From Bacteroidota bacterium (GTDB taxonomy: Bacteria > Bacteroidota > Bacteroidia > Bacteroidales > FEN-979): a stretch of DNA of 64,000 bases. The DNA is taken from contig JBAXOB010000014.1 in the NCBI GenBank assembly GCA_037133475.1, positions 8,298 to 72,297 of the forward strand. The letters run 5' to 3'. The notes under the pieces were generated by a model. That model had not been told where the DNA came from and searched no databases. It saw only the letters and a list, made by a program, of their open reading frames with translations. The position numbers and the translations under genes were made by a program. Positions 1 to 64,000 of this stretch are shown piece by piece. How positions within the stretch are numbered: position 1 is the stretch's first letter; the number at the start of each line of letters is the position of its first letter.

Positions 1-1836
1 AAATGAGATTTTCGCCACCACCTCCTCTTCACGATCCTTGTCAAAGCCTGCCCAGGTAAAGGCTCCCTGGTGCCGCGCTTTTTCCTGCAGCAAATCCTGC
101 CGTGCATCCGCCAGGTCTCCGAGCTGCTGCTTCACCGATTCCTGCAGGGTAAGGTTGGGCGTGAGGAATTTCACAAGGTCGTTGCATTTCTTCAACTTGT
201 CGGCATCAGTTTTTCTTCCGCCCCTTGCCAGTTCCAACCCGTTTGCAACGTCAGTGGGGTTGAGTTTACGGGGGTGATCTTCAGAACCACACAAAGGACA
301 AGGCTTTCCATCGTGAAGCCCGGCGGCATAATCCTCCAGCTTTTTCCTGATCTCCAATCCTGAAATTTGTTCATCCCAACCCATGATCCTGCTTTCACAG
401 GAAACTGACAGAAGCTCAGCCTCGTGGATAAAACCCTGAACATCTGCCAGCAATGGGTCACTGCCGAACAGCGCAGAGCGGAAAATTTCAGCAACTGCCT
501 GGTTGTTCAATGTGGCCAGCGTAGCCTTCAGATCGGTGGTTTTCCTCTGATTTTCGGCCACTGTCCTTTCCAGTCTGTGTGACTCGGCAAACCACCCCTG
601 GATATCAGCAAGCATCTTGTAATCAGGAAGTTTTTCCTTCAATGATTCCATTTCAAGAACATTCGCCGAATGAAGATCCTTAGCAGCCTGTATCCTTTTG
701 AGCGCCCCTTCCAATGATGAACGACAGTCCTTTTCCCTCTGAACCAATGCCTGCTGTATGGCCCTGTTTTCCTTGATGGACGACAGTTTCGCCCATTCTT
801 CCGATTCACGGAGCAACACCTCCCTGTTATCAAACTCCTTTTTCAGCTCCTCATAACTTTTCCTGACCGACAGCAAATTTTTATGCAAGTCAGCCAGTAC
901 TCGCTGTTCGACTGCCATTTCGGCCGCGGTATTTCTGAACTTAAGGTCTGACATTTCAAGCAGGTTCACATCAGTCCTGAAGACCCTTGAACAGAGTTCA
1001 AACTCAGCGAGCCGGGTCTCCAGGTCCTGCATAACATCCTTTGACTTCATCAGGTCAGCCTGGCGGTTACTCCTGGATAAGTGGTCGGCCGAGAGTTTTT
1101 TAAGTGCTTCCGCCTCCTGGACGAGCCTTTCATGTTGGCCGAGATCCGATGTTACCCTGGTTTTTTCTTCCAGCAACAAGACTCGTTTGTTCTCCAATCC
1201 GCTGATGGTTTCCTGGCTGATCTCCCCCACCCCCTGCATTTCACCGGTCAGCAACTGGATGGCGGTATCATTCCTTGCCTCCATCCTGCCGATTTTATCG
1301 GAAAGTTCATACCTGGAAAGGTTGAACAGCTCCTTCAGCATGGTGGTCCTGTCGGATGAATTTAACTGCAGGAACTCCTGGAATTTGCCTTGGGGAATGA
1401 TGATCGTACGGCGGAAATTCTGGTAGTTCAGCCCGGTGATGGTCTCTATGTCGTCGGTTGAAATGGGAAACCAGTCATTTTTCACGAACCGGAAGGCACG
1501 CCGGTCGAAGGTTCCGACCTCCTCAAACCTCTTTTTATTCCTGGCCCCGGTAACGACAAAGCGGTAGCGTGTGTCATCCTGTGACTTGAACTCGAAATCG
1601 ATCAGCAGCTTTGCCGATTTCAGGTTCATCATGTTGTAACTGCGTTTGTCGCGTGAATTCAGCCGCTCGGATTCGCCGTAAAGGGCAAAAGAGATGGCCT
1701 CCAGGATGGAGGATTTACCGCTACCGACACCGCCAAAAATGCCAAAAAGCCCCGACCGGGTGAGATTGCTGAAATCGATGGTTTGGCTGGCCCTGTAGGA
1801 ATAGAGCCCCTCGATGGTTAATTTTAATGGTATCAT
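1..1836 (-). CDS. sbcC: SbcC/Rad50 SMC-like exonuclease ATPase subunit (5' part; runs off the window start)
   Basis: Absent from the ORF track because it is incomplete. Manual translation from ATG 1836: MIPLKLTIEGLYSY...GIFGGVGSGKSSILEAISFALYG (Walker A), coiled coil, and zinc hook KPCPLCGSEDHP near 270-310. ATGA overlap with the sbcD stop. Confidence 0.95.
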   Translation of the reverse strand, partial: MIPLKLTIEGLYSYRASQTIDFSNLTRSGLFGIFGGVGSGKSSILEAISFALYGESERLNSRDKRSYNMMNLKSAKLLIDFEFKSQDDTRYRFVVTGARNKKRFEEVGTFDRRAFRFVKNDWFPISTDDIETITGLNYQNFRRTIIIPQGKFQEFLQLNSSDRTTMLKELFNLSRYELSDKIGRMEARNDTAIQLLTGEMQGVGEISQETISGLENKRVLLLEEKTRVTSDLGQHERLVQEAEALKKLSADHLSRSNRQADLMKSKDVMQDLETRLAEFELCSRVFRTDVNLLEMSDLKFRNTAAEMAVEQRVLADLHKNLLSVRKSYEELKKEFDNREVLLRESEEWAKLSSIKENRAIQQALVQREKDCRSSLEGALKRIQAAKDLHSANVLEMESLKEKLPDYKMLADIQGWFAESHRLERTVAENQRKTTDLKATLATLNNQAVAEIFRSALFGSDPLLADVQGFIHEAELLSVSCESRIMGWDEQISGLEIRKKLEDYAAGLHDGKPCPLCGSEDHPRKLNPTDVANGLELARGGRKTDADKLKKCNDLVKFLTPNLTLQESVKQQLGDLADARQDLLQEKARHQGAFTWAGFDKDREEEVVAKISF

Positions 1837-3062
1837 GACTGTCCCTCCTCTGCGATAACCTCCCTGAAAATTTCCATGATCTGGCCGCCCGGGTCCTGTC
1901 CCTTCTTATGGTTGAAGAAATCGATGAAGAGTTCTTCTATCCCTTTGGTAAGATCTATCACACGGCCACTTTCGTTGCTCTCGCCCGCTTTTGCACGCGA
2001 TTCGGGGATGATGGTGACAATGGCGGGATGGGCATCGAGCAGCCGTTTCCTGTCAACGGCAGCCAGGTATTGATCGGAAACGATGGTAAGTTCTACAAAT
2101 ACCTCCTGGTTTGCTGTGAGCCATTCCACCGCTTCGCCAATATCCCCGAACCGCATCCTGACGAGCCGGCGGCCCTTTTCCAGCAGGATTTTGCGGGTGG
2201 TGACCGGTTCGCCGGCACCGGCTTCAACCATGACCACGAATTTATCCTGGTCAGCCTCGCTGAAACTGTATGCCAGCGGACTTCCCGAATAGACGACCGG
2301 GCAGGGCTTCGTGGCGACCACCTGGTGGCGGTGAAGGTGTCCCAGGGCAACATAACCGATTCCGTCAGGCAGGCCGTCAGTAAAGATCGCCGGCGCTCCC
2401 CCGACGTAATTGATGCGGCGCTGCTCCTCCGGCTCCTCGGGCAGCGACCCGGCGTCTGGGGCAAAAAGGAGATGGGCAACGAGTAGATTGACGCCGCCGG
2501 TATCGCAGTATTTTTCGGCGAGGTGATGCCAGTGGAGGCCCAGCACCTTCCTGAGTTCATCGCCGGTGTCGGCCACGCCAAGACAGCTCTTCAGCCTGAG
2601 TTCGTTGGCATACGGGGTCAGCAGCAGCCGCAACGGGCAACCTGCGCCCTGAAGGTGCAATTCAATAAAACCCTCTTCACTCCTGGTCAGCGCCATTCCC
2701 GGTTCAAGGGAGAAGGGCTTCAGCAATGCATTGGGACTGCCGGCAAAGATGATGCCGCACTCCCGGGCCAGCGGGTCGGGCGCATCGATCCGCTCGGGCA
2801 TATCGTGGTTGCCCGCGATGGCGATCACCGCACGGCGACCGTTGCAGGCAAGCCTTTTAAGAGAGCGGTAAAACAATTCGACAGCTTCCGCGGGGGGATT
2901 AAAGGTGTCGAACAGGTCGCCCGAGATGACAATGGCATGAACATCTTCCCGCTCTGCTATTTCACAGATTTCGGCCAGTACGGCCTCCTGTTCCTCCAGC
3001 CGTGAAAAGCCTTCCAGCCGTTTTCCAAGATGCCAGTCGGAGGTGTGCAATATCCTGATCAT
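1833..3062 (-). CDS. sbcD: SbcD/Mre11 nuclease subunit
   Basis: Metallophosphoesterase motifs HTSDWHLG, GDLFD, GNHD, ALGHLH, YSGSP; translationally coupled to sbcC. Confidence 0.96.
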   Translation of the reverse strand: MIRILHTSDWHLGKRLEGFSRLEEQEAVLAEICEIAEREDVHAIVISGDLFDTFNPPAEAVELFYRSLKRLACNGRRAVIAIAGNHDMPERIDAPDPLARECGIIFAGSPNALLKPFSLEPGMALTRSEEGFIELHLQGAGCPLRLLLTPYANELRLKSCLGVADTGDELRKVLGLHWHHLAEKYCDTGGVNLLVAHLLFAPDAGSLPEEPEEQRRINYVGGAPAIFTDGLPDGIGYVALGHLHRHQVVATKPCPVVYSGSPLAYSFSEADQDKFVVMVEAGAGEPVTTRKILLEKGRRLVRMRFGDIGEAVEWLTANQEVFVELTIVSDQYLAAVDRKRLLDAHPAIVTIIPESRAKAGESNESGRVIDLTKGIEELFIDFFNHKKGQDPGGQIMEIFREVIAEEGQS

Positions 3063-3085
3063 AATCCGATATTAAATTGTTCAAC

Positions 3086-3694
3086 CTATATCCTGGGGAT
3101 AGGTCCCAACCCATTTTGCTGCCTGTAGGCAATCATCGGGGGAAGGTTATCAATATCATCGATTCTTGCAAGAATCCATGAATACAGGTTGATACCATGG
3201 GGAGGTAATACCTGAACCCTTTGAATAACCGGATTAATTCCATAGCCTTGAGGTGGATTAGTCATCCATTCGGCAATTGCACCCTTTTCCGGGGTTGTTA
3301 TATCACCATAAAGGATATAGAGTGCATTCGCGGGAGGGGTGGCAATAAAATCAACCCCAAAGTCCTTAGGTCCGTTTACGTAGTGGGGATGCGTTTTCCA
3401 AACTGGCGATGCTTGCCAGAGACCATGTATCGCCTGTGCCAAAGCAATATTCTGCTGACAATTGTTTTGACCCTGCCGGCACCGGATCCGTAGGTTGACT
3501 GCAAAGTGCCAGTCAGGTTGATAGGGTCCCTGATACAGGTTTTGCAATGGTATGGGCACCAGCCCGTAAGGATTTAACCCACCATGATTATTTCTACTAT
3601 AGAATCCGAAACTAAATACAACCAGACAATCACGCTGTGGATTAATCTGGTAAAAGTGACAATCCACATGATCCTTTACCCAAGGTGTACACAT
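3086..3694 (-). CDS. Hypothetical protein (orphan, AT-richer than neighbours)
   Basis: 202-aa ORF with AT-rich leader and TATATTTG -7 element at 3767-3774 (minus); no recognisable motif. Confidence 0.6.
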   Translation of the reverse strand: MCTPWVKDHVDCHFYQINPQRDCLVVFSFGFYSRNNHGGLNPYGLVPIPLQNLYQGPYQPDWHFAVNLRIRCRQGQNNCQQNIALAQAIHGLWQASPVWKTHPHYVNGPKDFGVDFIATPPANALYILYGDITTPEKGAIAEWMTNPPQGYGINPVIQRVQVLPPHGINLYSWILARIDDIDNLPPMIAYRQQNGLGPIPRI

Positions 3695-3833
3695 AAAAAA
3701 AGTTTTAGGTTAATAACTAAAAATTTCAGGTAATTGTTATGATTCTATAAACTTTATTTGAAAAAACAAATATAATCTAACAATTAATACCGAAGTGAAA
3801 TAAATTGATTTCTTTTAGGATAGTTAAAAATCT

Positions 3834-5174
3834 CTATATTTTTTCGAGTATTCGCACCATGCTGAGGGTATCAAGTTTACAGTATTCCAGCAGGTCCCGG
3901 CGGATGGAACGCAGGACTTCCGGGTCGGGTTCGGTAAAGAGGGCTTCATAGGCCATGCAGGCCGCACCCCCGTCGCTGATCCCAAGGCTGGCATAGGAAA
4001 GTTCAGGAACGATGGCAGGCAGCACCGCTTTGAGCGAATGGCTGCCATTCATCTCGGTCGTGTAGAGATATTTCCTGCGAAAGGGTACCATCAGGTCGGC
4101 AACCCTTGTGAAGAGCGGGAAAATGCCGGGTTGGAATTCAGGAAAATCCCTGCCCACCTCCCTGAGAATGGTTTTTTCAAAACTCTGGTTCCAGACCAGG
4201 ATGCTGCCCCTGTTGCCCAGCCGGCCGAGGAGCGAAACGATAAATGCCGGGCGCGGATCTGCAGGGGGAGTACTCAGGAATTCATAATGGCGAAGGGTTC
4301 CCCCGGGAGTGTCGACCACATGCAGGGAATACTGGAAGGCGAGCTTCTGGTAGGGCCGTGTATTCTCGTATAACGGTACCGCCGGCATAAAGGTCTCGAA
4401 ATCCATAAAGTACAAGGGGTATTCCAGTTTATCCCGGAAAGCGTCCAGTTCATCCTGGTTCCGGTTAGCGGGGAAAGGGTCGCCTGGCGATTCTGCCGCG
4501 ATATGGTCCTTCAGGCAGAATTCAATGAAATCACACGGATACGACCGGTAACATTGCGGCCCCATCGTTATGCCTGGTATCGTCCCGGCTGCCAGCATCT
4601 GCTGCAGGGAGGCAAGATTTTCGGCAACCGCCTTCTGCCTCCTCATGATGGTGCGCGTGACAGGCTCGATATGGAAAAGTGACGAAAGATCCAGCGCTCC
4701 CTGGCGAATATACCTGTTATTCAGGTGGATCATCGAAAAATCCTTAACGGCCAATCCTGAACTTTTCATGACAAAATACTGGAATGAAGCATCCTGGAGA
4801 TGGTACTCCTTGATACGCGTGGCTGCCTTCACCTCATAAGCCTGCCACTGATCACCCTCTTTAACCAGGATATCCAGGTAACACAGCGTTTCACCATCCC
4901 CAAAGGCAGCCTCGTAAATTACAGGGCAGCCATCCTGGATCAGTTCAGCCGTAAAGGCTATATTTTCAGTGTAATTTGCAGGTTCCCCCCGGCTGGCGTC
5001 GATACCACCCGGGAAAAGCTGCTGCGCCAATCGTCCCACATCGTGACCACTGTTGAACAGGTTCTGCCGGCCCTCATCGGGTTCATCCCGATCTTCGGGC
5101 TGGTTATAATGAAGGTATAACGATTTCTGGCATTTTACACCACGGATAAAACCTGATTTTGAAATGGACCTCAT
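3834..5174 (-). CDS. DUF2779-domain protein: Cas4/RecB-like PD-(D/E)XK nuclease fused to an RNase H-like DEDD domain
   Basis: SKS..CQKSLYL, DILVK..YEVK, CxxxxxCxxxxxC, then DFET..FQYSLH..WNQSFE..SLKAVLP..YCKLDT. Start moved to MRSISKS (5174) because a -7 element TACTTTTG lies at 5196-5203. Confidence 0.85.
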   Translation of the reverse strand: MRSISKSGFIRGVKCQKSLYLHYNQPEDRDEPDEGRQNLFNSGHDVGRLAQQLFPGGIDASRGEPANYTENIAFTAELIQDGCPVIYEAAFGDGETLCYLDILVKEGDQWQAYEVKAATRIKEYHLQDASFQYFVMKSSGLAVKDFSMIHLNNRYIRQGALDLSSLFHIEPVTRTIMRRQKAVAENLASLQQMLAAGTIPGITMGPQCYRSYPCDFIEFCLKDHIAAESPGDPFPANRNQDELDAFRDKLEYPLYFMDFETFMPAVPLYENTRPYQKLAFQYSLHVVDTPGGTLRHYEFLSTPPADPRPAFIVSLLGRLGNRGSILVWNQSFEKTILREVGRDFPEFQPGIFPLFTRVADLMVPFRRKYLYTTEMNGSHSLKAVLPAIVPELSYASLGISDGGAACMAYEALFTEPDPEVLRSIRRDLLEYCKLDTLSMVRILEKI

Positions 5175-5299
5175 GGACAGAATTGTATATTGAAACAAAA
5201 GTAAACATTACCTCTGCCAGAATGTGACATGGTGAATAACTATTTGAAGAATAAAAACCAGTGAAGACGGGATACCGGAACCCCTGCCCGAAAGCAGGA

Positions 5300-7219
5300 T
5301 CAATGTCGTTTAATGAATACGCGGGAGGTCGATTGTTTGTCAAAAAAGAGGAGTATCGAATAAACGCCATCGGGCAACTCCCTGATATTGATTTTATTCT
5401 CTTTTCCGTAGAGATGCCCGGTTTTAACCCTTTTCCCGTCGGAGCTGAAAATAGTGAACGCTATCCCGGCCTTAACCTCCTCAAAGGAGATGGTTATCGC
5501 ATTCCCTGCAGGGTTTGGGTATATCTGCAGGTTCCGGTGCCAGTCATGTTCGGCAACAGCGCCCACGGTGTTATTCCCCGAGATGAGCTGGAAATCGGGA
5601 TCAAAGATGACCGAATCGACGGCAAATGGGATGGTGGCGGTGAAGGTCTGTCCCGAAAAGCTGTTGAAACCCCTGATAAGGGTATCCCGCGTGGCATTTT
5701 TAAACTGAACCGGGATGGACATCGGGAAAAAGGTTACGGATGGATGCGACTGGGTTTGGCTTACGGTATAGGTTACCGCATTTCCCGTCTGTGCCCAGTC
5801 GATATGATAGGATGGGTAACCTTCGCCCGTGAACCAGTCGTTGAAATACCAGGTCAGGTCGTGACCATAGGCAGCTTCGAGATGCGACTTCAGGTCGGCT
5901 GTCCGCGCAAATCCATAAGCAAGCGTTGCATCCGCCAGGTAACTTCTAAGGGCGGAGTAAAAGAGTGCATCGCCCATGATCCACCTCAGCTGATGCAGGA
6001 TCAGCGCACCTTTTGCGTAAGAGAGACGACTGTCGAAGATACGGCCCACGCTGGTGGTATCGGTGCAAAACACCGACCCGCCCGGCTGCGAAACAACACT
6101 TTGAACCCTCACCTGCCTGAAACGTTTCCACCAGGTGGGCGACAGGTGTTCATAACAAAGACCTGACAGGTAGGTGGCAAATCCCTCGTTGAGCCATATG
6201 TCGCTCCAGCTTCCACAGGTAACCTTGTCGCCGAACCACTGGTGGCCAAGTTCATGGGCTATCAGCTCATACCCGAAGGATACAACGAAGGTCATGGTCT
6301 GGTGCTCCATGCCTCCCCCCCATCCGAATTCGGCATGACCATATTTTTCATTTTGAAAAGGATAAATTCCAAACAAAGTATCGTACAGCTGGATCATGGG
6401 AACTACGGCGGCAGTCTGGGCAAAGGCTGCGGCAGAATCCTCGGGATAGACATAGTTGATAACCTTCAGCGTGTCGGATCCGAAGGGAACCAGGTGGGTA
6501 TAGCGGGAATAGTTGGTCACGGCAAGACAAACAAGATAGGTTGCGATGGGATACCTGTGTTTCCAGTGATACACGACATCATTACCCACGGGTGTTGCCG
6601 AAACCAGGGTGCCGTTGGATGCCGATTTGTAGGCAGAAGAGGTTTTAATGTAGATATCGATGGAATCGGCTTTGTCGGTCAGGCTGTTTTTGCAGGGCCA
6701 CCAGTCGCTGGCGCCGTAAGGCTCTGAAAGCGTCCAGATGATGGGGGCGCCGCTGTGCGTGCTCTGGACAAACGAGCCGAATCCATTGTCGGGAGGCACA
6801 CCGTGGTAGAATACCGTGACCGAATCGTACACCTGCACGGGCAGGGCTGCAGGAAACTTTACCGACAGCAGGTCGGATGCATGATTCCAGGATATAACCT
6901 GGTTGTGGTAATACACCGAATCGACCCGCAATGCCTGGTTCAGATCAAGGATGAGGGAATCGAGCGGCTGGGCGACCGGTTTAAAAAGCATGGTGACATT
7001 CCCGGAGACCTGTTTTACGGCCGGGTCGATATTCCAAAAGCAACGATACCAGCGGACATTGTAATTCGTTGTGCTTTCGGCCCTTGTTCCCAGCATTTTC
7101 GATACATGGGCATCACGCTCCATGTTTGCAATCTTGTTCAGGTTGTTCCCTTCGAAGGGGACCTGGGCCCCAACGTATCCTGAGACAAGCAATATAACCG
7201 CAGCGATCAGATTTTTCAT
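5300..7219 (-). CDS. M1 family zinc aminopeptidase with T9SS C-terminal sorting domain
   Basis: Signal peptide, GGMEH, HELGH..WLNEG zinc motif, IYPNP T9SS tail. Confidence 0.93.
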   Translation of the reverse strand: MKNLIAAVILLVSGYVGAQVPFEGNNLNKIANMERDAHVSKMLGTRAESTTNYNVRWYRCFWNIDPAVKQVSGNVTMLFKPVAQPLDSLILDLNQALRVDSVYYHNQVISWNHASDLLSVKFPAALPVQVYDSVTVFYHGVPPDNGFGSFVQSTHSGAPIIWTLSEPYGASDWWPCKNSLTDKADSIDIYIKTSSAYKSASNGTLVSATPVGNDVVYHWKHRYPIATYLVCLAVTNYSRYTHLVPFGSDTLKVINYVYPEDSAAAFAQTAAVVPMIQLYDTLFGIYPFQNEKYGHAEFGWGGGMEHQTMTFVVSFGYELIAHELGHQWFGDKVTCGSWSDIWLNEGFATYLSGLCYEHLSPTWWKRFRQVRVQSVVSQPGGSVFCTDTTSVGRIFDSRLSYAKGALILHQLRWIMGDALFYSALRSYLADATLAYGFARTADLKSHLEAAYGHDLTWYFNDWFTGEGYPSYHIDWAQTGNAVTYTVSQTQSHPSVTFFPMSIPVQFKNATRDTLIRGFNSFSGQTFTATIPFAVDSVIFDPDFQLISGNNTVGAVAEHDWHRNLQIYPNPAGNAITISFEEVKAGIAFTIFSSDGKRVKTGHLYGKENKINIRELPDGVYSILLFFDKQSTSRVFIKRH

Positions 7220-7367
7220 TTCCGGTTTGATTTATTGGTCCACCGTTAGTGGATGATCTTTTCATTGACCTTTTGATAATCCCTGACAGCCGGCTCATTT
7301 TCCAACCCCACCTGTCGTATTGCCAAAATAAGACAGCAGGCAGGAAACCCATTCGAAATAGCCGTCC

Positions 7368-8393
7368 CTACCGCTTCTGCGACTCCTTTTCCAGCTTCGT
7401 AATCCGTTCAGCCAGTTCGGGCAGGTTCCTGAACAGGGCTATGGACCTCCTGAACTTTGACACCTCCAGGGCCGGCACTCCCAGGTATGCCTGCCCGGGT
7501 TTGGTAAGGCTTCGCGATACGCCGGTCGCACCGCCCAGCATGGTCCCGTCGGCGATGGTAATATGGTTGGTCATGGAGACATGGCCGCTGATCATGCAGT
7601 TCTTTCCGACCTTTACCGAGCCGGCAATGCCTGTCCCGGCAGCGATGACGGTATTTTCACCTACATCCACGTTATGGGCGATGTGGATATGGTTATCGAA
7701 CTTAACCCCTTTTCGGATAATGGTCGAGCCGAAGGTGGCACGGTCGATGGCGCAGTTGGCGCCCATCTCCACATCATCCTCGATGACCACGTTGCCGATC
7801 TGGGGTACCTTGACATTCAAGCCATCCTGCTGGTTGAACCGGAAACCGTCGCTGCCGATCACGGTACCGGCATGAATAATACAGTTTTTACCAATCACGT
7901 TATCGGAATAGATCTTCACGCCTGAAAACAGCATGGTGTTATCACCAATGGTGCAGTTATCGTCGATAAAGACATGCGGATAGATCTTTACATTTCTCCC
8001 GATCACCACCTTGTCGCCGATCACGGCAAAATCGCCGATATAGATGTTTTCCCCAAGGGTGGCCGTTGGAGAGACCGAACTGCGGGGAGAGATGCCCCGT
8101 TTGTCGTACTTGATTTTATTATAAACCTCGAGCAGCTTTGCAAAGGCGATGTCGGCGCTTTCAACCCTGATCAGGGTTGCCGCAACGGGATGTTCGGCTA
8201 CAAACGAGTTGTTCACAATGACGATCGACGCCAGTGTGCTGTAAATATATTGTGTATATAGCGGATTTGCCAGGAACGACAGGGAACCCGGCACCCCCTC
8301 TTCAATTTTGGACAATTTCGAGATGGTCGCCCCGGGGTTGCCCTCCACGGTCCCATTGATCATCCCGGCTATCTGTGCAGCGCTGAATTCCAT
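7368..8393 (-). CDS. lpxD: UDP-3-O-acylglucosamine N-acyltransferase
   Basis: LSFLANPLY N-domain, hexapeptide repeats, GSDGF, PQIGNV, IDRA, HIAHNV. Confidence 0.95.
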   Translation of the reverse strand: MEFSAAQIAGMINGTVEGNPGATISKLSKIEEGVPGSLSFLANPLYTQYIYSTLASIVIVNNSFVAEHPVAATLIRVESADIAFAKLLEVYNKIKYDKRGISPRSSVSPTATLGENIYIGDFAVIGDKVVIGRNVKIYPHVFIDDNCTIGDNTMLFSGVKIYSDNVIGKNCIIHAGTVIGSDGFRFNQQDGLNVKVPQIGNVVIEDDVEMGANCAIDRATFGSTIIRKGVKFDNHIHIAHNVDVGENTVIAAGTGIAGSVKVGKNCMISGHVSMTNHITIADGTMLGGATGVSRSLTKPGQAYLGVPALEVSKFRRSIALFRNLPELAERITKLEKESQKR

Positions 8394-8599
8394 AGTTCAG
8401 GTATTATTTGGTTTTCGGCTGCAAGATAATATTTTCAACCTTACCGGCAGAGATTTTACCCAAATCAGGACAGAATTATATTCGCGCGGATACAATAAAA
8501 TCACAGTCGAACCATCGGGATACAGCTTACCAGCCGAGATGGCCGATTGGGACCGGGTGCACGGGTCCGAAACAGAATTTCTTTAACATCATGACACAC

Positions 8600-8803
8600 C
8601 AAAAAATCAAGGCAGGATAATCTCCTGTTCCATGATCACATCCCTGTTGATCGCTTGTCAGCTCCCGTTTTATTCGTAACCGCACCTGATCACTGTCGGA
8701 CGACATGACACTGATGTTCCCTGTCGATTTTTTTCTGGGTGGTTTTAATGACCACCGAATTCGGAATATTTTCGATGATTTCGACCGTGATGGGCGCATT
8801 TAT
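8600..8803 (-). pseudogene. Probable cupin-domain gene remnant
   Basis: One frame gives APITVEIIENIPNSVVIKTTQKK; after a shift in an A7 run (8728-8734) the next frame gives KKSTGNISVMSSDS. Resembles, from memory, a small Bacteroidota cupin family. No start codon and downstream part decayed. Confidence 0.55.
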
Positions 8804-8905
8804 GGCTGGAAAAATCACCCAAAGGCCGGCAGGAAAAAAACAAACCCTGACCAGTCACTGTGACCCGCCGGCATAAGGGTGACGTTGAAAAAGCAGTTAA
8901 CATTT

Positions 8906-9091
8906 TTAAAGTGATGAGATAATCTTGTGCAATTCCTCCTTCGTTTTTCCAAGCTTTATCTGCAGCCGGCCCAACATTTCATCCTTCTTGCCCGATTCAA
9001 ACATCAGGTCATTATCGGTTAAAGCGGCAAATTTTTGTTTGAGTTTGCCTTTCTGTTCATTCCAGGTCCCTTTTACTTCGGTAGTATTCAT
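8906..9091 (-). CDS. CsbD family general stress protein (copy 1)
   Basis: [41 protein letters not shown] is the CsbD/YjbJ signature. Confidence 0.93.
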
Positions 9092-9128
9092 TTTGTTAAT
9101 TTTTTTTCATGAAAGAATTTTCACGCAG

Positions 9129-9196
9129 CAAAGGTGATTCATTTAAGGCCGGCAATGGTTACACAATTCGGGATAAGAGTTACATCATTCACACAT
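9129..9196 (-). promoter_or_regulatory. Regulon promoter cassette 1 (csbD-1)
   Basis: ATGTGT GAATGATGTAAC-N9-GAATTGTGTAAC-N21-CACCTTTG. Confidence 0.9.
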
Positions 9197-9296
9197 TTGC
9201 CAGGTTTACATAAACCGGAAATGGTATCAAAACCGTTCATGTTGATATTGGTTGTTAATGAAGATGAAGATCGGAAACGGTTTCCGGAGAACTGTC

Positions 9297-9364
9297 ATGT
9301 GGGAATTATATAATTAATCTCCATAATTCTACAAGAAGGAATCAGTTTAATAGCGTTACCTTGA
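9297..9364 (+). promoter_or_regulatory. Regulon promoter cassette 2 (hybrid kinase 9405), divergent copy
   Basis: ATGTGG GAATTATATAAT-N9-TAATTCTACAAG-N21-TACCTTGA; same spacing, weaker match. Confidence 0.65.
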
Positions 9365-9404
9365 CAAAATAATAGAAACAACAAGTTCAGGTGATTTTCA
9401 AATT

Positions 9405-11936
9405 ATGTTAAACAATAAAAGCCAGGTGGAAACACCGGAAGACCAGACAAAGCTGGCTGACTCTGAAACCCGTTATCGCCGCCTCTTTGAAACGGCCAAG
9501 GACGGAATTCTGATTCTCGATGCCGAAACCGGCATGATCATGGATGTAAACCCGTTTTTAATAGAATTGCTGGGCTATTCCAAGGAACAGTTTATTGAAA
9601 AGGCAATATGGGAGATCGGTTTCTTCAAGGATATCGTGGCAAACCGGGAGAATTTTGCAGAATTACAGGTAAGGGAATACATCCGTTACGAGGATATGCC
9701 GCTTGAAACCGCCGACGGGCGCACGATCCATGTGGAGTTCGTGAGCAATGTCTACCTGGTCGACAAGCAAAAGGTAATCCAGTGCAATATCCGCGACATG
9801 ACCGAACGGGTCAGGGCCGAACTGGCCCTGGTCGTCTCTGAAACGAGATACCGCAGGCTCTTCGAAACAGCCCAGGATGGTATTCTTATCCTGGATGCCT
9901 CAACCGGGATGATCATGGATGTGAACCCGTTTTTAATTGAATTGCTGGGCTATACCAAGGAACAATTAATTGAAAAGGCTATCTGGGAGATTGGCTTTTT
10001 CAAGGATATCGTGGCAAACCAGGATAATTTCATGGAATTACAGCGCCGGGAATATATCCGTTATGAGAACATGCCCCTTGAAACCTCCGACGGGCGAACG
10101 ATTCATGTTGAATTTGTCAGCATTGTTTACCGGGTTGACAAGAAAAAGGTAATCCAGTGCAATATCCGCGACATCACCGACCGGGTCAGGGCTGAACGTT
10201 TTCAGAAACTTTCCAACGTTATCCTGAGGATACTGACCAGCAGCCTGGACCTGGAGAAACGCAGCATGGACATCATAAAGGCAATCCAGGAGGAAACGAA
10301 ATTTTCAGCGGTCGGGATTCGTCTGCAAAACCAGGAGGACTTTCCCTATTTTGTCCAGATCGGCTTTCCCGTTGAACTGATTCAAAGGGAAACCACCCTT
10401 GTTATCAGAGACGGGAAGGGCAGGGTATGCAGAGACAAAGATGGCCGGCAAATATTAGCATGTGCCTGTGGACTGGTACTATCCGGGAACACAGATCCTG
10501 CTTCACCATTTTGCACGGATTCAGGGAGTTTCTGGACAAATGATTCGTCGCAGATGTTATCCCTTCCAACCAACTTTGACCTGATACTTCATCCCCGGAA
10601 CATATGTATCCATGAGGGTTTTGGCTCAATTGCCATCATCCCCATCCTGGCCAATAAAAAAATCGTGGGTGTTCTGCAGCTGAATGAAAAGAAAAAAGGG
10701 GCCTTTACGCATGACATGATCCTCTTTTTTGAAGCGATCTGCCTGATAATCGGAACAGCAATCATGCGCAAGCAAAACACCGACGAACTCCTTATCGCAA
10801 AAGAACACGCCGAAGAGAGCGACCGGCTGAAATCAGCCTTCCTGGCCAACATGAGCCATGAGATCAGGACCCCGATGAACGGGATCCTCGGCTTTGCCGG
10901 GCTGTTGAAAGAGCCGGGGTTAACAGGCGAGGAGCAGGAAAAATACATCAGTATCATCGAAAAAAGCGGTGCCCGGATGCTCAATATCATCAACGACATT
11001 GTGAGCATCTCGAAAATTGAATCGGGGCAGATGGAAGTCTCCTTTTCAAAAACCAATGTAAACCAGCAGATGGAATACATCTATACCTTTTTCAAACCCG
11101 AGGCTGATCGTAAAAACATACAATTCAGGCTGGAAACCTCCTTAACTGCCGAGGATTCTATTATATATTCAGACCAGGAAAAGATAACCGCCATCCTGGT
11201 CAACCTCACCAATAATGCCCTTAAATTCTGCGACACAGGTTCCGTGGAGTTTGGATGCAAAATGAAGGGCAATTTCCTGGAATTCTTTGTGAAAGATACC
11301 GGTATCGGGATACCGGTACCGCGGCAAAAAGCAGTTTTTGATCGTTTTATCCAGGCTGATATCAGCGATAAAAGGGCATTCCAGGGAGCAGGCCTGGGAT
11401 TGTCCATTTCAAAAGCATACGTGGAAATGCTGGGTGGTTCCATAACGCTGGTCAGCGACGAAGGAAGGGGTTCCGAGTTTACCTTTACCATTCTCCATGC
11501 CCCCGAGGATGAATCAGCGGCGCCGAAGATCCAAGCATTCATGCCGGCAATTGAAGAGAACCATATCTCAAACCTCAATATACTGGTAGCAGAAGACGAC
11601 GAAACATCAGGAATTTTGATAAGCCTTGCCATCCGCAACCTGTCCAGGGAAATTTTCAGGGCCTCCAACGGCGCAGAAACCGTGGAGATTTGCCGTGCCA
11701 ATCCTGCAATCGATGTTATCCTGATGGACATGAAAATGCCCGTTATGGATGGATATTCAGCAACCCGGGAGATCCGCAAATTTAATAAAACAGTGGTTAT
11801 CATCGCGCAAACCGCTTACGGGCTTAGCGGCGACAAGGAGAAGGCGCTGGAGGCGGGATGCGACGGCTATATCGCAAAACCCTACAGCAATAATGCGCTG
11901 AGGGCCATACTAAACGTCTGCATGAAAAACAGGTAA
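9405..11936 (+). CDS. Hybrid sensor histidine kinase (PAS-PAS-GAF-HisKA-HATPase-REC)
   Basis: Two near-identical PAS domains, GAF, FLANMSHEIRTPMNGI H-box, DTGIG and GAGLGL G-boxes, receiver AEDD..LMDMKMP..K. Confidence 0.94.
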   Translation: MLNNKSQVETPEDQTKLADSETRYRRLFETAKDGILILDAETGMIMDVNPFLIELLGYSKEQFIEKAIWEIGFFKDIVANRENFAELQVREYIRYEDMPLETADGRTIHVEFVSNVYLVDKQKVIQCNIRDMTERVRAELALVVSETRYRRLFETAQDGILILDASTGMIMDVNPFLIELLGYTKEQLIEKAIWEIGFFKDIVANQDNFMELQRREYIRYENMPLETSDGRTIHVEFVSIVYRVDKKKVIQCNIRDITDRVRAERFQKLSNVILRILTSSLDLEKRSMDIIKAIQEETKFSAVGIRLQNQEDFPYFVQIGFPVELIQRETTLVIRDGKGRVCRDKDGRQILACACGLVLSGNTDPASPFCTDSGSFWTNDSSQMLSLPTNFDLILHPRNICIHEGFGSIAIIPILANKKIVGVLQLNEKKKGAFTHDMILFFEAICLIIGTAIMRKQNTDELLIAKEHAEESDRLKSAFLANMSHEIRTPMNGILGFAGLLKEPGLTGEEQEKYISIIEKSGARMLNIINDIVSISKIESGQMEVSFSKTNVNQQMEYIYTFFKPEADRKNIQFRLETSLTAEDSIIYSDQEKITAILVNLTNNALKFCDTGSVEFGCKMKGNFLEFFVKDTGIGIPVPRQKAVFDRFIQADISDKRAFQGAGLGLSISKAYVEMLGGSITLVSDEGRGSEFTFTILHAPEDESAAPKIQAFMPAIEENHISNLNILVAEDDETSGILISLAIRNLSREIFRASNGAETVEICRANPAIDVILMDMKMPVMDGYSATREIRKFNKTVVIIAQTAYGLSGDKEKALEAGCDGYIAKPYSNNALRAILNVCMKNR
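9462..10196 (+). repeat. Tandem 375-bp intragenic duplication (two PAS domains)
   Basis: TCTGAAAC.. at 9462 and 9837; translated SETRYRRLFETA(K/Q)DGILILDA...VIQCNIRD(M/I)T twice. Confidence 0.9.
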
Positions 11937-11990
11937 CCGGAACTTGTCGCAATTGCACCCCAAATACTTCATCCGGTGCCATTGTACCCT

Positions 11991-12190
11991 CATTCCATAA
12001 CTCCCTAATTCCCCCATTCCTGCATTCCTGCATTCCTGCATTGTTTGCATTGTCTGCATTGTCTGCATTGTCTGCATTGTCTGCATTCCCCCATTCCTGC
12101 ATTCCTGCATTCCTGCATTCCTGCATTCCTGCATTGTCTGCATTCCTGCATTCCAGCATTGTCTGCATTGTCTGCATTCCTGCATTGATT
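11991..12190. repeat. Composite 8-mer/9-mer tandem repeat (CATTCCTG / CATTGTCTG), about 24 units
   Basis: Directly visible; intergenic between convergent kinase and Nramp genes. Confidence 0.95.
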
Positions 12191-12225
12191 TGAAAAAACA
12201 ACAGCTTCTTGAAAGGAGGCCATCC

Positions 12226-13491
12226 CTAAATAAACTGGATGCCAATGAGCACCACGGCTGCCACGGTCATCAGCGTAAGCGTGGCAAATCCGAGGAAGTT
12301 GGACCACTTCCCGTTTGTATATTTCCCCATGATCTTCTTGTTGTTGGAGATATGGAGGATAATCGCAATAAGCACAGGCGCGGTAACGCCGTAAAGGATG
12401 GCCGAATAGATCAGCGCCTTGACCGGTGAAATACCCACGTAGTTCAGGGACAATCCCAGCAAAAGAGATACGGCGATAATCAGGTAAAATGCCTTTGCTT
12501 CGTGGAATTTCTTATCCAGCCCCTCTTTCCAGCCAAAAGTTTCGGTAATGATATAGGAAAGCGACCCGCTCAGCACGGGGATGGCCAGGAGCCCGGTTCC
12601 AATCACCCCGAGGGCAAAAAGCAGGTAGGCCGAATTCCCGACCAGGGGCTGCAATGCCCGGGCAGCCTGTTCAACCGTATCTATTTTATGAATCCCGGCG
12701 TTAAAAAGGACCGTCCCGGTGGTAAGGATGATAAAAAACATGACAAGGTTGGAGAAAAGCATGCCGAAGTCGACATCCTGTTTCATTTCGTCCATCACCC
12801 TTTTGTTGACAACCAGCTGCTTCTTCCTGATTTTCCTGTCTTCAACCTCCATTGTTGCCTGCCAGAAGAAGAGGTAGGGCGAAATGGTGGTTCCCAGGAT
12901 GGCGACCAGGATGCTGATAAAGTTTTTATCAAAGATGATTTTCGGGACCAGGGTGGCTTTCAGAATGGCCAGCCAGTCCTGTTTGAATAAAAATGGAATT
13001 ACAAGATAGACAAACAGCGCCAGGCAAAGGTATTTCAGGATTGCTGCCATTTTCCGGTAGGGCAGCAGGATAATGAGTCCCAGCAATAAAAAGGTGAAAA
13101 AGATGCTGAACCATGTTGCATGGATGGTTGGGAACAACAGGTTCCCGACGGCCCCCATGCCTTCAATATCGGCGCCGATGTTTAAAACGATGGCGGGAAA
13201 GCTAAAAAACAGCATTAAATATAAAACGGGTTTTGAATAATTTGACCTGAGGGTTCCTGCCAGGCCATGGGAGGTAACCAGGCCGATCCTGGCGCACATC
13301 TCCTGGATGGAGGCCATGAGTGGGAAGGTGATCAATGCGGTCCAGAGGGTCGATAGCCCATAGGCTGCACCCGCCTGCGAATAGGTTGCAATGCCGGAGG
13401 GGTCATCATCACTCGCGCCGGTAACAAGCCCGGGGCCCAGGATTTTCCAGAACCTGAAAAATTTATTGAAAAGAATTTTCTTAACTGTCAT
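12226..13491 (-). CDS. Nramp-family divalent metal transporter
   Basis: LGPGLVTGASDDDPSGIATYSQAGA, LGTTISPYLFFWQ, about 11 hydrophobic segments. Confidence 0.9.
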   Translation of the reverse strand: MTVKKILFNKFFRFWKILGPGLVTGASDDDPSGIATYSQAGAAYGLSTLWTALITFPLMASIQEMCARIGLVTSHGLAGTLRSNYSKPVLYLMLFFSFPAIVLNIGADIEGMGAVGNLLFPTIHATWFSIFFTFLLLGLIILLPYRKMAAILKYLCLALFVYLVIPFLFKQDWLAILKATLVPKIIFDKNFISILVAILGTTISPYLFFWQATMEVEDRKIRKKQLVVNKRVMDEMKQDVDFGMLFSNLVMFFIILTTGTVLFNAGIHKIDTVEQAARALQPLVGNSAYLLFALGVIGTGLLAIPVLSGSLSYIITETFGWKEGLDKKFHEAKAFYLIIAVSLLLGLSLNYVGISPVKALIYSAILYGVTAPVLIAIILHISNNKKIMGKYTNGKWSNFLGFATLTLMTVAAVVLIGIQFI

Positions 13492-13533
13492 CGGTCGAAT
13501 GGAATGCGTTGCCGTGATTGATTTTAATGAAAT

Positions 13534-13941
13534 CTATGTTCGTCCGGATACCGGCGAACCAGGGAGTTGTTTTCTCCTGAAAAGGCCCAGGATCGCCCTG
13601 CCCGCTGAAACAACCAGGTCAGGATGATTCTCAATGGCATTGGTGACACTCACCAGCACCGCATCACCGGCCAGCCTCCTGAAAGGGCTTTTCGTCATGC
13701 CGGCAACAACCTTCCTGGCAAGATAACCTGCCGTCAGCCCTACCATGGTGTACAGCAGGCTTCCCTTTCCCTCCTGGCTTGCGGTGCCGCCCTGCACGAA
13801 GTCCCGGAGCATGTTCACCGGCTGCAAGGTTTCAAACAGCGTCATCAGGTCGGCATTAAGCACCTGTTTTTCCGCTGCGCGCCTCTGTTCAAGCCGGGTA
13901 ATAGCTTCCCGCAGACCGGTCAGCGTATCGATATTTTGCAT
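13534..13941 (-). CDS. Hypothetical protein (YqjK-like position after the holin-like gene)
   Basis: 135-aa ORF in operon; N-terminal coiled coil plus a hydrophobic helix. Confidence 0.75.
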   Translation of the reverse strand: MQNIDTLTGLREAITRLEQRRAAEKQVLNADLMTLFETLQPVNMLRDFVQGGTASQEGKGSLLYTMVGLTAGYLARKVVAGMTKSPFRRLAGDAVLVSVTNAIENHPDLVVSAGRAILGLFRRKQLPGSPVSGRT

Positions 13942-13948
13942 GATCAGG

Positions 13949-14290
13949 TTATTGAAGTACTTGTTTAATAATAAAATCCCCGGCGGCTTTTTTTATCTTC
14001 TTCCGCAGGAAAATATGAAGGAAACCTGCAGCCACAAGGTAAAAGGCAGCTACGATGAACAGTCCATACCAGTTTTTACCCAGCATTTCACCCAGGAAAA
14101 GGGCAACCGCCGCACTCAGTAAAAGGAAAAACATGGAAACCAGGAGCCATACGCACAGCCTTGGGATCAGGGAGGCCACTATTCGTGTTAACGCCTCCAG
14201 TAACCTGAATTTTGAAAGTTCAAAAGTTGTAGCACTAAATGCTTCTACGCGTTCCATTAAACGTTCGACTGAGTTTTCCCGGATTTCCAT
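13949..14290 (-). CDS. Phage-holin-like (YqjE/DUF1469-type) membrane protein
   Basis: TTFELSKFRLLE followed by two TM helices, WYGLFIVAAFY; follows YtxH. Confidence 0.8.
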   Translation of the reverse strand: MEIRENSVERLMERVEAFSATTFELSKFRLLEALTRIVASLIPRLCVWLLVSMFFLLLSAAVALFLGEMLGKNWYGLFIVAAFYLVAAGFLHIFLRKKIKKAAGDFIIKQVLQ

Positions 14291-14308
14291 ATTTTTCTTT
14301 TTAGCCTG

Positions 14309-14578
14309 TTATTTCCGCCCCTCTTCGACGGCCTCTTCAACTTTCAATTTTCCTTTGTCCGCCATCATCCTGGCCACTTTTTCAACAGAGTCGAATTTGA
14401 CCTTGATACTTTCGATAAAGTCATTGAACTTCTCCCCGATTTCATCGGTATACTCATCGCTTTTACGCGAGATTTTTCTTCTTGTCGATGATCCTCTTGC
14501 CGGGGCAAAAAGAATCCCCAATGCAGCGCCGGCGGCAACGCCTGCCAGCACACCTAATACTACTTTTCCTGAACGCAT
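14309..14578 (-). CDS. YtxH domain general stress protein
   Basis: GVAAGAALGILFAPARGSSTRRKI signature. Confidence 0.92.
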   Translation of the reverse strand: MRSGKVVLGVLAGVAAGAALGILFAPARGSSTRRKISRKSDEYTDEIGEKFNDFIESIKVKFDSVEKVARMMADKGKLKVEEAVEEGRK

Positions 14579-14597
14579 GATGTTTGATTTTTAAGGG

Positions 14598-15158
14598 TTA
14601 TTTATTTTTTCCTTTATCATTCCCGTGATTATCCTTCTTGTCATGATCGTGACCCGGGGGTGAGCCATTGTCATGGCCATGCTGATCGCTGTTATGGCTG
14701 TCGTGACCGCCATTGTCCCTGTTTTCATGATTGGTTTCATGGGGCCTGTTTTCCCCCTGGTTTCCCCTCCCCGGCCGTTCACCGATGGTTTTCTGCGGGT
14801 GGCCGTGGTATCCCTTGGCATATCTCCCTTTATATTCCCTGAAATGGGTGTATGGGGTATTTCCGTGGTAATCATTCATCACAACTTTATACCCGCCGTA
14901 GAGGTCATAATTCTTATACCTCGCCGGGAGATAGGAGCGGTGAATCCATGCTCCGTCGCCATAATAGATAAACATGGAGGCATTAATATCGTAAAAGGCC
15001 TCCACGTCAGGCAGGTAGTAATAATGCGCCTCTGCGACCCCCGAGGGTCCCCACATCGGAGGGGCACCAAGGTTCAAACTCACCGAGAATTGCGCCTTTC
15101 CCTCCGCCTGTGCAAAAAACAACACCAGGCTGAAGAGGAATAGTTTTAGAAATTTCAT
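14598..15158 (-). CDS. Secreted hypothetical protein with His/Asp/Asn-rich tail
   Basis: Signal peptide; PPMWGP..YYYLPDVEAFYD motif; low-complexity C-terminus. Confidence 0.8.
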   Translation of the reverse strand: MKFLKLFLFSLVLFFAQAEGKAQFSVSLNLGAPPMWGPSGVAEAHYYYLPDVEAFYDINASMFIYYGDGAWIHRSYLPARYKNYDLYGGYKVVMNDYHGNTPYTHFREYKGRYAKGYHGHPQKTIGERPGRGNQGENRPHETNHENRDNGGHDSHNSDQHGHDNGSPPGHDHDKKDNHGNDKGKNK

Positions 15159-15180
15159 CCTATTGGTTTTTATAATCCGG

Positions 15181-15621
15181 TTATTTTACATTTTTGACGG
15201 TCAGGTCCTTGAATGCCTTGCCCAGTTCATCCATATCATGGCTGAATTCAGCCTTGAAACTCTGCCATTGCGCTTTCCCATTGGCCTGGTAACCTGCCAT
15301 TTTCATCTTCATTTCGGCATTTTTCTGTTCCAGTACGGCGATTCTCCTGTTGTAGTCAGCCTTCACGGCATGCTTATCCTGCGCGATACTCGCCTTTAAA
15401 TCGCTCAGGGCCTTGTCATTGGCTGCAATCCGCTCAGCGGTCTCCTTTTTATAGCTTTCCACATCGGCAAGGTATTCCTTGTTTGCCTGGTCCAGCTCCT
15501 TATTTGCCTGTGATACCTTATCCTGGGCATTATCCACCTTTTCGGCAGATGTAGTACATCCGGTCATGAGCGCACCTGCCAGTAACATGCCTGCCGCGAG
15601 TGCAAAAATTGTTTTTTTCAT
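15181..15621 (-). CDS. Coiled-coil lipoprotein
   Basis: Lipobox LMTGC; helical body ending WQSFKAEFSHDMDELGKAFKDLT. Confidence 0.85.
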   Translation of the reverse strand: MKKTIFALAAGMLLAGALMTGCTTSAEKVDNAQDKVSQANKELDQANKEYLADVESYKKETAERIAANDKALSDLKASIAQDKHAVKADYNRRIAVLEQKNAEMKMKMAGYQANGKAQWQSFKAEFSHDMDELGKAFKDLTVKNVK

Positions 15622-15703
15622 AGTTTGATTTGTTATTGGTTAAAATTGTTGTAAAGTGGCTGTCGTGAAATTCGTTGCAGCCTGCCGGGCAACCTGCCCG
15701 GTG

Positions 15704-15889
15704 CTACAGGGATGCTATGATCCTGTTCAACTCCTCCTTGGTTTTCCCAAGCTTGACCTGGAGCCGCCCGATCATCTCATCCTGCTTGCCTGCTTCAAAC
15801 ATCACATCATTATCGGTTAACACCGCGAATTTTTGCCTGAGCCTTCCTTTATGTTCATTCCAGGTTCCCAGTACTTCAGTCGTATTCAT
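15704..15889 (-). CDS. CsbD family general stress protein (copy 2)
   Basis: MNTTEVLGTWNEHKGRLRQKFAVLTDND; close paralog of 8906-9091. Start set at the matching Met, downstream of cassette 3. Confidence 0.92.
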   Translation of the reverse strand: MNTTEVLGTWNEHKGRLRQKFAVLTDNDVMFEAGKQDEMIGRLQVKLGKTKEELNRIIASL

Positions 15890-15919
15890 GTTTGGTTTTT
15901 TATATGTTTTTGGATATTG

Positions 15920-15987
15920 CAAAGGTGAGATTATGTTCAAGGGAATTTGTTACACTACTTTGGCAATTAGTTACATGATTCACACCT
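15920..15987 (-). promoter_or_regulatory. Regulon promoter cassette 3 (csbD-2...Nramp operon)
   Basis: AGGTGT GAATCATGTAAC-N9-AAGTAGTGTAAC-N21-CACCTTTG. Confidence 0.9.
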
Positions 15988-16034
15988 GCGGTTCCAACCG
16001 GCGGGAAATACCCGCAGGCAGGTTTCAGCGCATG

Positions 16035-16655
16035 TCACAGGGCCTTTACTGTCGGTAATTTCATAAGCACTTCGGGAACCAGTTGCATGGTCAGTCCCTC
16101 CTGGCCCAGGTTGGTGAGTTCCACCTCGCAGGTAATGGAAACCTCCTCGCCTACCATGATGCCACCTGCCTCCATGGCAGTCGTCCACACCAATCCCCAA
16201 TCGCTCCTGTTCACCTTCCCGGTCACGGTAAACCCGGCCTTTTCATTTCCCCAGGGATCATTAACGATTCCGCCGAACTGCACCATTAGCATTACATTTT
16301 TGGTGATCCCCCGCATGGTCAGTTCACCCCACATTTCATGGTTTCCCTCCTTGTCTGTTTTTCCGATGGAGATGGAGGTGAAGGAGATCTGCTTATGTGT
16401 TTCAACATCAAAGAAATCAGCGCTTTTTAAATGTTCATCACGTTTTGCATCGCCCGTACTGATGGAGGATGCATCGATCCATAGGTCAATTTCTGCCGTG
16501 GTGAAGTCTTTCCCACGGGTATAGATGCTGGCATCAAAGGTCCGGAAGGAACCTCTGACACTGGTAATCCTTAAATGCCTTACTTTAAAGGCAAGTTCAC
16601 TATGAGCCTGGTCGATCGACCACCTGGTTTTGGAAGTAACGTTCGTATTTTTCAT
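16035..16655 (-). CDS. yceI: YceI family polyisoprenoid-binding protein
   Basis: WSIDQAHSELAFKVRH..RDEHLKSADFFDV..GELTMRGITK..DPWGN. Confidence 0.92.
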   Translation of the reverse strand: MKNTNVTSKTRWSIDQAHSELAFKVRHLRITSVRGSFRTFDASIYTRGKDFTTAEIDLWIDASSISTGDAKRDEHLKSADFFDVETHKQISFTSISIGKTDKEGNHEMWGELTMRGITKNVMLMVQFGGIVNDPWGNEKAGFTVTGKVNRSDWGLVWTTAMEAGGIMVGEEVSITCEVELTNLGQEGLTMQLVPEVLMKLPTVKAL

Positions 16656-16715
16656 CTTAAATTAGTTAACTGGTTTGCGGTATATTGTTTCTCCATCTGC
16701 TCCCGGAGCATGCTG

Positions 16716-16783
16716 CAAAGATGGGTTGCCCCTGCTTGTGAAGTGTTATATAAATATGGGATTAAGTTGCAACATTCACACAT
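16716..16783 (-). promoter_or_regulatory. Regulon promoter cassette 4 (yceI)
   Basis: ATGTGT GAATGTTGCAAC-N9-TATTTATATAAC-N21-CATCTTTG. Confidence 0.87.
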
Positions 16784-16795
16784 TCACGGGTAATA

Positions 16796-18430
16796 TCACA
16801 AGGAGATTGCCCTGACTGCCCGTATCAGGAATTCCGGTTTATGAATCGAATCATACACCGGCATCACCACCCTGCCTGTTTCAAATAAGCCATAAACGGC
16901 CATCTGGGCGGTTCGTACGGAATATTCAACGGTAAACACGCAATCTTTCGGGGCTTCGGCAAACTGGCCCAGAAATGAAAAATTGGTAGCGCCCTTTGGC
17001 AGCACATCGGGCCGGTCGCCCGATTCCCTTGGCATAAACAGGCTATCCACAAAGGGCATCGCCACCGGGATGCAGTTTACCTTTCCGGATTCCATCACCG
17101 GTTTCATCAGCTCCTGGATCTTCAGGTGAAACCATAACTCTTCGAGGATCTCTTTGCCGCTGCATTCCGCCATCGTCTTATTGATGAAATTTCCCTTCCG
17201 GTCGGGGTAGAGTCCGTAACCCCAGAAAATTTTAACATGACCGGGCTGGTTCGGGAAATGGGGCTGACGGGCAATCACAAACGACATCAGCCAGTTTGAA
17301 TCGGTGATGGTCACCAGCCCCCCGGTACCGTCAACATTTCCCGAAAAATTCTCCATATAATCATGGAAGGTGCTATCTTTCAGGGTGGCGGTAAAGGAAT
17401 ACCATTTCTGCAGCCCGATATCGCTGCAAAAGGGCTCCGGGTTTCCGAATGCGGCGTCTCTTGCGGCAATGTTTTTCCATAGCTGCCATGACCCCGATTC
17501 CCTGATTCCCTTTAATTTTGCTGCCTTGTCCCAGGTGCCGTTATCGGTGCATTCGGTAAGCGAACCATTGGTAATGAAAACATAATCATTGTCGCCAAGG
17601 ACAATTTCATTTTTATCCTTCAAATGCAGCACCGTGGCAGTTTTCTTATCCGACGACAGGTTGAAGTCAATGTCGGTAACCTCCACCCCCATGTCGAATT
17701 GCACCCCCCTTCCCTCAAGGTATTTTTTCATCGGCAGCACCACCGAATGGTACTGGTCGTATTTGGTACGCAAAATCCCGCCCAACTTTGGAAGAACGTC
17801 GACCAGGTGGATAAACCGCTTCATGTAGCGTCTCATCTCAACCAGGCTGCTCCATTTCTGAAAAGCAAACATCGAGGTCCAGATCAGCCAGAAGTTGGTG
17901 GTGAAAAAATCCTGGTCAAACCATTCTTCAATACTTTTTTTACCGAGTGAACGCTCGGAGGAGAAGGTGAGTTTAAGCAGTTTTGACTGCTGTGCCAGGG
18001 AAAGCCCGAAGGAGGAGACATCCTGCTTCAGCCCGTTTTTCAGCAATCGTGCCTGTGCATTGGAGACAAAACGGTTATTGAATTCAAACGATTCATCCCT
18101 TACCGAAACCGCAGGATCCTCGAGGGAGGGGATGAAGGAGAGCAGGTCCCAGTAGCAGGTATAATACAACTCGTGCATCCGCCCGCCCCTGGCGACAAAA
18201 CCCGTTTCTGCATCGCCCGAGCCGTCCAGCGCTCCGCCGGCAATATTGTTTTTCTCCAGGATATGGATATTGGAACCGGGGACACCTGCATCTTTTTCAA
18301 GATAGAAGGCGCTGGCAAGGGAGGCTATTCCGCTCCCGATAAGGTAGATGGTCGATTCTTTGGCGTTTTGTCGTTTCGGCTGATGCATGATGTTGTTGGA
18401 TTTATGGTGTGTTTCAATATTATTTAGCAT
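16796..18430 (-). CDS. ohyA: Oleate hydratase (MCRA family)
   Basis: FAD motif LIGSGIASL..E..GGALDG..RGGRM, YDQYHS, GQFAE..DCVFTVEYSVRTA. True start may be 18388. Confidence 0.92.
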   Translation of the reverse strand: MLNNIETHHKSNNIMHQPKRQNAKESTIYLIGSGIASLASAFYLEKDAGVPGSNIHILEKNNIAGGALDGSGDAETGFVARGGRMHELYYTCYWDLLSFIPSLEDPAVSVRDESFEFNNRFVSNAQARLLKNGLKQDVSSFGLSLAQQSKLLKLTFSSERSLGKKSIEEWFDQDFFTTNFWLIWTSMFAFQKWSSLVEMRRYMKRFIHLVDVLPKLGGILRTKYDQYHSVVLPMKKYLEGRGVQFDMGVEVTDIDFNLSSDKKTATVLHLKDKNEIVLGDNDYVFITNGSLTECTDNGTWDKAAKLKGIRESGSWQLWKNIAARDAAFGNPEPFCSDIGLQKWYSFTATLKDSTFHDYMENFSGNVDGTGGLVTITDSNWLMSFVIARQPHFPNQPGHVKIFWGYGLYPDRKGNFINKTMAECSGKEILEELWFHLKIQELMKPVMESGKVNCIPVAMPFVDSLFMPRESGDRPDVLPKGATNFSFLGQFAEAPKDCVFTVEYSVRTAQMAVYGLFETGRVVMPVYDSIHKPEFLIRAVRAISL

Positions 18431-18452
18431 GTGGATTTTCGGTCGTTACAGG

Positions 18453-18905
18453 TTAATCCTGGTTTTCAATGACCAGGTCGTTGAATACGATCCAGGCACC
18501 CTCGCAGTTCCAGGCTATCCGCCCGGCCTCAGCCTTCTGAAAGTCAGAATTTACAGAGCCGCAAAGTGTGACAATCGGGCCGGCAACATTCACCAGTATC
18601 TTCTCGTCATTGATAGACCAATCGCTGACAAGATCCAACTCGATTTTATGTTTCTCAAGTTCGTCTTGCGTTTCTGAATGGATGGTCAGGTTATTGGTCA
18701 CCCCTTTGACTCCAACCAGGTCGGCAACAGATCTGTCGGCGGCCTCTCGCTGATAGTTCCAGTTAAGATCGCCTTCCAGTGTAATCCAGCCATCTTCAAC
18801 GATTACTTTTACTTTTCTGACAGGCACCTGCCAGTTCCAGTTAAAGGCGCTTACAACTTCCTGGGCTATTTCACTGTCCGATATGCTCCACGTGCTGGTA
18901 TTCAT
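18453..18905 (-). CDS. BON (OsmY-like) domain protein
   Basis: SDSEIA..VKVIVEDGWITLEG..WNYQREAA..GVKGVTNNL plus a second degenerate BON domain. Confidence 0.9.
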   Translation of the reverse strand: MNTSTWSISDSEIAQEVVSAFNWNWQVPVRKVKVIVEDGWITLEGDLNWNYQREAADRSVADLVGVKGVTNNLTIHSETQDELEKHKIELDLVSDWSINDEKILVNVAGPIVTLCGSVNSDFQKAEAGRIAWNCEGAWIVFNDLVIENQD

Positions 18906-18956
18906 GGTATCTGTTTTTAGGTTTGATCCGCAGTTTCACCTGCTTTTTGTAGAATG

Positions 18957-19024
18957 CAAAGGTGTGCCCGTCGCGGGCAGTTTGTGTTACAAAATGTTGT
19001 AAATAACTTGCAATATTCACACCC
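18957..19024 (-). promoter_or_regulatory. Regulon promoter cassette 5 (BON-ohyA)
   Basis: GGGTGT GAATATTGCAAG-N9-ACATTTTGTAAC-N21-CACCTTTG. Confidence 0.85.
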
Positions 19025-19147
19025 AGGCTGTTCAACATGCTGCATGAAACCAGTCATGACGCCGCAGGGTCCCGCCCTGGCGTGGCCCCTGCACCATGGC
19101 AATTGTGTCACCTGGCCCGGATATCCAACATGAAGAGGATATTAACG

Positions 19148-19171
19148 TGATATTGAAATAGGTCAATATCA
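19148..19171. promoter_or_regulatory. Perfect inverted repeat TGATATTGA-N6-TCAATATCA (FNR/Crp-like core TTGA-N6-TCAA)
   Basis: 9-bp perfect arms between divergent cassettes 5 and 6. Confidence 0.4.
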
Positions 19172-19184
19172 GCCTCAGGGATCA

Positions 19185-19252
19185 ATGTGTGAATCATGCA
19201 AAGTATTTACAGATTTCTGTAACACTTTCAAGGGCGGGCATCCCTAGTTTTG
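19185..19252 (+). promoter_or_regulatory. Regulon promoter cassette 6 (mlaEFD-AI-2E)
   Basis: ATGTGT GAATCATGCAAA-N9-GATTTCTGTAAC-N21-TAGTTTTG. Confidence 0.9.
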
Positions 19253-19274
19253 CTGATACTAATACCAGATTGAT

Positions 19275-20114
19275 ATGATAAAGTATAATCCTGTTGTGAA
19301 GGTAAAGGGATTCGCCCGCGTGCAATCCGTGAAGCTGGGTGAAAAAACCATGGCGAAAACTGCGCAGGCCGACAGCTTTTTCACCACCATTGCCGACGTT
19401 TACCTGTTTATCGCGAGGATCATCAGGGAAACCTTTACGCGCGACTTTGAATTCCGCGAGTTTTTCCGGCAGTGTTTCCAGATTGGGAATAGATCCCTGC
19501 CGCTGATTTCGGTTACCGGGATCATCATCGGACTGGTACTCACGATCCAGTCGCGGCCGGTTCTGATTCGTTTCGGGGCGGTGTCGCTGCTGCCGGGGAT
19601 GGTGGCCATTTCCCTTATCCGCGAGATGGGGCCGGTGATCACGGCGCTCCTGTGCGCGGGCAAGATCGGATCGGGCATCGGGGCCGAACTGGGATCGATG
19701 AAGGTGACCGAACAAATTGATGCCATGGAGGTCTCCTGTACCAACCCGATCAGGTTCCTGGTAGTTACACGGGTGCTGGCCGCCACCCTGATGATTCCCC
19801 TGCTGATACTTTACGCCGATGCACTGGGCATCCTGGGAAGCTGGGCAGGCGCAAACATCAAGGGTGATGTAACCTTTTACCTCTTTTTTTCGCAGGCCTT
19901 CGGACATGTGAGGTTCATCGATTTTTTCCCGGCCATCATCAAATCATTTTTCTTCGGGGCCGTCATCGGACTGGTTGGATGCTACAAGGGCTACAATGCC
20001 GGTCGCGGAACCGAAAGCGTCGGGATTGCCGCAAATTCCGCGGTGGTGCTGTCATCGCTGCTGGTTATCATCATCGACATGGTAGCGGTCCAGTTAACCG
20101 ACCTGCTTTACTGA
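19275..20114 (+). CDS. mlaE: MlaE-family ABC permease
   Basis: REMGPVITALLCAGKIGSGIGAELGSMKVTEQIDAMEV signature. Confidence 0.93.
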   Translation: MIKYNPVVKVKGFARVQSVKLGEKTMAKTAQADSFFTTIADVYLFIARIIRETFTRDFEFREFFRQCFQIGNRSLPLISVTGIIIGLVLTIQSRPVLIRFGAVSLLPGMVAISLIREMGPVITALLCAGKIGSGIGAELGSMKVTEQIDAMEVSCTNPIRFLVVTRVLAATLMIPLLILYADALGILGSWAGANIKGDVTFYLFFSQAFGHVRFIDFFPAIIKSFFFGAVIGLVGCYKGYNAGRGTESVGIAANSAVVLSSLLVIIIDMVAVQLTDLLY

Positions 20115-20133
20115 TAAAAACAAAATTCCAACA

Positions 20134-20916
20134 ATGAGTACCAATCAAACCGGATCAAGGATTGAAACTCCCTCCCCGGCCGAAAGCAATAAACCGGTCA
20201 TCCGCATTGAGAACCTGAAAAAATCATTTTCCCTGCAGGCGGTGTTGGTCAATCTTTCATTAAAGCTGTATAATGGCGAAAACCTCGTGGTGCTTGGCAA
20301 ATCGGGTTCAGGCAAATCGGTGCTGATAAAATGCATCGTGGGGCTGCTCACCGCCGACAGCGGGACCATCAGTGTCTTTGACGACAATGTGGCAACTCTG
20401 AACAGGAAGGAGCTGGGAGCATTGCGCCAAAAAATCGGGTTCCTTTTCCAGAGTGGCGCCCTGTATGATTCCATGACCGTAAAACAAAACATGGAGTTTC
20501 CCCTGCGCCGCACAAAACGGGATCTAACGGAGAGGGAAATCGACGACAAGGTCAACGAGGTGCTTGAAAATGTGGGTCTTGCCGATGCCCTGCATAAAAT
20601 GCCCTCCCAGCTTTCGGGTGGAATGCGCAAGCGGATCAGCCTGGCGCGCACCATTATTTCGGACCCGCTGATCATGCTTTATGATGAGCCGACCACGGGA
20701 CTCGACCCCGGAACTTCCGACGAAATCAGCGAACTCATCAACGACGTTCAGACGAAATATAAAACATCCTCCATCATCATCACCCATGATATCAGGTGCG
20801 CCAGGAACACGGCAAACCGGATCATCATGCTGCGCGACGGGGATGTATATGCAGAGGGCAGTGTGGCTGACTTTGAAAACTCAGCCGATCCTGTACTTCA
20901 TTCATTTTTCAAATAA
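20134..20916 (+). CDS. mlaF: MlaF-family ABC ATPase
   Basis: GKSGSGKS, LSGGMRKR, YDEPTTGLDP, ITHD. Confidence 0.93.
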   Translation: MSTNQTGSRIETPSPAESNKPVIRIENLKKSFSLQAVLVNLSLKLYNGENLVVLGKSGSGKSVLIKCIVGLLTADSGTISVFDDNVATLNRKELGALRQKIGFLFQSGALYDSMTVKQNMEFPLRRTKRDLTEREIDDKVNEVLENVGLADALHKMPSQLSGGMRKRISLARTIISDPLIMLYDEPTTGLDPGTSDEISELINDVQTKYKTSSIIITHDIRCARNTANRIIMLRDGDVYAEGSVADFENSADPVLHSFFK

Positions 20917-20938
20917 CCTACATAATTCATTGAAATCC

Positions 20939-21682
20939 ATGGACACGCAATCACATAAATTCAAAGTAAGGCTTGGGATGTTTATCGCCGGCGGCCTGGC
21001 GCTCTTCGTGCTGGCCATCTTTATCATCGGGAAACAAAAAAATTTATTCAACCCGGTGTACCGGCTTACCTCGGTTTTTTCAAATGTCAGCGGGCTGCAG
21101 GTCGGGAACAACATCCGTTTCTGTGGCATCAACGTTGGCACAGTTGACCGGATCACGATTATCAACGATTCAAATGTGAGGGTTGAAATGCTGTTAAAGA
21201 AAGAGGTCAGGCAGTTTATCAAATCCGACTGCGAGGTGGCTATCGGTTCCGAAGGAATTATCGGCGACAGGCTATTACTGCTTTCCCAGGGAGGCACCGG
21301 TTCACCGCTGGCAAAAGAGGGACAGGAACTGGTATCGGCCGAACCTGTTGAAACCAGCGCCATTATGAGCAGCTTGCAGGTAACCGCAGGCAATGCCGAG
21401 ATCATCTCACAGCAGCTGGCCGAAATCATGGTCAAAATCAACGATGGGAAAGGCACCCTGGGAAGGCTGATCCAGGATACATCCATCGCGGAGAACTTCA
21501 GCCAGACGATGGTCAATATCAAGAGAAGCACCAAAGGGCTGGACGAAAACATGGAGGCGGCCAAGCACAACTTCCTGCTCAAGGGCTTCTTCAATAAAAA
21601 AGCCGCGGCGGAGGAAAAGGTGAAAAAGGAAACCGAAAAAAAGAGAGTATCCGAACAGAAAGAGGCCGATAAAAAGAAATAA
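20939..21682 (+). CDS. mlaD: MlaD/MCE family protein
   Basis: N-terminal TM, FSNVSGLQVGNNIRFCGINVGTV, GKGTLGRLI. Start MDTQSHK follows the mlaF stop. Confidence 0.92.
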   Translation: MDTQSHKFKVRLGMFIAGGLALFVLAIFIIGKQKNLFNPVYRLTSVFSNVSGLQVGNNIRFCGINVGTVDRITIINDSNVRVEMLLKKEVRQFIKSDCEVAIGSEGIIGDRLLLLSQGGTGSPLAKEGQELVSAEPVETSAIMSSLQVTAGNAEIISQQLAEIMVKINDGKGTLGRLIQDTSIAENFSQTMVNIKRSTKGLDENMEAAKHNFLLKGFFNKKAAAEEKVKKETEKKRVSEQKEADKKK

Positions 21683-21808
21683 CGAGGATCCAGGCTGATG
21701 CCCGGTTTTTGAATAAACAAGGTTAAAAATAACCCGTCAATGAAAAAATAGTTGAACTTTGTCTTTCATGAAAGTACCGGTTTTCGGGTACTCCCAAGAA
21801 ATTCAGCT

Positions 21809-22888
21809 ATGAAAGATATCGTATCGCCTGATGGCTCGCCTGTGGTAAAGGTTGCTTCGCTCATCATCATCCTGGCAGGCGTAATTTATGCAAAATCGAT
21901 CATCACCCCCTGCCTGCTTGCGTTTTTCATCAGTATAATCTGCGCCCAGCCCATTGCCTGGCTGGAGGCCAGGAGGGTGCCGCGGTGGCTGGCAATGATC
22001 ATCGTTATCCTGGGACTGGTCCTGCTTTTTTCGGGATTTGCCCTGCTGATCGGGGGAACTTTATCATCGTTTTCCAGCAATGTGTCAAAATACGAGATCT
22101 CCCTCACCTCCATCAGCGACTCCTTTATCCGCTATCTGAATGACAAGGGGATCAATATTCCCGACAACCAGCTGTCGAATCTGATTCAGCCTGCCAGGAT
22201 CCTTGAATTCACCGCTGCGGCCGTAAATCAACTCCTCAATATGATGGGGAATACCTTCCTGATCCTGCTGATCGTGTTGTTCACCCTGATGGAATTCGGC
22301 AGTTTTTCAGTCAAAGCCAGGGCCATCCTGGCTGTTTCAGAAGATTCGATCTCCTATATTTCCACCATCACCCAAAATATCCGCCACTATCTCGGCATCA
22401 AAACACTGGTTTGCATCGCCACAGGCGTCCTGATCTATGTTGCCATGCTGATCCTGGGCGTTGACTATCCCCTGCTGTGGGCATTGATCGCTGCTTTGAT
22501 GAATTACATCCCGAATATCGGATCCATCATTGCGGCGGTTCCGGCTGTACTGTTTGCCCTGGTACAACTCGGGGTGCCAGGGGCGCTTTGGACCCTCGGA
22601 TCTTTTTTGCTGGTAAACAACATCCTCGGCAACTTTGTTGAACCCCGGATCATGGGCAAAGGGCTGGGGCTTTCAACCCTGGTTGTCTTCCTCTCCCTTC
22701 TCTTCTGGGGATTTATCCTGGGAACGGTGGGGATGTTCCTTTCGGTACCCCTTACCATGACCCTGAAAATAATCATGGAGCAGAACCCGAAAACACACTG
22801 GGTGGCAATCCTTTTGGGAACACCTGCTGAAGCCAGGCATTACCAGCAGCAAAAAGCCACGGCGAAAAAAGAGGCCGCAGGGCATTAG
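21809..22888 (+). CDS. AI-2E family transporter
   Basis: NYIPNIGS, GNFVEPRIMGKGLGLS, WGFILGTVGMFLSVPLT. Confidence 0.92.
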   Translation: MKDIVSPDGSPVVKVASLIIILAGVIYAKSIITPCLLAFFISIICAQPIAWLEARRVPRWLAMIIVILGLVLLFSGFALLIGGTLSSFSSNVSKYEISLTSISDSFIRYLNDKGINIPDNQLSNLIQPARILEFTAAAVNQLLNMMGNTFLILLIVLFTLMEFGSFSVKARAILAVSEDSISYISTITQNIRHYLGIKTLVCIATGVLIYVAMLILGVDYPLLWALIAALMNYIPNIGSIIAAVPAVLFALVQLGVPGALWTLGSFLLVNNILGNFVEPRIMGKGLGLSTLVVFLSLLFWGFILGTVGMFLSVPLTMTLKIIMEQNPKTHWVAILLGTPAEARHYQQQKATAKKEAAGH

Positions 22889-22917
22889 CTCCATTCCGGG
22901 CATTAACCCAAAATAAT

Positions 22918-22942
22918 ACGGCCGGGCTTGCAGCCCGGCCGT
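22918..22942. terminator. Hairpin between convergent genes, probable bidirectional terminator
   Basis: Perfect 11-bp stem ACGGCCGGGCT-tgc-AGCCCGGCCGT. Confidence 0.75.
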
Positions 22943-22977
22943 TTACATTCAATCAAATATATAACAACTGCTTATTC

Positions 22978-25605
22978 TCAGTTCTGCACTTCGATCCTCC
23001 TGATGACCTTATACTGGCTGTTCAGGAATACGACAAAATAGAGGCCGTCGTTTATCGGGCGAAGATCGATCTGTACATCAAGCCTGCCGCCAACGGTGCG
23101 GGTTTCGGGAAGTGCGAATACCTTACTGCCGACCATGTCATACACCAGGATCGAAAAGAGGCCATCTGCAGGGCACCGGATTGATACCGTGAACTCGCCG
23201 TTGTTCGGAACAGGATAGACATTGAAGGATGCCGATGCGGGAAGGTTCTTCATCCCTGATAAGGTAACCCAGACCTTGTTTGAAATATCCGACACACACC
23301 CGTTCAGTGTCACAGAACACCAGTAATTTCCGCTATTGCCGGTCACGGTAAAAACCTGACCGGTAGCCCCGGCAATTGCATTGCCCTCAAAATACCACTG
23401 GTTCCCTGCAGGAGCGCTGCTGGCTAGTATGTTGCCGGTTGCCGAAACCTGGGGAGCCGGCGGGATCGCGTTGACCATGATCATAAAATCGGGGGATAAT
23501 GGCCCGCTACCGCATCCATTAACGCCACTGACCGTGACGACATCATTGCCGGCAACCGGCCCAAAAGTGACCTCTACCTGGTTAGTTTCAGCCCCGGCGG
23601 TTATGGTGGCGCCTGCCGGGATAGTCCAATCATACCCGGTTACACCCATGATGGATGGAGTACTGAAAACAACACCCGAAGCACCCGCACACACTGCCGG
23701 TGGTCCGGTAATGAGCCCGGCTGCAGCCGGCATTGAATTGACAAACAGGTTATAGGCTGTTGGTGCTGATGCTGCACAACCTGATGAATTGCTATAGTTT
23801 ACCGTCACCACCTGCTGCCCGGTACCTGTCCAGGTTATGTTCAGCGTGCTGGTACCCTGCCCGTTTGCAATAATCCCGTCCGTTACCGTCCATATATAAT
23901 TGGATTGCCCGCTTTCTGTATAGTATATGTTGTTCGTTGATCCTGCACACGGGTTGTTGGTGCTTCCTATCGTTGGCACCGGAGAAGGGTTCACAGTCAG
24001 CGAAACATTTGCCGAGGTAATCGCCGGAAGGAATGCGCCCGTAACAACCACGTTGTAATTTGATCCCGCATTAGTTAAACCGGCCGGATTTATGGTTAAG
24101 GTCTGGGAGGTGGTGCCTGAAATATTCCCGCCATTTGTAAGGTTGACACTTCCCTTTTTCCATTGGTAGGTAAGGGAAGTTCCTGATGCATTAATCGAAA
24201 AGCTGGCACTCCCACCGGCACAAACTGCCTGGCTTACCGGTTGGGTAATGATGGTAGGTGACGCCGAACCTCCGCAACCCGGGGGCATGATGGCCGTAAT
24301 GGCAGTTGTACCCAGGGCGCCGGTGGTGGTTAGCCCCCTGCCTTCAAGGTTCACGCCGGTTTTGAAGAGCATGGCCCCGTTATTGCACACAATGGTTCCT
24401 TTGAAAACGGAATAATCATTGATCGACACCGCCCCGTCTACTTTCCAGTAGACATTTTTTGCCAGTGTCCCGTTGGTCAGGATCACCCTTGCATAAGTGC
24501 TGGTCGAAAGCGCGCCATTGATCTTGATGACAAATACCGCGTTTGCATTGCCCTGTGCGTTGAGGTAGACTGTATCGGTAAAGGTGGTCGCTGCGTTCAT
24601 CAGGTAGGTGTGCGGCGTAAGTACCAGGTTCCTGCCGAACTGTGCCGGGTATAGCAGTTCAATATCATAGGGCAGCGCGTTAAGGTAAGTATATACAATA
24701 CCCAGGTCAGCCGCCGCCTGTAAGGTTGCGCCATCCGGGATGGGGTGGATGGTCCCTGTCACAAACAATGGATTAAAACCTGTTGTCAACCCGACATTGG
24801 TACCGATATCTCCGGTGGCGTATGTAATTCCGGCATTGGTCACAGGTCCGCTGGCCGACAACAGCACAAAGCAGCCTGCAGTGGCAAGGGCGGGTGCTGC
24901 GGGCCCCGTAAGCACAGGAGATCCGCAACCGATGGGTGTATAGGCCATAACGCCTGCAACATTGACGGCGCCGGAGGTGGAGAGCGCTCTTCCTTCGAGG
25001 GTATCACCGGTGCTCATGCTGATGGCCGCATTGTTGGCAATGACAGTACCTCTCATGGTGGTGCCTGCTGCCATACTGACGAGTCCTTCAACTTTCCAGA
25101 ACACATTGCACGCCTGCGCTCCATTGATCAGTCTGACCTTAGCATTGGCACCTGTCGAAAAGGGTCCCTGGATTTTAAAAATAAATACCGCACCGGAATT
25201 TCCCTGGGCATCCAGGGTAAGATCCAGGTTCAGGGTGGCGGCACCCGGGATGGCATAAACACCCGCGTTAAGCACCTGTCCGTTTCCCAGCAAAGGCGCC
25301 GGGAAAAAGGCCGGAACCGCACTGTTCAGCAGGTTGCAGGCAATCAGCAGGTCTGCCGCGCACTGGGCGCTTGCCCCACCGGGAGACTGCATCACACCAT
25401 TCACATTGCCAAAACCGGTGATGGCGCCATTATTGGTACCCACGTTGCCGGTAACCTGGGAAATGCCTGTATTGCCAACCGCCCCAACCGTGGAGAAAAG
25501 AACGAATCCGGCGGCTGTTCCAAGCGGAGGAGCCTGTGCAAAATTCAGTAAAGGGAGTAACAAGATCAAAACTGCTGAAAATGACTTAAATAGTATAGTT
25601 TTCAT
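22978..25605 (-). CDS. Tandem DUF3494 (ice-binding family) protein with Ig/PKD-like domains and T9SS CTD
   Basis: Two copies of the LxLDAQGNxxAVFIFKI..NVFWKV..GTVIANN fold, signal peptide MKTILFK, VYPVPNNG T9SS tail. Confidence 0.9.
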   Translation of the reverse strand: MKTILFKSFSAVLILLLPLLNFAQAPPLGTAAGFVLFSTVGAVGNTGISQVTGNVGTNNGAITGFGNVNGVMQSPGGASAQCAADLLIACNLLNSAVPAFFPAPLLGNGQVLNAGVYAIPGAATLNLDLTLDAQGNSGAVFIFKIQGPFSTGANAKVRLINGAQACNVFWKVEGLVSMAAGTTMRGTVIANNAAISMSTGDTLEGRALSTSGAVNVAGVMAYTPIGCGSPVLTGPAAPALATAGCFVLLSASGPVTNAGITYATGDIGTNVGLTTGFNPLFVTGTIHPIPDGATLQAAADLGIVYTYLNALPYDIELLYPAQFGRNLVLTPHTYLMNAATTFTDTVYLNAQGNANAVFVIKINGALSTSTYARVILTNGTLAKNVYWKVDGAVSINDYSVFKGTIVCNNGAMLFKTGVNLEGRGLTTTGALGTTAITAIMPPGCGGSASPTIITQPVSQAVCAGGSASFSINASGTSLTYQWKKGSVNLTNGGNISGTTSQTLTINPAGLTNAGSNYNVVVTGAFLPAITSANVSLTVNPSPVPTIGSTNNPCAGSTNNIYYTESGQSNYIWTVTDGIIANGQGTSTLNITWTGTGQQVVTVNYSNSSGCAASAPTAYNLFVNSMPAAAGLITGPPAVCAGASGVVFSTPSIMGVTGYDWTIPAGATITAGAETNQVEVTFGPVAGNDVVTVSGVNGCGSGPLSPDFMIMVNAIPPAPQVSATGNILASSAPAGNQWYFEGNAIAGATGQVFTVTGNSGNYWCSVTLNGCVSDISNKVWVTLSGMKNLPASASFNVYPVPNNGEFTVSIRCPADGLFSILVYDMVGSKVFALPETRTVGGRLDVQIDLRPINDGLYFVVFLNSQYKVIRRIEVQN

Positions 25606-25645
25606 TTCATTTTTTCTAATCTGTGAAGGAATTTTCACAACACGA

Positions 25646-25713
25646 CAAAGGTCGGCGAGTTCCATGGCCGGTGTGTTACACAATATTCTAAATGAGTTGC
25701 ATGATTCACACCT
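25646..25713 (-). promoter_or_regulatory. Regulon promoter cassette 7 (DUF3494 gene)
   Basis: AGGTGT GAATCATGCAAC-N9-ATATTGTGTAAC-N21-GACCTTTG. Confidence 0.9.
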
Positions 25714-25714
25714 C

Positions 25715-25784
25715 CGCCGGGTAAAAGCGTTTTACCCCGGCGCCGGAAAATCAAAAAAGCTCCCCGGCATAGGTGCCAGGGAGC
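25715..25784 (-). terminator. Two hairpins after the OmpA gene, insulating cassette 7
   Basis: CGCCGGGTAAAA-gcg-TTTTACCCCGGCG and GCTCCCCGGCA-tagg-TGCCAGGGAGC. Confidence 0.6.
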
Positions 25785-25814
25785 CTGTTATTAACCGGGA
25801 TGATCAGGGCCGAA

Positions 25815-27878
25815 CTATTTGGCCGGTATGATATCCAGGATGACCGTACGGTTATAGAAGCGTTCCTCGGGGAACCTGTTTTCAAATGGCGTCAGGTTCT
25901 CATCCTCGCCAAATCCATAAACTTCGAAGGTGACATCTTTCCTGCCTGCTTTGGCCAGTCCATTTTCCAGGATCTCTTTTACATCATTGGCCCGGGCCAG
26001 CGACAACTTCTGGTTATAGTCCTCGTCGCCGATGACATCGGTATAGCCATGCAGGATCAGGGTCGCGTTTACAGGAATCGCAGGAATTACGATCTCATTC
26101 AGGTATTTTTCATAGGTGGCAGTTGCCTTAGATTCATTGAATTCATAGATGATGCTGAATCTTGTCAACCTGTCGGTTTTGGGCGGTGTCCACAGCGTCA
26201 TGGTAACGGAGGTATCTCTCCTGACGGACATCCCGGTTTTCGTCTGGCCGGTCATGGTGATCTTATACACGCCCACCGGCCTTTCACCCAGGATGGTTTT
26301 TCCGGGCATGCTTACCATTTCATGTGTATAGGGTCCGTAATTCTGAACGGCTCCCCGATCGTCTTTAATTTCCAAGGACCAGGAGGTGAGTGCCAGGTTT
26401 CCGCCATCCACCCTGAAGGTGACATAACTGTCAAGCGGTGCCTTCTGCACGCCAAAGATCTCGACAGGTTTCATCTGGCTTTCGGGGCCGCTCTGAAATT
26501 CCATCAGCATGGCAGGCGATGTGCTCCAAATGGAGACCCTGCGGTCGCCTTCACGGAGAAGGTCAAGTTCTTTGGTACCACCCGGTTGTTCCGAGGGAAT
26601 TCTTGGCTTCACACGACCTTCCGTTATAATCCTGGATGGATCGATGCCAAACACAGTTGTCAGGTAATTTTTCACAGATTCGGCCATGACCCGGCCCTCT
26701 TCGGGACCTGCCATGGAGGCGCCTGTCAGCCTGATGGAAGCCGCCGGGTTTTTCTGCATCCGGTCGCCTGTTATGTTAATGATATTATAATAAACAATCA
26801 TCTGCCGTTCAGAGCGACCCGCCAGGTTCTTCGGTGGGAATAATTCAAGATGGTCCTCTTTGAATCCTGCTACCTGTTCTTTCGTCAGCAAAACATACCG
26901 GGCCGGGATCTCCGTTGATCCAAGGTCAAAAAACACATAGTTGCGAAGGGGGAATATCTCCCTGACATTGTATTCGGCAGGGATATTTTTTGGAGCAACC
27001 ACGAAAAACCTGATTTTCGGCTCGGGTGCCGCAACTATTGCGGCAACAGGAATATCCACAACCTTTACCTTATCGCTTTTATAGGCAAATTTATAGGTAA
27101 GGCCGATGGTAGCCGAGCTATACATGTCGTTGACCATTTTCATGGCTCCGCCACGGGTCATATCCAATACATCCGACTTCTGCCATCTCCATGAAAATTC
27201 AACAGGAATGGAAAAATGGCGGTTGATGTTGAAATCAAACCCGATACCCGCATCCGCTTTGATTCTCAGGTCGCTGTGACCAATTCCGTCCGAATTTCCC
27301 ACATCCAGCGCATTGTGCTGGCGGCCCAGGTAAGCAATGTCCTTATCAAGGATCAAATCCCGTTTGGTGCCCATCGACTGGTCCAGGCCAATCCCGGCAA
27401 TAAGGTAGGAGGAGAAAAACCGCCCGGGCTTGTAGCCCATGGCCCAGTTTACCCAGTTAACCGTCACCTGCACGTCCGTTTCGACAATATTCGTTTTGAA
27501 ACTTTGCGATATGTACCCGGGAGTGCCGTTTCCGCCATTATAATCCCAGGTGAACTTGTTTTCCACCCGGCTTTGTACCATGCCATAGGCGATTCTTGCC
27601 CTTGCACCGATAACCCTGGTAAATTGTTTTGTGGCAACAACGCCGACATTATACCCGACACTGTTTGGATAAAGGTTGATCCATAGGTTTTTAGAGAGGT
27701 CGCCATTGAATTGCATGACCCCGCCAAAGACTCCGACGGACCAGTAGTTGTAAGATTGAGCGGCATTATCGCTTTTCCCCTGTACTTTCGAAGCCTCCTG
27801 GGCTATGGAATGGAAGGGTATGATTGCCACCAATGCGACAATCAGTAATCCTGAAATTGTGTTATAGAGCTTTTTCAT
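25815..27878 (-). CDS. OmpA family outer-membrane protein (beta-barrel plus OmpA-like domains)
   Basis: Signal peptide MKKLYNT; barrel ending IGLTYKF; GYTDVIGDEDYNQKLSLARA..NRTV peptidoglycan-binding domain. Confidence 0.88.
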   Translation of the reverse strand: MKKLYNTISGLLIVALVAIIPFHSIAQEASKVQGKSDNAAQSYNYWSVGVFGGVMQFNGDLSKNLWINLYPNSVGYNVGVVATKQFTRVIGARARIAYGMVQSRVENKFTWDYNGGNGTPGYISQSFKTNIVETDVQVTVNWVNWAMGYKPGRFFSSYLIAGIGLDQSMGTKRDLILDKDIAYLGRQHNALDVGNSDGIGHSDLRIKADAGIGFDFNINRHFSIPVEFSWRWQKSDVLDMTRGGAMKMVNDMYSSATIGLTYKFAYKSDKVKVVDIPVAAIVAAPEPKIRFFVVAPKNIPAEYNVREIFPLRNYVFFDLGSTEIPARYVLLTKEQVAGFKEDHLELFPPKNLAGRSERQMIVYYNIINITGDRMQKNPAASIRLTGASMAGPEEGRVMAESVKNYLTTVFGIDPSRIITEGRVKPRIPSEQPGGTKELDLLREGDRRVSIWSTSPAMLMEFQSGPESQMKPVEIFGVQKAPLDSYVTFRVDGGNLALTSWSLEIKDDRGAVQNYGPYTHEMVSMPGKTILGERPVGVYKITMTGQTKTGMSVRRDTSVTMTLWTPPKTDRLTRFSIIYEFNESKATATYEKYLNEIVIPAIPVNATLILHGYTDVIGDEDYNQKLSLARANDVKEILENGLAKAGRKDVTFEVYGFGEDENLTPFENRFPEERFYNRTVILDIIPAK

Positions 27879-27945
27879 ATTTAATTTGTTTTTTGTATTA
27901 AGTTGATCCTGAATTATTTTTAAATATTCTCCATTATTTTTTCGA

Positions 27946-29136
27946 TCAATGAGGAGGGATTTCTCCGCCCTTATGATCTTCGGGTTTTGCCACATGCGGT
28001 TGTGTAGGCTGTGACCTGGGCGCCTGGCCGGGATGCTGCTGCTGTGTTTGCGGCGGCTTCGAGGGCTGCTGCTGCTGCGGGGCCTGGCCGGGATGCTGTT
28101 GCTGTGTTTGCGGCGGTTTCGAAGGCTGCTGCTGCTGCGGGGCCTGGCCGGGATGCTGCTGCTGTGTTTGCGGCGGCTTCGTTGGCTGCTGCTGTTGCGG
28201 TGCCTGGCCGGTTCTCACCGGCGGCAATGACTGATGTTGTACCGGTTGACCTGTCTTCACAGGGGGTAAGGGGTGGTGTATCTCCTGTGGGTTCCCGGCG
28301 GGTTTCGGACTTGCCGCGGATCTCTGTGCAGGAGATTTGAAATCCTTCATATTTTCAACCTTTGCAGGCGCCGGTTTCGGGCCGGATGCCATATTTTTCT
28401 GAACCTGGGGCCTGTACAACTGCAGCTGGTTTTTATTCAGACTCTGCCCTTGTTTCGGGTTTTCCCTGATGGTCACCGGAACAATTGGCTTACCAGCGCG
28501 TTTTTCAACCTCCGATCTCCCGGGCCCGGTATTGTACCTTATATTACGGCCGTTATTTTCGCGGGGGTTGTTGATCACTGTGGAATTATGAACGATGGTG
28601 ACATTCCTTACGGAACTGACATAATAATTGTTTATATCATGCCGCCCAAAATCGCGGTCCCTGACAAAGGTCCACTGGTTATCCGGCACGTAGTAACTAT
28701 TGCCATAGGCAATACTGATACTGATCCCGGGACCAATGGGAGCCCAACCGTAATAACCTTCCGAGCTTCTCCACGTTACCCATCCCGGTCCCCACTCATT
28801 ATCGGGTACCCACATAGGTCCCCAGTTGGGATCGTCGAACCAGCGCCCATAGTGGAAAGGGGCCCATCCCCATGAGTAACCGGATACCCAGGTCCAGCCC
28901 TCGTCGGTGAAAATCCAGTATCCGTTTGTAGAATAGGGGATAAACCCCGGCCCGGCATTGGGCACCCACACATACCCCCAGGTAGGATTGTTTATCCAGG
29001 TACCGTAGGGACTCAGTTCATTATAAAATTCCTGGTAACTGACCGATGTGCCCTGAGCCGGTGCCCTCTGAGGCAACATCCCTGTAGCTGTTAGCAGGAC
29101 GAGGAATAAAACAATACATTTCATTTTAGCATTCAT
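27946..29136 (-). CDS. DUF6600-like secreted protein with Pro/Gln-rich tail
   Basis: FYNELSPYGTW..WGWAPFHYGRW..WGPGWVTWR..GWAP; low-complexity C-terminus. Confidence 0.85.
   Translation of the reverse strand: MNAKMKCIVLFLVLLTATGMLPQRAPAQGTSVSYQEFYNELSPYGTWINNPTWGYVWVPNAGPGFIPYSTNGYWIFTDEGWTWVSGYSWGWAPFHYGRWFDDPNWGPMWVPDNEWGPGWVTWRSSEGYYGWAPIGPGISISIAYGNSYYVPDNQWTFVRDRDFGRHDINNYYVSSVRNVTIVHNSTVINNPRENNGRNIRYNTGPGRSEVEKRAGKPIVPVTIRENPKQGQSLNKNQLQLYRPQVQKNMASGPKPAPAKVENMKDFKSPAQRSAASPKPAGNPQEIHHPLPPVKTGQPVQHQSLPPVRTGQAPQQQQPTKPPQTQQQHPGQAPQQQQPSKPPQTQQQHPGQAPQQQQPSKPPQTQQQHPGQAPRSQPTQPHVAKPEDHKGGEIPPH
28022..28211 (-). repeat. 60-bp coding tandem repeat x3 (GQAPQQQQPSKPPQTQQQHP)
   Basis: GCCTGGCCGG recurs at 28022, 28082, 28142 and 28202. 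Confidence 0.95.
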
Positions 29137-29169
29137 AACTCATTTTTAAGTGATGTGATGATCAGGCTG

Positions 29170-29237
29170 CAAAGGTCATTACACGGCTGGGGGATTGTGT
29201 TACATAATTCCGGGGAAGAGTTACATCATTCACATGC
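29170..29237 (-). promoter_or_regulatory. Regulon promoter cassette 8 (DUF6600-ompA)
   Basis: GCATGT GAATGATGTAAC-N9-GAATTATGTAAC-N21-GACCTTTG. Confidence 0.9.
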
Positions 29238-29251
29238 GGCTACTCTTCACG

Positions 29252-29319
29252 AAGTGTGAATCATGTAAGTAAATTCAATAAATATGTAACAATTAAGAAC
29301 TTACGGGTGCCCATCTTTG
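29252..29319 (+). promoter_or_regulatory. Regulon promoter cassette 9 (OmpA/MotB lipoprotein)
   Basis: AAGTGT GAATCATGTAAG-N9-TAAATATGTAAC-N21-CATCTTTG. Confidence 0.88.
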
Positions 29320-29349
29320 CACCTTGTTACTTACCTAAAAAAACAACCC

Positions 29350-30144
29350 ATGAAAAAACGAATTCTCGGCCTTGCATTTCTATCCCTTATTATGAGCATG
29401 GCTTTCATCTCCTGTGTATCAAATGCAAAATTCCTGGCCTCGGAAGCCAATGGCGCCAAACTCCAAAAGGAGAATTCCGACAAACAAAACCAGCTGATCG
29501 AGTGCACAGCCCAGGCAAAGAGGCTAAAGGATGAAAAAACCTCCCTGCAGGGTGAAAACGCATCCGTTCAAAATGACCTGAAGGCCCTGACTACCGAATC
29601 AAAAATGACCATTGCCGACCAGGCAAAAAGGTTGAAAAACCTGCAGTCGATGATCCAGTCGCAGCATGATGTCATGACAAGGCTTCAGAATTCAATTGCG
29701 GAGGCATTGCTTAACTACAAGGCCGATGAACTTTCGGTCTATGTTAAAGATGGTAACGTTTATGTGTCGCTTGAGGAGAAGCTGCTTTTCAAATCAGGCA
29801 GCGATGTGGTGAACCCCCAGGGCAAAGAGGCGCTGAAATCACTGGTCAAAGTGCTTAACAGCACGAAGGATATCACCGTTATGATTGAAGGACATACCGA
29901 CAACATCCCCATCAAAACAAAGCAGTTTGAGGACAACTGGGATTTAAGCACCGCAAGGGCCACCTCGATCGTACGGATCATGACCAATGACTATGGCTTC
30001 GACCCCATCCACATCACGGCATCAGGCAGGGGCAAATTTCATCCTGTGAAAACAAACGAAACAGCTGAAGGCCGCGCAGGAAACCGCAGAACGGAAGTGA
30101 TCCTATCTCCCGACCTGAAGGAGCTTTATAAGCTGCTGTATTAA
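29350..30144 (+). CDS. OmpA/MotB-domain lipoprotein
   Basis: Lipobox FISC, coiled coil, LLFKSGS..IEGHTDN..NWDLSTARA..NRRTEVIL. Confidence 0.9.
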   Translation: MKKRILGLAFLSLIMSMAFISCVSNAKFLASEANGAKLQKENSDKQNQLIECTAQAKRLKDEKTSLQGENASVQNDLKALTTESKMTIADQAKRLKNLQSMIQSQHDVMTRLQNSIAEALLNYKADELSVYVKDGNVYVSLEEKLLFKSGSDVVNPQGKEALKSLVKVLNSTKDITVMIEGHTDNIPIKTKQFEDNWDLSTARATSIVRIMTNDYGFDPIHITASGRGKFHPVKTNETAEGRAGNRRTEVILSPDLKELYKLLY

Positions 30145-30282
30145 TATATTTTTTTCTGCGGAATCCCCCTGATAACTTATAATAAAACTGTGAACGATCA
30201 TGCAGGTCAATACCGGACGGTCGGAAAACAAAACAAGGATCGAATAATAATAACTAAAGTTAATTTTACTAATATCCACAAA

Positions 30283-30855
30283 ATGAAAAATTCAGCAATC
30301 ATTCTTCTTTTCTTCATATTCGCAGCAGGAATCTCAGTTGAGACAGTCAGCGGGCAGGGGCCCGTCAACCCTGCCGGCGCCGGAAACGGCATCCTGGGAT
30401 TCGGCTTTGGTCCCGGTATCCCCTATTTCGGGGGGAGCGGTTTTGGTCCTGCCATCCTGGTGCATTACGACCAGAGCATCTGGCGCGCAGGTCCCGGGAG
30501 CGTTAGCCTCGGCGGCCAAATGGGAGTCTCCTTTTTCTCGACCGATTTTACCCACAGGGGAGATCCCTATACCAACAGGTGGACAAACGTCGGCATTGTG
30601 TTCAGGTCGGCCTACCATTATGGCTGGAAAGTGCGCGGGCTCGACACCTACGCCGGTTTTGGGGCAGGTACGCTGTTCAACATGTACCGGAATACCGAGT
30701 ATGGTGCACCGATTAATGATACCCAGGTCGGCTTCCTGCCAACCTGCTTTATCGGAGGAACCTATTTTTTCAACAATGTCATCGGGATGAATGCCGAATT
30801 CGGGTATAATTTCGCAATTGCCTCCATCGGGCTGGACTTCCGGTTTTCCAGGTAG
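30283..30855 (+). CDS. Small outer-membrane beta-barrel protein
   Basis: Signal peptide; alternating aromatic strands, AEFGYN..IGLDFRF C-terminus. Confidence 0.8.
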   Translation: MKNSAIILLFFIFAAGISVETVSGQGPVNPAGAGNGILGFGFGPGIPYFGGSGFGPAILVHYDQSIWRAGPGSVSLGGQMGVSFFSTDFTHRGDPYTNRWTNVGIVFRSAYHYGWKVRGLDTYAGFGAGTLFNMYRNTEYGAPINDTQVGFLPTCFIGGTYFFNNVIGMNAEFGYNFAIASIGLDFRFSR

Positions 30856-30888
30856 TTCGGGATACCTTTACGGTAAAATTTCAATTTC

Positions 30889-30921
30889 GGCTGCTTCTGG
30901 TTTACAGGGGCAGCCTTTTTT
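30889..30921 (+). terminator. Rho-independent terminator
   Basis: GGCTGCTTCTG-gttta-CAGGGGCAGCC followed by T6. Confidence 0.8.
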
Positions 30922-31017
30922 GATTTCCCCCTTGACATCATGAATTCAACCCCCGGTGAATCATTCGCAACACATTGCTTCCGAACGGGTCACAGGCAGC
31001 AGCCAGGGCATCGCGCA

Positions 31018-31085
31018 ATGTGTGAATGATGCAAAATATTCGAAAAATTATGTAACGGCCACCGGCCGGGCCGGGCATACCTTTG
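31018..31085 (+). promoter_or_regulatory. Regulon promoter cassette 10 (lmo0937-like, AI-2E)
   Basis: ATGTGT GAATGATGCAAA-N9-AAATTATGTAAC-N21-TACCTTTG. Confidence 0.92.
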
Positions 31086-31125
31086 TCAATACAAAACCTT
31101 ATTCACTTTTACTAAACCACATATC

Positions 31126-31281
31126 ATGGGAAATTTACTTTACATCATCGCGGTTATTCTTGTCATCGCCTGGGCTATCGGGTTCTTTGCTTACAGCTTC
31201 GGAGGCATCGTGCACATCCTGCTGGTCATTGCCCTGATCGCAGTTATCCTGAGAGTCATCCAGGGAAGAAATGTTTTATAA
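31126..31281 (+). CDS. lmo0937-family (DUF5670) small membrane protein, 51 aa
   Basis: Below the ORF-track cutoff; MGNLLYIIAVILVIAWAIGFFAYSFGGIVHILLVIALIAVILRVIQGRNVL. Confidence 0.9.
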   Translation: MGNLLYIIAVILVIAWAIGFFAYSFGGIVHILLVIALIAVILRVIQGRNVL

Positions 31282-31320
31282 CATCCCTGTAGCTATAATT
31301 AATTCAGAATCCATCACATC

Positions 31321-32421
31321 GTGATAACCAAAGAAGTAACCTTTCCGTTTTACCTCAGGGCCACCATTTTACTGGTGGGATTATTGGCACTCGTTGCCTT
31401 CCTGTACCTGGCCCAGCGGATCATTGTCCCGATCGTGTTTGCGACCATTGTAGCCATCCTGCTGCAGCCGGTTGTGAACATTTTCGTCAGGATAAAACTG
31501 AACAGGATCATTGCCATCGCCATCACACTGGTCCTGACCTTCCTGGTTATTGCCGCCTTTTTTGCACTCCTGTTTTCACAGGCCAGCCGTTTCAGCGAAT
31601 CATGGCCGCTCCTGGTCGACAGGTTTACCGTTATCCTCAACCAATCGATCACATGGTACAGCGGGTATTTCGAAATCAATCCCAAACGGATCCATGAGTG
31701 GATTGCCGATTCCAGGGAGGAACTCATCAGCAGCAGCACCTCGGCGATCGGTCACACCCTCTACACGATTGGCAGCGGACTGATTGTCGTATTCCTGGTG
31801 CCGGTCTATATCTTTATGATCCTTTACTATCAGCCCCTCCTGCTTGATTTTATCCACAAGTTGTTTAACGAAAGCCACCAGGGACAGGTAGCCGAAATTG
31901 TGACAAAAATAAAGGGCGTTATCCAGCGATACCTTACAGGGCTGATCATTGAGGCGGTGATGATCGCCGTCATGGATGCCACGGCCTTGTTTATCATCGG
32001 AATCGATTACGCAATCCTGCTGGGCATCATCGGGGCGGTGCTGAACGTGATTCCCTACATAGGGGGAATCATCGCCGTGGCTTTGCCCATGATGATTGCC
32101 GTAGCCACCAAATCGACGGTATGGCCCGCCTTTTACGTTCTTGCCGCCTATTATTTCATCCAGATGGTTGACAACCATTATATCGTGCCGGTAATTGTAT
32201 CCTCCAAAGTGAAGATCAATGCCCTCTTTTCGGTTATCGTGGTCATTGCAGGAAATGCCCTGTGGGGAATTTCAGGCATGTTCCTGTCGATCCCGCTGCT
32301 GGCCATTGTAAAGCTCATTTTCGACCACATCGGCCCATTGAAGCCCTGGGGATTTCTGCTGGGCGACACCATGCCGGAGCTGATTACCTTCAAACCTTCC
32401 GGTAAAAAACTGAGAATTTAA
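31321..32421 (+). CDS. AI-2E family transporter
   Basis: LNVIPYIGG, QMVDNHYIVP, ALWGISGMFLSIPL. Confidence 0.92.
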   Translation: MITKEVTFPFYLRATILLVGLLALVAFLYLAQRIIVPIVFATIVAILLQPVVNIFVRIKLNRIIAIAITLVLTFLVIAAFFALLFSQASRFSESWPLLVDRFTVILNQSITWYSGYFEINPKRIHEWIADSREELISSSTSAIGHTLYTIGSGLIVVFLVPVYIFMILYYQPLLLDFIHKLFNESHQGQVAEIVTKIKGVIQRYLTGLIIEAVMIAVMDATALFIIGIDYAILLGIIGAVLNVIPYIGGIIAVALPMMIAVATKSTVWPAFYVLAAYYFIQMVDNHYIVPVIVSSKVKINALFSVIVVIAGNALWGISGMFLSIPLLAIVKLIFDHIGPLKPWGFLLGDTMPELITFKPSGKKLRI

Positions 32422-32528
32422 CTGTTACAAATAATTCGCAGTTGGTTGAAGGTTAAATTTACCGCAAGTTGCGCAGTGTTTCAGGCATTGTTGAAGGCAT
32501 AGCTATAAAGTTGACAAAGTCCTGAAAA

Positions 32529-32596
32529 TTGTGTGAATTATACAAATAATTTCAGGAATTGTGTAAAACTAAATCCTGTAATGTCCCCCAAATTTG
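32529..32596 (+). promoter_or_regulatory. Regulon promoter cassette 11 (araC-1, kinase, RR operon; putative autoregulation)
   Basis: TTGTGT GAATTATACAAA-N9-GAATTGTGTAAA-N21-CAAATTTG. Confidence 0.85.
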
Positions 32597-32751
32597 CACG
32601 ATATCTTGCGGGGTGCAGGACATGAACGTTCAACCTTGACTCAACTCATTTTTTCAGAACGGGTCATTTCACGAAAGCAGTGATCATAATGCCTTTTTTT
32701 TTCAGAATTACGGATGAAAAAGGGTATGCATTCCAAAAGAAAACAATCCGG

Positions 32752-33321
32752 ATGAAAATTTATATTAAATACATGGTGAGTATCCGCTGTAAAATGGTGG
32801 TAAAAACCATCCTGAAAAAACTGGGGCTCCATTTCATCGTGGTCGACCTGGGCGAAGTGGAGATCATGGAAACACTCAGCGGGGAGCAGCACAGCCAGCT
32901 GGCGGTTGCATTACACGATGCCGGGCTTGAACTGATGGATGACAAAAGAGCGGTCCTGATTGAAAAGATCAAGAAGGTCATTATTGAAATGGTGCATTAT
33001 TCCGATGAAATGATCAAGGTTAACTTTTCTGATTTTTTAAGTAAAAAACTAAATCATGACTACACCTACCTGGCCAACCTGTTTTCAGAGGTCCAGGGAA
33101 CTACGATCGAGCATTTTATTATCTCCCATAAAGTAGAACGAATAAAAGAGCTGATCATTTATGACGAGCTAAACATCACGGAAATAGCATGGAAGCTGAA
33201 TTACAGCAGCGTTGCCCATCTGTCGAACCAGTTTAAAAAAGTCACAGGCCTCTCCCCTTCCCATTTTAAACAGCTGAAGGATAAACGGCGAAACCCGATC
33301 GAGGATGTGGGAAATGATTAA
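32752..33321 (+). CDS. AraC family transcriptional regulator with short N-terminal HMA-like domain (paralog 1)
   Basis: MKIYIKYMVSIRCKMVV...YTYLANLFS..LNITEIAWKLNYSSVAHLSNQFKKVTGLSPS double HTH. Confidence 0.93.
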   Translation: MKIYIKYMVSIRCKMVVKTILKKLGLHFIVVDLGEVEIMETLSGEQHSQLAVALHDAGLELMDDKRAVLIEKIKKVIIEMVHYSDEMIKVNFSDFLSKKLNHDYTYLANLFSEVQGTTIEHFIISHKVERIKELIIYDELNITEIAWKLNYSSVAHLSNQFKKVTGLSPSHFKQLKDKRRNPIEDVGND

Positions 33322-33372
33322 CGGATATCTCATAAATATTAGACAAATTATATGGAAATAGCAAAATCTTTG
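33305..33372 (+). promoter_or_regulatory. Degenerate 16th cassette at the araC-1 3' end
   Basis: ATGTGG GAAATGATTAAC-N9-ATAAATATTAGA-N21-AATCTTTG; spacing exact, boxes decayed. Confidence 0.35.
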
Positions 33373-36036
33373 GACTCGCAGTACACCAGGAGTTTGATGG
33401 AAACCTGCCTGGATCCCCTCGTGACCATCAACGAGAAGGGCCAGATAACCGACATGAACGCGGCATTGGTGACCATTACAGGAATTTCGCGTCAAAACCT
33501 GTCCGGAACAAACTTCTGCGATTGCTTTACCGAACCCGGTCATGCCACGGCGCTGTATATGGAAATTTTCACAAAGGGATCTGTTGGCGGGTCACATCTT
33601 TCACTTGTCAATCCTAAGGGTGCAATTTCCGAAGTGCTGATCAACGGCTCTGTTTACAAGGATAAAAATGGGATCGTACTGGGTGCCGTGGTAGTTGCCC
33701 GTGACATTGCCGGGCAAAAGCGGGCGCAGGAGCTGGTTATCGCCAACAGGGAACTTGCCTTCCAGAACGATGAAAAGGAAAAGCGTGCCCAGGAACTGAT
33801 CGTCGCAAACAAGGAACTTGCCTTCCAGAACGATGAAAAGGAAAAGCGTGCCCAGGAGCTGATCATCGCCAACAAGGAACTGGCCTTCCAGAACGATGAA
33901 AAGGAAAAGCGTGCCCAGGAGCTGATCATCGCGAATAAAGAGCTGGCCTTCCAGCACACCGAAAAGGAAAAAAGGGCTGCAGAACTGATCATTGCCAATA
34001 AAGAGCTGGCCTTTCTGAATGTCGAAAAAGAGAAACGGGCAGCAGAACTGATTATTGCCAACTATGCCCGCAGCCTGATTGAAGCAAGCCTTGATCCCTT
34101 GTTTACCATCAGCCTCGAAGGGAAAATCACCGATATGAACAAGGCTTCGGTTGATATTACCGGCGTGGCGCGTGAAAAATTGCTGGGTTCCGATTTTTTC
34201 GACTATTTCACCGAACCGCAAAAGGCACGGGAAGTTTACCTGGAGGTCTTTGCCAATGGCTATGTGGCGGATTACCCGCTCACGATCAGGGATGGAAAAC
34301 TGACCGATGTCCTTTTCAACGGCTCTGTTTATACCGATGACCAGGGCGAGGTTATTGGCGTGGTGGTCGTTGCACGGGATATAACCGATCAAAAAAGGGT
34401 TGCAACGGAATTAACCGAGGCCATCGTGTTTGCCGAACTGGCCACCGGAATCGCCGAAGAGGCCAAGATCAAGGCCGAAAATGCCACCCTTATTGCAGAA
34501 AATGCGGTCAAGGCAAAACAGCAGTTCTTGTCGAACATGAGCCATGAAATCCGTACCCCGATGAATGCCATTATCGGTTTCACCAAGGTGCTGCTGAAAA
34601 CCGACCTGTCGGTCAAGCAGCGGGAATACCTGACTGCTATCAAAATGAGCGGCGACGCACTCATTGTGCTGATCAACGATATCCTCGACCTTGCCAAGGT
34701 GGATGCCGGCAAAATGATATTTGAGCAAACCCCTTTTAAAATTGCCCTTTCCATTTCCGCCATGCTGCACCTGTTCGACACTAAAATACAGGAAAAAAAC
34801 CTGCACCTGTTTAAAGAGTATGATGACCGTATCCCTGACGTATTGGTTGGCGACCCGGTCAGGCTGCACCAGATCATCCTGAACCTGGTCAGCAACGCCG
34901 TGAAATTCACCACCAAGGGGTCGATAACCGTGAGCGTCCATATGATCAAGGAGGATGCAGAAACCGTAACCATTGAATTTACCGTTTCAGATACCGGTAT
35001 AGGCATCGCAGAAAACAAGATTGACAAGATTTTTGAAAATTTCCAGCAGGCTTCGAGCGGCACGTCAAGGTTGTATGGTGGCACAGGCCTTGGTCTTGCC
35101 ATTTCGAAACAATTGGTTGAAGCCCAGGATGGGACGATCCGCGCCGAAAGCACGATCAATGTCGGCTCCACCTTCAGCTTTATCCTGTGTTTCCTGAAAA
35201 CCAAGGTGGAGGCCGAATCTGATATGCAGATCCTGGAACTTGACAGCGAGATTAAAAACATCAAAGTGCTGGTTGCCGAGGATATCCCCCTTAACCAATT
35301 ACTGATGAAGACATTGCTGGATGATTTTGGTTTTGAACGGGATATTGCGGCCAATGGGAAGATTGCGGTTGAAAAGCTCAGGGAGAAACCCTATGATATA
35401 ATCCTGATGGACTTGCAGATGCCCGAGATGAATGGGTTTGAGGCGACAGAATATATCCGCAGCACGCTGAAACTTCAAATTCCGATCATTGCGTTAACGG
35501 CCGATGTAACCACGGTTGACCTGGCCAAATGTAAAGCGGTTGGGATGAATGACTACATCGCCAAACCTGTAGATGAAAGGCTGCTTTACAGCAAAATTGT
35601 CGGGTTGGTAAAAAAACCCGGGCTAACCAAGGAACCTGATCTATCAGAAACGGAATTGATGACCGTTGCAAAGCCCAGGTGCACCGACCTGGAATACCTT
35701 ATGCGCCGTACAAAATCAAATCCCAAACTGATGATGGAGATGATTTCACTCTACCTGGAACAAACACCCCTGCTGATCACCATCATGAAGAAAAGTTTCA
35801 GGGAAAAAGACTGGACATCGCTGCATGCTGCGGTGCATAAGATGATCCCCTCTTTTGCGATTATGGGGATCAGCGTTGACTTTGAAAACATGGCAAAAAA
35901 AGTCCAGGACTATGCCGGGGTGCAACAGCAGGCCGAAAGCATGCTGGACCTGGTCAGGCAGCTTGGGAACGTATGCACACAGGCATGCGGCGAGCTGGAA
36001 GAGGAGTTTAACCGGATCAAAAACGATAACCCGTGA
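33352..36036 (+). CDS. Hybrid histidine kinase (PAS, coiled-coil repeats, PAS, HisKA, HATPase, REC, HPt)
   Basis: FLSNMSHEIRTPMNAI, GGTGLGL, LMDLQMP, C-terminal AAVHKMIPS HPt-like helix. Confidence 0.94.
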   Translation: MEIAKSLDSQYTRSLMETCLDPLVTINEKGQITDMNAALVTITGISRQNLSGTNFCDCFTEPGHATALYMEIFTKGSVGGSHLSLVNPKGAISEVLINGSVYKDKNGIVLGAVVVARDIAGQKRAQELVIANRELAFQNDEKEKRAQELIVANKELAFQNDEKEKRAQELIIANKELAFQNDEKEKRAQELIIANKELAFQHTEKEKRAAELIIANKELAFLNVEKEKRAAELIIANYARSLIEASLDPLFTISLEGKITDMNKASVDITGVAREKLLGSDFFDYFTEPQKAREVYLEVFANGYVADYPLTIRDGKLTDVLFNGSVYTDDQGEVIGVVVVARDITDQKRVATELTEAIVFAELATGIAEEAKIKAENATLIAENAVKAKQQFLSNMSHEIRTPMNAIIGFTKVLLKTDLSVKQREYLTAIKMSGDALIVLINDILDLAKVDAGKMIFEQTPFKIALSISAMLHLFDTKIQEKNLHLFKEYDDRIPDVLVGDPVRLHQIILNLVSNAVKFTTKGSITVSVHMIKEDAETVTIEFTVSDTGIGIAENKIDKIFENFQQASSGTSRLYGGTGLGLAISKQLVEAQDGTIRAESTINVGSTFSFILCFLKTKVEAESDMQILELDSEIKNIKVLVAEDIPLNQLLMKTLLDDFGFERDIAANGKIAVEKLREKPYDIILMDLQMPEMNGFEATEYIRSTLKLQIPIIALTADVTTVDLAKCKAVGMNDYIAKPVDERLLYSKIVGLVKKPGLTKEPDLSETELMTVAKPRCTDLEYLMRRTKSNPKLMMEMISLYLEQTPLLITIMKKSFREKDWTSLHAAVHKMIPSFAIMGISVDFENMAKKVQDYAGVQQQAESMLDLVRQLGNVCTQACGELEEEFNRIKNDNP
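33718..34062 (+). repeat. 63-bp coding tandem repeat, about 5.5 copies (EKEKRAQELIIANKELAFQND)
   Basis: Visible in both DNA and protein between the two PAS domains. Confidence 0.95.
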
Positions 36037-36136
36037 GACCCTGATCAAGGTTCACTCGTAGAGAAATGTGCCCGTAACGGGCTTAATCCCCAGAACAGGG
36101 GCCTAAATGATTCGCAAATAAATTAATCTGCAGATA

Positions 36137-36571
36137 ATGAAAACCGAAAATAAGATCAAATTGTTCCTGGTGGATGACGATGCCCTGTTTCTGAAATCAC
36201 TGGAAATTGAATTCCTGCAGCATGCCGACTTTGCCATTGAAACCTTTGCAACCGGCGAACTTTGTATAGCGGAATTATCGCACCTGCCGGATGTGATCAT
36301 CCTGGACTACATGCTCGACGGTATCGACAGGTTCGCCATGAACGGGATCGACACCCTCGATTTAATCAAGGCCTTCGACCCTGATATTCCTGTTGTCATG
36401 CTGTCATCGCAGGATAAAATCGAGGTCGCTGTGAATTGCATGCACCACAGGGCATTCGATTATGTGGTGAAAAGTGAAACTGCCTTCCTGCGGCTGCAGA
36501 AGATCATCTCCACAATTTTCAAGTACAAGAAAATGGAAAAGGAGTTGAACTGGTATATGGAGAGGATGTAA
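36137..36571 (+). CDS. Single-domain response regulator
   Basis: LVDDD, ILDY phosphoacceptor, MLSS, DYVVK; no output domain, only a short C-terminal helix. Confidence 0.93.
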   Translation: MKTENKIKLFLVDDDALFLKSLEIEFLQHADFAIETFATGELCIAELSHLPDVIILDYMLDGIDRFAMNGIDTLDLIKAFDPDIPVVMLSSQDKIEVAVNCMHHRAFDYVVKSETAFLRLQKIISTIFKYKKMEKELNWYMERM

Positions 36572-36749
36572 AACCTTCCCCTAAGATCAATGTTAACCCC
36601 CTTGTTGATCCGGCAGACCTGCATGCAAAATTGGTTCGCTGTAATACCTGAATTCCTGCAAGTTCCCTCCCGGGACGACCATTGAAGCAGGGTTCCAAAA
36701 TGTTTTATCCCTCCTACTTTTAACTGGCCTGTATCATTTCAAACCCGTT

Positions 36750-36817
36750 ATGTGTGAATCATGTAACATAATTTTGAAATTATATAACACATTCCGCATC
36801 ACCGCGAACGACCTTTG
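36750..36817 (+). promoter_or_regulatory. Regulon promoter cassette 12 (acidic protein, USP and downstream genes)
   Basis: ATGTGT GAATCATGTAAC-N9-AAATTATATAAC-N21-GACCTTTG. Confidence 0.92.
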
Positions 36818-36822
36818 TCATT

Positions 36823-37182
36823 ATGAAAACACAACATGACAAACCGGATTTGCCGGACCAGACCAACGATTGTAATATGAATACTGATTTCACAGGATAT
36901 CCCCTCTACCCTTCAAGTGAGGATATTTACAACAAGCTACGGGAGGAGCGGGATGTGAATCCCGAAGATATCGCCAAGGCCAAGGACCCTGATGAAACTG
37001 ACAATGCTGTATTCCCGTATGATTCCTCTATCAACACGGGTTTTCCCGGCAGCGAACTTGACGTTCCGGGTTCTGATCTGGATGACCTGATGGAGGAGGT
37101 GGGAGAAGAGGATGAGGAGAATAACTTTTACAGCCTGGCCAATAGCGAACAGGGTGAAACCGACGATGATAACTCAATGTAA
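36823..37182 (+). CDS. Acidic hypothetical protein
   Basis: GYPLYPSSEDIY..ELDVPGSDLDD..GEEDEENNFYSL; very Asp/Glu-rich. Confidence 0.82.
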   Translation: MKTQHDKPDLPDQTNDCNMNTDFTGYPLYPSSEDIYNKLREERDVNPEDIAKAKDPDETDNAVFPYDSSINTGFPGSELDVPGSDLDDLMEEVGEEDEENNFYSLANSEQGETDDDNSM

Positions 37183-37189
37183 AAAATAG

Positions 37190-37681
37190 ATGAAAATGGA
37201 AACTACCAAGAAAAAAACAGTACTGATTGCGCTGGATTATGATCCGACTGCAAAAAAAGTGGCCGAGGCGGGATTCTCAATGGCAAAGGCCATGAATGCA
37301 GAGGTGATCCTGCTTCATGTGATCTCTGATCCCGTTTACTATTCTTCCGTTGAATATTCCCCGATTATGGGATATTCAGGATACCTGGCCCTGGAACCAG
37401 TTGTGCTGGAAAGTGCCGAGGGTCTTAAAAATGCATCCCAGCAGTTCCTTGAAAAAACCCGTCACCACCTCGGAGACACAACCATTAAAATACGGGTCGA
37501 AGAGGGCGATTTCGGGGAAACCATCCTGAAAACAGCAAAGCAGCTCCATGCCGATATGATCGTGATGGGCTCGCACAGCCACCGCTGGCTCGACGAGATC
37601 CTGATGGGCAGTGTAACTGAAATGGTGCTGCATCACACCACCCTGCCCCTCTTTATCATTCCTACCAAAAAACGGAGTTAA
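37190..37681 (+). CDS. Universal stress protein (USP)
   Basis: VLIALDY..LLHV..ADMIVMGSH..LMGSVTE..PLFIIP. Confidence 0.93.
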   Translation: MKMETTKKKTVLIALDYDPTAKKVAEAGFSMAKAMNAEVILLHVISDPVYYSSVEYSPIMGYSGYLALEPVVLESAEGLKNASQQFLEKTRHHLGDTTIKIRVEEGDFGETILKTAKQLHADMIVMGSHSHRWLDEILMGSVTEMVLHHTTLPLFIIPTKKRS

Positions 37682-37786
37682 ATTTTGGTCAGATTGAGAG
37701 ACTGTTTACATATCATCAACAGAAATAAACAGACCCGGATCAACCGTTTTAGTTGAACCTTATACAAAACGCAAATTCAGGCAGCA

Positions 37787-37975
37787 ATGACAAGGAATAC
37801 CGCAAAACCCGGAGGATCTCCGGTATCGGGGCAGCCTGGCAACAGCGGGATGAACCAAAAAAACAAGGTCTCAGAAAAGCCTGCAGTCCGCTGCCCTAAA
37901 ACCCCGTCAACGGCATATGATACCGGCCGGAAATTCTGGCAGGCGCTGGGGATCTGGGCGTTTGACCATGACTGA
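37787..37975 (+). CDS. Small hypothetical protein
   Basis: 62-aa ORF with A-rich leader, co-oriented; no motif. Confidence 0.35.
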   Translation: MTRNTAKPGGSPVSGQPGNSGMNQKNKVSEKPAVRCPKTPSTAYDTGRKFWQALGIWAFDHD

Positions 37976-38007
37976 AAAATTAAGACAATTCATTAAAAAC
38001 TCATCAT

Positions 38008-38289
38008 ATGGAACCGATTAACATATTACACCTTGTTGAACCATCAGCAGGTACAGAAAAACAGAAGAAGACAACGACAGAAACCATTTTCAGGTTTCTA
38101 CTTTTTATTTTCATGCTGTCATGGGCAGCCTTACTGACATCGTGCTTCGTGGCCGTGCCCGTTTCGCGGCACCCGCCAAGGCCAGGTTTTATCATTGAGC
38201 AAAATGGCCATGATGAACATCATGACAACGGAAGGCATGAGGGGAGGAAAAACAAAGAAGAAAACCAGGAATACATCTCAACTCCATGA
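38008..38289 (+). CDS. Hypothetical membrane protein or lipoprotein with His-rich tail
   Basis: Hydrophobic segment ending LLTSC; [10 protein letters not shown] tail; stop 4 nt before the cbpA start. Confidence 0.6.
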
Positions 38290-38293
38290 CCTT

Positions 38294-39187
38294 ATGAACT
38301 TCGTTGACTATTATAAAATACTGGGAATCGATAAAAAAGCTACCCCGAAGGAGATCAAATCAGCCTACCGGAAGTTAGCCAGGAAACTGCATCCCGACCT
38401 GAACCCGAATGATAAGGAGGCTAAAAGCAAATTCCAGCAGATCAACGAGGCCAACGAAGTATTGAGCGATCCTGAAAAAAGAAAAAAGTACGATCAGCAT
38501 GGCGAGGACTGGCAACATGCCGATGAATATGAAAAGGCCCGCGGGGATCAGCAGCAATCGTCCGGTTCGCAGGGTTTCCGCTCAGGCGGCATGCCGCCTG
38601 AAGGCGATTTTTCAGCTTTTTTCGAATCCATGTTTGGCGGTTCAGCCAGGCCGGGAAGAGGTCGCCAGGTAAAATTCAGGGGGGAGGACTATCATTCGGA
38701 ACTGCGTCTGGCCCTAATTGATGCCGGTAAAACGCACAAGCAGACCTTGACCGTAAACGGGAACAATATCAGGATTACCATCCCCGCCGGCATTGAAAAC
38801 GGGCAAACCATCAAAATTTCAGGGCATGGCGGACCCGGAGAAAACGGCGGACCCGACGGCGACCTGTTTATCACTTTTTCAATTGAAAACCATCCCAAAA
38901 TAAAACGGCTCGGAAACAATCTATATACCACGGCCGACCTCGATTTATATACCGCCATCCTGGGTGGCGAGGTAACGCTCAATACCCTCACCGGGAAGGT
39001 AAAACTAACGGTGAAGCCCGAAACCCAGAACGGCAGCAGGATAAAATTAAAGGGGAAAGGGTTCCCGGTCTATAAAAACGAGGGCCAGTCGGGCGATTTT
39101 TATATTACATGGGCCATAAAAACACCCACAAATTTAACCGAACGTCAGAAGGAATTATTCACTGAACTGTCAACATTGCAATCTTAA
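38294..39187 (+). CDS. cbpA: CbpA-type DnaJ co-chaperone (no zinc finger)
   Basis: [29 protein letters not shown]-domain plus C-terminal DnaJ domain; cbpM downstream. Confidence 0.9.
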
Positions 39188-39196
39188 ACTGGAACA

Positions 39197-39496
39197 ATGC
39201 AACGGGAAAATTTAATAGCATTAGACGAATTCTGCGCCAGCCACGGCATCGGAATTTCATTTATCGGTTCATTGCAGGAGAACGGACTGATCGAAGTTAC
39301 CAGGATTAAAGAGAGCTCCTTTATCGAAGCTGATCAATTGCAAAAACTGGAGACAATTGTCAGGTTTTATTATGAACTTGACATCAATATTGCAGGAATT
39401 GAATCGATTACCCATTTGCTGAACCGGATCACCTCGATGCATGAGGAGATGACAGTACTGAGGAACAGGCTCCGCCTTTACGAATCATTCGAATAA
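39197..39496 (+). CDS. cbpM: Chaperone modulator CbpM (MerR-like HTH)
   Basis: EFCASH..GLIEV..RFYYELDINIAGIE..RNRLRLYE. Confidence 0.88.
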   Translation: MQRENLIALDEFCASHGIGISFIGSLQENGLIEVTRIKESSFIEADQLQKLETIVRFYYELDINIAGIESITHLLNRITSMHEEMTVLRNRLRLYESFE

Positions 39497-39699
39497 ACCG
39501 AACTTGGCTAAACTTCAATTCCGGAAGTTGCCCATACAGCCCGGAATAACGGCTTAGCAGTGAGATGAGTGCCCTTTCCCTCCCTCCTGCCCCAAAGGGG
39601 AGGCAACCCGACAGGTACGCTTGCCGGCGGCAAACCAGGTTTCATTATTTTTCTTATCTTTACCATGACTTCATTGATCATCCTCAATAAAACCATACT

Positions 39700-42222
39700 A
39701 TGGAGCAGAACCCTCAACCCTTCTGGAGTTTTTCAGTTACCAGCCTGCTTGACAGCCTTCATGCGGATACAGGTGGACTCACCTCAAATGCGGCAGGGAA
39801 ACGGTTTGTTTTATACGGGGCAAACAGGCTTAAACCGCAAAAAAAATCGGATATCTTCACCCTGCTGATCGCCCAGTTTAAAAGTCCCATCATCCTGATC
39901 CTCCTGCTGGCAACAGGGCTGTCGTTTTTATTGCACAACCTGGTGGATGCCTCCATCATCCTGATCATTGTTCTCATCAGCGGGCTCCTGGGGTTCTGGC
40001 AGGAACACAGCGCGACGAATGCAGTCGCAAAGCTGCTGGCCATCGTGCAGATCAAAGCTGCCGTTCTCCGCGACGGGAAGGAGCAGGAAATACCCGTCGA
40101 AAACATCGTTCCCGGCGACATCGTGATCCTCAATGCGGGAGATATTGTACCGGGCGACTCCCTCCTGCTGGAGGCAAAGGATCTTTTTGTCGACGAAGCG
40201 ATGCTGACCGGCGAAACCTATCCTGTTGAAAAACTGGTTTCGGTATTGCCAGCCGATACGGCGCTTGCCCAACGGGCAAATACGGTCTGGATGGGTACGC
40301 ATGTTGTCAGCGGCACCGCAAAAGCCGTTGTAGCCCTTACCGGGAAAAATACCGAGTTTGGAAAGGTTTCGGAACGGCTGAAACTCAAATCCCCGGAAAC
40401 CGATTTTGAACACGGAATCCGCAGGTTCGGCTATTTCCTGGGCGAGGTCACGCTGGTGCTGGTGGTCATGATCTTTGGCATCAACGTATACCTGCACCGG
40501 CCGGTTCTGGAGGCATTTTTGTTTTCACTGGCCCTGGCCGTGGGGTTAACACCGCAGCTTTTGCCGGCCATTATCAGCATCAACCTTGCGCATGGGGCCA
40601 AAAAGATGGCCGGGAAAAAGGTGATTGTCAAGAGACTCGCCTCCATCGAAAATTTTGGCAGCATGAATATCATCTGCTCCGATAAAACCGGTACACTGAC
40701 CGAAGGTACTGTAAAGATTGAATCGGCGATGAATGTTGATGGCGGTGCAAGTGAGAAGGTATTCCTGTTTTCCTATCTCAACGCATTTTATGAAACAGGT
40801 TTTACCAACCCGATTGATGCGGCGATCCTGAGCCATCGCACGATTGACCTTGCCGGATACCGCAAGGTGGATGAAATCCCCTACGACTTTCTGCGGAAAC
40901 GCCTGAGTATCGTGGTAGCAACAGGCGATCAGCATCTCATCATCACGAAAGGGGCACTTGCAAATATTCTCGAGGTATGCACTTCCGCTGAGAACGCGGA
41001 TGGCAGCGTCACCGACATCGCCCCCCTGCAGCAGCAGATCGGGGAACACTTTGTTGACTTCAGCAACCAGGGATTCAGGACGCTGGGGATCGCCTATAAA
41101 AACGCAGCGCCCGATACCCTCATCCATAAAGCAGATGAAACAGGGATGACCTTCCTGGGGTTCCTGACCCTGTTTGATCCTCCTAAACCCAACATCCTGG
41201 AAACCATATCCTCCCTGAAAAAACTTGGCGTCGCACTGAAGATCATCACGGGCGACAACCATCTTGTCGCCTCGAGCCTGAGTAAAAAGATGGGGCTGTC
41301 GGAAAACAAGATCATTACCGGCCCCGAACTCCGGCAAATGAGCGACGGAGCCCTGCTCAGGAAGGTTGGTTCGACAGATGTCTTCGCCGAAATTGAACCC
41401 AACCAGAAAGAACGCATCATCATTGCCATGCGCAAAGCGGGGAATGTGGTGGGTTATATGGGCGATGGCATCAACGACGCATCGGCCCTTCACGCAGCGG
41501 ATGTGGGCATCTCTGTCGATACGGCAGCGGATGTCGCCAAGGATGCCGCCGATATCGTGCTGCTCGAAAAAGACCTCGGTGTCCTCGTGGAGGGTGTGCG
41601 CGAAGGCAGGACTACCTTCGCCAACACCCTGAAATATGTTTTCATGGCAACCAGCGCCAATTTCGGGAATATGTTCAGCATGGCGGGAATCTCCCTGTTT
41701 ATCCCGTTCCTTCCACTGCTGCCTAAGCAGATCCTGCTGACGAACCTCATGACCGATTTCCCTGAAATGACCATTGCCACCGACCGTGTTGACGAGGAGA
41801 TGGTCAACTACCCAAGGCGCTGGGATATCAAGGCCATCCGCAAATTTATGATTACTTTCGGATTGGTGAGTTCCCTGTTCGATTACCTTACCTTTGGCCT
41901 GCTTTTACTTGTCCTTCGGACCAATGAAGGCCAGTTCAGAACAGGGTGGTTCGTCGAATCCGTAATTTCCGCCTCGATGATTGTACTGGTCATCCGCAGC
42001 AGGAAACCCTTTTTTAAAAGCCTGCCAGGGAAATACCTGCTGATCGCCACCTTAACCATCGCCGTACTGACCATTCTGCTGCCCTTGTCGCCCCTGGGAG
42101 CACTGTTCGGATTTGCGCCGCTCAGCCTTACCACCTACCTTTTGCTTCTGGTGATTGTGATTGTCTATATTGCAGCAGCCGAGATAGCCAAGCATATTTT
42201 CTACAGGAAAGTCAGGTTTTAA
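39700..42222 (+). CDS. mgtA: Magnesium-translocating P-type ATPase
   Basis: TGET, AVGLTP, DKTGT, MGDGIND, SANFGNMFSM. Confidence 0.92.
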   Translation: MEQNPQPFWSFSVTSLLDSLHADTGGLTSNAAGKRFVLYGANRLKPQKKSDIFTLLIAQFKSPIILILLLATGLSFLLHNLVDASIILIIVLISGLLGFWQEHSATNAVAKLLAIVQIKAAVLRDGKEQEIPVENIVPGDIVILNAGDIVPGDSLLLEAKDLFVDEAMLTGETYPVEKLVSVLPADTALAQRANTVWMGTHVVSGTAKAVVALTGKNTEFGKVSERLKLKSPETDFEHGIRRFGYFLGEVTLVLVVMIFGINVYLHRPVLEAFLFSLALAVGLTPQLLPAIISINLAHGAKKMAGKKVIVKRLASIENFGSMNIICSDKTGTLTEGTVKIESAMNVDGGASEKVFLFSYLNAFYETGFTNPIDAAILSHRTIDLAGYRKVDEIPYDFLRKRLSIVVATGDQHLIITKGALANILEVCTSAENADGSVTDIAPLQQQIGEHFVDFSNQGFRTLGIAYKNAAPDTLIHKADETGMTFLGFLTLFDPPKPNILETISSLKKLGVALKIITGDNHLVASSLSKKMGLSENKIITGPELRQMSDGALLRKVGSTDVFAEIEPNQKERIIIAMRKAGNVVGYMGDGINDASALHAADVGISVDTAADVAKDAADIVLLEKDLGVLVEGVREGRTTFANTLKYVFMATSANFGNMFSMAGISLFIPFLPLLPKQILLTNLMTDFPEMTIATDRVDEEMVNYPRRWDIKAIRKFMITFGLVSSLFDYLTFGLLLLVLRTNEGQFRTGWFVESVISASMIVLVIRSRKPFFKSLPGKYLLIATLTIAVLTILLPLSPLGALFGFAPLSLTTYLLLLVIVIVYIAAAEIAKHIFYRKVRF

Positions 42223-42256
42223 GGGCAAGAATGAGACTGCAGGGAACCTAAGAGGG

Positions 42257-43315
42257 TTATTTGCCTCCTAAACGTTTGTAAATCATAGCCGAGATCCCGC
42301 TGACGAACGCTGTCTGTTTTTCGATGTGATTCCCGCGGGTCATGATGGTGAGGATATAGGGGGAATTATGGGCGTAAATGATGCCTGATTCTGAAAAGTC
42401 CATCACACCATTAATACCTCTTTCCCCGAATTTATGAGCAACGACGGTGCCTTCGGGCAGTTCTTTTACGAGCCCTTCCCTGAAACTGCTCTCCGTCAGG
42501 AGTTTCAGTCCGTATTCCGAAAGCTCTTCGTTGACAAAAGTTGCATTGTAAAGTAACCTGAAAAACTTCGAATACTGCCGCGGCGAAATTGAATAGACTA
42601 AATCGCCCGGTTCATAGTATGGGATATCGATATCCTTGAAAAACTCGCGGTACTGACTGGTGTCCATATGGCAGTTCAGCAAATAGGTGGCGTTATTGTC
42701 CGATTCGTCGATCATATACCTGAGGAGCCTGGCAACCGGGTACTTCCGACCGGGAATAATAGAATCTCCTTTGTATTTCTGCGTCGGGAAGCTGATACTC
42801 GCCTTCTCGTATACGAATTCCTTTTTTAAGGTTCCCGGGTGGAGTTCCTCCTGCTTCAGGTAATAGAGCAGGATGGGCAGTTTCATGAGACTTCCGGGAT
42901 GGTAATCATGGTTCCCGAACATACTCGTCCAGAAGCCGGAATTCATGTCCTTCACATAAACCGATGCGGCGGTGATCATGCCGGTATTTTCTGCCTGCTC
43001 GATGAATGCGGCAATATCGGCTTTAAGGGATGAGAAAGCTTCCGATTCCGACTCCGATTCGGCAAGAAGCAGCGGGCGTGTGTACTTATCGTGCGCATCT
43101 GCAAGCCGGATGATCGCCAGGGAACACGGGCTGCTGGTGAAATGCTGGCTGGCCGCGCGATTTGCGGCCCGTGATGCCTTGATTATGAAGAAAACATTGG
43201 ATGCCAGTAGGATGAGGAGGAGCCCTGAAAACAGGACAACAATGCTTCTGAACCTTTTCAAAGATTTTTTGGTGGCAGTTTCACCATCCGGGAGATGATG
43301 ATGTGTTTGTCGCAT
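42257..43315 (-). CDS. Class A beta-lactamase-like serine hydrolase (membrane anchored)
   Basis: SLMK (SxxK), SDN, AHKFG (KTG variant), N-terminal TM. Confidence 0.85.
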   Translation of the reverse strand: MRQTHHHLPDGETATKKSLKRFRSIVVLFSGLLLILLASNVFFIIKASRAANRAASQHFTSSPCSLAIIRLADAHDKYTRPLLLAESESESEAFSSLKADIAAFIEQAENTGMITAASVYVKDMNSGFWTSMFGNHDYHPGSLMKLPILLYYLKQEELHPGTLKKEFVYEKASISFPTQKYKGDSIIPGRKYPVARLLRYMIDESDNNATYLLNCHMDTSQYREFFKDIDIPYYEPGDLVYSISPRQYSKFFRLLYNATFVNEELSEYGLKLLTESSFREGLVKELPEGTVVAHKFGERGINGVMDFSESGIIYAHNSPYILTIMTRGNHIEKQTAFVSGISAMIYKRLGGK

Positions 43316-43506
43316 TGGCGGTAAGGTTAGTTTCCGTCAGACACTCATATGGGTAAAGGGTTGCCCGGATTAAAAATAAATCATCACAGGGCTGATTATC
43401 CGTAAGGCATTATTAATACCAGCATTCAACCAAATCGAAAGAGGGGATTTCCAACCATTCGCTTTCCTGCCGGGGGAACTGAAACCTTGGATGAATTGGC
43501 AACGTC

Positions 43507-44373
43507 TTAATCCAGGTGGTAGATCAAGGTCACGCCTGCGCCCACATGACTCACAGGGAGAACCTTTAATTTCTTAAGGTGGTTGTTCATGATCGTCCGC
43601 CCGATGGCAAATCCCAGCGCCGATCCTACAAACACGTCGGAGAACCAGTGATCGTTCTGGTAAACGCGTGAGGCTGCGGTAAACCCGGCAAAAGAGAAAC
43701 AAAGAATGGGCACCCAGATGGTCTTGCTGTAGGAGGTGGCAACGACCGTGGCTATGGCAAAGGCAACCGTAGAATGTCCCGACGGAAATGAGCTGTTGGT
43801 TTTAAGGGTAAACGGCCCGTCCCATAAATTGGGATTTGGTGGATTATCCTCGTAGGGCCGGTGTCGCTGGGTAAGTTGTTTCAGCACCTCGGCGGCAACA
43901 AAACCCAGCACATAGGCCTCCACTCCTTTCAGTGCCGTATACCGGGCCTTGTCATTTTTGGTAATTGCCCCGACCCCGTATAAGATGCCCAGTGCCGGGA
44001 TACTGTAGAAGCCGCTTCCCAGCCTTTCAAATCCGTATTTTGCAGCCTGATCCAGGAATTGGGTATGGGATAACTGAACTGCTTTCTGAATCCTGGCGTC
44101 CTGGGTGAAGAGTACCGCGGTGACAAGCACGACACCTGAAGCGGCCATCCACTGGTATTTGTTCCACCTGTAAGGTGCAATGGCAATATCCCTTGAATCG
44201 GTCAGCCACGATTTGAAATAGGCCTTGTCGGGAATGGTCGAAAGCGTCCGTTCATTTTTAGGGATCGCCCGCAGCCTGACATAGGAGGTATCCTCCTGCG
44301 CCATTATGTTAACACCAGAGATAAAAAAAAAGACAATAACGATGATAGGGGCGATTTTCATTCGTGTCAACAT
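43507..44373 (-). CDS. PAP2 family phosphatase
   Basis: KQLTQRHRP, SFPSGH, SRVYQNDHWFSDV. Confidence 0.92.
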   Translation of the reverse strand: MLTRMKIAPIIVIVFFFISGVNIMAQEDTSYVRLRAIPKNERTLSTIPDKAYFKSWLTDSRDIAIAPYRWNKYQWMAASGVVLVTAVLFTQDARIQKAVQLSHTQFLDQAAKYGFERLGSGFYSIPALGILYGVGAITKNDKARYTALKGVEAYVLGFVAAEVLKQLTQRHRPYEDNPPNPNLWDGPFTLKTNSSFPSGHSTVAFAIATVVATSYSKTIWVPILCFSFAGFTAASRVYQNDHWFSDVFVGSALGFAIGRTIMNNHLKKLKVLPVSHVGAGVTLIYHLD

Positions 44374-44405
44374 GGGATAAAATTTCAGATCTTGTTATCT
44401 GATTT

Positions 44406-44473
44406 CAAAAATAACATTTCCTTCAGGTTATTGTATTATATAATTCCGGTTGAATTTTACATAATTCACACAT
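44406..44473 (-). promoter_or_regulatory. Regulon promoter cassette 13 (PAP2)
   Basis: ATGTGT GAATTATGTAAA-N9-GAATTATATAAT-N21-TATTTTTG. Confidence 0.9.
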
Positions 44474-44542
44474 TCCCTTATTAAAAAACACCGGTCCTGA
44501 ATGGATCGGTGTCAACGCATGACGGCACTTCATCGTCTCTTT

Positions 44543-44728
44543 TCAGACATGAATATTCATCAGGTAGGCAAAAAGTCCGAAAACCTTGAGCAGCCATACG
44601 ATCACCACAACCACGACCACAACGTTGAAGATCCTTTTTATCTTGATATCCATCGGTATGTAGGAGTTGACGAGCCAGAGCAGCACTCCGACGACGATCA
44701 GTACGATTAATATTGTAAACAGTGGCAT
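44543..44728 (-). CDS. Thivi_2564-like small membrane protein, 61 aa
   Basis: MPLFTILIVLIVVGVLLWLVNSYIPMDIKIKRIFNVVVVVVVIVWLLKVFGL; start downstream of cassette 14. Confidence 0.87.
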   Translation of the reverse strand: MPLFTILIVLIVVGVLLWLVNSYIPMDIKIKRIFNVVVVVVVIVWLLKVFGLFAYLMNIHV

Positions 44729-44751
44729 AACATATATTTTTAGGTAGAAGG

Positions 44752-44819
44752 CAAAGGTACAGGTCAGAAAGCCGGCAAGTGTTACATAACAAAATGAATA
44801 ACTTACATCATTCACACAT
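44752..44819 (-). promoter_or_regulatory. Regulon promoter cassette 14
   Basis: ATGTGT GAATGATGTAAG-N9-TTGTTATGTAAC-N21-TACCTTTG. Confidence 0.9.
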
Positions 44820-44864
44820 TGTTGGCATAATTTCAACTGAACCGGCAATGCATTCCGTTATTTA

Positions 44865-47237
44865 TCAATGGACCAGGGCCCTGCTATTCCTTTTCCGCTC
44901 CCGGCGATATTTTTCCCTTGGCGGAAACTGGTTTAATTCATTCAACCTTTCGTAGGCTCTCAGTACCGATCGCGGGAACACCCCATGATAACTGATCCTG
45001 TAAAAAGAAAATCCATTATAGGGGATGACATTAACTGCCGCTGACATCTCAATCCTGTCTGCCACTTTCCTGCTTCTGAAAACTGAATAAAAAACCTCCG
45101 AGCGCCGGTGGTTCAACTCGCGGAACCTGTTATTTATCAAGGATGAATCGATAATCCTGGCATATTTTTCCTGGTTGGTGCAGAGTGCGGGGTCGTGGGT
45201 CTGGCTGTTTAAATACTGCAAAAAGCGGGGATCCTGCGGCGACAACCTGTCCACAGTTTCTGAATCATGTTCATTGAAGGTCCTGCTGGTTTTTTGACTG
45301 GCCGCCAGGAAATACTTTTTCTTTGCTTCAAAAAACAGGATATACTCCTTTTCCCTGGCATCGTACTGGTGCGGTTCAACAGAAACTACCGATCCGGGAT
45401 TTTCGGCAAGGAAGTCCGCCATTTTTATCATAAATTTTTTCTGCCTGTCGCTCAGTGAGTACTGGCGCATCTGCCATTTCAATGTGAGCGACTTTTCAAT
45501 TTCAGTCTCAAGGCTACTGACCTCCATCCGGTAAGGCGTGGTGAGCGGTTTTATAAAAATATTTTTAACAAGATCGGCCAGGATATCCCCCAGGTGGAAT
45601 TCAGGGACCTTCAGGTTTCCTGTTATCGGAATTTCATAGTCAATCACATTCCCCTTTTCACGGATTAATGACATGATAACGGTGAGCGGAAGCCATGTGA
45701 TGCCCCCGTTCTTCAAATGACCTGCAACCCGCGGGTCAATGATCACCAGGTGGTTATTGCTTTGGATGATCCCCTTCCTGACTTTCCACGACCCATTGAT
45801 TTCCAGGCTCCCCCTGTCAACAGGAAAGGAGGTGTAGGTGACCAGGTAGGGGTTAAACATGGCGACAGGCAGTTGCTGAAGGTGATATTGCAGATCAAAA
45901 TCGGTGCTGTCGCGGGGGTTTACTTTTAGGGTGACCATGGCATTGCCATATGGCAGAATCCCTGATTTAACAACCACATCAATCCATTTTTGCCTCTTAT
46001 AAACAGAATCGGCCGTTATCTCCAGCGGGCTTAACTCAACTGAAAATTTCTCGAAGGGTTTGTAGTCGTTGAATTTAACATCCCCCCTGCAAATTTCAAA
46101 CCTGTTGATCCTGTAGTTGCTCTGGAAAAAGTTCGCCGACAGCATTTTAATATAGCGGCCTATTTCAATGACAAGATTAAACCGGGCAGGATCTGAAATT
46201 ACCCGGTTCATTTTTCCAGCGCTGCTGTCAAAGATAACCTGCAGGTTATTAAGCTTTTCATAGTGTTCGAATTTGAAAATGGGGTGAATGAGCGATACGG
46301 TATCGAACTGGTATTGATGTTTGCCGGGGTTAATGTTGATAATTGACAGGCTGAGGCGGTCAAAGGAAAACAGGTCATCACTCCGGTTTTTCCCAAAATG
46401 AAAATCATTGATGGCCATCCGGCCTGCGGCCGAGAGATTTTGTTCATCCTTCAGGTTACCGGTTGCCTTCAGATCGACGTCGAGGTTGGCGGTGAACTTG
46501 CCGCCACTGACCAGGTCACGGAGGTACTGACCAATGAGGTTCAGGTCGAATTTACGGGCGATAACCCGGTACCGGTAATCCATTGTCCTGAAATTTATGG
46601 TAAAATCGCCCCTGATATCTCCTGCCCCGATACCGGGCTGAAGGGCAAACTTTGCCGCCAGGGTGTCGGCATTCCACCTTTTCCCGGTACTTTCGATATT
46701 TACGTGACGGATAAAATAGTCGACCGGAACCTGCCGTTCGTGAAAATAAAATTCACCTTCGGTAATGTTAACATGGAGAAAATTAAGATGGACCGCCGAA
46801 GAAGTTTTACGCTTTTTCGACGGGGTAAACCTGGTTACCAGGTCACTGAAATTAAAATCCTTTTTATCCATGAAAACCGTTCCCCTGGGCTTGTCGAGGT
46901 CGAGTTCAGTTATTTCAACAATTTTATGGAAGAGCTGATGCAGGGAGAACGTTGCGCTTAGCCCATTCGCCGTAAAAAAAAGGCTGTCGGCCGGCCGTCC
47001 TACATTCCACTTCGTTGATTCATAAATCTTAAGGTTGCTGATATGGACATAGCCGGTAAACGGATTCACATAAATCCAGCCCGTGGTGATTTTCCTTCCC
47101 GTTACCTCTTCATCATAACGTCCGACCAGGTACGCGGCCAATGGGGATGCCACGATGATAACAACCACAAAGAGAACTGTAACGGTACAGATCAGGATCG
47201 CAACCGATTTTATCAACCTGGATTTCGTAAATTTCAT
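44865..47237 (-). CDS. DUF748 (AsmA-like) protein
   Basis: N-terminal TM, VNPFTG, FNFSDL, IDYEIPITGNLKVPEF. Confidence 0.82.
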   Translation of the reverse strand: MKFTKSRLIKSVAILICTVTVLFVVVIIVASPLAAYLVGRYDEEVTGRKITTGWIYVNPFTGYVHISNLKIYESTKWNVGRPADSLFFTANGLSATFSLHQLFHKIVEITELDLDKPRGTVFMDKKDFNFSDLVTRFTPSKKRKTSSAVHLNFLHVNITEGEFYFHERQVPVDYFIRHVNIESTGKRWNADTLAAKFALQPGIGAGDIRGDFTINFRTMDYRYRVIARKFDLNLIGQYLRDLVSGGKFTANLDVDLKATGNLKDEQNLSAAGRMAINDFHFGKNRSDDLFSFDRLSLSIININPGKHQYQFDTVSLIHPIFKFEHYEKLNNLQVIFDSSAGKMNRVISDPARFNLVIEIGRYIKMLSANFFQSNYRINRFEICRGDVKFNDYKPFEKFSVELSPLEITADSVYKRQKWIDVVVKSGILPYGNAMVTLKVNPRDSTDFDLQYHLQQLPVAMFNPYLVTYTSFPVDRGSLEINGSWKVRKGIIQSNNHLVIIDPRVAGHLKNGGITWLPLTVIMSLIREKGNVIDYEIPITGNLKVPEFHLGDILADLVKNIFIKPLTTPYRMEVSSLETEIEKSLTLKWQMRQYSLSDRQKKFMIKMADFLAENPGSVVSVEPHQYDAREKEYILFFEAKKKYFLAASQKTSRTFNEHDSETVDRLSPQDPRFLQYLNSQTHDPALCTNQEKYARIIDSSLINNRFRELNHRRSEVFYSVFRSRKVADRIEMSAAVNVIPYNGFSFYRISYHGVFPRSVLRAYERLNELNQFPPREKYRRERKRNSRALVH

Positions 47238-47319
47238 TGGCGGTGGTATCGTCATCATTGCCGGATGGCCATGCGGTTACAGGATTACCCCCTGACAGGG
47301 GCCAAAGCCTAGCGACCTA

Positions 47320-48210
47320 TTATTTCAGGGCCAGCTGGCGGCCTGTTCCCAGTTTCCAGTGTACACTCACCCCAACTTCATCAGGAGAAGTAGTGAGACC
47401 AAGGGCAAGATACCTGCTGCAGGGAACCTTGTGTAATGCCGGCACCACGATCCCGATAACGGCGCCCAGCACAAAACCAACGGCAACATCCGAGGGGAAG
47501 TGATCCAGCGATTTTATCCGCGCATAACCTATAGCAAGAGGCGGTACCGATGCAGCAAGGTACAGGAGATATTTAACCGCCCCGATATTGGGATGATAAT
47601 CGCAATAGGCCTTGACCATAAAAAAGGTGCTGTAGGTGCACGATCCGACATGCCCGCTGAAAAATGAATTGCGGCTGTTGTTGTTCGCACGGACATCGTG
47701 GGCAAGGTCGGTATAATACACAACCGGGCGATAACGGTTGATGAAGGTTGGTCCGAACGGGCTGTAATTGTACATACTAAAGGTTACCGTGTGCCCCTCC
47801 ACGTAAATTAACAACAGGTCCAGCCAGTCCCGGCGCATATTTTTATCAATCATCAGCAGGCTGGGAAGCAGGAAAATACCAATCTCCCCGTAATCCGATA
47901 TTTTCTTGAATAATGGGCGGTCTGCCGGATTCTGCTGCAACGACCACCTGTCAATTGAGTTCAGTAAATTTCTCTGCAATTCCAGGTTTTTTGGAAGAAG
48001 TTCCTCATCGGTAACAGCTAATTTGTTTTTCAGGCGGCTGATGGCAAAAAAATCTCCTGCCATCCCCACGCCAATAATACTGCCTGTTACGATGTAGTTG
48101 ACACGATACACTTTTGCTTTTTTTACAACTGTTTTCGTTGAATCGGAAGATTGGCAAAAAATTCCCAGGGGAATGAAAATGACCGCAAAAAAAATGACCA
48201 GGGCTTTCAT
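47320..48210 (-). CDS. PAP2 family phosphatase
   Basis: RYRP, SFFSGH, ARIKSLDHFPSDV. Confidence 0.9.
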   Translation of the reverse strand: MKALVIFFAVIFIPLGIFCQSSDSTKTVVKKAKVYRVNYIVTGSIIGVGMAGDFFAISRLKNKLAVTDEELLPKNLELQRNLLNSIDRWSLQQNPADRPLFKKISDYGEIGIFLLPSLLMIDKNMRRDWLDLLLIYVEGHTVTFSMYNYSPFGPTFINRYRPVVYYTDLAHDVRANNNSRNSFFSGHVGSCTYSTFFMVKAYCDYHPNIGAVKYLLYLAASVPPLAIGYARIKSLDHFPSDVAVGFVLGAVIGIVVPALHKVPCSRYLALGLTTSPDEVGVSVHWKLGTGRQLALK

Positions 48211-48324
48211 AAGGTATAGTGCAAATTATGGGTGAATTTGCCGACGGCTACCTGGTGCCTGCGATCAGTTGCAATGGAAAAAATAATATTCAAACCAACT
48301 GCGGACAGGATAGGTCAACAGGTG

Positions 48325-48392
48325 CAAAGATGCAGCGGAATGGTTAAAGGAGTGTTACACAACTTTGAATGAAAGTTGCATCATTCACACAT
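48325..48392 (-). promoter_or_regulatory. Regulon promoter cassette 15 (PAP2-DUF748), overlapping the araC-2 stop codon
   Basis: ATGTGT GAATGATGCAAC-N9-AAGTTGTGTAAC-N21-CATCTTTG; AAT GTG TGA encodes Asn-Val-stop of araC-2. Confidence 0.92.
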
Positions 48393-48945
48393 TTTCGAGG
48401 GCGCTCCGCTTTTTTGTTTTGAGCGACTTAAAAAAGGAGGGCGTCAGGCCGGTCACCTTTTTAAACTGGTGGGAAAGATGCGCCACACTGCTGTAATGCA
48501 GTTTCCAGGCAATTTCGGAAAGGTTAAGCTCGTCGTAGATGATCAGCTCTTTTACCCTTTCAATTTTATGAAGGATCATAAAATGTTCAATGGTAATCCC
48601 TTTGGTTTCGGAAAAGATATTGGCAAGATAGGTATAATCGTAATCCAGTTTTTCGCACAGGTAATCTGAAAAATTCGTTTTTGGCAGTTCATCGGAATAA
48701 TGAATCATTTCAATAATGACATTCTGAATTTTTTCAATCAGGATGGCCTTTTTATCGTCCATCAGTTCAAGCCCCGATCTTCGTAAGGCAATTTTCAGTT
48801 GTTCACGCTGCTGTTCAGAAATATCTTCCATAACCTCAACTGTTCCCAGATCCACGGTAAGATGGTGCAGTCCCATTTTTTTCAATTCCTCCTTTACCAC
48901 CATTTTACAACGGATGCTTACCATGTATTTGATATAGAGCCTCAT
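48385..48945 (-). CDS. AraC family transcriptional regulator (paralog 2)
   Basis: MRLYIKYMVSIRCKMVV..LSEIAWKLHYSSVAHLSHQFKKVTGLTPS; highly similar to 32752-33321. Confidence 0.93.
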   Translation of the reverse strand: MRLYIKYMVSIRCKMVVKEELKKMGLHHLTVDLGTVEVMEDISEQQREQLKIALRRSGLELMDDKKAILIEKIQNVIIEMIHYSDELPKTNFSDYLCEKLDYDYTYLANIFSETKGITIEHFMILHKIERVKELIIYDELNLSEIAWKLHYSSVAHLSHQFKKVTGLTPSFFKSLKTKKRSALENV

Positions 48946-49045
48946 GCGAAGTATCCTTGTTTTATAACCTTTATCTTTTTATGTTCATTTATTTTCCTTA
49001 ATTCGTTCAATCCCGGCATTCCGGGTGAAATTGAGATGATCTGAT

Positions 49046-49053
49046 CAAAATTA
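49046..49053 (-). promoter_or_regulatory. Housekeeping -7 element of araC-2 (no cassette boxes)
   Basis: TAATTTTG matches TAnnTTTG; no box1/box2 at the expected offsets. Confidence 0.55.
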
Positions 49054-49063
49054 TAAGAAAGAA

Positions 49064-49098
49064 CACTACCCGTCCTGCAGCCTGTCAGGCGGGTAGTG
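49064..49098 (-). terminator. Hairpin terminator after the BACON gene
   Basis: CACTACCCG...CGGGTAGTG stem followed by a T-rich run on the minus strand. Confidence 0.7.
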
Positions 49099-49134
49099 CT
49101 CATTGACATCAAAAAATCAAGGATGCCTGTTTGA

Positions 49135-52068
49135 TTATTTTATGACAACCAGTTTCTTCACAAGCAGGTTACTCTCCGTGTTGATGATGATGTGGTAGGT
49201 TCCCTGCGGCGCCGCTGAAAGGTCAATTTCATATTCGGCGGATCCTTTGCATTCTTTGGTCAGGATTACCTTACCCGTGAGATCCTGAACGCTGACATCC
49301 ATCCTGCCTTTATTTGCCTGGCCCGGGATGATTTTAAAGATACCCCTGGTTGGGTTTGGGAAGATCTGAATGGAATTTTCGGGATGTTCAGCCACACCAA
49401 TGGTCGATTTTGCCTGGGAAACGGTAACGGTCTGGACAGGAAGCGACGTACCCGTAACCTGGATGTTGGCCACCCTTGCGAGGTGGTCGGTATTTACCGT
49501 ATAATCGGCTACGATGGTGCCATTTCCCGACCCGGAGGCGGTAACGGTGCACCAGGAGGCATCGCTGACCACGGTCCAGTTAACGTTGGCGGTGACGGTA
49601 AAGGCTGTAGTTCCGGCATCGAAGGATACATTCTGGATCGGGGGCGTTACACTCATCAAGGGGGTATAGCCTGCCTGGGTAACCGTAACGGTTTCGGAAG
49701 GGATCCCGGGGGCGGTAACCGTGACATTGCATACCCTTGGGTTCAGGGTGGGGTTCTCGGTATAGGTCGCAACGATCGCACCATTCATCGATCCCGAGGG
49801 TGTCACCGTACACCATGCAACATCGCTGGTAACCGTCCAGGTGGTGTTGGAAGAAACGCTGAACTGGGTGTTGCCTGCAGGAGAAGTTACATTGATGTTG
49901 TGCGGCGTAACCGACAGCATGGGAGCCACGGCAGCCTGGGCCACCGTAACAGTTTGTGATGAAACGCCAGTTCCGTTGACGGTAATATTGGCAACGCGCG
50001 GAGTTACGGCCGTGTTTGCCAGGTAGGTGACCTTGATGGTGTCGTTGTTGACTCCCGAGCCTGAACTGGTAATGGTACACCAGGCAGCGTCGCTGGCTGC
50101 AGTCCATGTCGTATTGGAATTCACCAGGAAGGTGGTTGTCCCGGCATCCGTCATCACATTACGGCTGGGAGGCGTAACGGCAAGAAACGGGGCAACAAGG
50201 GTGGTAAACGACATGTTGGTCCCCGAAGCGGGGCCACCGGCGCTGGAGGCAAAAATCCTGAAATAATAGGTTGTCGCACTCTGCAGCCCCGTAAGCGGAA
50301 CGCTGATATCCACGGGAGTAACGCCCGATCCTGCCGACAGGGTGGTCGTAGTATCGGTCATTCCAAACGGAGTGGTTCCATACCTGAAAAAGTAGGTTGT
50401 CGGCAGTCCGTTTGGATTGATCTGGCCGTTGATGTTGGCGGAATAGACCTTTACCGAATCGGCTGCTTTGGTAACGGCGACCGGCGGGATGCTGAATTTA
50501 AACGAGGCGATCTTGGTTTTCTGGTTGCCGCCATACATATCGGTATACCAGAATGTCTTGTCGTCGGTAGGGTCAACCGACATCTGGGAATAGTCTCCCC
50601 AGCGGTTGATCCCTGTCTGTGAATTTGTCCCGATCTGGATGGTATCTTCTGCAATATCAAGGACTCCGGTTCCGGCGGCATAGGCCGTTGCCGACTGTCC
50701 GCAATAGAGGATACTGGGATACATGGAGGTACTTGAAACGGAATAACCCAGCGCGAGTTCATTGAAGCCGTTCAGCATGATGCTGCCCATCCAGCGGCTG
50801 TGGATGTCGGGGGCGTAGGTTCCCTGTTGCCTGACCGACCAGGTTGAGGCGGTTTTCCGCAATTCATACCAGCGGATCCCGGCATGGTGCGCGCCGTCGA
50901 CATTCACGGTATGACAGCAGACGATGGTCTGGTAACCACCAAAATTACGGTACTGGGGCACATTCATGATCACCTGGGGGATGCCGTCAACGCGCTGGCT
51001 GGTACCCTTCTGGTCAATGTTGTTCCAGTTGTTGCCAAAGCTGCTGCTGAATGGCTGTACATCCAGCTGCTGCGTGCGGACGAAGGTTGAAAGCGAGGGA
51101 GTTGTCCAGTTGACGCTAAGTTCATATAGCCAAAGCTGGTCGGTCCCTCCACCCAAAGCGTCGTCGTTGAAGGCGATATACATGCCGGGAGTACCTGCAG
51201 GCGCAAGCGGACCATCGTTATCGATGGGTGGAACACACATAAAACCGTCGACAGAGGCGGGACGCCATGCATTGTTAAAGGCAATTGCCTGGGCTACACC
51301 CCCGGTAAGCATCTGGTCGCGCTGATAAACGTAAATGTCATTTCCCGAACTGTTGTTGTCGCCCATGTAATAACCGTCGCGCCAAACGCTGAATTTCGGG
51401 TAATCGGGCATGGCATCCACCGGGAAGGAGTACTGGTGCCACGAGCCCAGGGGATCGTTGGTAGCCGAGATGGCGAACATAATATAGTTGGTCCCTGAAT
51501 TCGGGATGGAAAATTCCGTCACGACATACCGGTCGGCCTGGTCATCATACAGCATAACAGGGTCGCCGTCATTCCTGTTGGCACCCGGCACACTGCCGAA
51601 AATCTGGTTGATATTGGTGGGACCGGCTACCAGGGTTCCCGATTTATCATAAATTGCATAAACACAGTTGATCAGCTGCATAAAATGGTTGCGCCCCGCA
51701 GTACCGTTGCAATCGGGGGGATAATAGGGTGAGCCCTGTCCCGGAAAATTCACAATCGGTGCTTTATTGCCGTTTTTCACAGTGCCCATAAAATCCTGCC
51801 ACGCAGGATCCGGACCTTTTGGCAAAGCGGTGGATGCATAAGGGAAAACACGCTTTTTCAATCCCTCATTCAGCTCACGTTTCTTACCCTTTTTCACAAG
51901 CTGATCAAATTCGGATTTTGTCATAACCGGGGCATCGCGAAGTGGTTTGCTAAGTCCATAATAGGTGCCGGTAACAACTTTGGCCGGGTGTACCGGGATA
52001 TCCTGGGCATAGAGCCCCAGCATAAACAGGCAGAAAAAGGTTGTAAGCAGTAAATGTCGTGTTTTCAT
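49135..52068 (-). CDS. T9SS-secreted protein with FnIII-like and three BACON domains
   Basis: Signal peptide; PPDCNGTAG..RWGDY domain; three repeats of SNTTWT..SDAAWCTVT..R; IFPNP T9SS tail. Confidence 0.85.
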   Translation of the reverse strand: MKTRHLLLTTFFCLFMLGLYAQDIPVHPAKVVTGTYYGLSKPLRDAPVMTKSEFDQLVKKGKKRELNEGLKKRVFPYASTALPKGPDPAWQDFMGTVKNGNKAPIVNFPGQGSPYYPPDCNGTAGRNHFMQLINCVYAIYDKSGTLVAGPTNINQIFGSVPGANRNDGDPVMLYDDQADRYVVTEFSIPNSGTNYIMFAISATNDPLGSWHQYSFPVDAMPDYPKFSVWRDGYYMGDNNSSGNDIYVYQRDQMLTGGVAQAIAFNNAWRPASVDGFMCVPPIDNDGPLAPAGTPGMYIAFNDDALGGGTDQLWLYELSVNWTTPSLSTFVRTQQLDVQPFSSSFGNNWNNIDQKGTSQRVDGIPQVIMNVPQYRNFGGYQTIVCCHTVNVDGAHHAGIRWYELRKTASTWSVRQQGTYAPDIHSRWMGSIMLNGFNELALGYSVSSTSMYPSILYCGQSATAYAAGTGVLDIAEDTIQIGTNSQTGINRWGDYSQMSVDPTDDKTFWYTDMYGGNQKTKIASFKFSIPPVAVTKAADSVKVYSANINGQINPNGLPTTYFFRYGTTPFGMTDTTTTLSAGSGVTPVDISVPLTGLQSATTYYFRIFASSAGGPASGTNMSFTTLVAPFLAVTPPSRNVMTDAGTTTFLVNSNTTWTAASDAAWCTITSSGSGVNNDTIKVTYLANTAVTPRVANITVNGTGVSSQTVTVAQAAVAPMLSVTPHNINVTSPAGNTQFSVSSNTTWTVTSDVAWCTVTPSGSMNGAIVATYTENPTLNPRVCNVTVTAPGIPSETVTVTQAGYTPLMSVTPPIQNVSFDAGTTAFTVTANVNWTVVSDASWCTVTASGSGNGTIVADYTVNTDHLARVANIQVTGTSLPVQTVTVSQAKSTIGVAEHPENSIQIFPNPTRGIFKIIPGQANKGRMDVSVQDLTGKVILTKECKGSAEYEIDLSAAPQGTYHIIINTESNLLVKKLVVIK

Positions 52069-52421
52069 AAGTTGCTAATTGATTATTTTACAAATTTAAA
52101 ACAATATTTTACAAATCTGATGGCCCCGGAAAACAAATTCCTTAAAAACCGCCAGGATATATATTATGCTCATATTCTATAACTTAAAAAACAATCCACC
52201 CTAACATCCATCAGGGTTGATTCAATGAACAGGCTACCGTTATTTAAAGGATCCTAAATGAAGCAGCCGGCACTTTTCCTATGTCAGGGGAACAATCTTG
52301 CTTTTTGTCCCGATCATTTTTATATTTGCGCCAATTAACAAGCGTAATTCAGTACCTGTTTCACTGTTACCAGCATTTTAAAATACTGCAAACATTAACG
52401 TTATAACCATAGGATCAACTT

Positions 52422-52856
52422 ATGAAAATCCTGAAAGATTTCAAGGAATTTGCCATGAAGGGCAATGTAATCGACCTGGCGGTGGGTATCATCATCGGCG
52501 CAGCCTTCGGAAAAATCATCTCATCCCTCGTGAATGATCTCATCATGCCGCCCATCGGGCTCCTGGTAGGCGGGATTGATTTCAAAGAGATCGTCGTTAA
52601 CCTGAAAGAGGCCGTTAAAGACCCGGCCACCGGGAAGATCCTGAAAGAGGCAGTCACCCTGAAAATCGGCAATTTTATCCAAACGGTGGTTGATTTCCTC
52701 ATCGTGGCATTTGCCATCTTTATGATGGTCAAGGCAATCACCAACCTGAACAGGAAAAAGACCGATTCCGCTCCCGTTGCCCCTCCTCCCCCAACCAAAG
52801 ACCAGGAGCTCCTTTCCGAAATAAGAGACCTGCTGAAAAAGGGTCAGGGTGAATAA
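52422..52856 (+). CDS. mscL: Large-conductance mechanosensitive channel
   Basis: [46 protein letters not shown]; -7 element TATATTTG at 52321. Confidence 0.97.
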
Positions 52857-52892
52857 CAAATAATTTAATATAAAAATTTCAACTGCTTTAAT

Positions 52893-53831
52893 ATGAAACA
52901 ATTATATATATTAATATTGTCGGTTTTATTGGCCGGTGTCGCCTACGGCCAGGATATCCAGAAAGTTGCAAAGGCCAAGACAGAGGCACTGGCGGAGGTT
53001 CAGCCGGATAGCACAAAGTCATGGTTTGTCCAGGGAAACGGCTCCCTGCAATTTTCACAGGCATCGTTTTCAAACTGGTCGGCAGGAGGCCAGAATTCAC
53101 TTGGACTGGTGGCCTGGATTAATTTCAAGGCGAATTACCATCATGGCAAGCATATATGGTCAAACAACATCGACCTGGGGTACGGCTTCAACTACCTGGG
53201 TAAAGGCAGTGATGCAAAATTCAATAAAACCAACGACAAGATTGAAATCACCAGTGCTTACGGATATGAACTGCACCCGAACAAAAAGTGGTATCTCACC
53301 GTACTGGTAAATTTCAGGTCGCAGTTTGACAATGGGTATAATTACCCTGATGACAAAACGGTCATTTCAAAATTCATGTCCCCCGGTTACCTGGTTGGCG
53401 GTATCGGGGTCACCTACGCACCCGTAAAGTGGTTTTACCTCTACCTCTCGCCGTCGTCGGGACGTTTTACCTTTGTTACCGACAAAAAACTTTCCGATTC
53501 GGGCGCCTTCGGCGTTGAAAGAGGAAAAACCATCCATGGCGAATTCGGCCCTTACCTGCGTGCCGACCTGAACAAGGACCTCGCCAAAAACATCAACATC
53601 ACCTCAACCCTGGAGCTCTTTACCGATTATCTCCATAAGCCGGGAAACATCGACGTAAACTGGAGCCTCCTGCTAAGCATGAAGGTCAACAAGTGGCTGG
53701 CGGCCTCCATCCAGACACAGCTGCTGTACGACGACGATATCACCATTAAAACCGATCCGAACAAACCGGGAGGTCCCCGTACCCAGTTCAAGGAGCTGCT
53801 CGGACTTGGATTGACCTACAAGTTTAAATAA
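52893..53831 (+). CDS. DUF3078 family outer-membrane protein
   Basis: FSQASFSNWSAGG, SKFMSPGY, QFKELLGLGLTYKF. Confidence 0.88.
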   Translation: MKQLYILILSVLLAGVAYGQDIQKVAKAKTEALAEVQPDSTKSWFVQGNGSLQFSQASFSNWSAGGQNSLGLVAWINFKANYHHGKHIWSNNIDLGYGFNYLGKGSDAKFNKTNDKIEITSAYGYELHPNKKWYLTVLVNFRSQFDNGYNYPDDKTVISKFMSPGYLVGGIGVTYAPVKWFYLYLSPSSGRFTFVTDKKLSDSGAFGVERGKTIHGEFGPYLRADLNKDLAKNINITSTLELFTDYLHKPGNIDVNWSLLLSMKVNKWLAASIQTQLLYDDDITIKTDPNKPGGPRTQFKELLGLGLTYKFK

Positions 53832-54102
53832 CTATATTTAAAAACCATAATCCTCTTTTGCCGCCCTGACGAAAAAAAGGCGTCCAAAGAATCCAATTTT
53901 GAACTTGTGTGAACCATTTTTATCTTTATGGTTAGAAAACGCGTCGAATAAAGGGCACAATCCGTATGAAAAACAACAAACTATTAAACATGCAATAAGA
54001 CTTTTTTTCAGTCTGATTAACATATGACAATAATTTTTCACGGTCGATAATCCCCCCTTTCTAATAATTTTATCCGTATTTTTGAAGTCAAAATAAATTG
54101 TT

Positions 54103-54375
54103 ATGGCACATCATGCAGAAGACACCGGAACGCTCACCCATGAGCAACTGAAATTCAGGGAACATACTGAACGCGGGGCCAATTTTATCAAGATCGACCT
54201 GTTTCGTTCTGCCAGGGAGGAATTCAAAGCGGCATTGCTTTACAAGCCCGGCGATGAAGAATGCCTTCGGAAAATCGACGAGATGAATGCCAACATTGCC
54301 CGCGACCGCAAGACGATCTTAGTGGTAGCTCCCCTGGTCATCCTCCTTATTGTTGCAATTGCCTTGCTGATGTGA
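54103..54375 (+). CDS. Small TPR-like membrane-anchored hypothetical protein
   Basis: AREEFKAALLYKP TPR-like helix plus C-terminal TM; -7 element TATTTTTG at 54077. Confidence 0.75.
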   Translation: MAHHAEDTGTLTHEQLKFREHTERGANFIKIDLFRSAREEFKAALLYKPGDEECLRKIDEMNANIARDRKTILVVAPLVILLIVAIALLM

Positions 54376-54404
54376 TAAGGCCTCCCGTAAAACCCCAGTA
54401 ATCC

Positions 54405-56435
54405 ATGAAAGAAAAACCGATCAAACAGCTTGCCCTTGTCAGGAACGACCCATGGCTTGAACCAGCAGCCCCGGATATCATGGCACGGTATGAGCGTTAC
54501 AGGTTCACCCTTTCCGGGATCGAAGAGGACTGGGAGAGCCTGAATAAATTTGCAAATGCCTACCAGTTTTATGGATTCCACTATGACCGGAACCTAAAAG
54601 GGTGGTATTTCCGCGAATGGGCCCCGAAGGCCCAGGATATCTACCTTTTCGGAGATTTCAACAACTGGCAGCGTTATTCGCACCGGCTGACGCCGAATAA
54701 ATATGGACAGTGGGAGATATTCCTGCCTGATGAAGAATATAAGGACCGGCTGACGCACCAGAGCAAGGTCAAGATACTGGTGCATTCCGAAACAGGCTGG
54801 CATGAAAAGATCCCCTCCTATATCCACCGGGTTGTGCAGGATACCGACTCGGTTGATTTCAGCGGGCAGCACTGGGCTCCTCCGAAGCCGTTCGACTGGG
54901 AGGGCGACCATTTCGACATCGCACAGCTCAACGAACTGCTCATCTATGAATGCCATGTCGGGATGGCAATGGAACACCTTTCCGTTGGTACCTTTGTAGA
55001 ATTTGCCGACTATATCATCCCCTACATTAAAAATTCAGGTTACAATGCCATCCAGCTGATGGCCCTTGCCGAGCACCCCTATTACGGCTCCTTTGGTTAT
55101 CATGTCACCAGCTTTTTCGCGGTTTCGTCGCGGTTCGGCACTCCCGAGGAGTTGAAATACCTGATCAGGAAGGCGCATGAACAGGGAATTGCCGTGCTGA
55201 TGGACCTGGTGCATTCGCATTCGGCAAAAAACACGATGGAGGGGCTCAACCAGTTCGACGGATCGGAGGACCAGTATTTTCACCCCGGTGAACGGGGCGA
55301 CCATCCCCACTGGGATTCAAAATGCTTCAATTACGGGAAACGCGAAGTCATGCAATTCCTGCTTTCCAATATCAAATACTGGCTGCGCGAATTCCATTTC
55401 GATGGCTTCCGGTTTGACGGTGTCACCTCGATGATGTATTTTGATCACGGTTACCGGGAAGTCTGGGATCTCAACGGATATTTCAAGGATGGCGTCGAAT
55501 GGGATGCGCTGATCTACCTGCAGCTTGCCAACACCCTTATTCACAAGGTCAAACCCCACGCGGTTTCCATTGCCGAAGATGTAAGCGGCATGCCGGGATT
55601 GTGCAGGCCCATCCGTGAAGGCGGGATCGGCTTTGATTACCGCCTGGCCATGGCCATACCCGATTTCTGGATCAGGGTGCTGAAGGAGAAAAAAGATGAG
55701 GAGTGGAACATCCATGAGATGTGGTCGGTCATGACCGACAGGCTGCCAGATGTAAAAACCGTGGCCTACTGCGAATCGCACGACCAGGCGCTCGTAGGCG
55801 ATCAGACGATCGCTTTCAGGCTGATGCAGAGCGAGATCTATTTCAAGATGAACAAGGCCGACGAAAGCCACGTCATCGACCGGGGCATCGCCCTGCACAA
55901 GATGATCCGGCTGATCACCATCACCACGGGCGGCCAGGCCTACCTGAACTTCATCGGCAACGAATTCGGCCATCCCGACTGGGTTGATTTTCCCCGGGAG
56001 GGAAACAACTGGAGTTTCCAGTATGCCCGCCGGCAGTGGTCGCTGATCGAAAATCCCGACCTGAAGTACCGTTACCTTGCCCTGTTTGACCGCCAGATGC
56101 TGGCGCTGGTGAAAAACTTCAAGCTGTTCGACCAGGGTTTCGCCAACCAGCTGAATATGGATGAACAAAACCAGACCATCGTCTTTGAGCGGCAAAAACT
56201 AATTTTCGTATTCAACTTCCACGTTGCAAACTCCATTCCCGATTACGAATTTGTGGTTCCCGAACCGGGCGACTACCGGATCATCCTCAACACCGACCGG
56301 GCCGACCTGGGCGGTCATGACAGGGTGAACGAAAACCTGGTATATACAACGCGGTTTGATGCGACAACCCAAACGCATCACCTGATGATCTATAATACAA
56401 ACCGTACCGCCCAGGTGTTCGAACGGATTCTTTAG
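54405..56435 (+). CDS. glgB: 1,4-alpha-glucan branching enzyme (GH13)
   Basis: REWAP, IYECHVG, FDGFRFDGVTSM, IAEDVSG, ESHDQA, GNEFGHP. Confidence 0.95.
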   Translation: MKEKPIKQLALVRNDPWLEPAAPDIMARYERYRFTLSGIEEDWESLNKFANAYQFYGFHYDRNLKGWYFREWAPKAQDIYLFGDFNNWQRYSHRLTPNKYGQWEIFLPDEEYKDRLTHQSKVKILVHSETGWHEKIPSYIHRVVQDTDSVDFSGQHWAPPKPFDWEGDHFDIAQLNELLIYECHVGMAMEHLSVGTFVEFADYIIPYIKNSGYNAIQLMALAEHPYYGSFGYHVTSFFAVSSRFGTPEELKYLIRKAHEQGIAVLMDLVHSHSAKNTMEGLNQFDGSEDQYFHPGERGDHPHWDSKCFNYGKREVMQFLLSNIKYWLREFHFDGFRFDGVTSMMYFDHGYREVWDLNGYFKDGVEWDALIYLQLANTLIHKVKPHAVSIAEDVSGMPGLCRPIREGGIGFDYRLAMAIPDFWIRVLKEKKDEEWNIHEMWSVMTDRLPDVKTVAYCESHDQALVGDQTIAFRLMQSEIYFKMNKADESHVIDRGIALHKMIRLITITTGGQAYLNFIGNEFGHPDWVDFPREGNNWSFQYARRQWSLIENPDLKYRYLALFDRQMLALVKNFKLFDQGFANQLNMDEQNQTIVFERQKLIFVFNFHVANSIPDYEFVVPEPGDYRIILNTDRADLGGHDRVNENLVYTTRFDATTQTHHLMIYNTNRTAQVFERIL

Positions 56436-56489
56436 CCTTATTTTTTTTCATATCTTTGCATGAAAATCCAGCGCTAAATCCTTCTCGTT

Positions 56490-58124
56490 ATGAATTCTCT
56501 CCTTCATGGTGCCACCCTCCCGAAAGTCAAGCTGATGATGGTTTTTGTTTCTGCCCTGATGATCCTGTTGTCGGCAGGCAGAGAGGCCTCTGCAGCCCCC
56601 GACACCACCTGGTCGGTCACCTTCAGCGTCAACATGTCGAAGGCAGTTAAGGAACACACCTTCAACGCGGCTACCGATTCTGTTTTCGTGGTGCTGAGCC
56701 CGGGGATCGCCCCGCTGAAACTGGTTGAAGGAGCCGGGTATGTTTACTCCGGGACCTTGTATAATGAGATTGATTCCACCACAACCTATACCTACTACTT
56801 CAGAAAAAACGGCTCCACGCCTGAGGCCATAACCCGCCAGTTTATCCCTAAACCGGGAATGTCAACCATCGCCGTGTGGTGGAACAACGACCCGCTGAAC
56901 ATCACCACCTTTGTTGCCAACATGCAATATGCCGCACAAAACCAGCTCTTCAACCCCGCCACCGATTCCGTGTCGGTCGTGGGGACCATGAACAATATGA
57001 AGGGCTCCCCAAAGATGACGAGAATAGGCACTTCCCTGAATTATTCATATTATTACACCCTTGCCCCGGGCAGTGTTGTGGAATACAAATACCGCATCAA
57101 CAGGGGCGACACTGCAAAAGGGCAGGCGGAACTGGTCAACCAGCCGAACCGTCTTATCCTTATTCCTGATACGCTGCTGGAAGTTACCGACGATTATAAC
57201 AACGTCAACCCTTCAAAGCTGCTCATGACCTTCCGGTGCAACATGGCCTATTATGTAAAGTCTCACCGGTTCAGCATCTCGGCCGATTACCTTGACATTG
57301 CCGGAAGTTTCAACAATGGCGGGGCGCATGATGTTCTGTTCAGGTTGGATACCGACACGGTATATACCCTGCGGAAATTCCTGGATACCACCTATATCCA
57401 CCAGGCGCCTATTACCTTCAAATTCAGGATCAACGGCAGCTGGAGCAGTGCAGAACTTACCGGCAAACCAAACCGCACCTATACCCTTCACGACACCACC
57501 GGTGTGCATCCCAATATTTTCAGCTGTTATTACAACAACCTCGACCCGACGATCCCCACGCGGCCATGGGCCTACAACCTTGGCATACAGGGCACCCTTA
57601 TCCACAAGCAGATCCTGAGCGGCATCTACACCTACGAGGATGTCAACGGCATCCCTGAAGACAGCACCACCTACCGCTGGCTCCGCAGCACGGATGCAGC
57701 AGGCATCAACGCCGTGGCCATCGATTCGGCCCGGAAGATCACCTATACGGTTGATACGCTCGACATGGGCAAGTACCTGGTCTTCGAGGTGACCCCCAGG
57801 GCTGCAAAGGGTGATTCAGCCGTCGGCATACCGGTGCGCTTTGTATCAGGCGCAGTTGTTTACGGCGTTGGCATTGATGAACACCAGGCCCTGATTACCC
57901 GGGTTTATCCCAATCCTGTCACCGATCTCCTTACAGTCGAGACAAGCAGCGACGTTACCACCGTGGAACTGATCAACCTTGCAGGACAACGGGTTATGAC
58001 GGCCCGTGGATTCCTGACGCGGTTGATCCGGTTATCACCGGGACATTTGCCCAAAGGCATTTACCTTCTTAAAGCAACTGCGAAATCGGGCGATTTCGGT
58101 GTAATCCAGGTTGTTAAGAACTAA
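56490..58124 (+). CDS. T9SS-secreted protein with repeated CBM-like and Ig-like domains
   Basis: Three VTFxVNM-type modules (YKYRIN, FKFRING), Ig-like YRWLR module, VYPNP tail; -7 element at 56451. Confidence 0.8.
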   Translation: MNSLLHGATLPKVKLMMVFVSALMILLSAGREASAAPDTTWSVTFSVNMSKAVKEHTFNAATDSVFVVLSPGIAPLKLVEGAGYVYSGTLYNEIDSTTTYTYYFRKNGSTPEAITRQFIPKPGMSTIAVWWNNDPLNITTFVANMQYAAQNQLFNPATDSVSVVGTMNNMKGSPKMTRIGTSLNYSYYYTLAPGSVVEYKYRINRGDTAKGQAELVNQPNRLILIPDTLLEVTDDYNNVNPSKLLMTFRCNMAYYVKSHRFSISADYLDIAGSFNNGGAHDVLFRLDTDTVYTLRKFLDTTYIHQAPITFKFRINGSWSSAELTGKPNRTYTLHDTTGVHPNIFSCYYNNLDPTIPTRPWAYNLGIQGTLIHKQILSGIYTYEDVNGIPEDSTTYRWLRSTDAAGINAVAIDSARKITYTVDTLDMGKYLVFEVTPRAAKGDSAVGIPVRFVSGAVVYGVGIDEHQALITRVYPNPVTDLLTVETSSDVTTVELINLAGQRVMTARGFLTRLIRLSPGHLPKGIYLLKATAKSGDFGVIQVVKN

Positions 58125-58366
58125 ACAGACTCCTTTCATCCCTGTTTTAAAACTGGAAATATTTTTTTATTTTTCACAAATGTTTTTAATTGGGTATCAA
58201 TTCGTACCTTTGCAGCCACATTTGAAAGATTGTATCTCAATCTGTAAGTAATCCTTCCCCTTTTACAATTCAGCCCAGCATACACTTTTTTAATGAAACC
58301 CGGGTAAAACTGTTCTTCAGTTTATCATCGGGGTTAATCAATATTATATATATCTAAATCCATTAA

Positions 58367-59503
58367 ATGAATTTTGAAAATCTGAATCTTATCCAGCCGT
58401 TATTGAATGCGGTAAGTAAGAAAGGGTACCTGAACCCCACACCAATCCAGGAAAAAGCAATCCCGGTTATTCTCCAGGGAAAAGATATTTTTGGCTGTGC
58501 ACAAACCGGTACCGGTAAAACGGCTGCCTTCGCGCTGCCAATCCTTCAGTTGCTGGAAACTGAAAAAGAACGCACCCAGCGCCGTGCCGTGAAGGCATTG
58601 ATCCTTGCCCCTACCCGTGAACTGGTAGCCCAGATCAGCGAAGAGATAAACAACTATGGCAAAGAACTTGACATACGCCTCGTTACCATCTATGGCGGTA
58701 TTTCGCAAAAAGCCCAGACCCAGTCGCTGCAGCGCGGGGTTGATATCATCGTTGCCGCACCCGGCCGTTTGCTCGACCTGATGAACCAGGGATTTGTCCA
58801 TCTCGATAAGGTAGAATACCTCGTACTCGATGAAGCCGACCGCATGCTCGACATGGGCTTTATCAACGATATCAGGAAGATCACCGCGAAACTGCCGGCA
58901 AAAAGGCAGACCCTGCTGTTTTCAGCAACAGCTCCTGATGAGATCAGGAAACTGGCGGCTTCGCTGCTGCACAACCCTGTACAGCTTAACCTTTCGCCGG
59001 ATGCCATGCCACCCATCCTGGTGTCGCAATCGGTTTACCACGTAAAAAAGGAAAACAAGAAGCTGCTCCTCACGCATGTGCTGAAAAATGATGCTGTGGA
59101 ACATGTACTCATTTTTACGCGAACCAAACATGGCGCCGACAAGGTTGTCAAGGACCTTATCCGCAACGGGATCAAGGCGCAGGCCATTCATGGCAATAAA
59201 TCACAGAGTGCCCGTGACAAGGCGCTGAAGGATTTCAAGAGCCGGAGCATCCGCGTGCTGGTAGCAACCGATGTAGCCTCCAGGGGTATCGATGTTGACA
59301 AACTGACCCACGTAATCAATTACGAAATCCCGGAGCAGGCTGAAACCTATGTTCACCGCATCGGACGGACCGGAAGGGCCGGCGAAACCGGGGCTGCATT
59401 ATCCTTTTGTTCGGCCGACGAAAAGGCCTACCTGCGAAACATCCATAAACTGATCCATAAGAATATCGATGTTGTTACCTCGCATCCCTTCGCGATAAAT
59501 TAA
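58367..59503 (+). CDS. rhlE: DEAD-box RNA helicase (RhlE-like)
   Basis: AQTGTGKT, PTREL, DEAD, SAT, HRIGRTGRAG. Confidence 0.93.
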   Translation: MNFENLNLIQPLLNAVSKKGYLNPTPIQEKAIPVILQGKDIFGCAQTGTGKTAAFALPILQLLETEKERTQRRAVKALILAPTRELVAQISEEINNYGKELDIRLVTIYGGISQKAQTQSLQRGVDIIVAAPGRLLDLMNQGFVHLDKVEYLVLDEADRMLDMGFINDIRKITAKLPAKRQTLLFSATAPDEIRKLAASLLHNPVQLNLSPDAMPPILVSQSVYHVKKENKKLLLTHVLKNDAVEHVLIFTRTKHGADKVVKDLIRNGIKAQAIHGNKSQSARDKALKDFKSRSIRVLVATDVASRGIDVDKLTHVINYEIPEQAETYVHRIGRTGRAGETGAALSFCSADEKAYLRNIHKLIHKNIDVVTSHPFAIN

Positions 59504-59525
59504 TAATCACCTTCTCCAGTAATAG

Positions 59526-59574
59526 CCGTGTGTGGATTTTCCCCTTAACCCCGGGAAATTCACACACGGTTTTT
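59526..59574 (+). terminator. Rho-independent terminator
   Basis: CCGTGTGTGGATTTTCCC...GGGAAATTCACACACGG followed by TTTTT. Confidence 0.8.
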
Positions 59575-59781
59575 GCTACAATGACGCCAGATGGAAACAG
59601 TTTTCCGGACAATTCCGGCTACATAACAATACAAGTAAGTGTTATGGTACTGTATTTCAAATTGTTCGCTGACATTGAGGGATCTTGCATTCCAATCCAA
59701 TATTTTATTGGAAATCAACATTTCTTTTTGTAATTTTATTGGGTCGCAGGGAGCTTTCAATTCAACAGACTCCGACCCTTT

Positions 59782-62088
59782 ATGAACGCAAATGGAAAGA
59801 TATTTCCGGTAATCATCATATGGCTAACAGGGACCATTATTACCCTTACAGGCCTTACGGCCGCGATTGGCTGGTTTTCCGGGAATAAAACCCTGATGGC
59901 CATCATTCCCGGGCTGGAGCCGATGATGGTAAACTCGTCGGTTTGTTTCTTTGCAGCTGGTATCGCACTGCTTTCATCCGCGTTGACGAAGGGCAGGTCC
60001 AGGTTGTACGTGGTACGCGCGCTTTCCATGGTGCTCATCTTCTTCGGCGTGCTGACCCTCATGGAATATTTTTTCCACCAGGACCTTGGCATCAACAACC
60101 TCTTTATCAAAGACAGGTATAGCAGGACAATTTTTTTTGGCGGCCACATGACCCTTTCAGCAGCGCTGAACTTTTTCCTTGCGGGGATTGCCCTTTATTA
60201 TATCCATTCCGCCGGTAAGGTTTCATTCTGGATTGCCCAGGTTGCCGCATTGCTGACAGGGGTTATCTCGTGGATTGTGCTGGTGGGGTACCTGTACAAT
60301 ATCGGGCAGGAGTTCTACATAGGTCCTTTTTCGACCATGACCATCACCTCGGCCACCCTCTTTTTCCTCCTGGCAATAGGCATTTTTATCTGTTACCCCG
60401 AACAGGGTATATTTTCAGTTCTTTATGGTCACGGCAATGGAACCATACTGGCCAGGCTGTTTTTCGTGGCTTCAGTAGGTGTCCCGCTGCTAGCCGGTTT
60501 CCTGGTGGTGATTGGCGAAATTGCCGGCTGGTTCAATACAGCATCCGGATCAGCCATTGCCGCCATCATCAATGTAATCGTGCCGGGCACCCTGATCATT
60601 CTCTCGGGCAGGTGGCTCAACAGGTCGGAACAACTCGTGCAGGACAGCCATCACGCACTGCTGAAAAGCGAAGAACACTACAGGGGGTTGTTTGATCATA
60701 TGGTCGAGGGTTTTGCCAACCATAAAATGCTTTTTAAGGATGGCAAACCTTATGATTATATTTACCTGGATGTTAATGAGGCTTTTAAAAAAATGACAGG
60801 TCTCACCGATGTGATCGGGAAAAGGGCAAGTGAAGTCGTGCACAATATCCAGCAGGACAACCTTGATATTTTTGAACGGTACCGTGAAGTTGCCGCTTCG
60901 TCAAGGCCATCGAGGTTTGAGACCTTTTCGCCGGCCCTTAAATCCTGGTTTTCCATCTATATATATACCTTGGAAAATGATGAGTTTGTAACGGTTATTG
61001 ATAACGTTACGCAACGTAAAGAGGCTGAAGACGCCATCAGGCTGAATGAAGAAAAATTAAGGTTGCTGTTTGATGTACTGCCTGTAGGAGTCTCGTTTCA
61101 TGATGCTGACAGCAGGATCGTTCAAATGAACCATGCCCTGGTGAAAATCCTCTCAGTTTCAGAGGATGCCCTGCTTGACGGGAGCCATCGCATCCGGACT
61201 TTTATCGACAGCAGCGGAAGGCCTGTTTCACAGGAAGAATGGCCTGTCATCAGCGCCCTGCGTGAGAAAATTCCGGTTCATGACAAAGAGATCGGCATCT
61301 GGCTCGATAACGGGGAAACCAGGTGGCTTAATGTCAATGCCGCCCCTGTTTCCTCTGCCAACCTGGGGGCGGTCGTGGTTATCACCGACATTACCCGTCA
61401 AAAACAGATCGAGATGGACCTGGTCGCCTCACAGCGGGATCTGCGCGATACCCTCACCCGGCTGACGGAAATGGAGGAGGAGATCAGGCGTAAAGCAGCC
61501 ATCGAACTGCACGACCAGGTAGGACAGAATCTCACGGCATTGGTCATTAACATGAACTACCTCAAATCCCAGCTCATTTCCGGAGCAAACCCGCGACTGG
61601 TGAAATTCCTCGACGATTCGATCCAGCTTCTTGAAGATACCATCGCTCGGACACGCGACATCATGGCCGAACTTCGGCCTGCCGTACTCGAGGATTACGG
61701 GCTCTATGCAGCAATACAGTGGTATGCCACCCAGTTTTCAGGCAGAACCGGATTGCCGGTTATGGTCCAGGGGCGTGACCTTGCCTATCCGCTTCCCGCC
61801 CGGGTTGAGTATGCCATGTTCCGTATCGTTCAGGAGGCCTTTACCAATATTGCCAAACATGCCCATGCTTTGAAAGCAAGTATCAGCCTGGTGGAATCGG
61901 AACGAGAAGTAACCCTGGAAATTGCAGATGACGGAGTTGGTTTCGACACGGGTTCATTGAAACATAAAGAAAATCCCACACTGGGGATGATTGTCATGAA
62001 GGAACGCAGCAAGGCAGCAGGCGGCATTTTCAACATTACCTCGTTACCGGGACACGGAACCACGATTACATTTCAGATAACCCGCTGA
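59782..62088 (+). CDS. Membrane PAS sensor kinase (HisKA_3, NarX/UhpB type)
   Basis: Multiple TMs, two PAS domains, ELHDQVGQNL, QEAFTNIAKHA, DDGVGFD. Confidence 0.92.
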   Translation: MNANGKIFPVIIIWLTGTIITLTGLTAAIGWFSGNKTLMAIIPGLEPMMVNSSVCFFAAGIALLSSALTKGRSRLYVVRALSMVLIFFGVLTLMEYFFHQDLGINNLFIKDRYSRTIFFGGHMTLSAALNFFLAGIALYYIHSAGKVSFWIAQVAALLTGVISWIVLVGYLYNIGQEFYIGPFSTMTITSATLFFLLAIGIFICYPEQGIFSVLYGHGNGTILARLFFVASVGVPLLAGFLVVIGEIAGWFNTASGSAIAAIINVIVPGTLIILSGRWLNRSEQLVQDSHHALLKSEEHYRGLFDHMVEGFANHKMLFKDGKPYDYIYLDVNEAFKKMTGLTDVIGKRASEVVHNIQQDNLDIFERYREVAASSRPSRFETFSPALKSWFSIYIYTLENDEFVTVIDNVTQRKEAEDAIRLNEEKLRLLFDVLPVGVSFHDADSRIVQMNHALVKILSVSEDALLDGSHRIRTFIDSSGRPVSQEEWPVISALREKIPVHDKEIGIWLDNGETRWLNVNAAPVSSANLGAVVVITDITRQKQIEMDLVASQRDLRDTLTRLTEMEEEIRRKAAIELHDQVGQNLTALVINMNYLKSQLISGANPRLVKFLDDSIQLLEDTIARTRDIMAELRPAVLEDYGLYAAIQWYATQFSGRTGLPVMVQGRDLAYPLPARVEYAMFRIVQEAFTNIAKHAHALKASISLVESEREVTLEIADDGVGFDTGSLKHKENPTLGMIVMKERSKAAGGIFNITSLPGHGTTITFQITR

Positions 62089-62091
62089 TTT

Positions 62092-62742
62092 ATGGCTATT
62101 TCAGTTATCATAGCAGATGATCACACCATCGTTCGCGAAGGACTCCGCCTGATCCTGGAATCCTCGGGCGTGGCCTCGATCGTTTCAGAAGCGAAAAACG
62201 GACTCGAAGCGGTCCACCAGGCTCGCCAGTATAAACCTGAGGTAATCCTGATGGATATCGCCATGCCGGTGATGAATGGCATTGCCGCGACAGAACGCAT
62301 CCACGAAGAATCCCCCTCCATCGCCATCGTGATCCTCTCCATGCAGTCAACCCTGGAGGATATTTACCGCGCCTTAAGGGCCGGGGCGACCGGGTACCTG
62401 CTGAAGGAATCGGCCGGCGCCGAAGTCATTGAAGCCATTATCGCAAGTAGCCGCGGCAAACGATACCTGTCACGCAAAGTCGATGACATCCTGATCGACG
62501 GCTATATTCACCAGCGCAACGGCATGAATGGCATCGGCCCTCTCGAAAGCCTGAGCCCCAGGGAACTGGAGGTTCTTCAAATGGTAGTCGAAGGATTATC
62601 CTCCCAGCAAATAGCAGAATTACTCTTCCTCTCTGCGAAAACCGTTGAAACATACCGGTCACGATTGATGCAGAAGCTCGGCATCAAGGACATCCCCGCC
62701 CTGGTCAAATTTGCCATCCAGTACGGGGTGACTAAAATTTAA
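62092..62742 (+). CDS. NarL/LuxR family response regulator
   Basis: ADDH..LMDIAMP receiver plus LSPRELEVL..KTVETYRSRLMQKL HTH. Confidence 0.95.
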   Translation: MAISVIIADDHTIVREGLRLILESSGVASIVSEAKNGLEAVHQARQYKPEVILMDIAMPVMNGIAATERIHEESPSIAIVILSMQSTLEDIYRALRAGATGYLLKESAGAEVIEAIIASSRGKRYLSRKVDDILIDGYIHQRNGMNGIGPLESLSPRELEVLQMVVEGLSSQQIAELLFLSAKTVETYRSRLMQKLGIKDIPALVKFAIQYGVTKI

Positions 62743-62817
62743 GTGGATCCCCTACCCAACCTGTCAAACTTTCCCCACACAAGACCCCCTCTGTTTGGCA
62801 GTATCTTTAGCAGGTGC

Positions 62818-63070
62818 ATGAAACCGTTCCTTTAAACATATCCATTGTGATCGTACTGATCCATAACGCTTTACGATCGTCCTGCCATAAATAGCTGGCA
62901 GAACTCTTTTCCCGGGCCGAAATTCCGGAAGCATCCACCGGGAGGGATGGTATTGACCATCCCCTGAAACACCCGGGATCCGTCGTGCTGCCCGACAAGG
63001 AGCTGCCTGATATGACGGTGGCTGAACGAACAGGATATCTTTGACAGGCTGCCTCATATTGTTGAGCGAT
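62818..63070 (+). pseudogene. Decayed receiver-domain gene
   Basis: Frame from 62832 reads LNISIVIVLIHNALRSSCHK*LAELFSRAEIPEASTGRDGIDHPLKHPGSVVLPDKELPDMTVAE. In-frame TAG at 62892, TGA at 63042; ATG 62818 is out of frame. Confidence 0.6.
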
Positions 63071-63103
63071 GGATGGCCAAAGGAACATTTATTTGTTAGG
63101 TCT

Positions 63104-64000
63104 ATGGAAACACATAACATTGATTATCAGAAAACCCACCGTCAATCACACGATATCCGTGATCCCAGGTATACGCGGGCGGAATCACTGGCCAATTTCG
63201 GTTTTTTCGAGGTTGACCTGCTTTCAGGATGGAACTACTGGTCACCCGGCATGTACCGCATTACCGGCTTCGATTCCGAAATACCGCCACCTACCCTGGA
63301 AACTCTATCCGACTGGGTTTTGCCAGCCGATCAGGGTAATTACAAATCATTCTATGATGAGGTATGCCGGGAGGGGAGTATCGGGTTTCTTGAATTCAGG
63401 CACCAGGACAGGGCTGATTCCATCAGCTCCTTTGCAGTTCACCTGGAACCTGAAGCGGACGACGAGGGATCGGTTATCCGGCTGTTCGGGACATTGCAGG
63501 AGATTTCTCCGGAGGGTATACCAACCCAGATAAATTCCTCACAAAACCTGCAATTCAATGCACCTCTCAACAACCTGCTGGAGGGTTGCCAGATCATCGG
63601 TCACGACTGGCGGTATCTCTATCTGAATGAACGTGCCGCCAGCTATGGAAGGTCGCGTGTTGATTCGTTGGTGGGAAAATCGGTCATGGAGATGTACCCT
63701 GGGATTGAACACACCCGGATGTACGAAGTCATGCATGAATGTATGACTGACAGGGTCAGCCGTACCGAGGATTTTGAATTCCTCTACCAGGATGGTGAAA
63801 AGGCCTGGTTTGAGTTCAGCATCCACCCGATACCCGAAGGAATCCTTGTCTTGTCGGTCGATATCAGCGGGCGGAAACATCACGGGGAACTTATCAGGGC
63901 CAGTGAAAGGCGCTACCAGCATCTTTTTGAACATATGTCGGAGGGATTTGCGCTGTGCAGGATGATCTTCGAGAAGGGCAAGGCTGTTGATTTCCTCTAC
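63104..64000 (+). CDS. Multi-PAS sensor protein (5' part; runs off the window end)
   Basis: Not in the ORF track. METHNIDY..NFGFFEVDL..WSPGMYRITG..LEGCQIIGHDWRYLYLN..SERRYQHLFEHMSEGFALCRM, open to the window end. Confidence 0.88.
   Translation, partial: METHNIDYQKTHRQSHDIRDPRYTRAESLANFGFFEVDLLSGWNYWSPGMYRITGFDSEIPPPTLETLSDWVLPADQGNYKSFYDEVCREGSIGFLEFRHQDRADSISSFAVHLEPEADDEGSVIRLFGTLQEISPEGIPTQINSSQNLQFNAPLNNLLEGCQIIGHDWRYLYLNERAASYGRSRVDSLVGKSVMEMYPGIEHTRMYEVMHECMTDRVSRTEDFEFLYQDGEKAWFEFSIHPIPEGILVLSVDISGRKHHGELIRASERRYQHLFEHMSEGFALCRMIFEKGKAVDFLY

Follow-up and report, generated by a model that had tools for sequence, protein, structure and literature searches.

Gene content of the island

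The window, a 64,000-nt stretch of DNA from a Bacteroidota bacterium, has about 45 stress and cell-envelope genes arranged over 40 kb behind a repeated promoter module (Table 1). This island begins with csbD (8906-9091) and ends with the gene for an AraC-like protein, AraC2 (48385-48945), in agreement with the span of 8600-48945 in the initial annotation. The gene list given there is borne out by Pfam and NCBIfam, with the genes on the same strand as the cassettes and behind them: two CsbD genes, YtxH, PF07332, BON, YceI, lmo0937/DUF5670, Usp, two AI-2E transporters, MlaE/F/D, two PAP2 genes, DUF748, Nramp, and a CbpA-like/CbpM-like pair. Further families are an Ice_binding/PKD/T9SS protein, two OmpA-family proteins, DUF6600, MCRA, an sll1863-family lipoprotein, a P-type ATPase, and Beta-lactamase2. 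The genes from 8906 to 48945 sit downstream of cassette copies, except that the kinase HK1 is behind a degenerate site and AraC2 has no cassette upstream. Across 13534..14578, the common strand and short gaps suggest membership of one operon. The listed start of the ice-binding-like ORF overlaps cassette 6, and the real start is probably further in.

Table 1. Positions of genes and cassettes of the island, numbered from the first nucleotide of the window
Feature	Position	Strand	Evidence or remark
csbD copy 1	8906..9091	-	Pfam CsbD, E 3.8e-13; first gene behind cassette 1
Cassette 1 (TGTGAAT..TGTAAC)	9158..9193	-	52.0 bits
Degenerate cassette-like site 5' of HK1	9300..9335	+	25.6 bits, 5 mismatches; the genome's sole intermediate score
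Hybrid histidine kinase HK1 (PAS-PAS-GAF-HisKA-HATPase-REC)	9405..11936	+	Pfam
Nramp transporter	12226..13491	-	Pfam Nramp, E 2.6e-76; last of 7-gene string behind cassette 2
135-aa protein, no family match (start of span)	13534..14578	-	Pfam
PF07332 'Holin-X' membrane protein	13949-14290	-	Pfam
YtxH	14309-14578	-	Pfam
186-aa His-rich secreted protein, no family match (start of span)	14598..15892	-	Pfam
sll1863-family lipoprotein	15181-15621	-	NCBIfam NF052504, E 1.1e-10
csbD copy 2	15704-15892	-	Pfam
Cassette 2	15949..15984	-	47.0 bits
YceI-like protein, behind cassette 3	16035..16655	-	Pfam YceI, E 2.9e-43
Cassette 3	16745..16780	-	50.0 bits
MCRA/oleate-hydratase family protein, after BON gene	16796-18430	-	Pfam MCRA, E 6.7e-201
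BON-domain protein, behind cassette 4	18453-18905	-	Pfam BON, E 3e-22
Cassette 4	18986..19021	-	42.3 bits
Cassette 5, divergent from cassette 4	19188..19223	+	50.2 bits
MlaE, MlaF (ABC ATPase), MlaD, AI-2E family transporter	19275..22888	+	Pfam
Secreted Ice_binding-like/PKD/Ig protein with T9SS sorting tail, behind cassette 6	22978..25683	-	Pfam Ice_binding, E 2.3e-68; Por_Secre_tail
Cassette 6	25675..25710	-	48.7 bits
OmpA-family beta-barrel protein, behind cassette 7	25815-27995	-	Pfam
DUF6600 protein, behind cassette 7	27946-29136	-	Pfam
Cassette 7	29199..29234	-	42.1 bits
Cassette 8, divergent from cassette 7	29255..29290	+	45.5 bits
OmpA-like coiled-coil protein and 221-aa protein	29317..30855	+	Pfam OmpA, E 7.7e-19; 221-aa protein without family match in Pfam or NCBIfam
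Cassette 9	31021..31056	+	52.4 bits
lmo0937-family (DUF5670) small membrane protein	31126-31281	+	NCBIfam NF033488, E 2.1e-16
Second AI-2E transporter	31321-32421	+	Pfam
Cassette 10, weaker variant (TGTGAATTATACAA...TGTAAA), 5' of AraC1	32532..32567	+	43.8 bits
AraC1, HMA-like N-domain and AraC DNA-binding domain	32752..33321	+	Pfam HTH_18, E 2.8e-16
Hybrid kinase HK2	33352..36036	+	Pfam, translation
Single-domain response regulator, conserved C-terminal helix	36137..36571	+	Pfam Response_reg, E 3.7e-17
Cassette 11	36753..36788	+	48.2 bits
119-aa protein without family match; 62-aa ORF between USP and DnaJ	from 36823 (119-aa protein)	+	Pfam
USP	37190-37681	+	Pfam
CbpA-like DnaJ	38195-39187	+	Pfam DnaJ and DnaJ_C, no zinc-finger match
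CbpM-like MerR_2, adjoining CbpA-like DnaJ	39197-39496	+	Pfam
P-type cation ATPase	39700-42222	+	Pfam; 204-nt gap before, unit membership uncertain
Beta-lactamase2 family protein	42257-43315	-	Pfam; 192-nt gap, unit membership uncertain
PAP2 phosphatase, behind cassette 12	43507-44373	-	Pfam
Cassette 12	44435..44470	-	42.4 bits
61-aa two-helix membrane protein, behind cassette 13	44543..44728	-	Translation; no Pfam family
Cassette 13	44781..44816	-	47.7 bits
DUF748 protein, behind cassette 14	44865-47258	-	Pfam
PAP2, behind cassette 14	47320-48210	-	Pfam
Cassette 14	48354..48389	-	51.1 bits; distal TGTGAAT contains the AraC2 TGA stop codon
AraC2, HMA-like N-domain and AraC DNA-binding domain	48385..48945	-	Pfam HTH_18, E 5.5e-14

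In Pfam searches, DNA-binding domains were matched in the island only by AraC1, AraC2, and the CbpM-like MerR_2 protein. The claim that the window lacks sigma, anti-sigma, and PhyR genes fits the scans: no such domains were found among the window ORFs scanned by family profiles, and the window's contig has no sigma-70 gene, all 19 PF04542 matches of the genome being on other contigs. The contig also has no LytTR gene, the 8 LytTR regulators of the genome again being elsewhere.

AraC1 heads a conserved operon, followed by HK2 and then the single-domain receiver; HK2 is present at 31 and the receiver at 30 of 80 AraC loci. HK2 comprises a PAS domain, five 21-aa coiled-coil repeats, a second PAS domain, HisKA, HATPase, REC, and a C-terminal Hpt-like segment, which was read as such by eye from the motif HKMIPSFAIMG and has no Pfam match. 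Invariant columns of the receiver alignment are, among others, D57, K112, and two of the aspartates in the LVDDD motif. No signal or membrane segment was seen by eye in the translated N-terminus of HK1. The apparently cytoplasmic PAS hybrid kinase (HisKA-REC-Hpt-like) and the single-domain receiver may form a sensory module, encoded together with AraC1, that would exert control.

The cassette and its promoter

The cassette is 36 nt long (TGTGAATnATGyAAC-N15-TGTAAC) and has 14 copies in the window. Allowing at most one mismatch, the pattern TGTGAATNNTRYAA-N16-TRTAA is found 14 times in the window, whereas 100 dinucleotide-preserving shuffles of it have a mean of 0.00 and a maximum of 0. A weight matrix built from the 14 window copies (40 positions, 35.8 bits) finds 17 matches of at least 40 bits in the whole genome (4,610,539 bp, both strands); 14 of these are in the window and only 3 in the other ~4.55 Mb. 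The next-best match is the degenerate site 5' of the kinase gene at 9405 (25.6 bits, 9300-9335), and no other match exceeds 15.8 bits. These counts are far above chance expectation, and the cassette is real. Conservation is confined to the motif and extends neither to the N15 spacer nor to the flanks, so the copies resemble binding sites rather than copies of a mobile repeat.

An A-nn-TTTG box, resembling the -7 box of Bacteroidota primary-sigma promoters, follows each window cassette at 24-25 nt. Of 154 cassettes in other taxa, 104 have the box at this fixed distance, TTTG starting 25 nt after TGTAAC in 90 and 24 nt in 14, and the A four bases 5' of TTTG is present in 94% of cases. In the promoter consensus reported for Flavobacterium psychrophilum, the sigmaA box is TAnnTTTG at -12 to -5 and ECF-type promoters are marked by a CGT box (PMC9723704). 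Because of that span, TGTAAC would be at about -39 to -34. Judged by the same consensus, the sequences support a primary-sigma-like and not an ECF-like -7 box at the cassette promoters, as the initial annotation had proposed.

Each transcription unit could then be headed by a promoter that needs an activator and is recognized by the primary sigma factor. The -7 box of such a promoter (cA-nn-TTTG) would deviate slightly from the consensus, and the -33 TTTG element would be replaced by two 15-nt direct repeats, TGTG-N5-TGyAAC, 21 nt apart from start to start and covering about -69 to -34. The island would constitute a regulon of about 15 transcription units, with three more units elsewhere in the genome.

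The AraC proteins and their linkage to the cassette

AraC1 and AraC2 are both 186 aa long and are 70% identical to each other. HTH_18 and HTH_AraC are above the Pfam cut-off in both, and profile matches in PDB are to YesN, XylR, AraC, SoxS, GadX, and MarA. The AraC2 structure model (pLDDT 93.1) has a seven-helix DNA-binding part, which Foldseek matches to the DNA-binding domains of YesN, AraT, GadX (3mkl), MarA, Rns, and ToxT, with target-normalised TM scores of 0.72-0.84 against isolated AraC domains. These profiles and the model place the two proteins in the AraC/XylS family, with a predicted two-HTH C-terminal domain of ~100 aa. The N-domain is modelled as 62 residues with an HMA-like beta-alpha-beta-beta-alpha-beta fold (strands 2-6, 28-32, 35-38, and 60-62; helices 11-23 and 44-56). 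It has profile matches to HMA domains of Cu-ATPases (E 1.5e-4 and 5.6e-4) and Foldseek matches to Atx1, CopZ, and GolB at E about 0.1. The MxCxxC metal motif of the first HMA loop is absent from the island AraCs, which have YMVSIRC with a single Cys; the wider-family consensus is NMVCxRC, and distant paralogs have CSCC or CPRC. The domain would be an HMA-like ferredoxin fold in which loss of the first Cys has left the family CxxC incomplete.

The geometry of the cassette appears to fit the asymmetric repeats of ~15-17 nt that AraC/XylS-type proteins recognize next to the upstream promoter element. We propose AraC1 and AraC2 as the activators, one protomer binding to each repeat and contacting RNA polymerase in the class II manner. 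Upstream of AraC2, a TAATTTTG box matching TAnnTTTG is present ~100 nt before the ATG, and from this consensus -7 box AraC2 would be made constitutively. AraC1-type genes elsewhere (G009, G033) are preceded by the same variant as cassette 10. Since AraC1 is behind this weaker cassette together with the kinase and the receiver, activation would feed back on the sensory module.

Comparison of genomes links the cassette to AraC across taxa. In a sample of 41 related genomes, where a close AraC ortholog was defined by a best E of 1e-75 or lower, at least 10 cassette matches are present in 15 of the 16 genomes with such an ortholog and in 1 of the 25 without; a reversed-pattern control gives 0-2 matches per genome. 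In a phylum sample of 301 genomes of at least 90% completeness, the exact cassette is found in 18/33 genomes whose AraC is at least 60% identical, in 6/69 with only a more distant relative, and in 4/199 without one, the reversed control matching in 2 genomes. The co-occurrence of AraC and motif raised in the initial annotation is clear in the related genomes but incomplete in the phylum sample, since 15 of those 33 genomes are without the exact cassette. When five of these were rechecked with a relaxed pattern, one had no match and another only an unconvincing one. As the AraC genes are themselves part of the island, some of the co-occurrence is automatic.

Around 80 AraC orthologs from many orders, 1.30 Mb of flanking sequence contain 155 matrix matches of at least 30 bits, and 52 of the 80 loci have one or more. 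At 28 of 56 AraC2-type loci, a cassette overlaps the AraC2 stop codon. Of 144 cassettes, 10 have AraC itself as their first gene, a sign of possible autoregulation. The number of cassettes per genome ranges from 2 to 33. In two Balneolaceae-like genomes (G147, G087), the relaxed pattern finds two sites each, both within 2.1 kb downstream of AraC. With moderate confidence, we read the island as a regulon of cassette promoters that use the primary sigma factor and are activated by AraC1 and AraC2. The regulon is real and probably new; no description of the island or its cassettes was found in the literature.

Function, regulator, and known systems

The predicted products comprise small stress proteins (CsbD, YtxH, BON, USP, lmo0937), envelope- and lipid-related proteins (MlaEFD, PAP2, DUF748, OmpA, oleate hydratase), transporters, the CbpA/CbpM chaperone pair, and an ice-binding-like protein of the cell surface. 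Such a set would fit a protective role in cold, under stationary-phase stress, and at low water activity, which are the putative inducing conditions. The small protective proteins of general stress are well represented (CsbD x2, YtxH, BON, USP, lmo0937, PF07332, DnaJ/MerR_2). The sigmaB regulon of Firmicutes, the RpoS regulon of E. coli, and the EcfG/PhyR regulon of Alphaproteobacteria share with the island CsbD/YjbJ, YtxH, BON/OsmY, and lmo0937, and also USP, CbpA/CbpM, and a PF07332 YqjE-like protein. The cytoplasmic PAS kinases and single-domain receiver are reminiscent of the alphaproteobacterial inputs. Unlike in those regulons, no genes for an alternative sigma factor, anti-sigma, or PhyR were found in the island; the alternative-sigma dependence typical of them was rejected, there being no sigma-70 gene on the contig and the box fitting the sigmaA consensus as reported in PMC9723704. 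The sequences partly support the interpretation in the initial annotation of a general stress set wired to a primary-sigma promoter and AraC.

The programme could be narrower than general stress and serve cold, freezing, desiccation, or surface remodelling, a tentative reading that concerns the function, not the regulator. AraC2, the PAP2 lipid phosphatases, and secreted ice-binding-like proteins would make up the ancient core, the other stress genes having been recruited later in some lineages. A Balneola locus (L034) has two cassettes, of which one is at the AraC stop codon, and each is followed by an ice-binding-like gene; behind the second comes another such gene with a T9SS tail, and a small cupin ORF lies between the units. 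The cassette sequences of G147 and G087 match those of L034 and L040. Because the sole two relaxed matches in G147 and G087 drive ice-binding-like secreted proteins, the ancestral role may have been narrower. The island itself has an ice-binding-like protein, oleate hydratase, MlaEFD, and two PAP2 genes, and the number of cassettes varies widely between genomes. Among first genes behind cassettes, Ice_binding is the commonest (11/144), with PAP2 at 9 and fatty-acid desaturase at 2, but CsbD (10/144), lmo0937 (5), and BON (3) also recur, and the tally, taken over the 10 kb to either side of AraC, is skewed towards nearby genes. Moreover, USP, CbpA/M, YceI, and YtxH are not known to be cold-specific.

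The regulator might instead be encoded outside the island (a LytTR response regulator, another AraC-family protein, or some other factor), with AraC1, AraC2, the kinases, and the receiver being regulon members or local modulators. We consider this unlikely, but four genomes speak for it and against the wiring to AraC claimed in the initial annotation: they keep cassettes, intact -7 boxes, and similar downstream genes, and neither an island-type AraC nor a receiver ortholog was found in them. In G016 (same genus, 94% complete, 160 contigs), the pattern is matched 18 times, with correct -7 boxes, 5' of csbD, DUF748, PAP2, OmpA, YtxH, and MlaEFD, and the sole AraC relative is a 38%-identical paralog of the CxxC type; the absence could be an assembly gap. 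A gap is harder to invoke for G054, G059, and G064 (another family, 92-98% complete), which have 20 cassettes above 24 bits in the fetched stretches (L089, L092, L100-L112) and only a 35-43%-identical paralog, adjoining a P-type ATPase in G064 and G059. AraC1, being behind a cassette, is also itself a target. LytTR promoters have two 9-nt direct repeats 12 nt apart, and the regulator is usually encoded nearby. Their 21-nt period fits the cassette, and 8 LytTR genes are present elsewhere in the genome, but only the GTT core of the LytTR consensus is shared and the contig has no LytTR gene; the cassette does not match a LytTR-regulated promoter.

An ECF sigma or LytTR regulator encoded elsewhere had been named in the initial annotation as a possible binder, and the genome does have 19 sigma and 8 LytTR genes on other contigs, whose products might bind the cassette. 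However, tblastn with all of these proteins found none in ~130 kb around the cassettes of G016, G064, and G059. LytTR matches occur at only 10 of 80 AraC loci, a count inflated by receiver domains in the queries, and sigma matches at 8 of 80. The 123 ORFs near the cassettes of G054, G059, and G064 show no recurrent transcription-factor family, and in G147 and G087 the sole two cassette matches adjoin AraC. In ECF promoters, the -35 element ends in AAC and is 16-17 nt from a CGT box at -10. It is highly improbable that the whole element is an alternative-sigma promoter (TGTAAC as -35, ccTTTG as -10) that needs no activator: a hexamer ending in AAC does stand at a fixed spacing from a conserved downstream box and the 19 sigma-70-family genes could supply the factor, but A-nn-TTTG fits the sigmaA box and lacks the CGT of the ECF consensus reported in PMC9723704, TGTAAC is ~19 nt from cA-nn-TTTG (25 nt from TTTG), the second full repeat 21 nt upstream and the TGTGAAT element would have no role, and no sigma gene is on the contig or near the cassettes of the genomes checked.

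Activation of cassette promoters by AraC1 and AraC2, the reading we prefer, would have parallels in known systems. XylS at Pm, like other AraC/XylS activators, uses 15-nt repeats 6 nt apart that end near -35. XylS and the class II cases of RhaS, MelR, and AraC at I1-I2 have in common with the island a two-HTH AraC-family protein, two direct repeats of ~15 nt with a 21-nt period, the primary sigma factor, and a proximal repeat abutting the upstream promoter element position. The island differs in that the N-domain, of 62 residues, is HMA-like instead of being a cupin or ligand-binding domain; its promoters belong to the -33/-7 type of Bacteroidota, with AraC binding a prediction; and at least 17 target promoters of stress and envelope genes replace one catabolic operon. 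The MarA/SoxS/Rob regulon of E. coli likewise combines small AraC activators and the primary sigma factor in a dispersed stress regulon, with a shared asymmetric site at a fixed promoter distance. However, MarA and SoxS bind one site as monomers without a sensor domain and target efflux and redox genes, whereas here there are two repeats, an HMA-like domain, and general-stress/envelope-like genes clustered in one island. The acid fitness island of E. coli is also a contiguous stress island with its own paralogous AraC regulators, GadX and GadW, but it depends on RpoS and GadE as well, serves one stress, and has no single repeated cassette. Hybrid two-component systems of Bacteroidota with AraC output combine kinase, receiver, and AraC domain within the same phylum. 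Here these are separate proteins (an AraC of 186 aa, a hybrid kinase, and a receiver on its own), the PAS-containing kinases look cytoplasmic rather than like periplasmic sugar sensors, and the targets are not polysaccharide utilisation loci. The AraC search also matched long frames of about 1370 aa in related genomes, and one PDB profile match of AraC is 12aw, 'HYBRID TWO-COMPONENT SYSTEM PROTEIN'.

Repeated promoter element and its genes

Repeat finding over the whole window gave four families (D4, D5, D9, and D11), each 31-47 nt long and scattered over both strands in 5-9 copies. Once oriented by gene, the four are a single element, the cassette, which reads aaTG-TGTGAAT-nA-TGyAAC-N15-TGTAAC. 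The pattern TGTGAATNNTRYAA-N16-TRTAA, with at most one mismatch, has 14 matches in the window and 0 in each of 100 shuffles. A weight matrix of 40 positions (35.8 bits), built from the 14 window copies, finds 17 matches of at least 40 bits in the whole assembly (4,610,539 bp, 96 contigs), namely these 14 and three on other contigs. There is a single intermediate match, and all remaining ones are at 15.8 bits or below. Since the spacer and flanks are unrelated between copies, the cassette is a conserved site rather than a dispersed repeat. A mobile element was rejected: the window has no tRNA, the scanned ORFs include no integrase or transposase domain, the GC content of the island (0.45-0.53) is similar to that of its flanks, and conservation between copies is limited to motif positions.

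Each copy aims at a gene starting 50-110 nt downstream, and the genes from 8906 to 48945 form co-directional strings, all behind cassette copies. The initial annotation had described a repeated cassette together with a set of stress genes, and the shuffles, the matrix scan, and Pfam and NCBIfam searches bear this out. Each family it named was found behind the cassettes, along with several extra ones.

Transcription units behind the 14 window cassettes, with membership inferred from strand and spacing alone
Cassette	Genes in order
1	csbD
2	csbD, sll1863-family lipoprotein, His-rich secreted protein, YtxH, PF07332, 135-aa protein, Nramp
3	YceI
4	BON, MCRA
5	MlaE, MlaF, MlaD, AI-2E
6	Ice_binding/PKD protein with T9SS tail
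7	DUF6600, OmpA barrel
8	OmpA-like protein, 221-aa protein
9	lmo0937 family, AI-2E
10	AraC1, hybrid kinase HK2, receiver
11	119-aa protein, USP, 62-aa ORF, CbpA-like DnaJ, CbpM-like MerR_2; after a 204-nt gap, P-type ATPase
12	PAP2; after a 192-nt gap, Beta-lactamase2
13	61-aa membrane protein
14	PAP2, DUF748

Outside the window, one cassette lies before a putative outer-membrane protein followed by DUF3943, another before a secreted protein of ~220 aa, and the third before an 83-aa protein. The genes flanking the island encode LpxD, a peptidase, a BACON/T9SS protein, MscL, glycogen-related enzymes, a DEAD-box helicase, and a NarL-type two-component pair, and the matrix scan placed no cassette before any of them. 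Genes for MscL and DEAD-box helicases are often stress-related. The initial annotation had noted that the window lacks a sigma factor gene, and indeed no sigma-70-family gene is present anywhere on its contig.

Coordinates of features in the window and at related loci
Feature	Sequence	Position	Remarks
Intermediate matrix match	window	9300-9335	25.6 bits, before hybrid kinase
HK1 internal duplication	window	9453-10127	375 nt, 82% identity over 300 nt; gives two near-identical PAS modules
Tandem array	window	11975-12190	dense 8-/9-nt units of CATTCCTG and CATTGTCTG types (repeat families D2, D8), between convergent HK1 and Nramp gene ends
Repeats in DUF6600 gene	window	28019-28211	3 tandem 60-nt repeats, 93-95% identity (family D7), encoding Gln/Pro-rich stretch
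AraC1	window	32752-33321	
HK2 coiled-coil repeats	window	33653-34062	five tandem 63-nt repeats, 65-91% identity, encoding 21-aa units of type KRAQELIIANKELAFQNDEKE
AraC2	window	48385-48945	
AraC2 end and cassette 14	window	48385-48393	last codons and TGA (…N V stop) are AATGTGTGA of cassette 14; distal half-site overlaps coding sequence
MscL	window	52422-52856	directly outside island, without cassette
DEAD-box helicase	window	58367-59503	directly outside island, without cassette
Third HMA-AraC paralog	own genome, contig C1 (locus L090)	12040-12585 (6035-6592)	37% identical; C-S-C-C motif intact, no cassette nearby
Cassette-headed genes in G016	L004; L006	5185-10094; 10015-13283	single cassette heads CheB-CheR-PAS fusion, PAS protein, and HWE/HisKA_2 kinase; Ku and LigD precede a cassette-headed csbD
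Minimal locus	L034 (Balneola MAG)	10553-14944	

Every window copy is followed by the box ccTTTGc. Among 154 cassettes of other organisms, TTTG follows TGTAAC by 25 nt in 90 and by 24 nt in 14; an A stands four bases before TTTG in 94% and is preceded by C in 60% and by T in 22%. The distal half-site occurs as TGTGAAT and in the variants TGTGATA and TGTGATT. In Flavobacterium psychrophilum, TAnnTTTG at -12 to -5 serves as the primary-sigma -7 box, and a CGT box marks promoters of ECF type (PMC9723704). If TTTG occupies -8 to -5, the proximal TGTAAC spans -39 to -34 and the distal unit roughly -69 to -55, and two 15-nt direct repeats, 6 nt apart, thus stand in for the -33 element. Such repeats in place of the upstream element are the layout of class II AraC/XylS activators. 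We read the cassette and its downstream box, from their sequence, as a putative activator-dependent primary-sigma promoter. Scans for sigma-70-type promoters and terminators were set aside because their consensus does not suit this phylum; they gave 23 promoters against 22.6 in shuffles and 23 terminators against 24.7 at 8500-28499, and 43 promoter-like sites against 27.3 (sd 5.7) and 28 terminators against 23.5 at 29000-48999.

Candidate regulators and the sensory operon

DNA-binding domain matches in the island are limited to AraC1, AraC2, and the CbpM-like MerR_2 protein. The two AraC paralogs share 70% identity across 186 residues, and among the candidates scored their family comprises over 8000 clusters at 90% identity. 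The N-terminal consensus from an alignment of 72 family sequences is NMVCxRC. The family profile matches AraC DNA-binding domains and, more weakly, the HMA domains of copper ATPases (E 1.5e-4 and 5.6e-4). An AlphaFold model (pLDDT 93.1) has a beta-alpha-beta-beta-alpha-beta domain, a linker helix, and a seven-helix AraC domain; in Foldseek, AraC domains rank first and the N-domain matches metallochaperones at E about 0.1. The island proteins read YMVSIRC, the first Cys being lost, and distant HMA-AraC paralogs, 35-43% identical, retain CxxC. In G064 and G059, which belong to another family, such a paralog adjoins a P-type ATPase, which suggests that the parent family is metal-responsive. The island type therefore appears to have branched off from a metal-sensing HMA-AraC family. 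No cassette precedes AraC2; a TAATTTTG box lies ~100 nt before its start, and its TGA stop codon is inside the TGTGAAT of cassette 14.

In the sensory operon, AraC1 is followed by the hybrid kinase HK2 and then by a single-domain receiver. HK2 has, in order, PAS, five 21-aa coiled-coil repeats, PAS, HisKA, HATPase, a receiver domain, and a C-terminal Hpt-like segment, which was recognised by eye and had no match in Pfam. The copy number of the coiled-coil repeats could set the spacing between the sensor domains. An ortholog scan, with one genome per species, found 565 stretches that encode an AraC relative, and the best 80 of these (70-95% identity) were used. They comprise 24 loci of AraC1 type, with the kinase downstream, and 56 of AraC2 type; the kinase is found in 31 and the receiver in 30 of the 80. 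Receiver orthologs aligned from 27 loci are 64-82% identical, with a conserved C-terminal helix and invariant columns that include two aspartates of the LVDDD motif, D57, and K112. A complex prediction for AraC2 (alignment A2) with the receiver (alignment A3), run without controls, scored 0.01 against a mark of 0.32, a value that counts neither for nor against an interaction.

Proposed pairing of AraC with the cassette

The comparative case that pairs AraC with the cassette is the standard factor-site argument, and as an argument from genome sequences it is fairly strong. In a set of 41 genomes (the window's own, 24 of the genus, and 16 of the order), 16 have a close AraC ortholog (best E 1e-75 or lower) and 15 of the 16 hold 10-33 cassette matches, a linkage that is partly automatic, the gene being island-encoded. 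The other 25 have none (13 genomes), 1-5 (11 genomes), or 18 (one genome of the same genus, G016). The reversed pattern, used as control, gave 0-2 matches per genome. In a phylum sample of 301 genomes of at least 90% completeness, the exact cassette is present in 18 of the 33 with AraC of at least 60% identity, in 6 of the 69 with a more distant relative, and in 4 of the 199 with none; the reversed control matched in 2 genomes.

The best 80 of the 565 stretches come from Bacteroidales, Chitinophagales, Cytophagales, Flavobacteriales, and Sphingobacteriales and, beyond those, from Balneolales, Melioribacteraceae, and Kapaibacteriota. The 1.30 Mb around them hold 155 matrix matches of at least 30 bits, with at least one in 52 of the 80 loci. 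Of the 56 AraC2-type loci, 28 have a cassette at the AraC stop codon, and 10 of 144 cassettes have AraC as their first downstream gene. In two Balneolaceae-like genomes (G147 and G087), a relaxed pattern with the -7 box included matches at only two sites per genome, both at most 2.1 kb downstream of AraC.

The initial annotation held that AraC, in place of an alternative sigma factor, runs a general stress island and should co-occur with the motif. Co-occurrence is seen in the counts (15 of 16 against 1 of 25 genomes; 18 of 33 against 4 of 199), which support this interpretation in part; cassettes in four AraC-less genomes, G016, G054, G059, and G064, do not fit it. AraC is probably the factor that reads the cassette, and we lean towards the model of the island regulon as a whole.

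In G016 (94% complete, 160 contigs), the 18 matches have correct -7 boxes and precede csbD, DUF748, PAP2, OmpA, YtxH, Nramp, AI-2E, MlaEFD, and USP. It has no receiver ortholog, and a CxxC paralog of 38% identity is its sole relative of AraC. Because the cassette-bearing contigs of this genome are short, the assembly may have missed the operon. A search for an alternative regulator near these cassettes met CheB-CheR-PAS, a PAS protein, an HWE-type kinase, Ku, and LigD and found no DNA-binding regulator. Ku and LigD (end-joining repair) are directly upstream of a cassette-headed csbD.

The other three exceptions (92-98% complete) belong to another family and have 20 cassette matches above 24 bits in the stretches scanned around pattern matches (L089, L092, L100-L112). 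DUF748, BrkB, and an OmpA-family protein are among the genes behind the cassettes checked in G064 and G059. All three genomes have the distant paralog only and no receiver ortholog. Kinase, PAS, and receiver domains recur in ORFs near their cassettes, and no transcription-factor family does. Near the same cassettes, two ORFs have SpoIIE (PP2C phosphatase) and three have rubrerythrin domains. PP2C phosphatases are typical partner-switch components, and the SpoIIE ORFs may indicate a different control circuit in these genomes. The initial annotation had also named LytTR and ECF sigma proteins as possible binders; of the 8 LytTR and 19 sigma proteins of the window's own genome, none has a relative in the scanned cassette stretches of G016, G064, and G059. 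The distant CxxC paralogs gained no support as readers in the AraC-less genomes, and no convincing TGTAA-N16-TGTAA sites were found beside them at L007, L088, L090, and L091.

Scope of the proposed regulon and known systems

Behind the 144 cassettes near AraC in other taxa, the first genes, apart from AraC, include Ice_binding (11), CsbD (10), PAP2 (9), Cupin_2 (6), the receiver (5), DUF5670 (5), OMP barrels (4), BON (3), OmpA (3), DUF3943 (2), DUF6600 (2), and fatty-acid desaturase (2). Taken with the lipid and envelope genes, these families suggest a role in cold, freezing, or drying as readily as one in a general response, as far as gene content can indicate. A search for RNA sequencing runs over 29000-38900 listed none. 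At family level there is a real overlap with the targets of sigmaB, RpoS, and EcfG. At L034, a cassette at the AraC stop codon is followed by an ice-binding-like gene and a small cupin ORF, and a second cassette by a further pair of ice-binding-like genes, of which the last has a T9SS tail. The cassette sequences of G147 and G087 match those of L034 and a further locus, L040. L034, G147, and G087 represent a minimal version of the system. The number of cassettes per genome ranges from 2 to 33, which suggests that the regulon has grown in some lineages.

Stress regulons under AraC-family activators and the primary sigma factor are already known. MarA/SoxS/Rob and, in the acid fitness island, GadX/GadW work in this way and resemble the proposed island regulon; because of them, the kind of system is not new. 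No prior description of the cassette, the regulator, or the regulon was found in the openly accessible articles searched. As far as these searches show, what is new is the HMA-derived AraC subfamily with its cassette, the spread of the cassette through many orders, in the phylum as well as in related lineages, the conserved AraC-kinase-receiver operon, and the recruitment of general-stress-type effectors. A broader proposal, which we hold only tentatively, is a stress switch that Bacteroidota would share with other FCB lineages (Balneolales, Ignavibacteriota, Kapaibacteriota) and that would work through neither alternative sigma factors nor partner switching. In it, an HMA-derived AraC pair, which could itself sense redox state or metal through the one Cys still conserved in its degenerate HMA domain, would read a universal cassette and be fed by a cytoplasmic PAS hybrid-kinase phosphorelay ending in a lone receiver, and the regulon would have grown from two ice-binding-like surface-protein promoters to more than 30 by recruiting protective proteins of sigmaB, RpoS, and EcfG type. 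If true, the same protective proteins were convergently recruited under different regulatory logic, and the growth from 2 to more than 30 promoters is a clean case of regulon growth.

Bacteroidota rank among the main members of communities in soil, freshwater, the sea, and the gut, and we know of no master regulator defined for their general or water-stress response. With its ~36 bits, the cassette is a precise cis-element from which regulon members can be predicted by sequence in many of the sampled species, and it could become a stress-responsive promoter part in a phylum where genetic tools are scarce. The candidate regulator family (514 clusters at 50% identity, E 1e-30 or lower) and the conserved sensory operon are further handles. 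The hypothesis can be tested at the bench, since the related loci include those of cultured carriers: Ferruginibacter sp., Ferruginibacter lapsinanis, Emticicia aquatilis, Arcicella rosea, Pontibacter humidus, Algoriphagus sp., and Solitalea koreensis.

What the first reader, a model, noticed from the sequence alone, without database searches (positions are those of the whole stretch)
9129..48392. A 68-bp activator-dependent promoter cassette repeated 15 times with invariant spacing defines a 40-kb regulon
Seen: 15 intergenic copies start at 9129-, 9297+, 15920-, 16716-, 18957-, 19185+, 25646-, 29170-, 29252+, 31018+, 32529+, 36750+, 44406-, 44752- and 48325-. Each reads tGTGT-GAATnATGYAAn, N9, nAWTnTRTAAC-like, N21, nAnnTTTG. 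In every copy box 2 starts exactly 21 bp after box 1, the final octamer starts 54 bp after box 1, and the cassette points into a downstream gene. The spacers are not conserved, so this is not a mobile repeat. I found no copy outside about 9-48.4 kb. Established: TAnnTTTG is the Bacteroidota primary-sigma -7 element, and its -33 element lies about 19-21 nt upstream, where box 2 ends. AraC-family activators bind direct half-sites with a 21-bp period overlapping the -35 region (araI1-I2). Inference: these are class II activator sites of a single regulator. I know of no description of this motif.
Basis: partly seen in the sequence, partly recalled or inferred. Interest (0 to 1): 0.93.

Follow-up and report, generated by a model that had tools for sequence, protein, structure and literature searches.

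The report
Stress-regulon promoter cassette of Bacteroidota
A rigid 68-bp promoter module (two direct-repeat activator boxes plus a Bacteroidota -7 box) drives about 40 stress and envelope genes here, recurs across the phylum next to a conserved pair of small AraC-type regulators, and looks like an undescribed general stress circuit.

Summary
All 15 copies sit at the stated coordinates and align without gaps. A whole-genome scan finds 18 copies scoring 44-72 bits and nothing else above 14.7.

Each copy holds a direct repeat AATnnTGYAAC with a 21-bp period, an unconserved 21-nt spacer, then nAnCTTTG. Every copy points into a gene. The genes are stress and envelope types: CsbD, BON, YceI, Usp, CbpA/M, Mla, OmpA, PAP2, two hybrid kinases and a receiver.

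The cassette is conserved across Bacteroidota beside a roughly 186-aa AraC regulator. Of 80 homologous loci, 44 hold 105 strong copies. In 151 class genomes, 29 of 29 with an AraC of 61% identity or more have the cassette, against 5 of 72 without any homologue. The regulator's N-terminal domain is a degenerate HMA domain, SxxC in place of CxxC.

Best reading: class II activator sites for the AraC paralogue pair, under a PAS hybrid-kinase phosphorelay. No transcription start or binding data exist. No description was found in ten literature searches or in Rfam. I rate it a new variant of a known kind.

The parts
9129..9196 (-). Cassette 1; drives CsbD (8906-9091).
   Evidence: (69.5 bits); Pfam CsbD.
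9297..9364 (+). Cassette 2, the weakest and degenerate copy; drives the PAS-PAS-GAF hybrid histidine kinase HK1 (9405-11936).
   Evidence: (44.4 bits); Pfam.
15920..15987 (-). Cassette 3. Drives a second CsbD (15704-15889), an sll1863-family stress protein (15181-15621), an unknown 186-aa protein, a holin-X/YqjE-like protein (13949-14290), an unknown 135-aa protein, and possibly Nramp (12226-13491).
   Evidence: Pfam and NCBIfam.
16716..16783 (-). Cassette 4; drives YceI (16035-16655).
18957..19024 (-). Cassette 5; drives a BON-domain protein (18453-18905) and an MCRA/oleate-hydratase family protein (16796-18430).
19185..19252 (+). Cassette 6; drives MlaE, MlaF, MlaD and an AI-2E family transporter (19275-22888).
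25646..25713 (-). Cassette 7; drives an ice-binding-like, PKD-containing T9SS-sorted protein (22978 to about 25606).
29170..29237 (-). Cassette 8; drives DUF6600 (27946-29136) and a 726-aa OmpA-domain protein (25815-27995).
29252..29319 (+). Cassette 9, 14 bp from cassette 8 and divergent from it; drives an OmpA-domain protein (29350-30144) and an unknown 221-aa protein.
31018..31085 (+). Cassette 10; drives DUF5670 (31126-31281) and a second AI-2E transporter (31321-32421).
32529..32596 (+). Cassette 11; drives the AraC1-HK2-REC operon, so AraC1 is autoregulated.
   Evidence: Six of 25 AraC1-type genes in other loci also have a cassette within 300 nt upstream.
32752..33321 (+). AraC1: 189 aa, an HMA-like N-terminal domain (MVSIRC) plus an AraC HTH_18 domain. 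The likely start is MKIYIKYMV.
   Evidence: 70% identical to AraC2; the 189-aa form is on record.
33352..36036 (+). HK2: a soluble hybrid histidine kinase with PAS-PAS-HisKA-HATPase-REC domains and a weak C-terminal Hpt.
   Evidence: Hpt scores E=0.0029, below the cut-off. It follows AraC1-type genes in 18 of 25 cases.
36137..36571 (+). REC144: a single-domain response regulator with a conserved C-terminal helix.
   Evidence: D13/D14, D57, S90 and K112 are invariant in 25 homologues.
36750..36817 (+). Cassette 12. Drives an unknown protein (about 36877-37182), Usp, a 62-aa ORF, CbpA-like DnaJ, CbpM-like MerR_2 and a P-type cation ATPase (to 42222).
   Evidence: (72.5 bits).
44406..44473 (-). 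Cassette 13; drives PAP2 (43507-44373) and a Beta-lactamase2-family protein (42257-43315).
44752..44819 (-). Cassette 14; drives a 61-aa two-helix membrane protein (44543-44728).
48325..48392 (-). Cassette 15; drives PAP2 (47320-48210) and DUF748 (44865-47258). Its 5' end overlaps the stop codon of AraC2.
   Evidence: The same overlap is seen in 24 of 80 loci.
48385..48945 (-). AraC2: 186 aa, with the same architecture as AraC1 and no cassette upstream.
   Evidence: None of 74 AraC2-type genes in 80 loci has a cassette upstream, and 31 of 74 have one at or just after the stop codon.

Best explanation
Each cassette is an activator-dependent sigma-A promoter.

The 3' octamer nAnCTTTG is the Bacteroidota -7 box. 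The usual -33 element is missing, and box 2 occupies its place. Box 1 and box 2 are two similar half-sites (AATnnTGYAAC) in direct repeat, 21 bp apart, on the same face of the helix.

I infer that two protomers of the small AraC-family proteins AraC1 and AraC2 bind them, as homodimers or as a heterodimer. Each protomer would use its two helix-turn-helix motifs on one half-site. The promoter-proximal protomer would touch RNA polymerase, as XylS and AraC do at Pm and araBAD.

AraC2 is not under a cassette and would set the basal level. AraC1 sits behind a cassette, in an operon with a soluble PAS hybrid kinase (with a probable Hpt) and a single-domain receiver. I infer that this phosphorelay, together with the second cassette-driven kinase HK1, tunes activator activity and gives positive feedback.

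The regulators' N-terminal domain descends from a metal-binding HMA domain. It has lost the first cysteine (SxxC), so it has probably been reused for dimerisation, partner binding or redox sensing.

The output is about 40 genes for envelope, osmotic and stationary-phase-type protection. That makes it a functional analogue of the RpoS, sigma-B and EcfG general stress regulons.

Shown here: the anatomy, the specificity, the conservation, the co-occurrence and the domain homology. Inferred: binding, activation rather than repression, the transcription start, the inducing signal and the role of the phosphorelay.
For: 1. Rigid anatomy and specificity.

2. -7 box. TAnnTTTG peaks 16-45 nt upstream of 1,757 long ORFs in this genome (134 and 122 per 15-nt bin against about 25 background), and its reverse complement shows no peak. 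The cassette TTTG lies a median of 39 nt before the start codon in 98 of 105 cassettes that have a downstream ORF. The box position at -12 to -5 comes from passages of PMC9723704.

3. AraC link in 20 relatives. All 7 genomes with 7 or more pattern hits carry at least two paralogues of 51-100% identity. The 5 same-genus genomes with 0 hits carry only a 35-37% paralogue.

4. AraC link in 80 loci fetched by the AraC protein. Fifty-eight hold at least one cassette of 25 bits or more, and 44 hold 105 cassettes of 35 bits or more. Of those 105, 103 lie on the AraC strand.

5. AraC link in 151 genomes of the class. The cassette model matches:
- 29 of 29 genomes whose best AraC is 61% identical or more;
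- 15 of 24 at 49-58%;
- 7 of 26 at 48% or less;
- 5 of 72 with no homologue.

6. Fixed micro-synteny. A cassette overlaps the AraC2-type stop codon in 24 of 80 loci. AraC1-type genes are followed by the kinase in 18 of 25 cases.

7. Conserved regulon content. The 105 cassettes drive CsbD 20 times, ice-binding-like proteins 15, AraC1 5, BON 4 and sll1863 4.

8. The AraC DNA-binding domain matches solved AraC/XylS-family domains such as YesN, XylR, AraC and SoxS.

9. XylS binds two 15-bp direct repeats as a dimer (passages of PMC5481539).

10. No other DNA-binding domain was found among the island's proteins.
Against: - No transcription start, expression or binding data exist. No RNA run was listed.
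- Co-occurrence cannot separate the AraC genes from other island genes that come and go with them.
- Genomes are related, so the counts overstate independence.
- Exceptions. Family f26 (G034, G039, G044) has 2 good strict-pattern cassettes each, and its only homologue is a 35-43% CxxC-type AraC. G335 has 3 cassettes and G223 has 2 with no homologue at E<=1e-25. G298 has 3 cassettes with only a 38% homologue.
- The first position of the octamer is C in about 60% of copies, not the consensus T. A C before TTTG is about 90% conserved. I cannot explain either feature.
- The Hpt assignment is below Pfam's cut-off.
- One of the 29 genomes in the top class (G296) is an unpublished genome. Without it the count is 28 of 28.
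Confidence: 0.65

Rival explanations
1. The boxes are bound by a different transcription factor encoded elsewhere, for instance a LytTR-type or other response regulator fed by the island's hybrid kinases. On this view the AraC genes are merely regulon members.
For: - LytTR regulators classically use direct repeats with a period of about 21 bp (recalled, not from a call).
- G000 has 8 LytTR-domain genes.
- A few genomes have cassettes without a close AraC.
- The kinases are hybrid and need a terminal acceptor.
Against: - None of the 8 LytTR genes lies on a contig that carries a cassette.
- Cassette presence rises stepwise with AraC identity.
- A cassette overlaps the AraC stop codon in 24 of 80 loci.
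- AraC1 is autoregulated.
- In f26 the CxxC-type AraC genes are themselves followed by a degenerate cassette.
Confidence: 0.15
2. The boxes are operators of a repressor, AraC-type or other. The promoters would then be intrinsically active.
For: Some AraC-family proteins repress. Nothing here measures the direction of control.
Against: - The boxes lie upstream of the core promoter at about -72 to -34. They do not lie over the -7 box or the start.
- The -33 element is replaced in all copies.
- The window holds 0 full TTTG-N18-22-TAnnTTTG promoters, against 1.0 expected.
- The fixed helical register with the -7 box is typical of contact with polymerase.
Confidence: 0.07
3. The whole cassette is the promoter of a dedicated alternative sigma factor, with TGTAAC as its -35 element.
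For: GTAAC resembles ECF-type -35 elements (recalled, not from a call).
Against: - TGTAAC lies 25 nt from TTTG, and no conserved element lies 16-18 nt downstream of it.
- Box 1 repeats box 2, which a sigma factor does not need.
- No sigma-factor gene is in the island.
- The only conserved downstream element is the sigma-A type box.
Confidence: 0.04
4. The cassette is a mobile repeat or a structured RNA element.
For: It is a many-copy repeat of fixed length.
Against: - The spacers are unconserved.
- RNAalifold predicts 0 pairs on 120 copies.
- The window has 0 Rfam matches.
- Nothing is conserved in the 60 nt upstream.
- The window holds no tRNA, and its composition is not distinct.
Confidence: 0.01

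Closest known systems
XylS at the Pm promoter and AraC at araI1-I2 (AraC/XylS class II activation)
   Same: - Two similar half-sites lie in direct repeat, about two helical turns apart.
- The proximal site abuts or overlaps the -35-equivalent element.
- The regulator has a C-terminal double helix-turn-helix domain and an N-terminal domain of another function.

The XylS features come from passages of PMC5481539. The AraC spacing is recalled, not from a call.
   Different: - The core promoter is the Bacteroidota -7/-33 type.
- The half-site sequence AATnnTGYAAC is unrelated to TGCA-N6-GGNTA.
- The N-terminal domain is a 70-aa degenerate HMA domain, not a sugar- or effector-binding cupin-type domain.
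- Two paralogues are retained.
- 18 or more promoters per genome share one rigid cassette.
Bacteroidota hybrid two-component systems (HTCS: sensor, kinase, receiver and AraC fused in one protein)
   Same: Both combine a histidine kinase, a receiver and an AraC-type output in Bacteroidota. A solved 'hybrid two-component system protein' matches the DNA-binding domain at E=4e-6.
   Different: - Here the parts are separate genes: AraC, a soluble PAS hybrid kinase and a single-domain receiver.
- The AraC protein has no receiver domain.
- The targets are stress genes, not polysaccharide-utilisation loci.
General stress regulons: RpoS (E. coli), sigma-B (Bacillus) and EcfG/PhyR (Alphaproteobacteria)
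   Same: - The gene content overlaps: CsbD, BON/OsmY-like, YceI, Usp and CbpA/CbpM-like proteins. That these belong to the RpoS and sigma-B regulons is recalled, not from a call.
- One promoter signature marks the whole regulon.
- Control runs through a phosphorelay or partner switch.
   Different: Control would be by an activator acting on the housekeeping sigma factor, not by an alternative sigma factor. Induction by stress has not been tested.
MarA, SoxS and Rob (small AraC-family stress activators)
   Same: They are small AraC-family activators of stress regulons with class I and class II sites. SoxS matches the DNA-binding domain at E=0.003.
   Different: Those proteins bind a single asymmetric site as monomers. 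Here two tandem sites are always present, and the protein carries an extra N-terminal domain.

Membership tests
AraC/XylS family transcription factor (AraC1, AraC2) | A C-terminal domain of about 100 aa with two helix-turn-helix motifs (Pfam HTH_18 / HTH_AraC). | tested here: met
   HTH_18 scores E=2.8e-16 and 5.5e-14, both above the cut-off. The profile matches solved AraC-family domains.
AraC/XylS-type class II activator site | Two similar half-sites in direct repeat about 21 bp apart. | tested here: met
   The profile correlation is 0.50 and 0.58 at shift 21, and 0.17 or less at every other shift from 15 to 27.
AraC/XylS-type class II activator site | The proximal half-site abuts or overlaps the -35-equivalent element at a fixed distance from the core promoter. 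| tested here: met
   Box 2 ends 21 nt before the -7 octamer in all 18 own copies and in 105 foreign copies. The numbering relies on the -12 to -5 position taken from PMC9723704. The transcription start itself is inferred.
AraC/XylS-type class II activator site | The regulator binds the site and activates transcription. | not testable with these tools
   This needs EMSA, footprinting, ChIP or reporter assays.
Bacteroidota sigma-A promoter | A -7 box TAnnTTTG. | tested here: inconclusive
   A at position 2 is 100% conserved and TTT is 100% conserved; the last base is G in about 80% of copies. Position 1 is T in only about 20% of copies and C in about 60%. The genome as a whole uses TAnnTTTG.
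Bacteroidota sigma-A promoter | A -33 element TTTG about 20 nt upstream of the -7 box. | tested here: not met
   The columns at that place read AACA, the 3' end of box 2. This is what an activator-dependent promoter would show.
HMA (heavy-metal-associated) domain | Homology to the HMA fold. | tested here: met
   I aligned the N-terminal region of 66 family members against 30 Pfam-HMA hits from relatives with hhalign. Probability is 92%, E=5.7e-7, over 60 columns in the MxCxxC register. A reversed control gives probability 1.6%. Pfam HMA itself does not hit, and the close clade alone gives only E=0.012.
HMA (heavy-metal-associated) domain | The metal-binding motif M-x-C-x-x-C. | tested here: not met
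   AraC1 and AraC2 and 40 close homologues all read M-V-S-x-R-C, with S10, R12 and C13 invariant in 42 of 42. By contrast, 22 of 24 distant paralogues keep CxxC.
His-Asp phosphorelay | HisKA and HATPase domains with a receiver, an Hpt domain, and a terminal receiver with catalytic residues. | tested here: inconclusive
   The kinase and receiver domains are clear. Hpt scores only E=0.0029 at 18.2 bits against a cut-off of 24.6. REC144 keeps D13/D14, D57, S90 and K112 in 25 of 25 homologues.
General stress response regulon | The member genes are induced together by diverse stresses or by stationary phase. | not testable with these tools
   Only gene content supports this. No RNA run was listed.
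LytTR-regulated promoters | A LytTR response regulator is linked to the sites. | tested here: not met
   G000 has 8 LytTR genes, and none lies on contigs C14, C10, C34 or C40, which hold the cassettes. Physical linkage is not required for regulation, so this weakens the idea but does not exclude it.

The most novel reading that the evidence does not exclude
Bacteroidota are not known to me to have an RpoS, sigma-B or EcfG-type general stress regulator. They may instead run a phylum-wide general and envelope stress response through an activator-based circuit.

In this reading an HMA-derived pair of AraC activators, controlled by a soluble PAS hybrid-kinase, Hpt and single-receiver phosphorelay, switches on a regulon. 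Every member of that regulon carries the same rigid 68-bp class II promoter cassette.

The HMA domain's loss of one cysteine (CxxC to SxxC) would mark the conversion of a metal-sensing regulator family into a stress master regulator.
Probability: 0.4. Interest if true: 0.85.

Novelty: new variant of a known kind. Interest (0 to 1): 0.72.

Why it matters
If right, this gives Bacteroidota a defined stress-response circuit with a machine-readable promoter signature. Bacteroidota are a major phylum of soil, water and gut.

The regulon could then be read directly from any genome or metagenome.

It would also name a very large uncharacterised regulator family. At least 7,999 clusters match at E<=1e-40, all with generic names.

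It would provide a compact, portable inducible promoter-and-activator module for genetic tools in Bacteroidota.

Finally, it poses a clear evolutionary question: how was a metal-binding HMA domain turned into the control domain of a stress activator?

Tried and rejected
Expression evidence. The look-up of sequencing runs on window:25000-34000 (kind rna) listed no RNA holder, so no reads could be laid and no transcription start could be tested.

I then stopped and used hhalign instead.

Nothing was folded, so the receiver-AraC contact remains pure inference.

Pfam and NCBIfam on the N-terminal domain gave no family. The Atlas gave only a lead, a 'Heavy-metal-associated domain-containing protein' cluster at 0.88, below its 0.9 mark.

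Structured-RNA reading: rejected. Mobile-element reading: rejected.

Strict IUPAC pattern as a phylum-wide detector. It is too narrow. It found only 18 of 201 genomes and missed variants such as TGTGATATATGTAAC next to 72-74% AraC homologues. I replaced it with a sequence-only profile, R1.

Literature. Ten searches found no description of the motif, the regulator clade or the regulon. One search served to find the -7 box papers and the XylS papers. Of PMC9723704 and PMC5481539 I read only the passages returned by 'find'. Supplements were closed, and the promoter tables of PMC9723704 might hold related motifs. About 1.7 million PMC articles and all subscription journals were not searched.

The unknown regulon proteins (135, 186, 221 and about 101 aa) stayed without a family.

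Full report
OBSERVATION

The consensus of the genome's copies is AtGTGTGAAT.ATG.AA, then 10 variable bases, then AaTT.TgTAACAc, then about 19 unconserved bases, then AcCTTTG.

Fourteen of the 15 end in TTTG. The copy at 9297+ is degenerate in box 2 and in the last octamer.

I built a PWM from the 15 copies and scanned both strands of the whole assembly (4,610,539 bp, 96 contigs; the window is C14:8298-72297). It gave 18 sites at 44.4-72.5 bits, and the next best site scored 14.7. The 15 window copies match by construction. The independent information is the empty score range and three further copies at C10:64675-, C40:4917- and C34:17779-.

Scanning with only the two boxes (columns 1-41) returns the same 18 sites. 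The boxes therefore never occur without the terminal octamer at the fixed distance.

The profile of box 1 correlates with the profile 21 columns downstream at r=0.50 for the 18 own copies and r=0.58 for 105 foreign copies. It does not correlate at any other shift from 15 to 27 (r of 0.17 or less). The 60 nt upstream of the cassette are unconserved.

The shared half-site is AATnnTGYAAC. Box 1 carries an extra 5' TGTG.

Every copy faces a co-directional ATG-started ORF that begins 22-155 nt after TTTG. For 36750+ the database record begins at the ATG 59 nt downstream.

My count of the first spacer is 10, not 9.

WHAT THE CASSETTES DRIVE

Pfam and NCBIfam give the following:
- CsbD twice
- an sll1863-family stress protein
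- a holin-X/YqjE-like membrane protein
- YceI
- a BON-domain protein
- an MCRA-family hydratase
- MlaE, MlaF and MlaD
- two AI-2E transporters
- an ice-binding-like T9SS protein
- two OmpA-domain proteins
- DUF6600, DUF5670 and DUF748
- Usp
- a CbpA-like DnaJ with a CbpM-like MerR_2 protein
- a P-type cation ATPase
- two PAP2 phosphatases
- a Beta-lactamase2-family protein
- small membrane proteins
- two hybrid histidine kinases, a single-domain receiver and one AraC gene

Every gene between about 8.9 and 48.3 kb lies behind one of the 15 cassettes, except AraC2 (48385-48945).

The three outlying copies face unknown exported proteins and a DUF3943 protein.

The flanks hold ordinary chromosomal genes: LpxD, an M1 peptidase, MscL, a branching enzyme and a DEAD helicase. 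The window holds no tRNA, and its composition is not distinct. I see no sign of a mobile island.

THE CORE PROMOTER

Passages of PMC9723704 place the Bacteroidota sigma-A box TAnnTTTG at -12 to -5.

In this genome TAnnTTTG is strongly enriched 16-45 nt upstream of the first ATG of 1,757 long ORFs. Those two 15-nt bins hold 134 and 122 occurrences, against about 25 in background bins. The reverse complement has no peak. The organism therefore uses this promoter type.

With the last G at -5, box 2 spans about -44 to -34 and box 1 about -65 to -55. The place of the usual -33 TTTG reads AACA, the 3' end of box 2.

That is the layout of an activator-dependent class II promoter. Two details do not fit the plain consensus:
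- The first octamer base is C in about 60% of copies.
- The base before TTTG is C in about 90% of copies.

THE CANDIDATE REGULATORS

AraC1 (likely start 32752) and AraC2 are 70% identical. Each has about 70 N-terminal residues, a short linker and an HTH_18 AraC domain. That domain matches solved AraC-family DNA-binding domains.

AraC1 heads an operon with two further genes:
- A soluble PAS-PAS-HisKA-HATPase-REC kinase. Its C-terminal 145 residues weakly match Hpt (E=0.0029, below the cut-off).
- A 144-aa receiver. Its acidic pocket, D57, S90 and K112 are invariant in 25 homologues, and it has a conserved C-terminal helix.

The cassette at 48325- begins inside the last codons of AraC2...E-N-V-stop is the 5' part of box 1.

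COMPARATIVE EVIDENCE

(a) Twenty relatives.
- The strict pattern (up to 1 mismatch) occurs 15-31 times in 5 same-genus genomes and 7 times in one genome of another family.
- The reversed-pattern control gives 0 in all 21 genomes.
- All 7 cassette-rich genomes, G000 included, carry at least two AraC paralogues of 51-100% identity.
- The 5 same-genus genomes with no hit (70-98% complete) carry only a 35-37% paralogue.
- G003 has 2 hits and only a 35% paralogue. G006 has 1 hit and a 74%-identical fragment at a contig end. These are partial exceptions.

(b) Loci fetched by the AraC protein.
- The search for related loci reported at least 579 homologous loci and kept 80. They come from Chitinophagaceae, Cytophagales, Flavobacteriales, Sphingobacteriales, Saprospiraceae, Paludibacter, Melioribacteraceae and others, at 69-87% identity.
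- Within 10 kb either side, 58 of 80 loci hold a cassette of 25 bits or more. Forty-four hold 105 cassettes of 35 bits or more, all with the same spacing, and 103 of the 105 lie on the AraC strand.
- In 24 loci a cassette overlaps the AraC stop codon exactly as in the window.
- None of 74 AraC2-type genes has a cassette upstream, and 31 have one at the stop. Six of 25 AraC1-type genes have one upstream.
- Eighteen of 25 AraC1-type genes are followed by the kinase.
- The first ORF behind the 105 cassettes is: CsbD 20, ice-binding-like 15, AraC1 5, BON 4, sll1863 4, the 61-aa membrane protein 4, the unknown 186-aa protein 4, PAP2 3, OmpA 3, three others once each, no window homologue 33, and no ORF 7.

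(c) The class sample. I built a sequence-only profile of 120 cassettes (R1) and ran it on 151 genomes of the class, each at least 90% complete. It matched 56 of them. I sorted the genomes by their best match to AraC2:

| Best AraC identity | Genomes with a cassette |
|---|---|
| 61% or more | 29 of 29 |
| 49-58% | 15 of 24 |
| 48% or less | 7 of 26 |
| no match at E<=1e-25 | 5 of 72 |

- Of the 19 genomes with 5 or more cassettes, 16 have an AraC of 61% or more. Two of the other three have partial ORFs of 54-56%, and one has a 54% homologue.
- G296 is an unpublished genome and is one of the 29. Without it the count is 28 of 28.
- Genomes are related and several genes of the island travel together. 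This is therefore association, not proof.

EVIDENCE AGAINST THE ARAC LINK

- Family f26 (G034, G039, G044) has 2 strict-pattern cassettes per genome; a PWM rescan of the fetched regions scored these and one extra site in G034 at 41-64 bits. They face DUF748, SOUL with a homologue of the unknown 119-aa protein, OmpA, and unknown proteins. Its only homologue is 35-43% identical and of the CxxC type.
- In two of these three genomes that gene is immediately followed by a degenerate cassette of 16-20 bits, with box 2 and the -7 box in register. The wider family may therefore use the same architecture.
- G335 (3 cassettes of the variant TGTAAAT), G223 (2) and G298 (3; 91% complete) lack a close AraC.
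- In the phylum sample the strict pattern missed variant cassettes that sit next to 72-74% AraC homologues (L093, L094). In L095, beside a 67% homologue, no cassette above 20 bits was found.

THE N-TERMINAL DOMAIN

- Pfam and NCBIfam give nothing for it.
- Distant paralogues read N-M-[TV]-C-x-x-C where AraC1 and AraC2 read Y-M-V-S-x-R-C.
- hhalign of the close clade against 30 Pfam-HMA hits from relatives is weak: E=0.012, probability 3.5%.
- With 24 distant paralogues added, the probability is 92% and E=5.7e-7 over 60 columns in the MxCxxC register. A reversed control gives 1.6%.
- Twenty-two of the 24 distant paralogues keep CxxC. All 42 members of the cassette-linked clade have S10, R12 and C13.
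- The regulators are thus HMA-AraC fusions whose metal site is half lost.

MECHANISM PROPOSED

Shown: the cassette anatomy, its specificity, its conservation, its linkage to the AraC clade and to the kinase-receiver operon, and the domain homologies.

Inferred:
- Two AraC protomers bind the two half-sites.
- The proximal protomer recruits sigma-A polymerase in place of the missing -33 contact.
- AraC2 gives basal competence.
- The cassette-driven AraC1-HK2-REC144 operon and HK1 give signal input and positive feedback.
- The output is a general and envelope stress programme.

Rivals are given with their odds in the Rival explanations section: another regulator such as a LytTR protein, a repressor, a dedicated sigma factor, or an RNA or mobile element. 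G000 has 8 LytTR genes, none on a cassette-bearing contig. RNAalifold finds no pair in 120 copies, and Rfam has no match in the window.

COMPARISON WITH KNOWN SYSTEMS, AND NOVELTY

The circuit works like XylS at Pm or AraC at araI. XylS binds two 15-bp direct repeats as a dimer (passages of PMC5481539). In parts list it resembles a Bacteroidota hybrid two-component system split into separate genes.

It differs in four ways: the half-site, the core promoter type, the HMA-derived control domain, and its use as a regulon-wide signature.

Homologues carry only generic names. At least 7,999 clusters match at E<=1e-40, and the window proteins' own clusters are unnamed.

Ten literature searches found no description. 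Subscription journals, supplements and about 1.7 million PMC articles were not searched.

VERDICT

It is a new variant of a known kind. Interest 0.72.

Noticed in passing
window 48385-48392: The last codons and stop codon of AraC2 (E-N-V-stop) are at the same time the 5' part of box 1 of the next promoter. The same dual use is seen in 24 of 80 loci from other Bacteroidota.
   Followed up: yes
cassette columns 16-20 and 28-32 (e.g. window 36765-36781): Between the boxes many copies carry a short inverted repeat, AACTT...AAGTT or AAATT, inside an A/T-rich stretch (67-74% A+T). It may be a bend or an extra contact. RNAalifold did not call it.
   Followed up: no
cassette columns 61 and 64: The -7 octamer deviates from TAnnTTTG in a conserved way. 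Position 1 is mostly C, and the base before TTTG is C in about 90% of 105 copies. I have no explanation.
   Followed up: partly
L093:7729-7796, L093:9750-9817; L094:10703-10770, L094:12730-12797: In two genomes of family f34 the cassette next to a 72-74% AraC homologue is a variant: TGTGATATATGTAAC...TGTAACAGTT...CATTTTGA, with the -7 box shifted by one. It stands before tandem ice-binding-like T9SS genes.
   Followed up: partly
L102:3936-4003 (-); L103:5003-5070 (+): The CxxC-type HMA-AraC genes of family f26 are directly followed by a degenerate cassette. Box 2 and the -7 box are in register, and box 1 reads AAAATCATGAA. The wider family may share the promoter architecture.
   Followed up: partly
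L097:6775-16619: One genome (G090) has the AraC1 - hybrid kinase - receiver module duplicated in tandem.
   Followed up: no
G000 C1:12040-12585 (L106:3041-3586): The window's own genome holds a third, distant HMA-AraC paralogue (37% identity) with the canonical M-T-C-x-x-C motif. No cassette-like site above 8 bits lies in the first 25 kb of contig C1, which contains the gene. It is present in all 12 same-genus genomes searched, including those without cassettes.
   Followed up: partly
window 59782-62742: A NarL/LuxR-type two-component pair (a PAS-HisKA_3 kinase and a REC-GerE regulator) lies 11 kb beyond the last cassette. Nothing links it to the cassettes.
   Followed up: no
window 1-64000: The full canonical promoter TTTG-N18-22-TAnnTTTG occurs 0 times in the window, against 1.0 expected by chance. 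The -7 box alone is strongly enriched upstream of genes genome-wide. The -33 element seems weakly conserved in this organism.
   Followed up: partly
window 22978-25665; 49135-52068; 5300-7219; 56490-58124: Four proteins carry the T9SS C-terminal sorting domain. Only the ice-binding-like one stands behind a cassette. Ice-binding-like proteins are the second most frequent cassette-driven gene in other genomes (15 of 105).
   Followed up: partly

What the first reader, a model, noticed from the sequence alone, without database searches (positions are those of the whole stretch)
32529..36571. Signalling core: autoregulated araC-1, HPt hybrid kinase and single-domain response regulator
Seen: cassette 11 precedes araC-1, then 30 nt later a soluble PAS-PAS-HK-REC-HPt kinase, then a receiver-only protein with a short C-terminal helix (KKMEKELNWYMERM). 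The island has no DNA-binding response regulator. Inference: a phosphorelay whose output is protein-protein control of the AraC, loosely analogous to partner switching in SigB and PhyR systems, with positive feedback through cassette 11.
Basis: partly seen in the sequence, partly recalled or inferred. Interest (0 to 1): 0.75.

Follow-up and report, generated by a model that had tools for sequence, protein, structure and literature searches.

The report
AraC, relay kinase and detached receiver
Three neighbouring genes, a small DNA-binding activator, a soluble sensor kinase and a receiver-only protein, form a module kept together across the phylum Bacteroidota and sometimes fused into one protein, so the receiver most likely switches the activator that drives a cluster of stress genes.

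Summary
At 32527-36571 lie a promoter cassette, a 189-aa AraC-type regulator (AraC1), 30 nt later a soluble PAS-coil-PAS-HisKA-HATPase-REC-HPt kinase (894 aa), and a 144-aa receiver-only protein (RR).

- **Linkage.** An RR orthologue lies downstream of an AraC in 56 of 79 Bacteroidota loci, and a cassette lies upstream of the AraC in 39 of 55.
- **Fusions.** In nature the parts occur fused as AraC-RR, AraC-kinase, AraC-HPt and HPt-RR. Among longer proteins whose receiver is 61-70% identical to this RR, I saw no other output domain.
- **Fold.** The AraC N-terminal domain has a copper-chaperone (HMA) fold that has lost the first Cys of the metal-binding motif.

Best reading: a His-Asp-His-Asp relay ends on the RR, which acts on AraC1 by direct contact. 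AraC1 activates its own operon and the stress promoters.

- **Not shown.** Physical binding and its sign are untested. The complex predictor was unavailable, and a fold of the natural fusion gave no confident domain packing.
- **Not the core.** Related genomes keep the cassettes with an AraC2-type paralogue alone, so this module is an add-on input.
- **Partner switching.** The analogy finds no support.

This scan met the same system before on other genomes. My paper searches found no description of it. It is a new variant of a known kind.

The parts
32527..32567 (+). Cassette 11: two-part activator site (core TGTGAATTATACAA at 32532-32545, second half-site TGTGTAAA)
   Evidence: Member of direct-repeat family D9. 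The core motif is enriched 15 against 0.35 expected. An equivalent site with up to 2 mismatches lies within 300 nt upstream of the AraC in 39 of 55 RR-linked loci, mostly 85-100 nt before the start codon.
32593..32596 (+). TTTG of a Bacteroidota-type -7-like promoter box, 61 nt after the cassette core start
   Evidence: The offset is the same in 15 of 15 cassettes of the window. That TAnnTTTG is the Bacteroidota -7 consensus is recalled, not tested.
32752..33321 (+). AraC1: HMA-like N-terminal domain (residues 2-61), linker helix (64-83), AraC-type two-HTH DNA-binding domain
   Evidence: Pfam HTH_18. Start set by alignment. AlphaFold2 model pLDDT 88.4. The N-terminal domain matches GolB 4y2i (TMt 0.71) and Atx1 2xmv (TMt 0.73). 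S10, R12 and C13 are invariant in 50 sequences.
33352..36036 (+). Soluble hybrid kinase: PAS - 5 x 21-aa coil repeat - PAS - HisKA - HATPase - REC - HPt
   Evidence: Pfam. NCBIfam alignment to ArcB runs over residues 382-872, below the family cut-off. No membrane segment.
33653..34062 (+). Five tandem 63-nt repeats encoding a 21-residue coiled-coil unit between the PAS domains
   Evidence: the repeat finder family D1. A rough count of repeat cores gives 0-9 among 46 orthologous kinase ORFs, some of them truncated.
35737..35994 (+). HPt domain with the phospho-accepting His in AAVHKMIPSFAIMG
   Evidence: Pfam Hpt 18.5 bits, E 0.0024, below cut-off. Profile hit to solved HPt domains with the His aligned. 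Motif present in all 47 rows.
36137..36571 (+). Receiver-only response regulator with a long alpha-5 helix ending in the conserved W139-Y140
   Evidence: Pfam Response_reg only. D13, D14, D57, S90, K112, W139 and Y140 are invariant in 51 sequences. The corresponding helix is predicted as residues 316-343 of the natural fusion.
36748..36788 (+). Next cassette, driving the 119-aa ORF and the Usp gene; it marks the 3' limit of the three-gene unit
48385..48945 (-). AraC2: paralogue 70% identical to AraC1, with near-identical recognition helices, no RR and no kinase beside it, and no cassette upstream
   Evidence: The best upstream match to the core has 5 mismatches. A cassette (48376-48389) overlaps its stop codon.

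Best explanation
The three genes form one signalling module, read in three steps.

1. **Relay (well supported).** The soluble kinase senses an unknown cytoplasmic signal through its PAS domains. It autophosphorylates on the HisKA His and passes the phosphate to its own receiver Asp, then to the His of its C-terminal HPt domain, then to Asp57 of the receiver-only protein.
2. **Output (inferred, the key step).** The receiver has no output domain of its own. It acts by direct contact on AraC1, a small activator made of a metallochaperone-fold domain and an AraC DNA-binding domain. This changes AraC1's ability to dimerise or to activate. Whether the phosphorylated form turns AraC1 on or releases it is open.
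3. **Target (inferred).** AraC1 binds as two tandem copies to the two 21-bp-spaced half-sites of the cassette. The cassette sits at a fixed distance upstream of a -7-like box and takes the place of an upstream promoter element. Cassette 11 therefore gives feedback on the operon itself. The other cassettes drive CsbD, BON, YceI, Usp, DnaJ/MerR-type, OmpA, Mla, PAP2 and similar stress and envelope genes.

The paralogue AraC2 has near-identical recognition helices, probably uses the same sites and works without the relay. The module is thus a signal-dependent input added to an existing regulon.
For: **Intact relay parts**
- The H-box SHEIRTP, the N and G boxes and the receiver Asp are readable in the translation.
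- D13, D14, D57, S90 and K112 of the RR are invariant in 51 sequences.
- Kinase and RR genes overlap or abut (-37 to +12 nt) in 40 of 46 loci.

**Linkage**
- AraC1-kinase-RR stand in this order in 9 of the 10 related-genome loci that hold an AraC1 orthologue. The tenth contig ends inside the kinase.
- An RR orthologue is found in 11 of 40 related genomes. All 11 also hold an AraC1-type hit, and 9 of them are the loci just named. The one further genome with an AraC1 orthologue is that cut contig.
- 56 of 79 loci from many Bacteroidota families have the RR downstream of an AraC, and 54 of these have a kinase or REC-HPt gene between them.
- RR linkage is concentrated in one AraC clade: 77 of 89 rows, SH-aLRT 92, quick tree.

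**Fusions**
- Of the 120 listed longer relatives of AraC1, 32 are AraC-receiver proteins of 333-344 aa. At least 62 carry an AraC match plus the H-box and HPt motifs, and 2 more carry an AraC match plus the HPt motif without an H-box; P0024, whose sequence I read, is an AraC-HPt protein.
- The receiver part of P0048 is 69% identical to this RR over 143 residues.
- The AraC-receiver frame is open in 10 of 10 metagenome contigs, each but one (L158) with a kinase directly upstream.
- Of 42 longer relatives of the RR, the 31 that are 61-70% identical to it comprise 23 AraC fusions, 6 kinase fusions and 2 HPt fusions. No other output domain appears among them.

**A second, distant version**
- An HMA-like AraC followed by a different receiver-only protein occurs in 3 genomes of 3 families. 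A CHASE3-type kinase (my label, no family search) follows in the two loci I read.

**Cassette**
- Its architecture is rigid.
- Its counts track the AraC1/2-type regulators in the genus: 11-30 copies in 11 genomes that have one, 0-8 in 13 without.

**DNA-binding domain**
- Its closest solved relatives by sequence are an unnamed Listeria protein (Lin2118, 3oou), the AraC domains of the receiver-linked regulators YesN and AraT, and a Bacteroides hybrid two-component protein.
Against: - No physical test exists.
- Only position 28 (F against Y) and two positions in the C-terminal tail set RR-linked AraCs apart from RR-free ones. No AraC1-specific docking surface stands out.
- The regulon exists without the module in G020, G021 and G035.
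- The HMA-AraC family is found in 132 of 400 sampled Bacteroidota genomes, but the RR in only 12 of 400. Most family members therefore work without such a receiver.
- The AraC-receiver fusions form one clade, so they count as one evolutionary event.
- The next-closest receivers (48-55% identity) are fused to PP2C phosphatases, so a receiver of this kind can serve another output.
- G016 has 8 cassette hits but no AraC1/2-type gene was found; the assembly is 94% complete.
- That AraC1 rather than AraC2 occupies the cassettes is not shown.
Confidence: 0.55

Rival explanations
1. Co-transcription only. AraC1 acts by its amount, or through its own HMA-like domain (for example a thiol or ligand switch at the invariant Cys13). 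The kinase and RR are cargo of the regulon. The RR signals to some other target or acts as a phosphate sink that tunes the kinase.
For: - The regulon runs without kinase and RR in G020, G021 and G035.
- Most HMA-AraC genes in the phylum have no such RR (132 against 12 of 400).
- No AraC1-specific conserved surface was found.
- Related receivers are joined to PP2C phosphatases.
- S10, R12 and C13 are invariant in the HMA-like domain, which suggests a function of its own.
Against: - Natural AraC-receiver, AraC-kinase and AraC-HPt fusions exist.
- No other output domain appears among receiver fusions 61-70% identical to the RR.
- The RR orthologue is found only in genomes that also have an AraC1-type hit: 11 of 11 related genomes.
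- AraC and RR are directly adjacent, with no kinase between, in L111, L190 and L191.
Confidence: 0.22
2. The kinase, not the RR, is the direct partner of AraC1. The kinase holds or releases AraC1, and the RR only drains or returns phosphate through the HPt domain to set the state of the kinase.
For: - AraC-kinase fusions are the commonest fused form, at least 62 of the 120 listed.
- AraC-HPt fusions exist (P0024; L109).
- AraC and kinase genes lie 6-72 nt apart, or overlap, in most loci.
Against: - The AraC-receiver fusion has the kinase as a separate upstream gene in 9 of 10 contigs.
- L111, L190 and L191 show no kinase gene next to the AraC-RR pair.
- The sensor part of the kinase varies freely (631-1834 aa, 0-9 repeats, 3 of 46 with a membrane segment), while the AraC stays 67-89% identical.
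Confidence: 0.13
3. Chance neighbourhood. The three genes are unrelated in function and merely lie side by side in this island.
For: None beyond the lack of experiments.
Against: The order is conserved in 9 of 10 related loci and 54 of 79 distant loci. Gene ends overlap, and fusions exist.
Confidence: 0.02

Closest known systems
Response regulators with a receiver fused to an AraC DNA-binding domain (YesN and AraT type) and Bacteroides hybrid two-component systems
   Same: A receiver domain governs an AraC-type two-HTH output. Among the closest solved relatives of the AraC1 DNA-binding domain by sequence are YesN 3lsg, AraT 6swi and the hybrid two-component protein 12aw; the very best hit is an unnamed Listeria protein, 3oou. 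The AraT domain is also the best fold match.
   Different: Here receiver and AraC are separate proteins. In the natural fusions the order is reversed (HMA-AraC then receiver) with a linker of about 27 residues predicted to be disordered. AraC1 has an HMA-like N-terminal domain. The phosphate arrives through an HPt step.
Unorthodox hybrid kinases with an HPt domain (ArcB, BarA, TorS, EvgS)
   Same: HisKA-HATPase-REC-HPt core and a four-step His-Asp-His-Asp relay to a separate response regulator. The NCBIfam alignments to BarA, TorS and ArcB are the best (E 9e-114 to 5e-99), and the ArcB one runs through the HPt region.
   Different: All scores lie far below those families' cut-offs. The kinase is soluble and has PAS and coiled-coil repeat inputs. 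Its partner has no DNA-binding domain.
Receiver-only response regulators that act on a transcription factor by contact: FlmD with SoxR (PMC8880074, abstract read) and VemR with HrpG (PMC9923393, abstract read)
   Same: A receiver-only protein changes the activity of a DNA-binding regulator through protein-protein contact that depends on phosphorylation.
   Different: Those targets are a MerR-type and an OmpR-type regulator in Proteobacteria, and the genes do not form a fixed operon with the target. Here the target would be an HMA-AraC, the genes are co-inherited, and natural fusions exist.
AraC/XylS-type activators at tandem direct repeats next to the promoter (AraC at I1-I2, XylS, RhaS; recalled, not tested here)
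   Same: Two half-sites spaced 21 bp apart in direct orientation, at a fixed distance from the core promoter element.
   Different: Bacteroidota promoter type. The effector domain is an HMA-like fold and not a cupin or a sugar-binding domain.
Partner-switching stress modules (RsbV/RsbW/SigB; PhyR/NepR/EcfG)
   Same: They are used to switch on general stress genes. The regulon here holds CsbD, Usp, BON and YceI genes. Receivers 48-55% identical to this RR are fused to PP2C phosphatases, the domain pair I recall for the Bacillus cereus SigB activator RsbY.
   Different: No anti-sigma factor, antagonist, PP2C or sigma-like domain is present in the window. The output is an AraC activator, not a sigma factor.

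Membership tests
AraC/XylS family of transcription regulators | C-terminal domain of about 100 residues with two helix-turn-helix motifs | tested here: met
   Pfam HTH_18 60 bits (cut-off 33.6) and HTH_AraC 31 bits (cut-off 26.6). The seven-helix domain of the model matches AraT, AdpA and MarA structures with TMt 0.69-0.81.
HMA (heavy-metal-associated) domain | beta-alpha-beta-beta-alpha-beta fold | tested here: met
   The model shows E2-6, H11-23, E28-32, E35-38, H44-56 and a last strand at 60-61. Foldseek finds GolB 4y2i (TMt 0.71, 26% identity) and Atx1 2xmv (TMt 0.73), with E-values of only 0.2 because the query was the whole protein.
HMA (heavy-metal-associated) domain | Metal-binding M-x-C-x-x-C motif in the first loop | tested here: not met
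   AraC1 reads M-V-S-I-R-C, and Ser10 is invariant in 50 sequences. More distant paralogues keep C-x-x-C (L054, L059, L011). Pfam HMA gives no hit up to E 10.
Hybrid (unorthodox) histidine kinase with HPt | HisKA with a phospho-accepting His, plus a HATPase_c catalytic domain | tested here: met
   HisKA 73 bits and HATPase_c 99.9 bits. The H-box SHEIRTP is in the translation.
Hybrid (unorthodox) histidine kinase with HPt | Internal receiver domain with the acceptor Asp | tested here: met
   Response_reg 90.2 bits at residues 639-749. ILMDLQMP is in the translation.
Hybrid (unorthodox) histidine kinase with HPt | C-terminal HPt four-helix bundle with a conserved His | tested here: inconclusive
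   Pfam Hpt 18.5 bits is below the 24.6 cut-off. A profile of 20 orthologues hits solved HPt domains (3myf E 1.8e-4, 4pac E 0.005) with the His aligned, and the His is kept in all 47 rows. No model of this domain was made.
ArcB, BarA or TorS equivalogs (NCBIfam) | Score above the curated family cut-off | tested here: not met
   BarA 381 bits against 890, TorS 346 against 676, ArcB 333 against 838.
Receiver domain able to be phosphorylated (CheY-like) | Acidic pocket, acceptor Asp, Thr/Ser and Lys at the conserved positions | tested here: met
   D13, D14, D57, S90 and K112 are invariant in 51 sequences. Response_reg 62.9 bits.
REC-AraC response regulators (YesN/AraT type) | One polypeptide with an N-terminal receiver and a C-terminal AraC domain | tested here: not met
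   The genes are separate in the window. Natural fusions have AraC first and the receiver last.
Bacteroides hybrid two-component systems | Periplasmic sensor, kinase, receiver and AraC domain in one membrane protein | tested here: not met
   The kinase is soluble and AraC is a separate gene. AraC-kinase fusions elsewhere carry AraC at the N-terminus (P0005).
Partner-switching stress modules | Anti-sigma factor or kinase, STAS antagonist or sigma-like decoy, PP2C phosphatase | tested here: not met
   None of these domains appears among the 54 ORFs of the window scanned with Pfam.

The most novel reading that the evidence does not exclude
This is the signal-input arm of an undescribed general stress response of Bacteroidota. 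A DNA-bound three-protein signalling complex forms, in which a detached receiver, loaded through an HPt domain, switches a metallochaperone-fold AraC activator in trans. This would be the first AraC-family activator shown to be governed by a stand-alone receiver. Natural fusions of every pair of partners record the contacts.
Probability: 0.4. Interest if true: 0.8.

Novelty: new variant of a known kind. Interest (0 to 1): 0.65.

Why it matters
The regulator of a general stress response in Bacteroidota is, as far as I recall, not established. None of my paper searches found this module.

This locus gives a concrete, testable circuit:
- a rigid promoter element in front of CsbD, Usp, BON, YceI, DnaJ-type, OmpA, Mla and PAP2 genes;
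- two near-identical activators that could use it;
- a phosphorelay attached to one of them.

It also offers a clean case of how a receiver without an output domain finds its output. The natural fusions point to the partner before any experiment is done. Cultured holders of the module exist: Flavobacterium fluvii DSM 19978, F. urumqiense, F. fructosi and Arcicella aquatica LMG 21963. Genetics is therefore feasible.

Tried and rejected
- **Complex prediction** (AraC1 alignment A3 with RR alignment A2). Nothing was folded.
- **AlphaFold2 of the natural AraC-receiver fusion** (alignment A4). Mean pLDDT 75.7, pTM 0.49, linker 178-204 below 50. No confident packing of the receiver on the AraC part, so it says nothing either way.
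- **The look-up of sequencing runs for RNA.** No RNA holder was listed, so no read-based check of co-transcription or of the start site.
- **Terminator scan of 32400-36900.** No terminator-like site on the + strand, but the scan is crude.
- **Residues that set RR-linked AraCs apart.** Only F28, P182 and I183 came out, too few to name a docking surface.
- **Paper search** (match 'anywhere') returned unrelated papers and was useless.
- **Two hits that looked like distant AraC-receiver fusions** (G279, G363). They proved to be separate adjacent genes read through a stop.
- **L002** (own genome, C10:98294). It has the 14-nt core but neither the second half-site nor the fixed spacing, so it is probably a chance match.
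- **Pfam on the AraC N-terminal 93 residues.** No family up to E 10.

Full report
**What is there.**
The window holds three co-directional ORFs at the stated place.
- An AraC-type gene whose longest frame starts at GTG 32680. Alignment with twelve relatives places its start at ATG 32752, giving 189 aa.
- A kinase gene at 33352-36036 (894 aa), starting 30 nt after the AraC stop.
- A 144-aa gene at 36137-36571 that ends KKMEKELNWYMERM.

Pfam gives HTH_18 for the first. For the second it gives two PAS domains, HisKA, HATPase_c and Response_reg. For the third it gives Response_reg alone.

A profile of 20 orthologous C-termini does find solved HPt domains with the phospho-accepting His aligned (3myf E 1.8e-4, AHP2 E 0.005). 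The motif HK[MI][IH]PSF stands in all 47 rows aligned.

The kinase has no hydrophobic segment (highest 19-residue mean 1.40). Five 21-residue coiled-coil repeats (63 nt each, 33653-34062) separate its two PAS domains.

**The cassette.**
- The core TGTGAATNATRYAA occurs 15 times in the window with up to one mismatch, against 0.35 expected.
- 12 of the 16 exact matches in the 4.6-Mb assembly lie in this window.
- Each copy has a second half-site (TGTAAC) 21 nt downstream and a TTTG exactly 61 nt after the core start, in 15 of 15 copies and once as TTGA.

This is a complete promoter built to a fixed plan: two tandem activator sites and a -7-like box. Cassette 11 (32527-32567, TTTG at 32593-32596) precedes AraC1. 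The other copies precede two CsbD genes, BON/MCRA, YceI, MlaE/MlaD, an AI-2E-type transporter, an ice-binding-like protein, OmpA-type proteins, Usp and downstream DnaJ/MerR_2 genes, PAP2 and DUF748 genes. One further full copy lies elsewhere in the genome (L001).

**Conserved linkage.**
Among 40 related genomes:
- 15 have an AraC1/2-type gene at 60% identity or more.
- 11 have an RR orthologue, and all 11 also have an AraC1-type hit.
- In 9 of the 10 fetched loci with an AraC1 orthologue the order is AraC1-kinase-RR. The tenth contig ends inside the kinase.

A scan of public genomes with an AraC alignment returned 79 loci. They come from Flavobacterium, Chitinophagaceae, Prolixibacteraceae, Saprospiraceae, Cytophagales, Lentimicrobiaceae and others.
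- 56 loci have an RR orthologue downstream on the same strand. This is a lower bound, since several contigs are cut.
- 54 of these have a kinase between AraC and RR. In L096 it is a separate 271-aa REC-HPt protein.
- In 40 of 46 loci the kinase and RR genes overlap or lie within 12 nt of each other.
- A cassette with up to two mismatches lies within 300 nt upstream of the AraC in 39 of 55 loci, mostly 85-100 nt before the start.

In an even draw of the phylum the RR orthologue is in 12 of 400 genomes. The wider HMA-AraC family is in 132 of 400. Only the best 10 or 5 candidates per genome were scored in those two searches.

**Fusions.**
A search for longer relatives of AraC1 listed 120 proteins.
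- 32 are 333-344 aa and carry only AraC and receiver domains.
- At least 62 carry the AraC part followed by a kinase H-box and the HPt motif, and 2 more carry the AraC part and the HPt motif without an H-box. P0024 (360 aa), whose sequence I read, is AraC joined to an HPt domain alone.

The receiver half of P0048 is 69% identical to the window's RR over 143 residues and ends LNWFEDRM. On ten metagenome contigs the fused frame is uninterrupted, and on nine of them a kinase lies directly upstream, so the order there is kinase then AraC-receiver.

Searching the other way, 42 longer relatives of the RR were found.
- The 31 that are 61-70% identical to the RR comprise 23 AraC fusions, 6 kinase fusions and 2 HPt-RR fusions. 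I read the sequences of the 2 HPt-RR fusions and of one kinase fusion.
- 10 of the other 11 are receiver-PP2C proteins at 48-55% identity; the last (P0142, 64% identical over 70% of the RR) carries the receiver with two families I did not look up (PF21760, PF22599).

No other output domain appears among the 31 close relatives. The AraC-receiver fusions form one clade nested in the RR-linked AraC clade, so they count as one event. The AraC-kinase, AraC-HPt and HPt-RR fusions are further events.

A distant second version exists in three genomes of three families. It has a Cys-free HMA-like AraC followed at about 20 nt by a different receiver-only protein; a CHASE3-type kinase (my label, no family search) follows in the two loci I read.

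**The AraC protein.**
The AlphaFold2 model (pLDDT 88.4) shows a beta-alpha-beta-beta-alpha-beta domain (residues 2-61), a long helix (64-83) and the seven-helix AraC domain. The N-terminal domain matches the metallochaperones GolB and Atx1 (TMt 0.71 and 0.73).

The metal motif is altered. AraC1 reads M-V-S-x-R-C with Ser10, Arg12 and Cys13 invariant in 50 sequences, while distant paralogues keep C-x-x-C.

AraC2 (48385-48945, minus strand) is 70% identical and has near-identical recognition helices. It has no cassette upstream, and its stop codon lies inside a cassette.

**How it most likely works.**
- Well supported: a His-Asp-His-Asp relay from the kinase to the RR. All catalytic and acceptor residues are intact.
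- Inferred: the RR acts on AraC1 by contact. AraC1 occupies the two half-sites of the cassette as a tandem pair and activates transcription, including that of its own operon.

I put this at 0.55. The direction of control, and whether AraC2 is also a target, are open.

**What speaks against it.**
- No binding test could be run.
- The fold of the natural fusion gives no confident domain packing.
- Only three positions separate RR-linked from RR-free AraCs.
- G020, G021 and G035 keep 11, 11 and 5 cassettes with an AraC2-type gene and no RR.
- Most HMA-AraC genes in the phylum lack the RR.
- G016 has 8 cassette hits and no AraC1/2-type gene was found.

The module is therefore an added input, not the core of the regulon.

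**Comparison with what is known.**
It works like a response regulator with an AraC output (YesN, AraT, Bacteroides hybrid two-component systems) taken apart. These are among the closest solved relatives of the DNA-binding domain. It is not a member of that group, because the genes are separate and the natural fusions have the reverse domain order.

The kinase works like ArcB, BarA or TorS but scores far below their family cut-offs.

Receiver-only proteins that bind a transcription factor are known. I read the abstracts for FlmD with SoxR (PMC8880074) and VemR with HrpG (PMC9923393). The principle is therefore not new.

The partner-switching analogy has no parts in the window.

**Novelty.**
Six paper searches found no description of this module or of an HMA-AraC regulator in Bacteroidota. 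They cover open-access PubMed Central and bioRxiv only.

This scan has met the same system on other genomes before. Earlier agents read it as an AraC-run stress regulon and as a split AraC response regulator. These are unchecked AI notes and not independent evidence.

- the two-way fusion census;
- the DNA-level check of the fusions;
- the separation of an RR-linked AraC1 clade from RR-free AraC2-type genes;
- genomes that show the regulon without the relay.

I rate it a new variant of a known kind, with interest 0.65.

Noticed in passing
window 8906-9091 (-) and 15704-15892 (-): Two paralogous CsbD-like small genes (61 and 62 aa; Pfam CsbD E 3.8e-13 and 2e-10) each sit directly behind a cassette. 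They lie in a 188-nt repeat pair that is 79% identical.
   Followed up: partly
window 9405-11936 (+), cassette-like site at 9300: A second soluble hybrid kinase (PAS-PAS-HisKA-HATPase-REC, 843 aa) has no HPt domain. It lies behind a weaker cassette (one mismatch, TTGA at +61). It might feed the HPt domain of the kinase at 33352.
   Followed up: no
window 48376-48389 and AraC2 stop at 48385-48387; loci L123, L128, L130, L133, L137, L139 at 7557: The stop codon of AraC2-type genes lies inside the cassette of the next gene, both in the window and in six distant loci.
   Followed up: partly
proteins P0136-P0141 and P0143-P0146: The next-closest relatives of the RR (48-55% identity) are receiver-PP2C phosphatase proteins of 417-428 aa. 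As far as I recall, this is the domain pair of the Bacillus cereus SigB activator RsbY.
   Followed up: no
L231 3045-5859 (-), L232 4742-7571 (+), L060 7739-8883 (-): A distant second triad occurs in three genomes of three families. A Cys-free HMA-like AraC is followed at about 20 nt by a different 148-149-aa receiver-only protein; a CHASE3-type kinase (my label) follows in L231 and L232.
   Followed up: partly
genome G016 (same genus): Eight exact cassette cores, but only the 36-38% paralogue of the AraC was found. The assembly is 94% complete.
   Followed up: partly
window 33653-34062 and kinase orthologues in L062-L126; protein P0128: The 21-residue repeat (core AN.EL.FQN) varies from 0 to 9 copies among orthologous kinases. 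It also links an RR-type receiver to a kinase core in P0128.
   Followed up: no
window 11975-12186: Dense runs of 8- and 9-nt tandem units (CATTCCTG, GCATTGTCT) lie between the kinase at 9405-11936 and the Nramp gene.
   Followed up: no
window 28019-28211: Three 60-nt tandem repeats, 93-95% identical, lie inside the DUF6600 gene at 27946-29136 (-).
   Followed up: no
L095 (record titled Candidatus Saccharibacteria MAG): This contig carries AraC1, kinase and RR at 73-81% identity to the Bacteroidota ones and groups with a Bacteroidia contig in the tree. The contig is probably mis-binned.
   Followed up: no
L046, L047, L048, L051 (same genus): In four related genomes a P-type ATPase only 28-29% identical to the window's own follows the RR directly. 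The window has a cassette and the Usp operon at that place.
   Followed up: no
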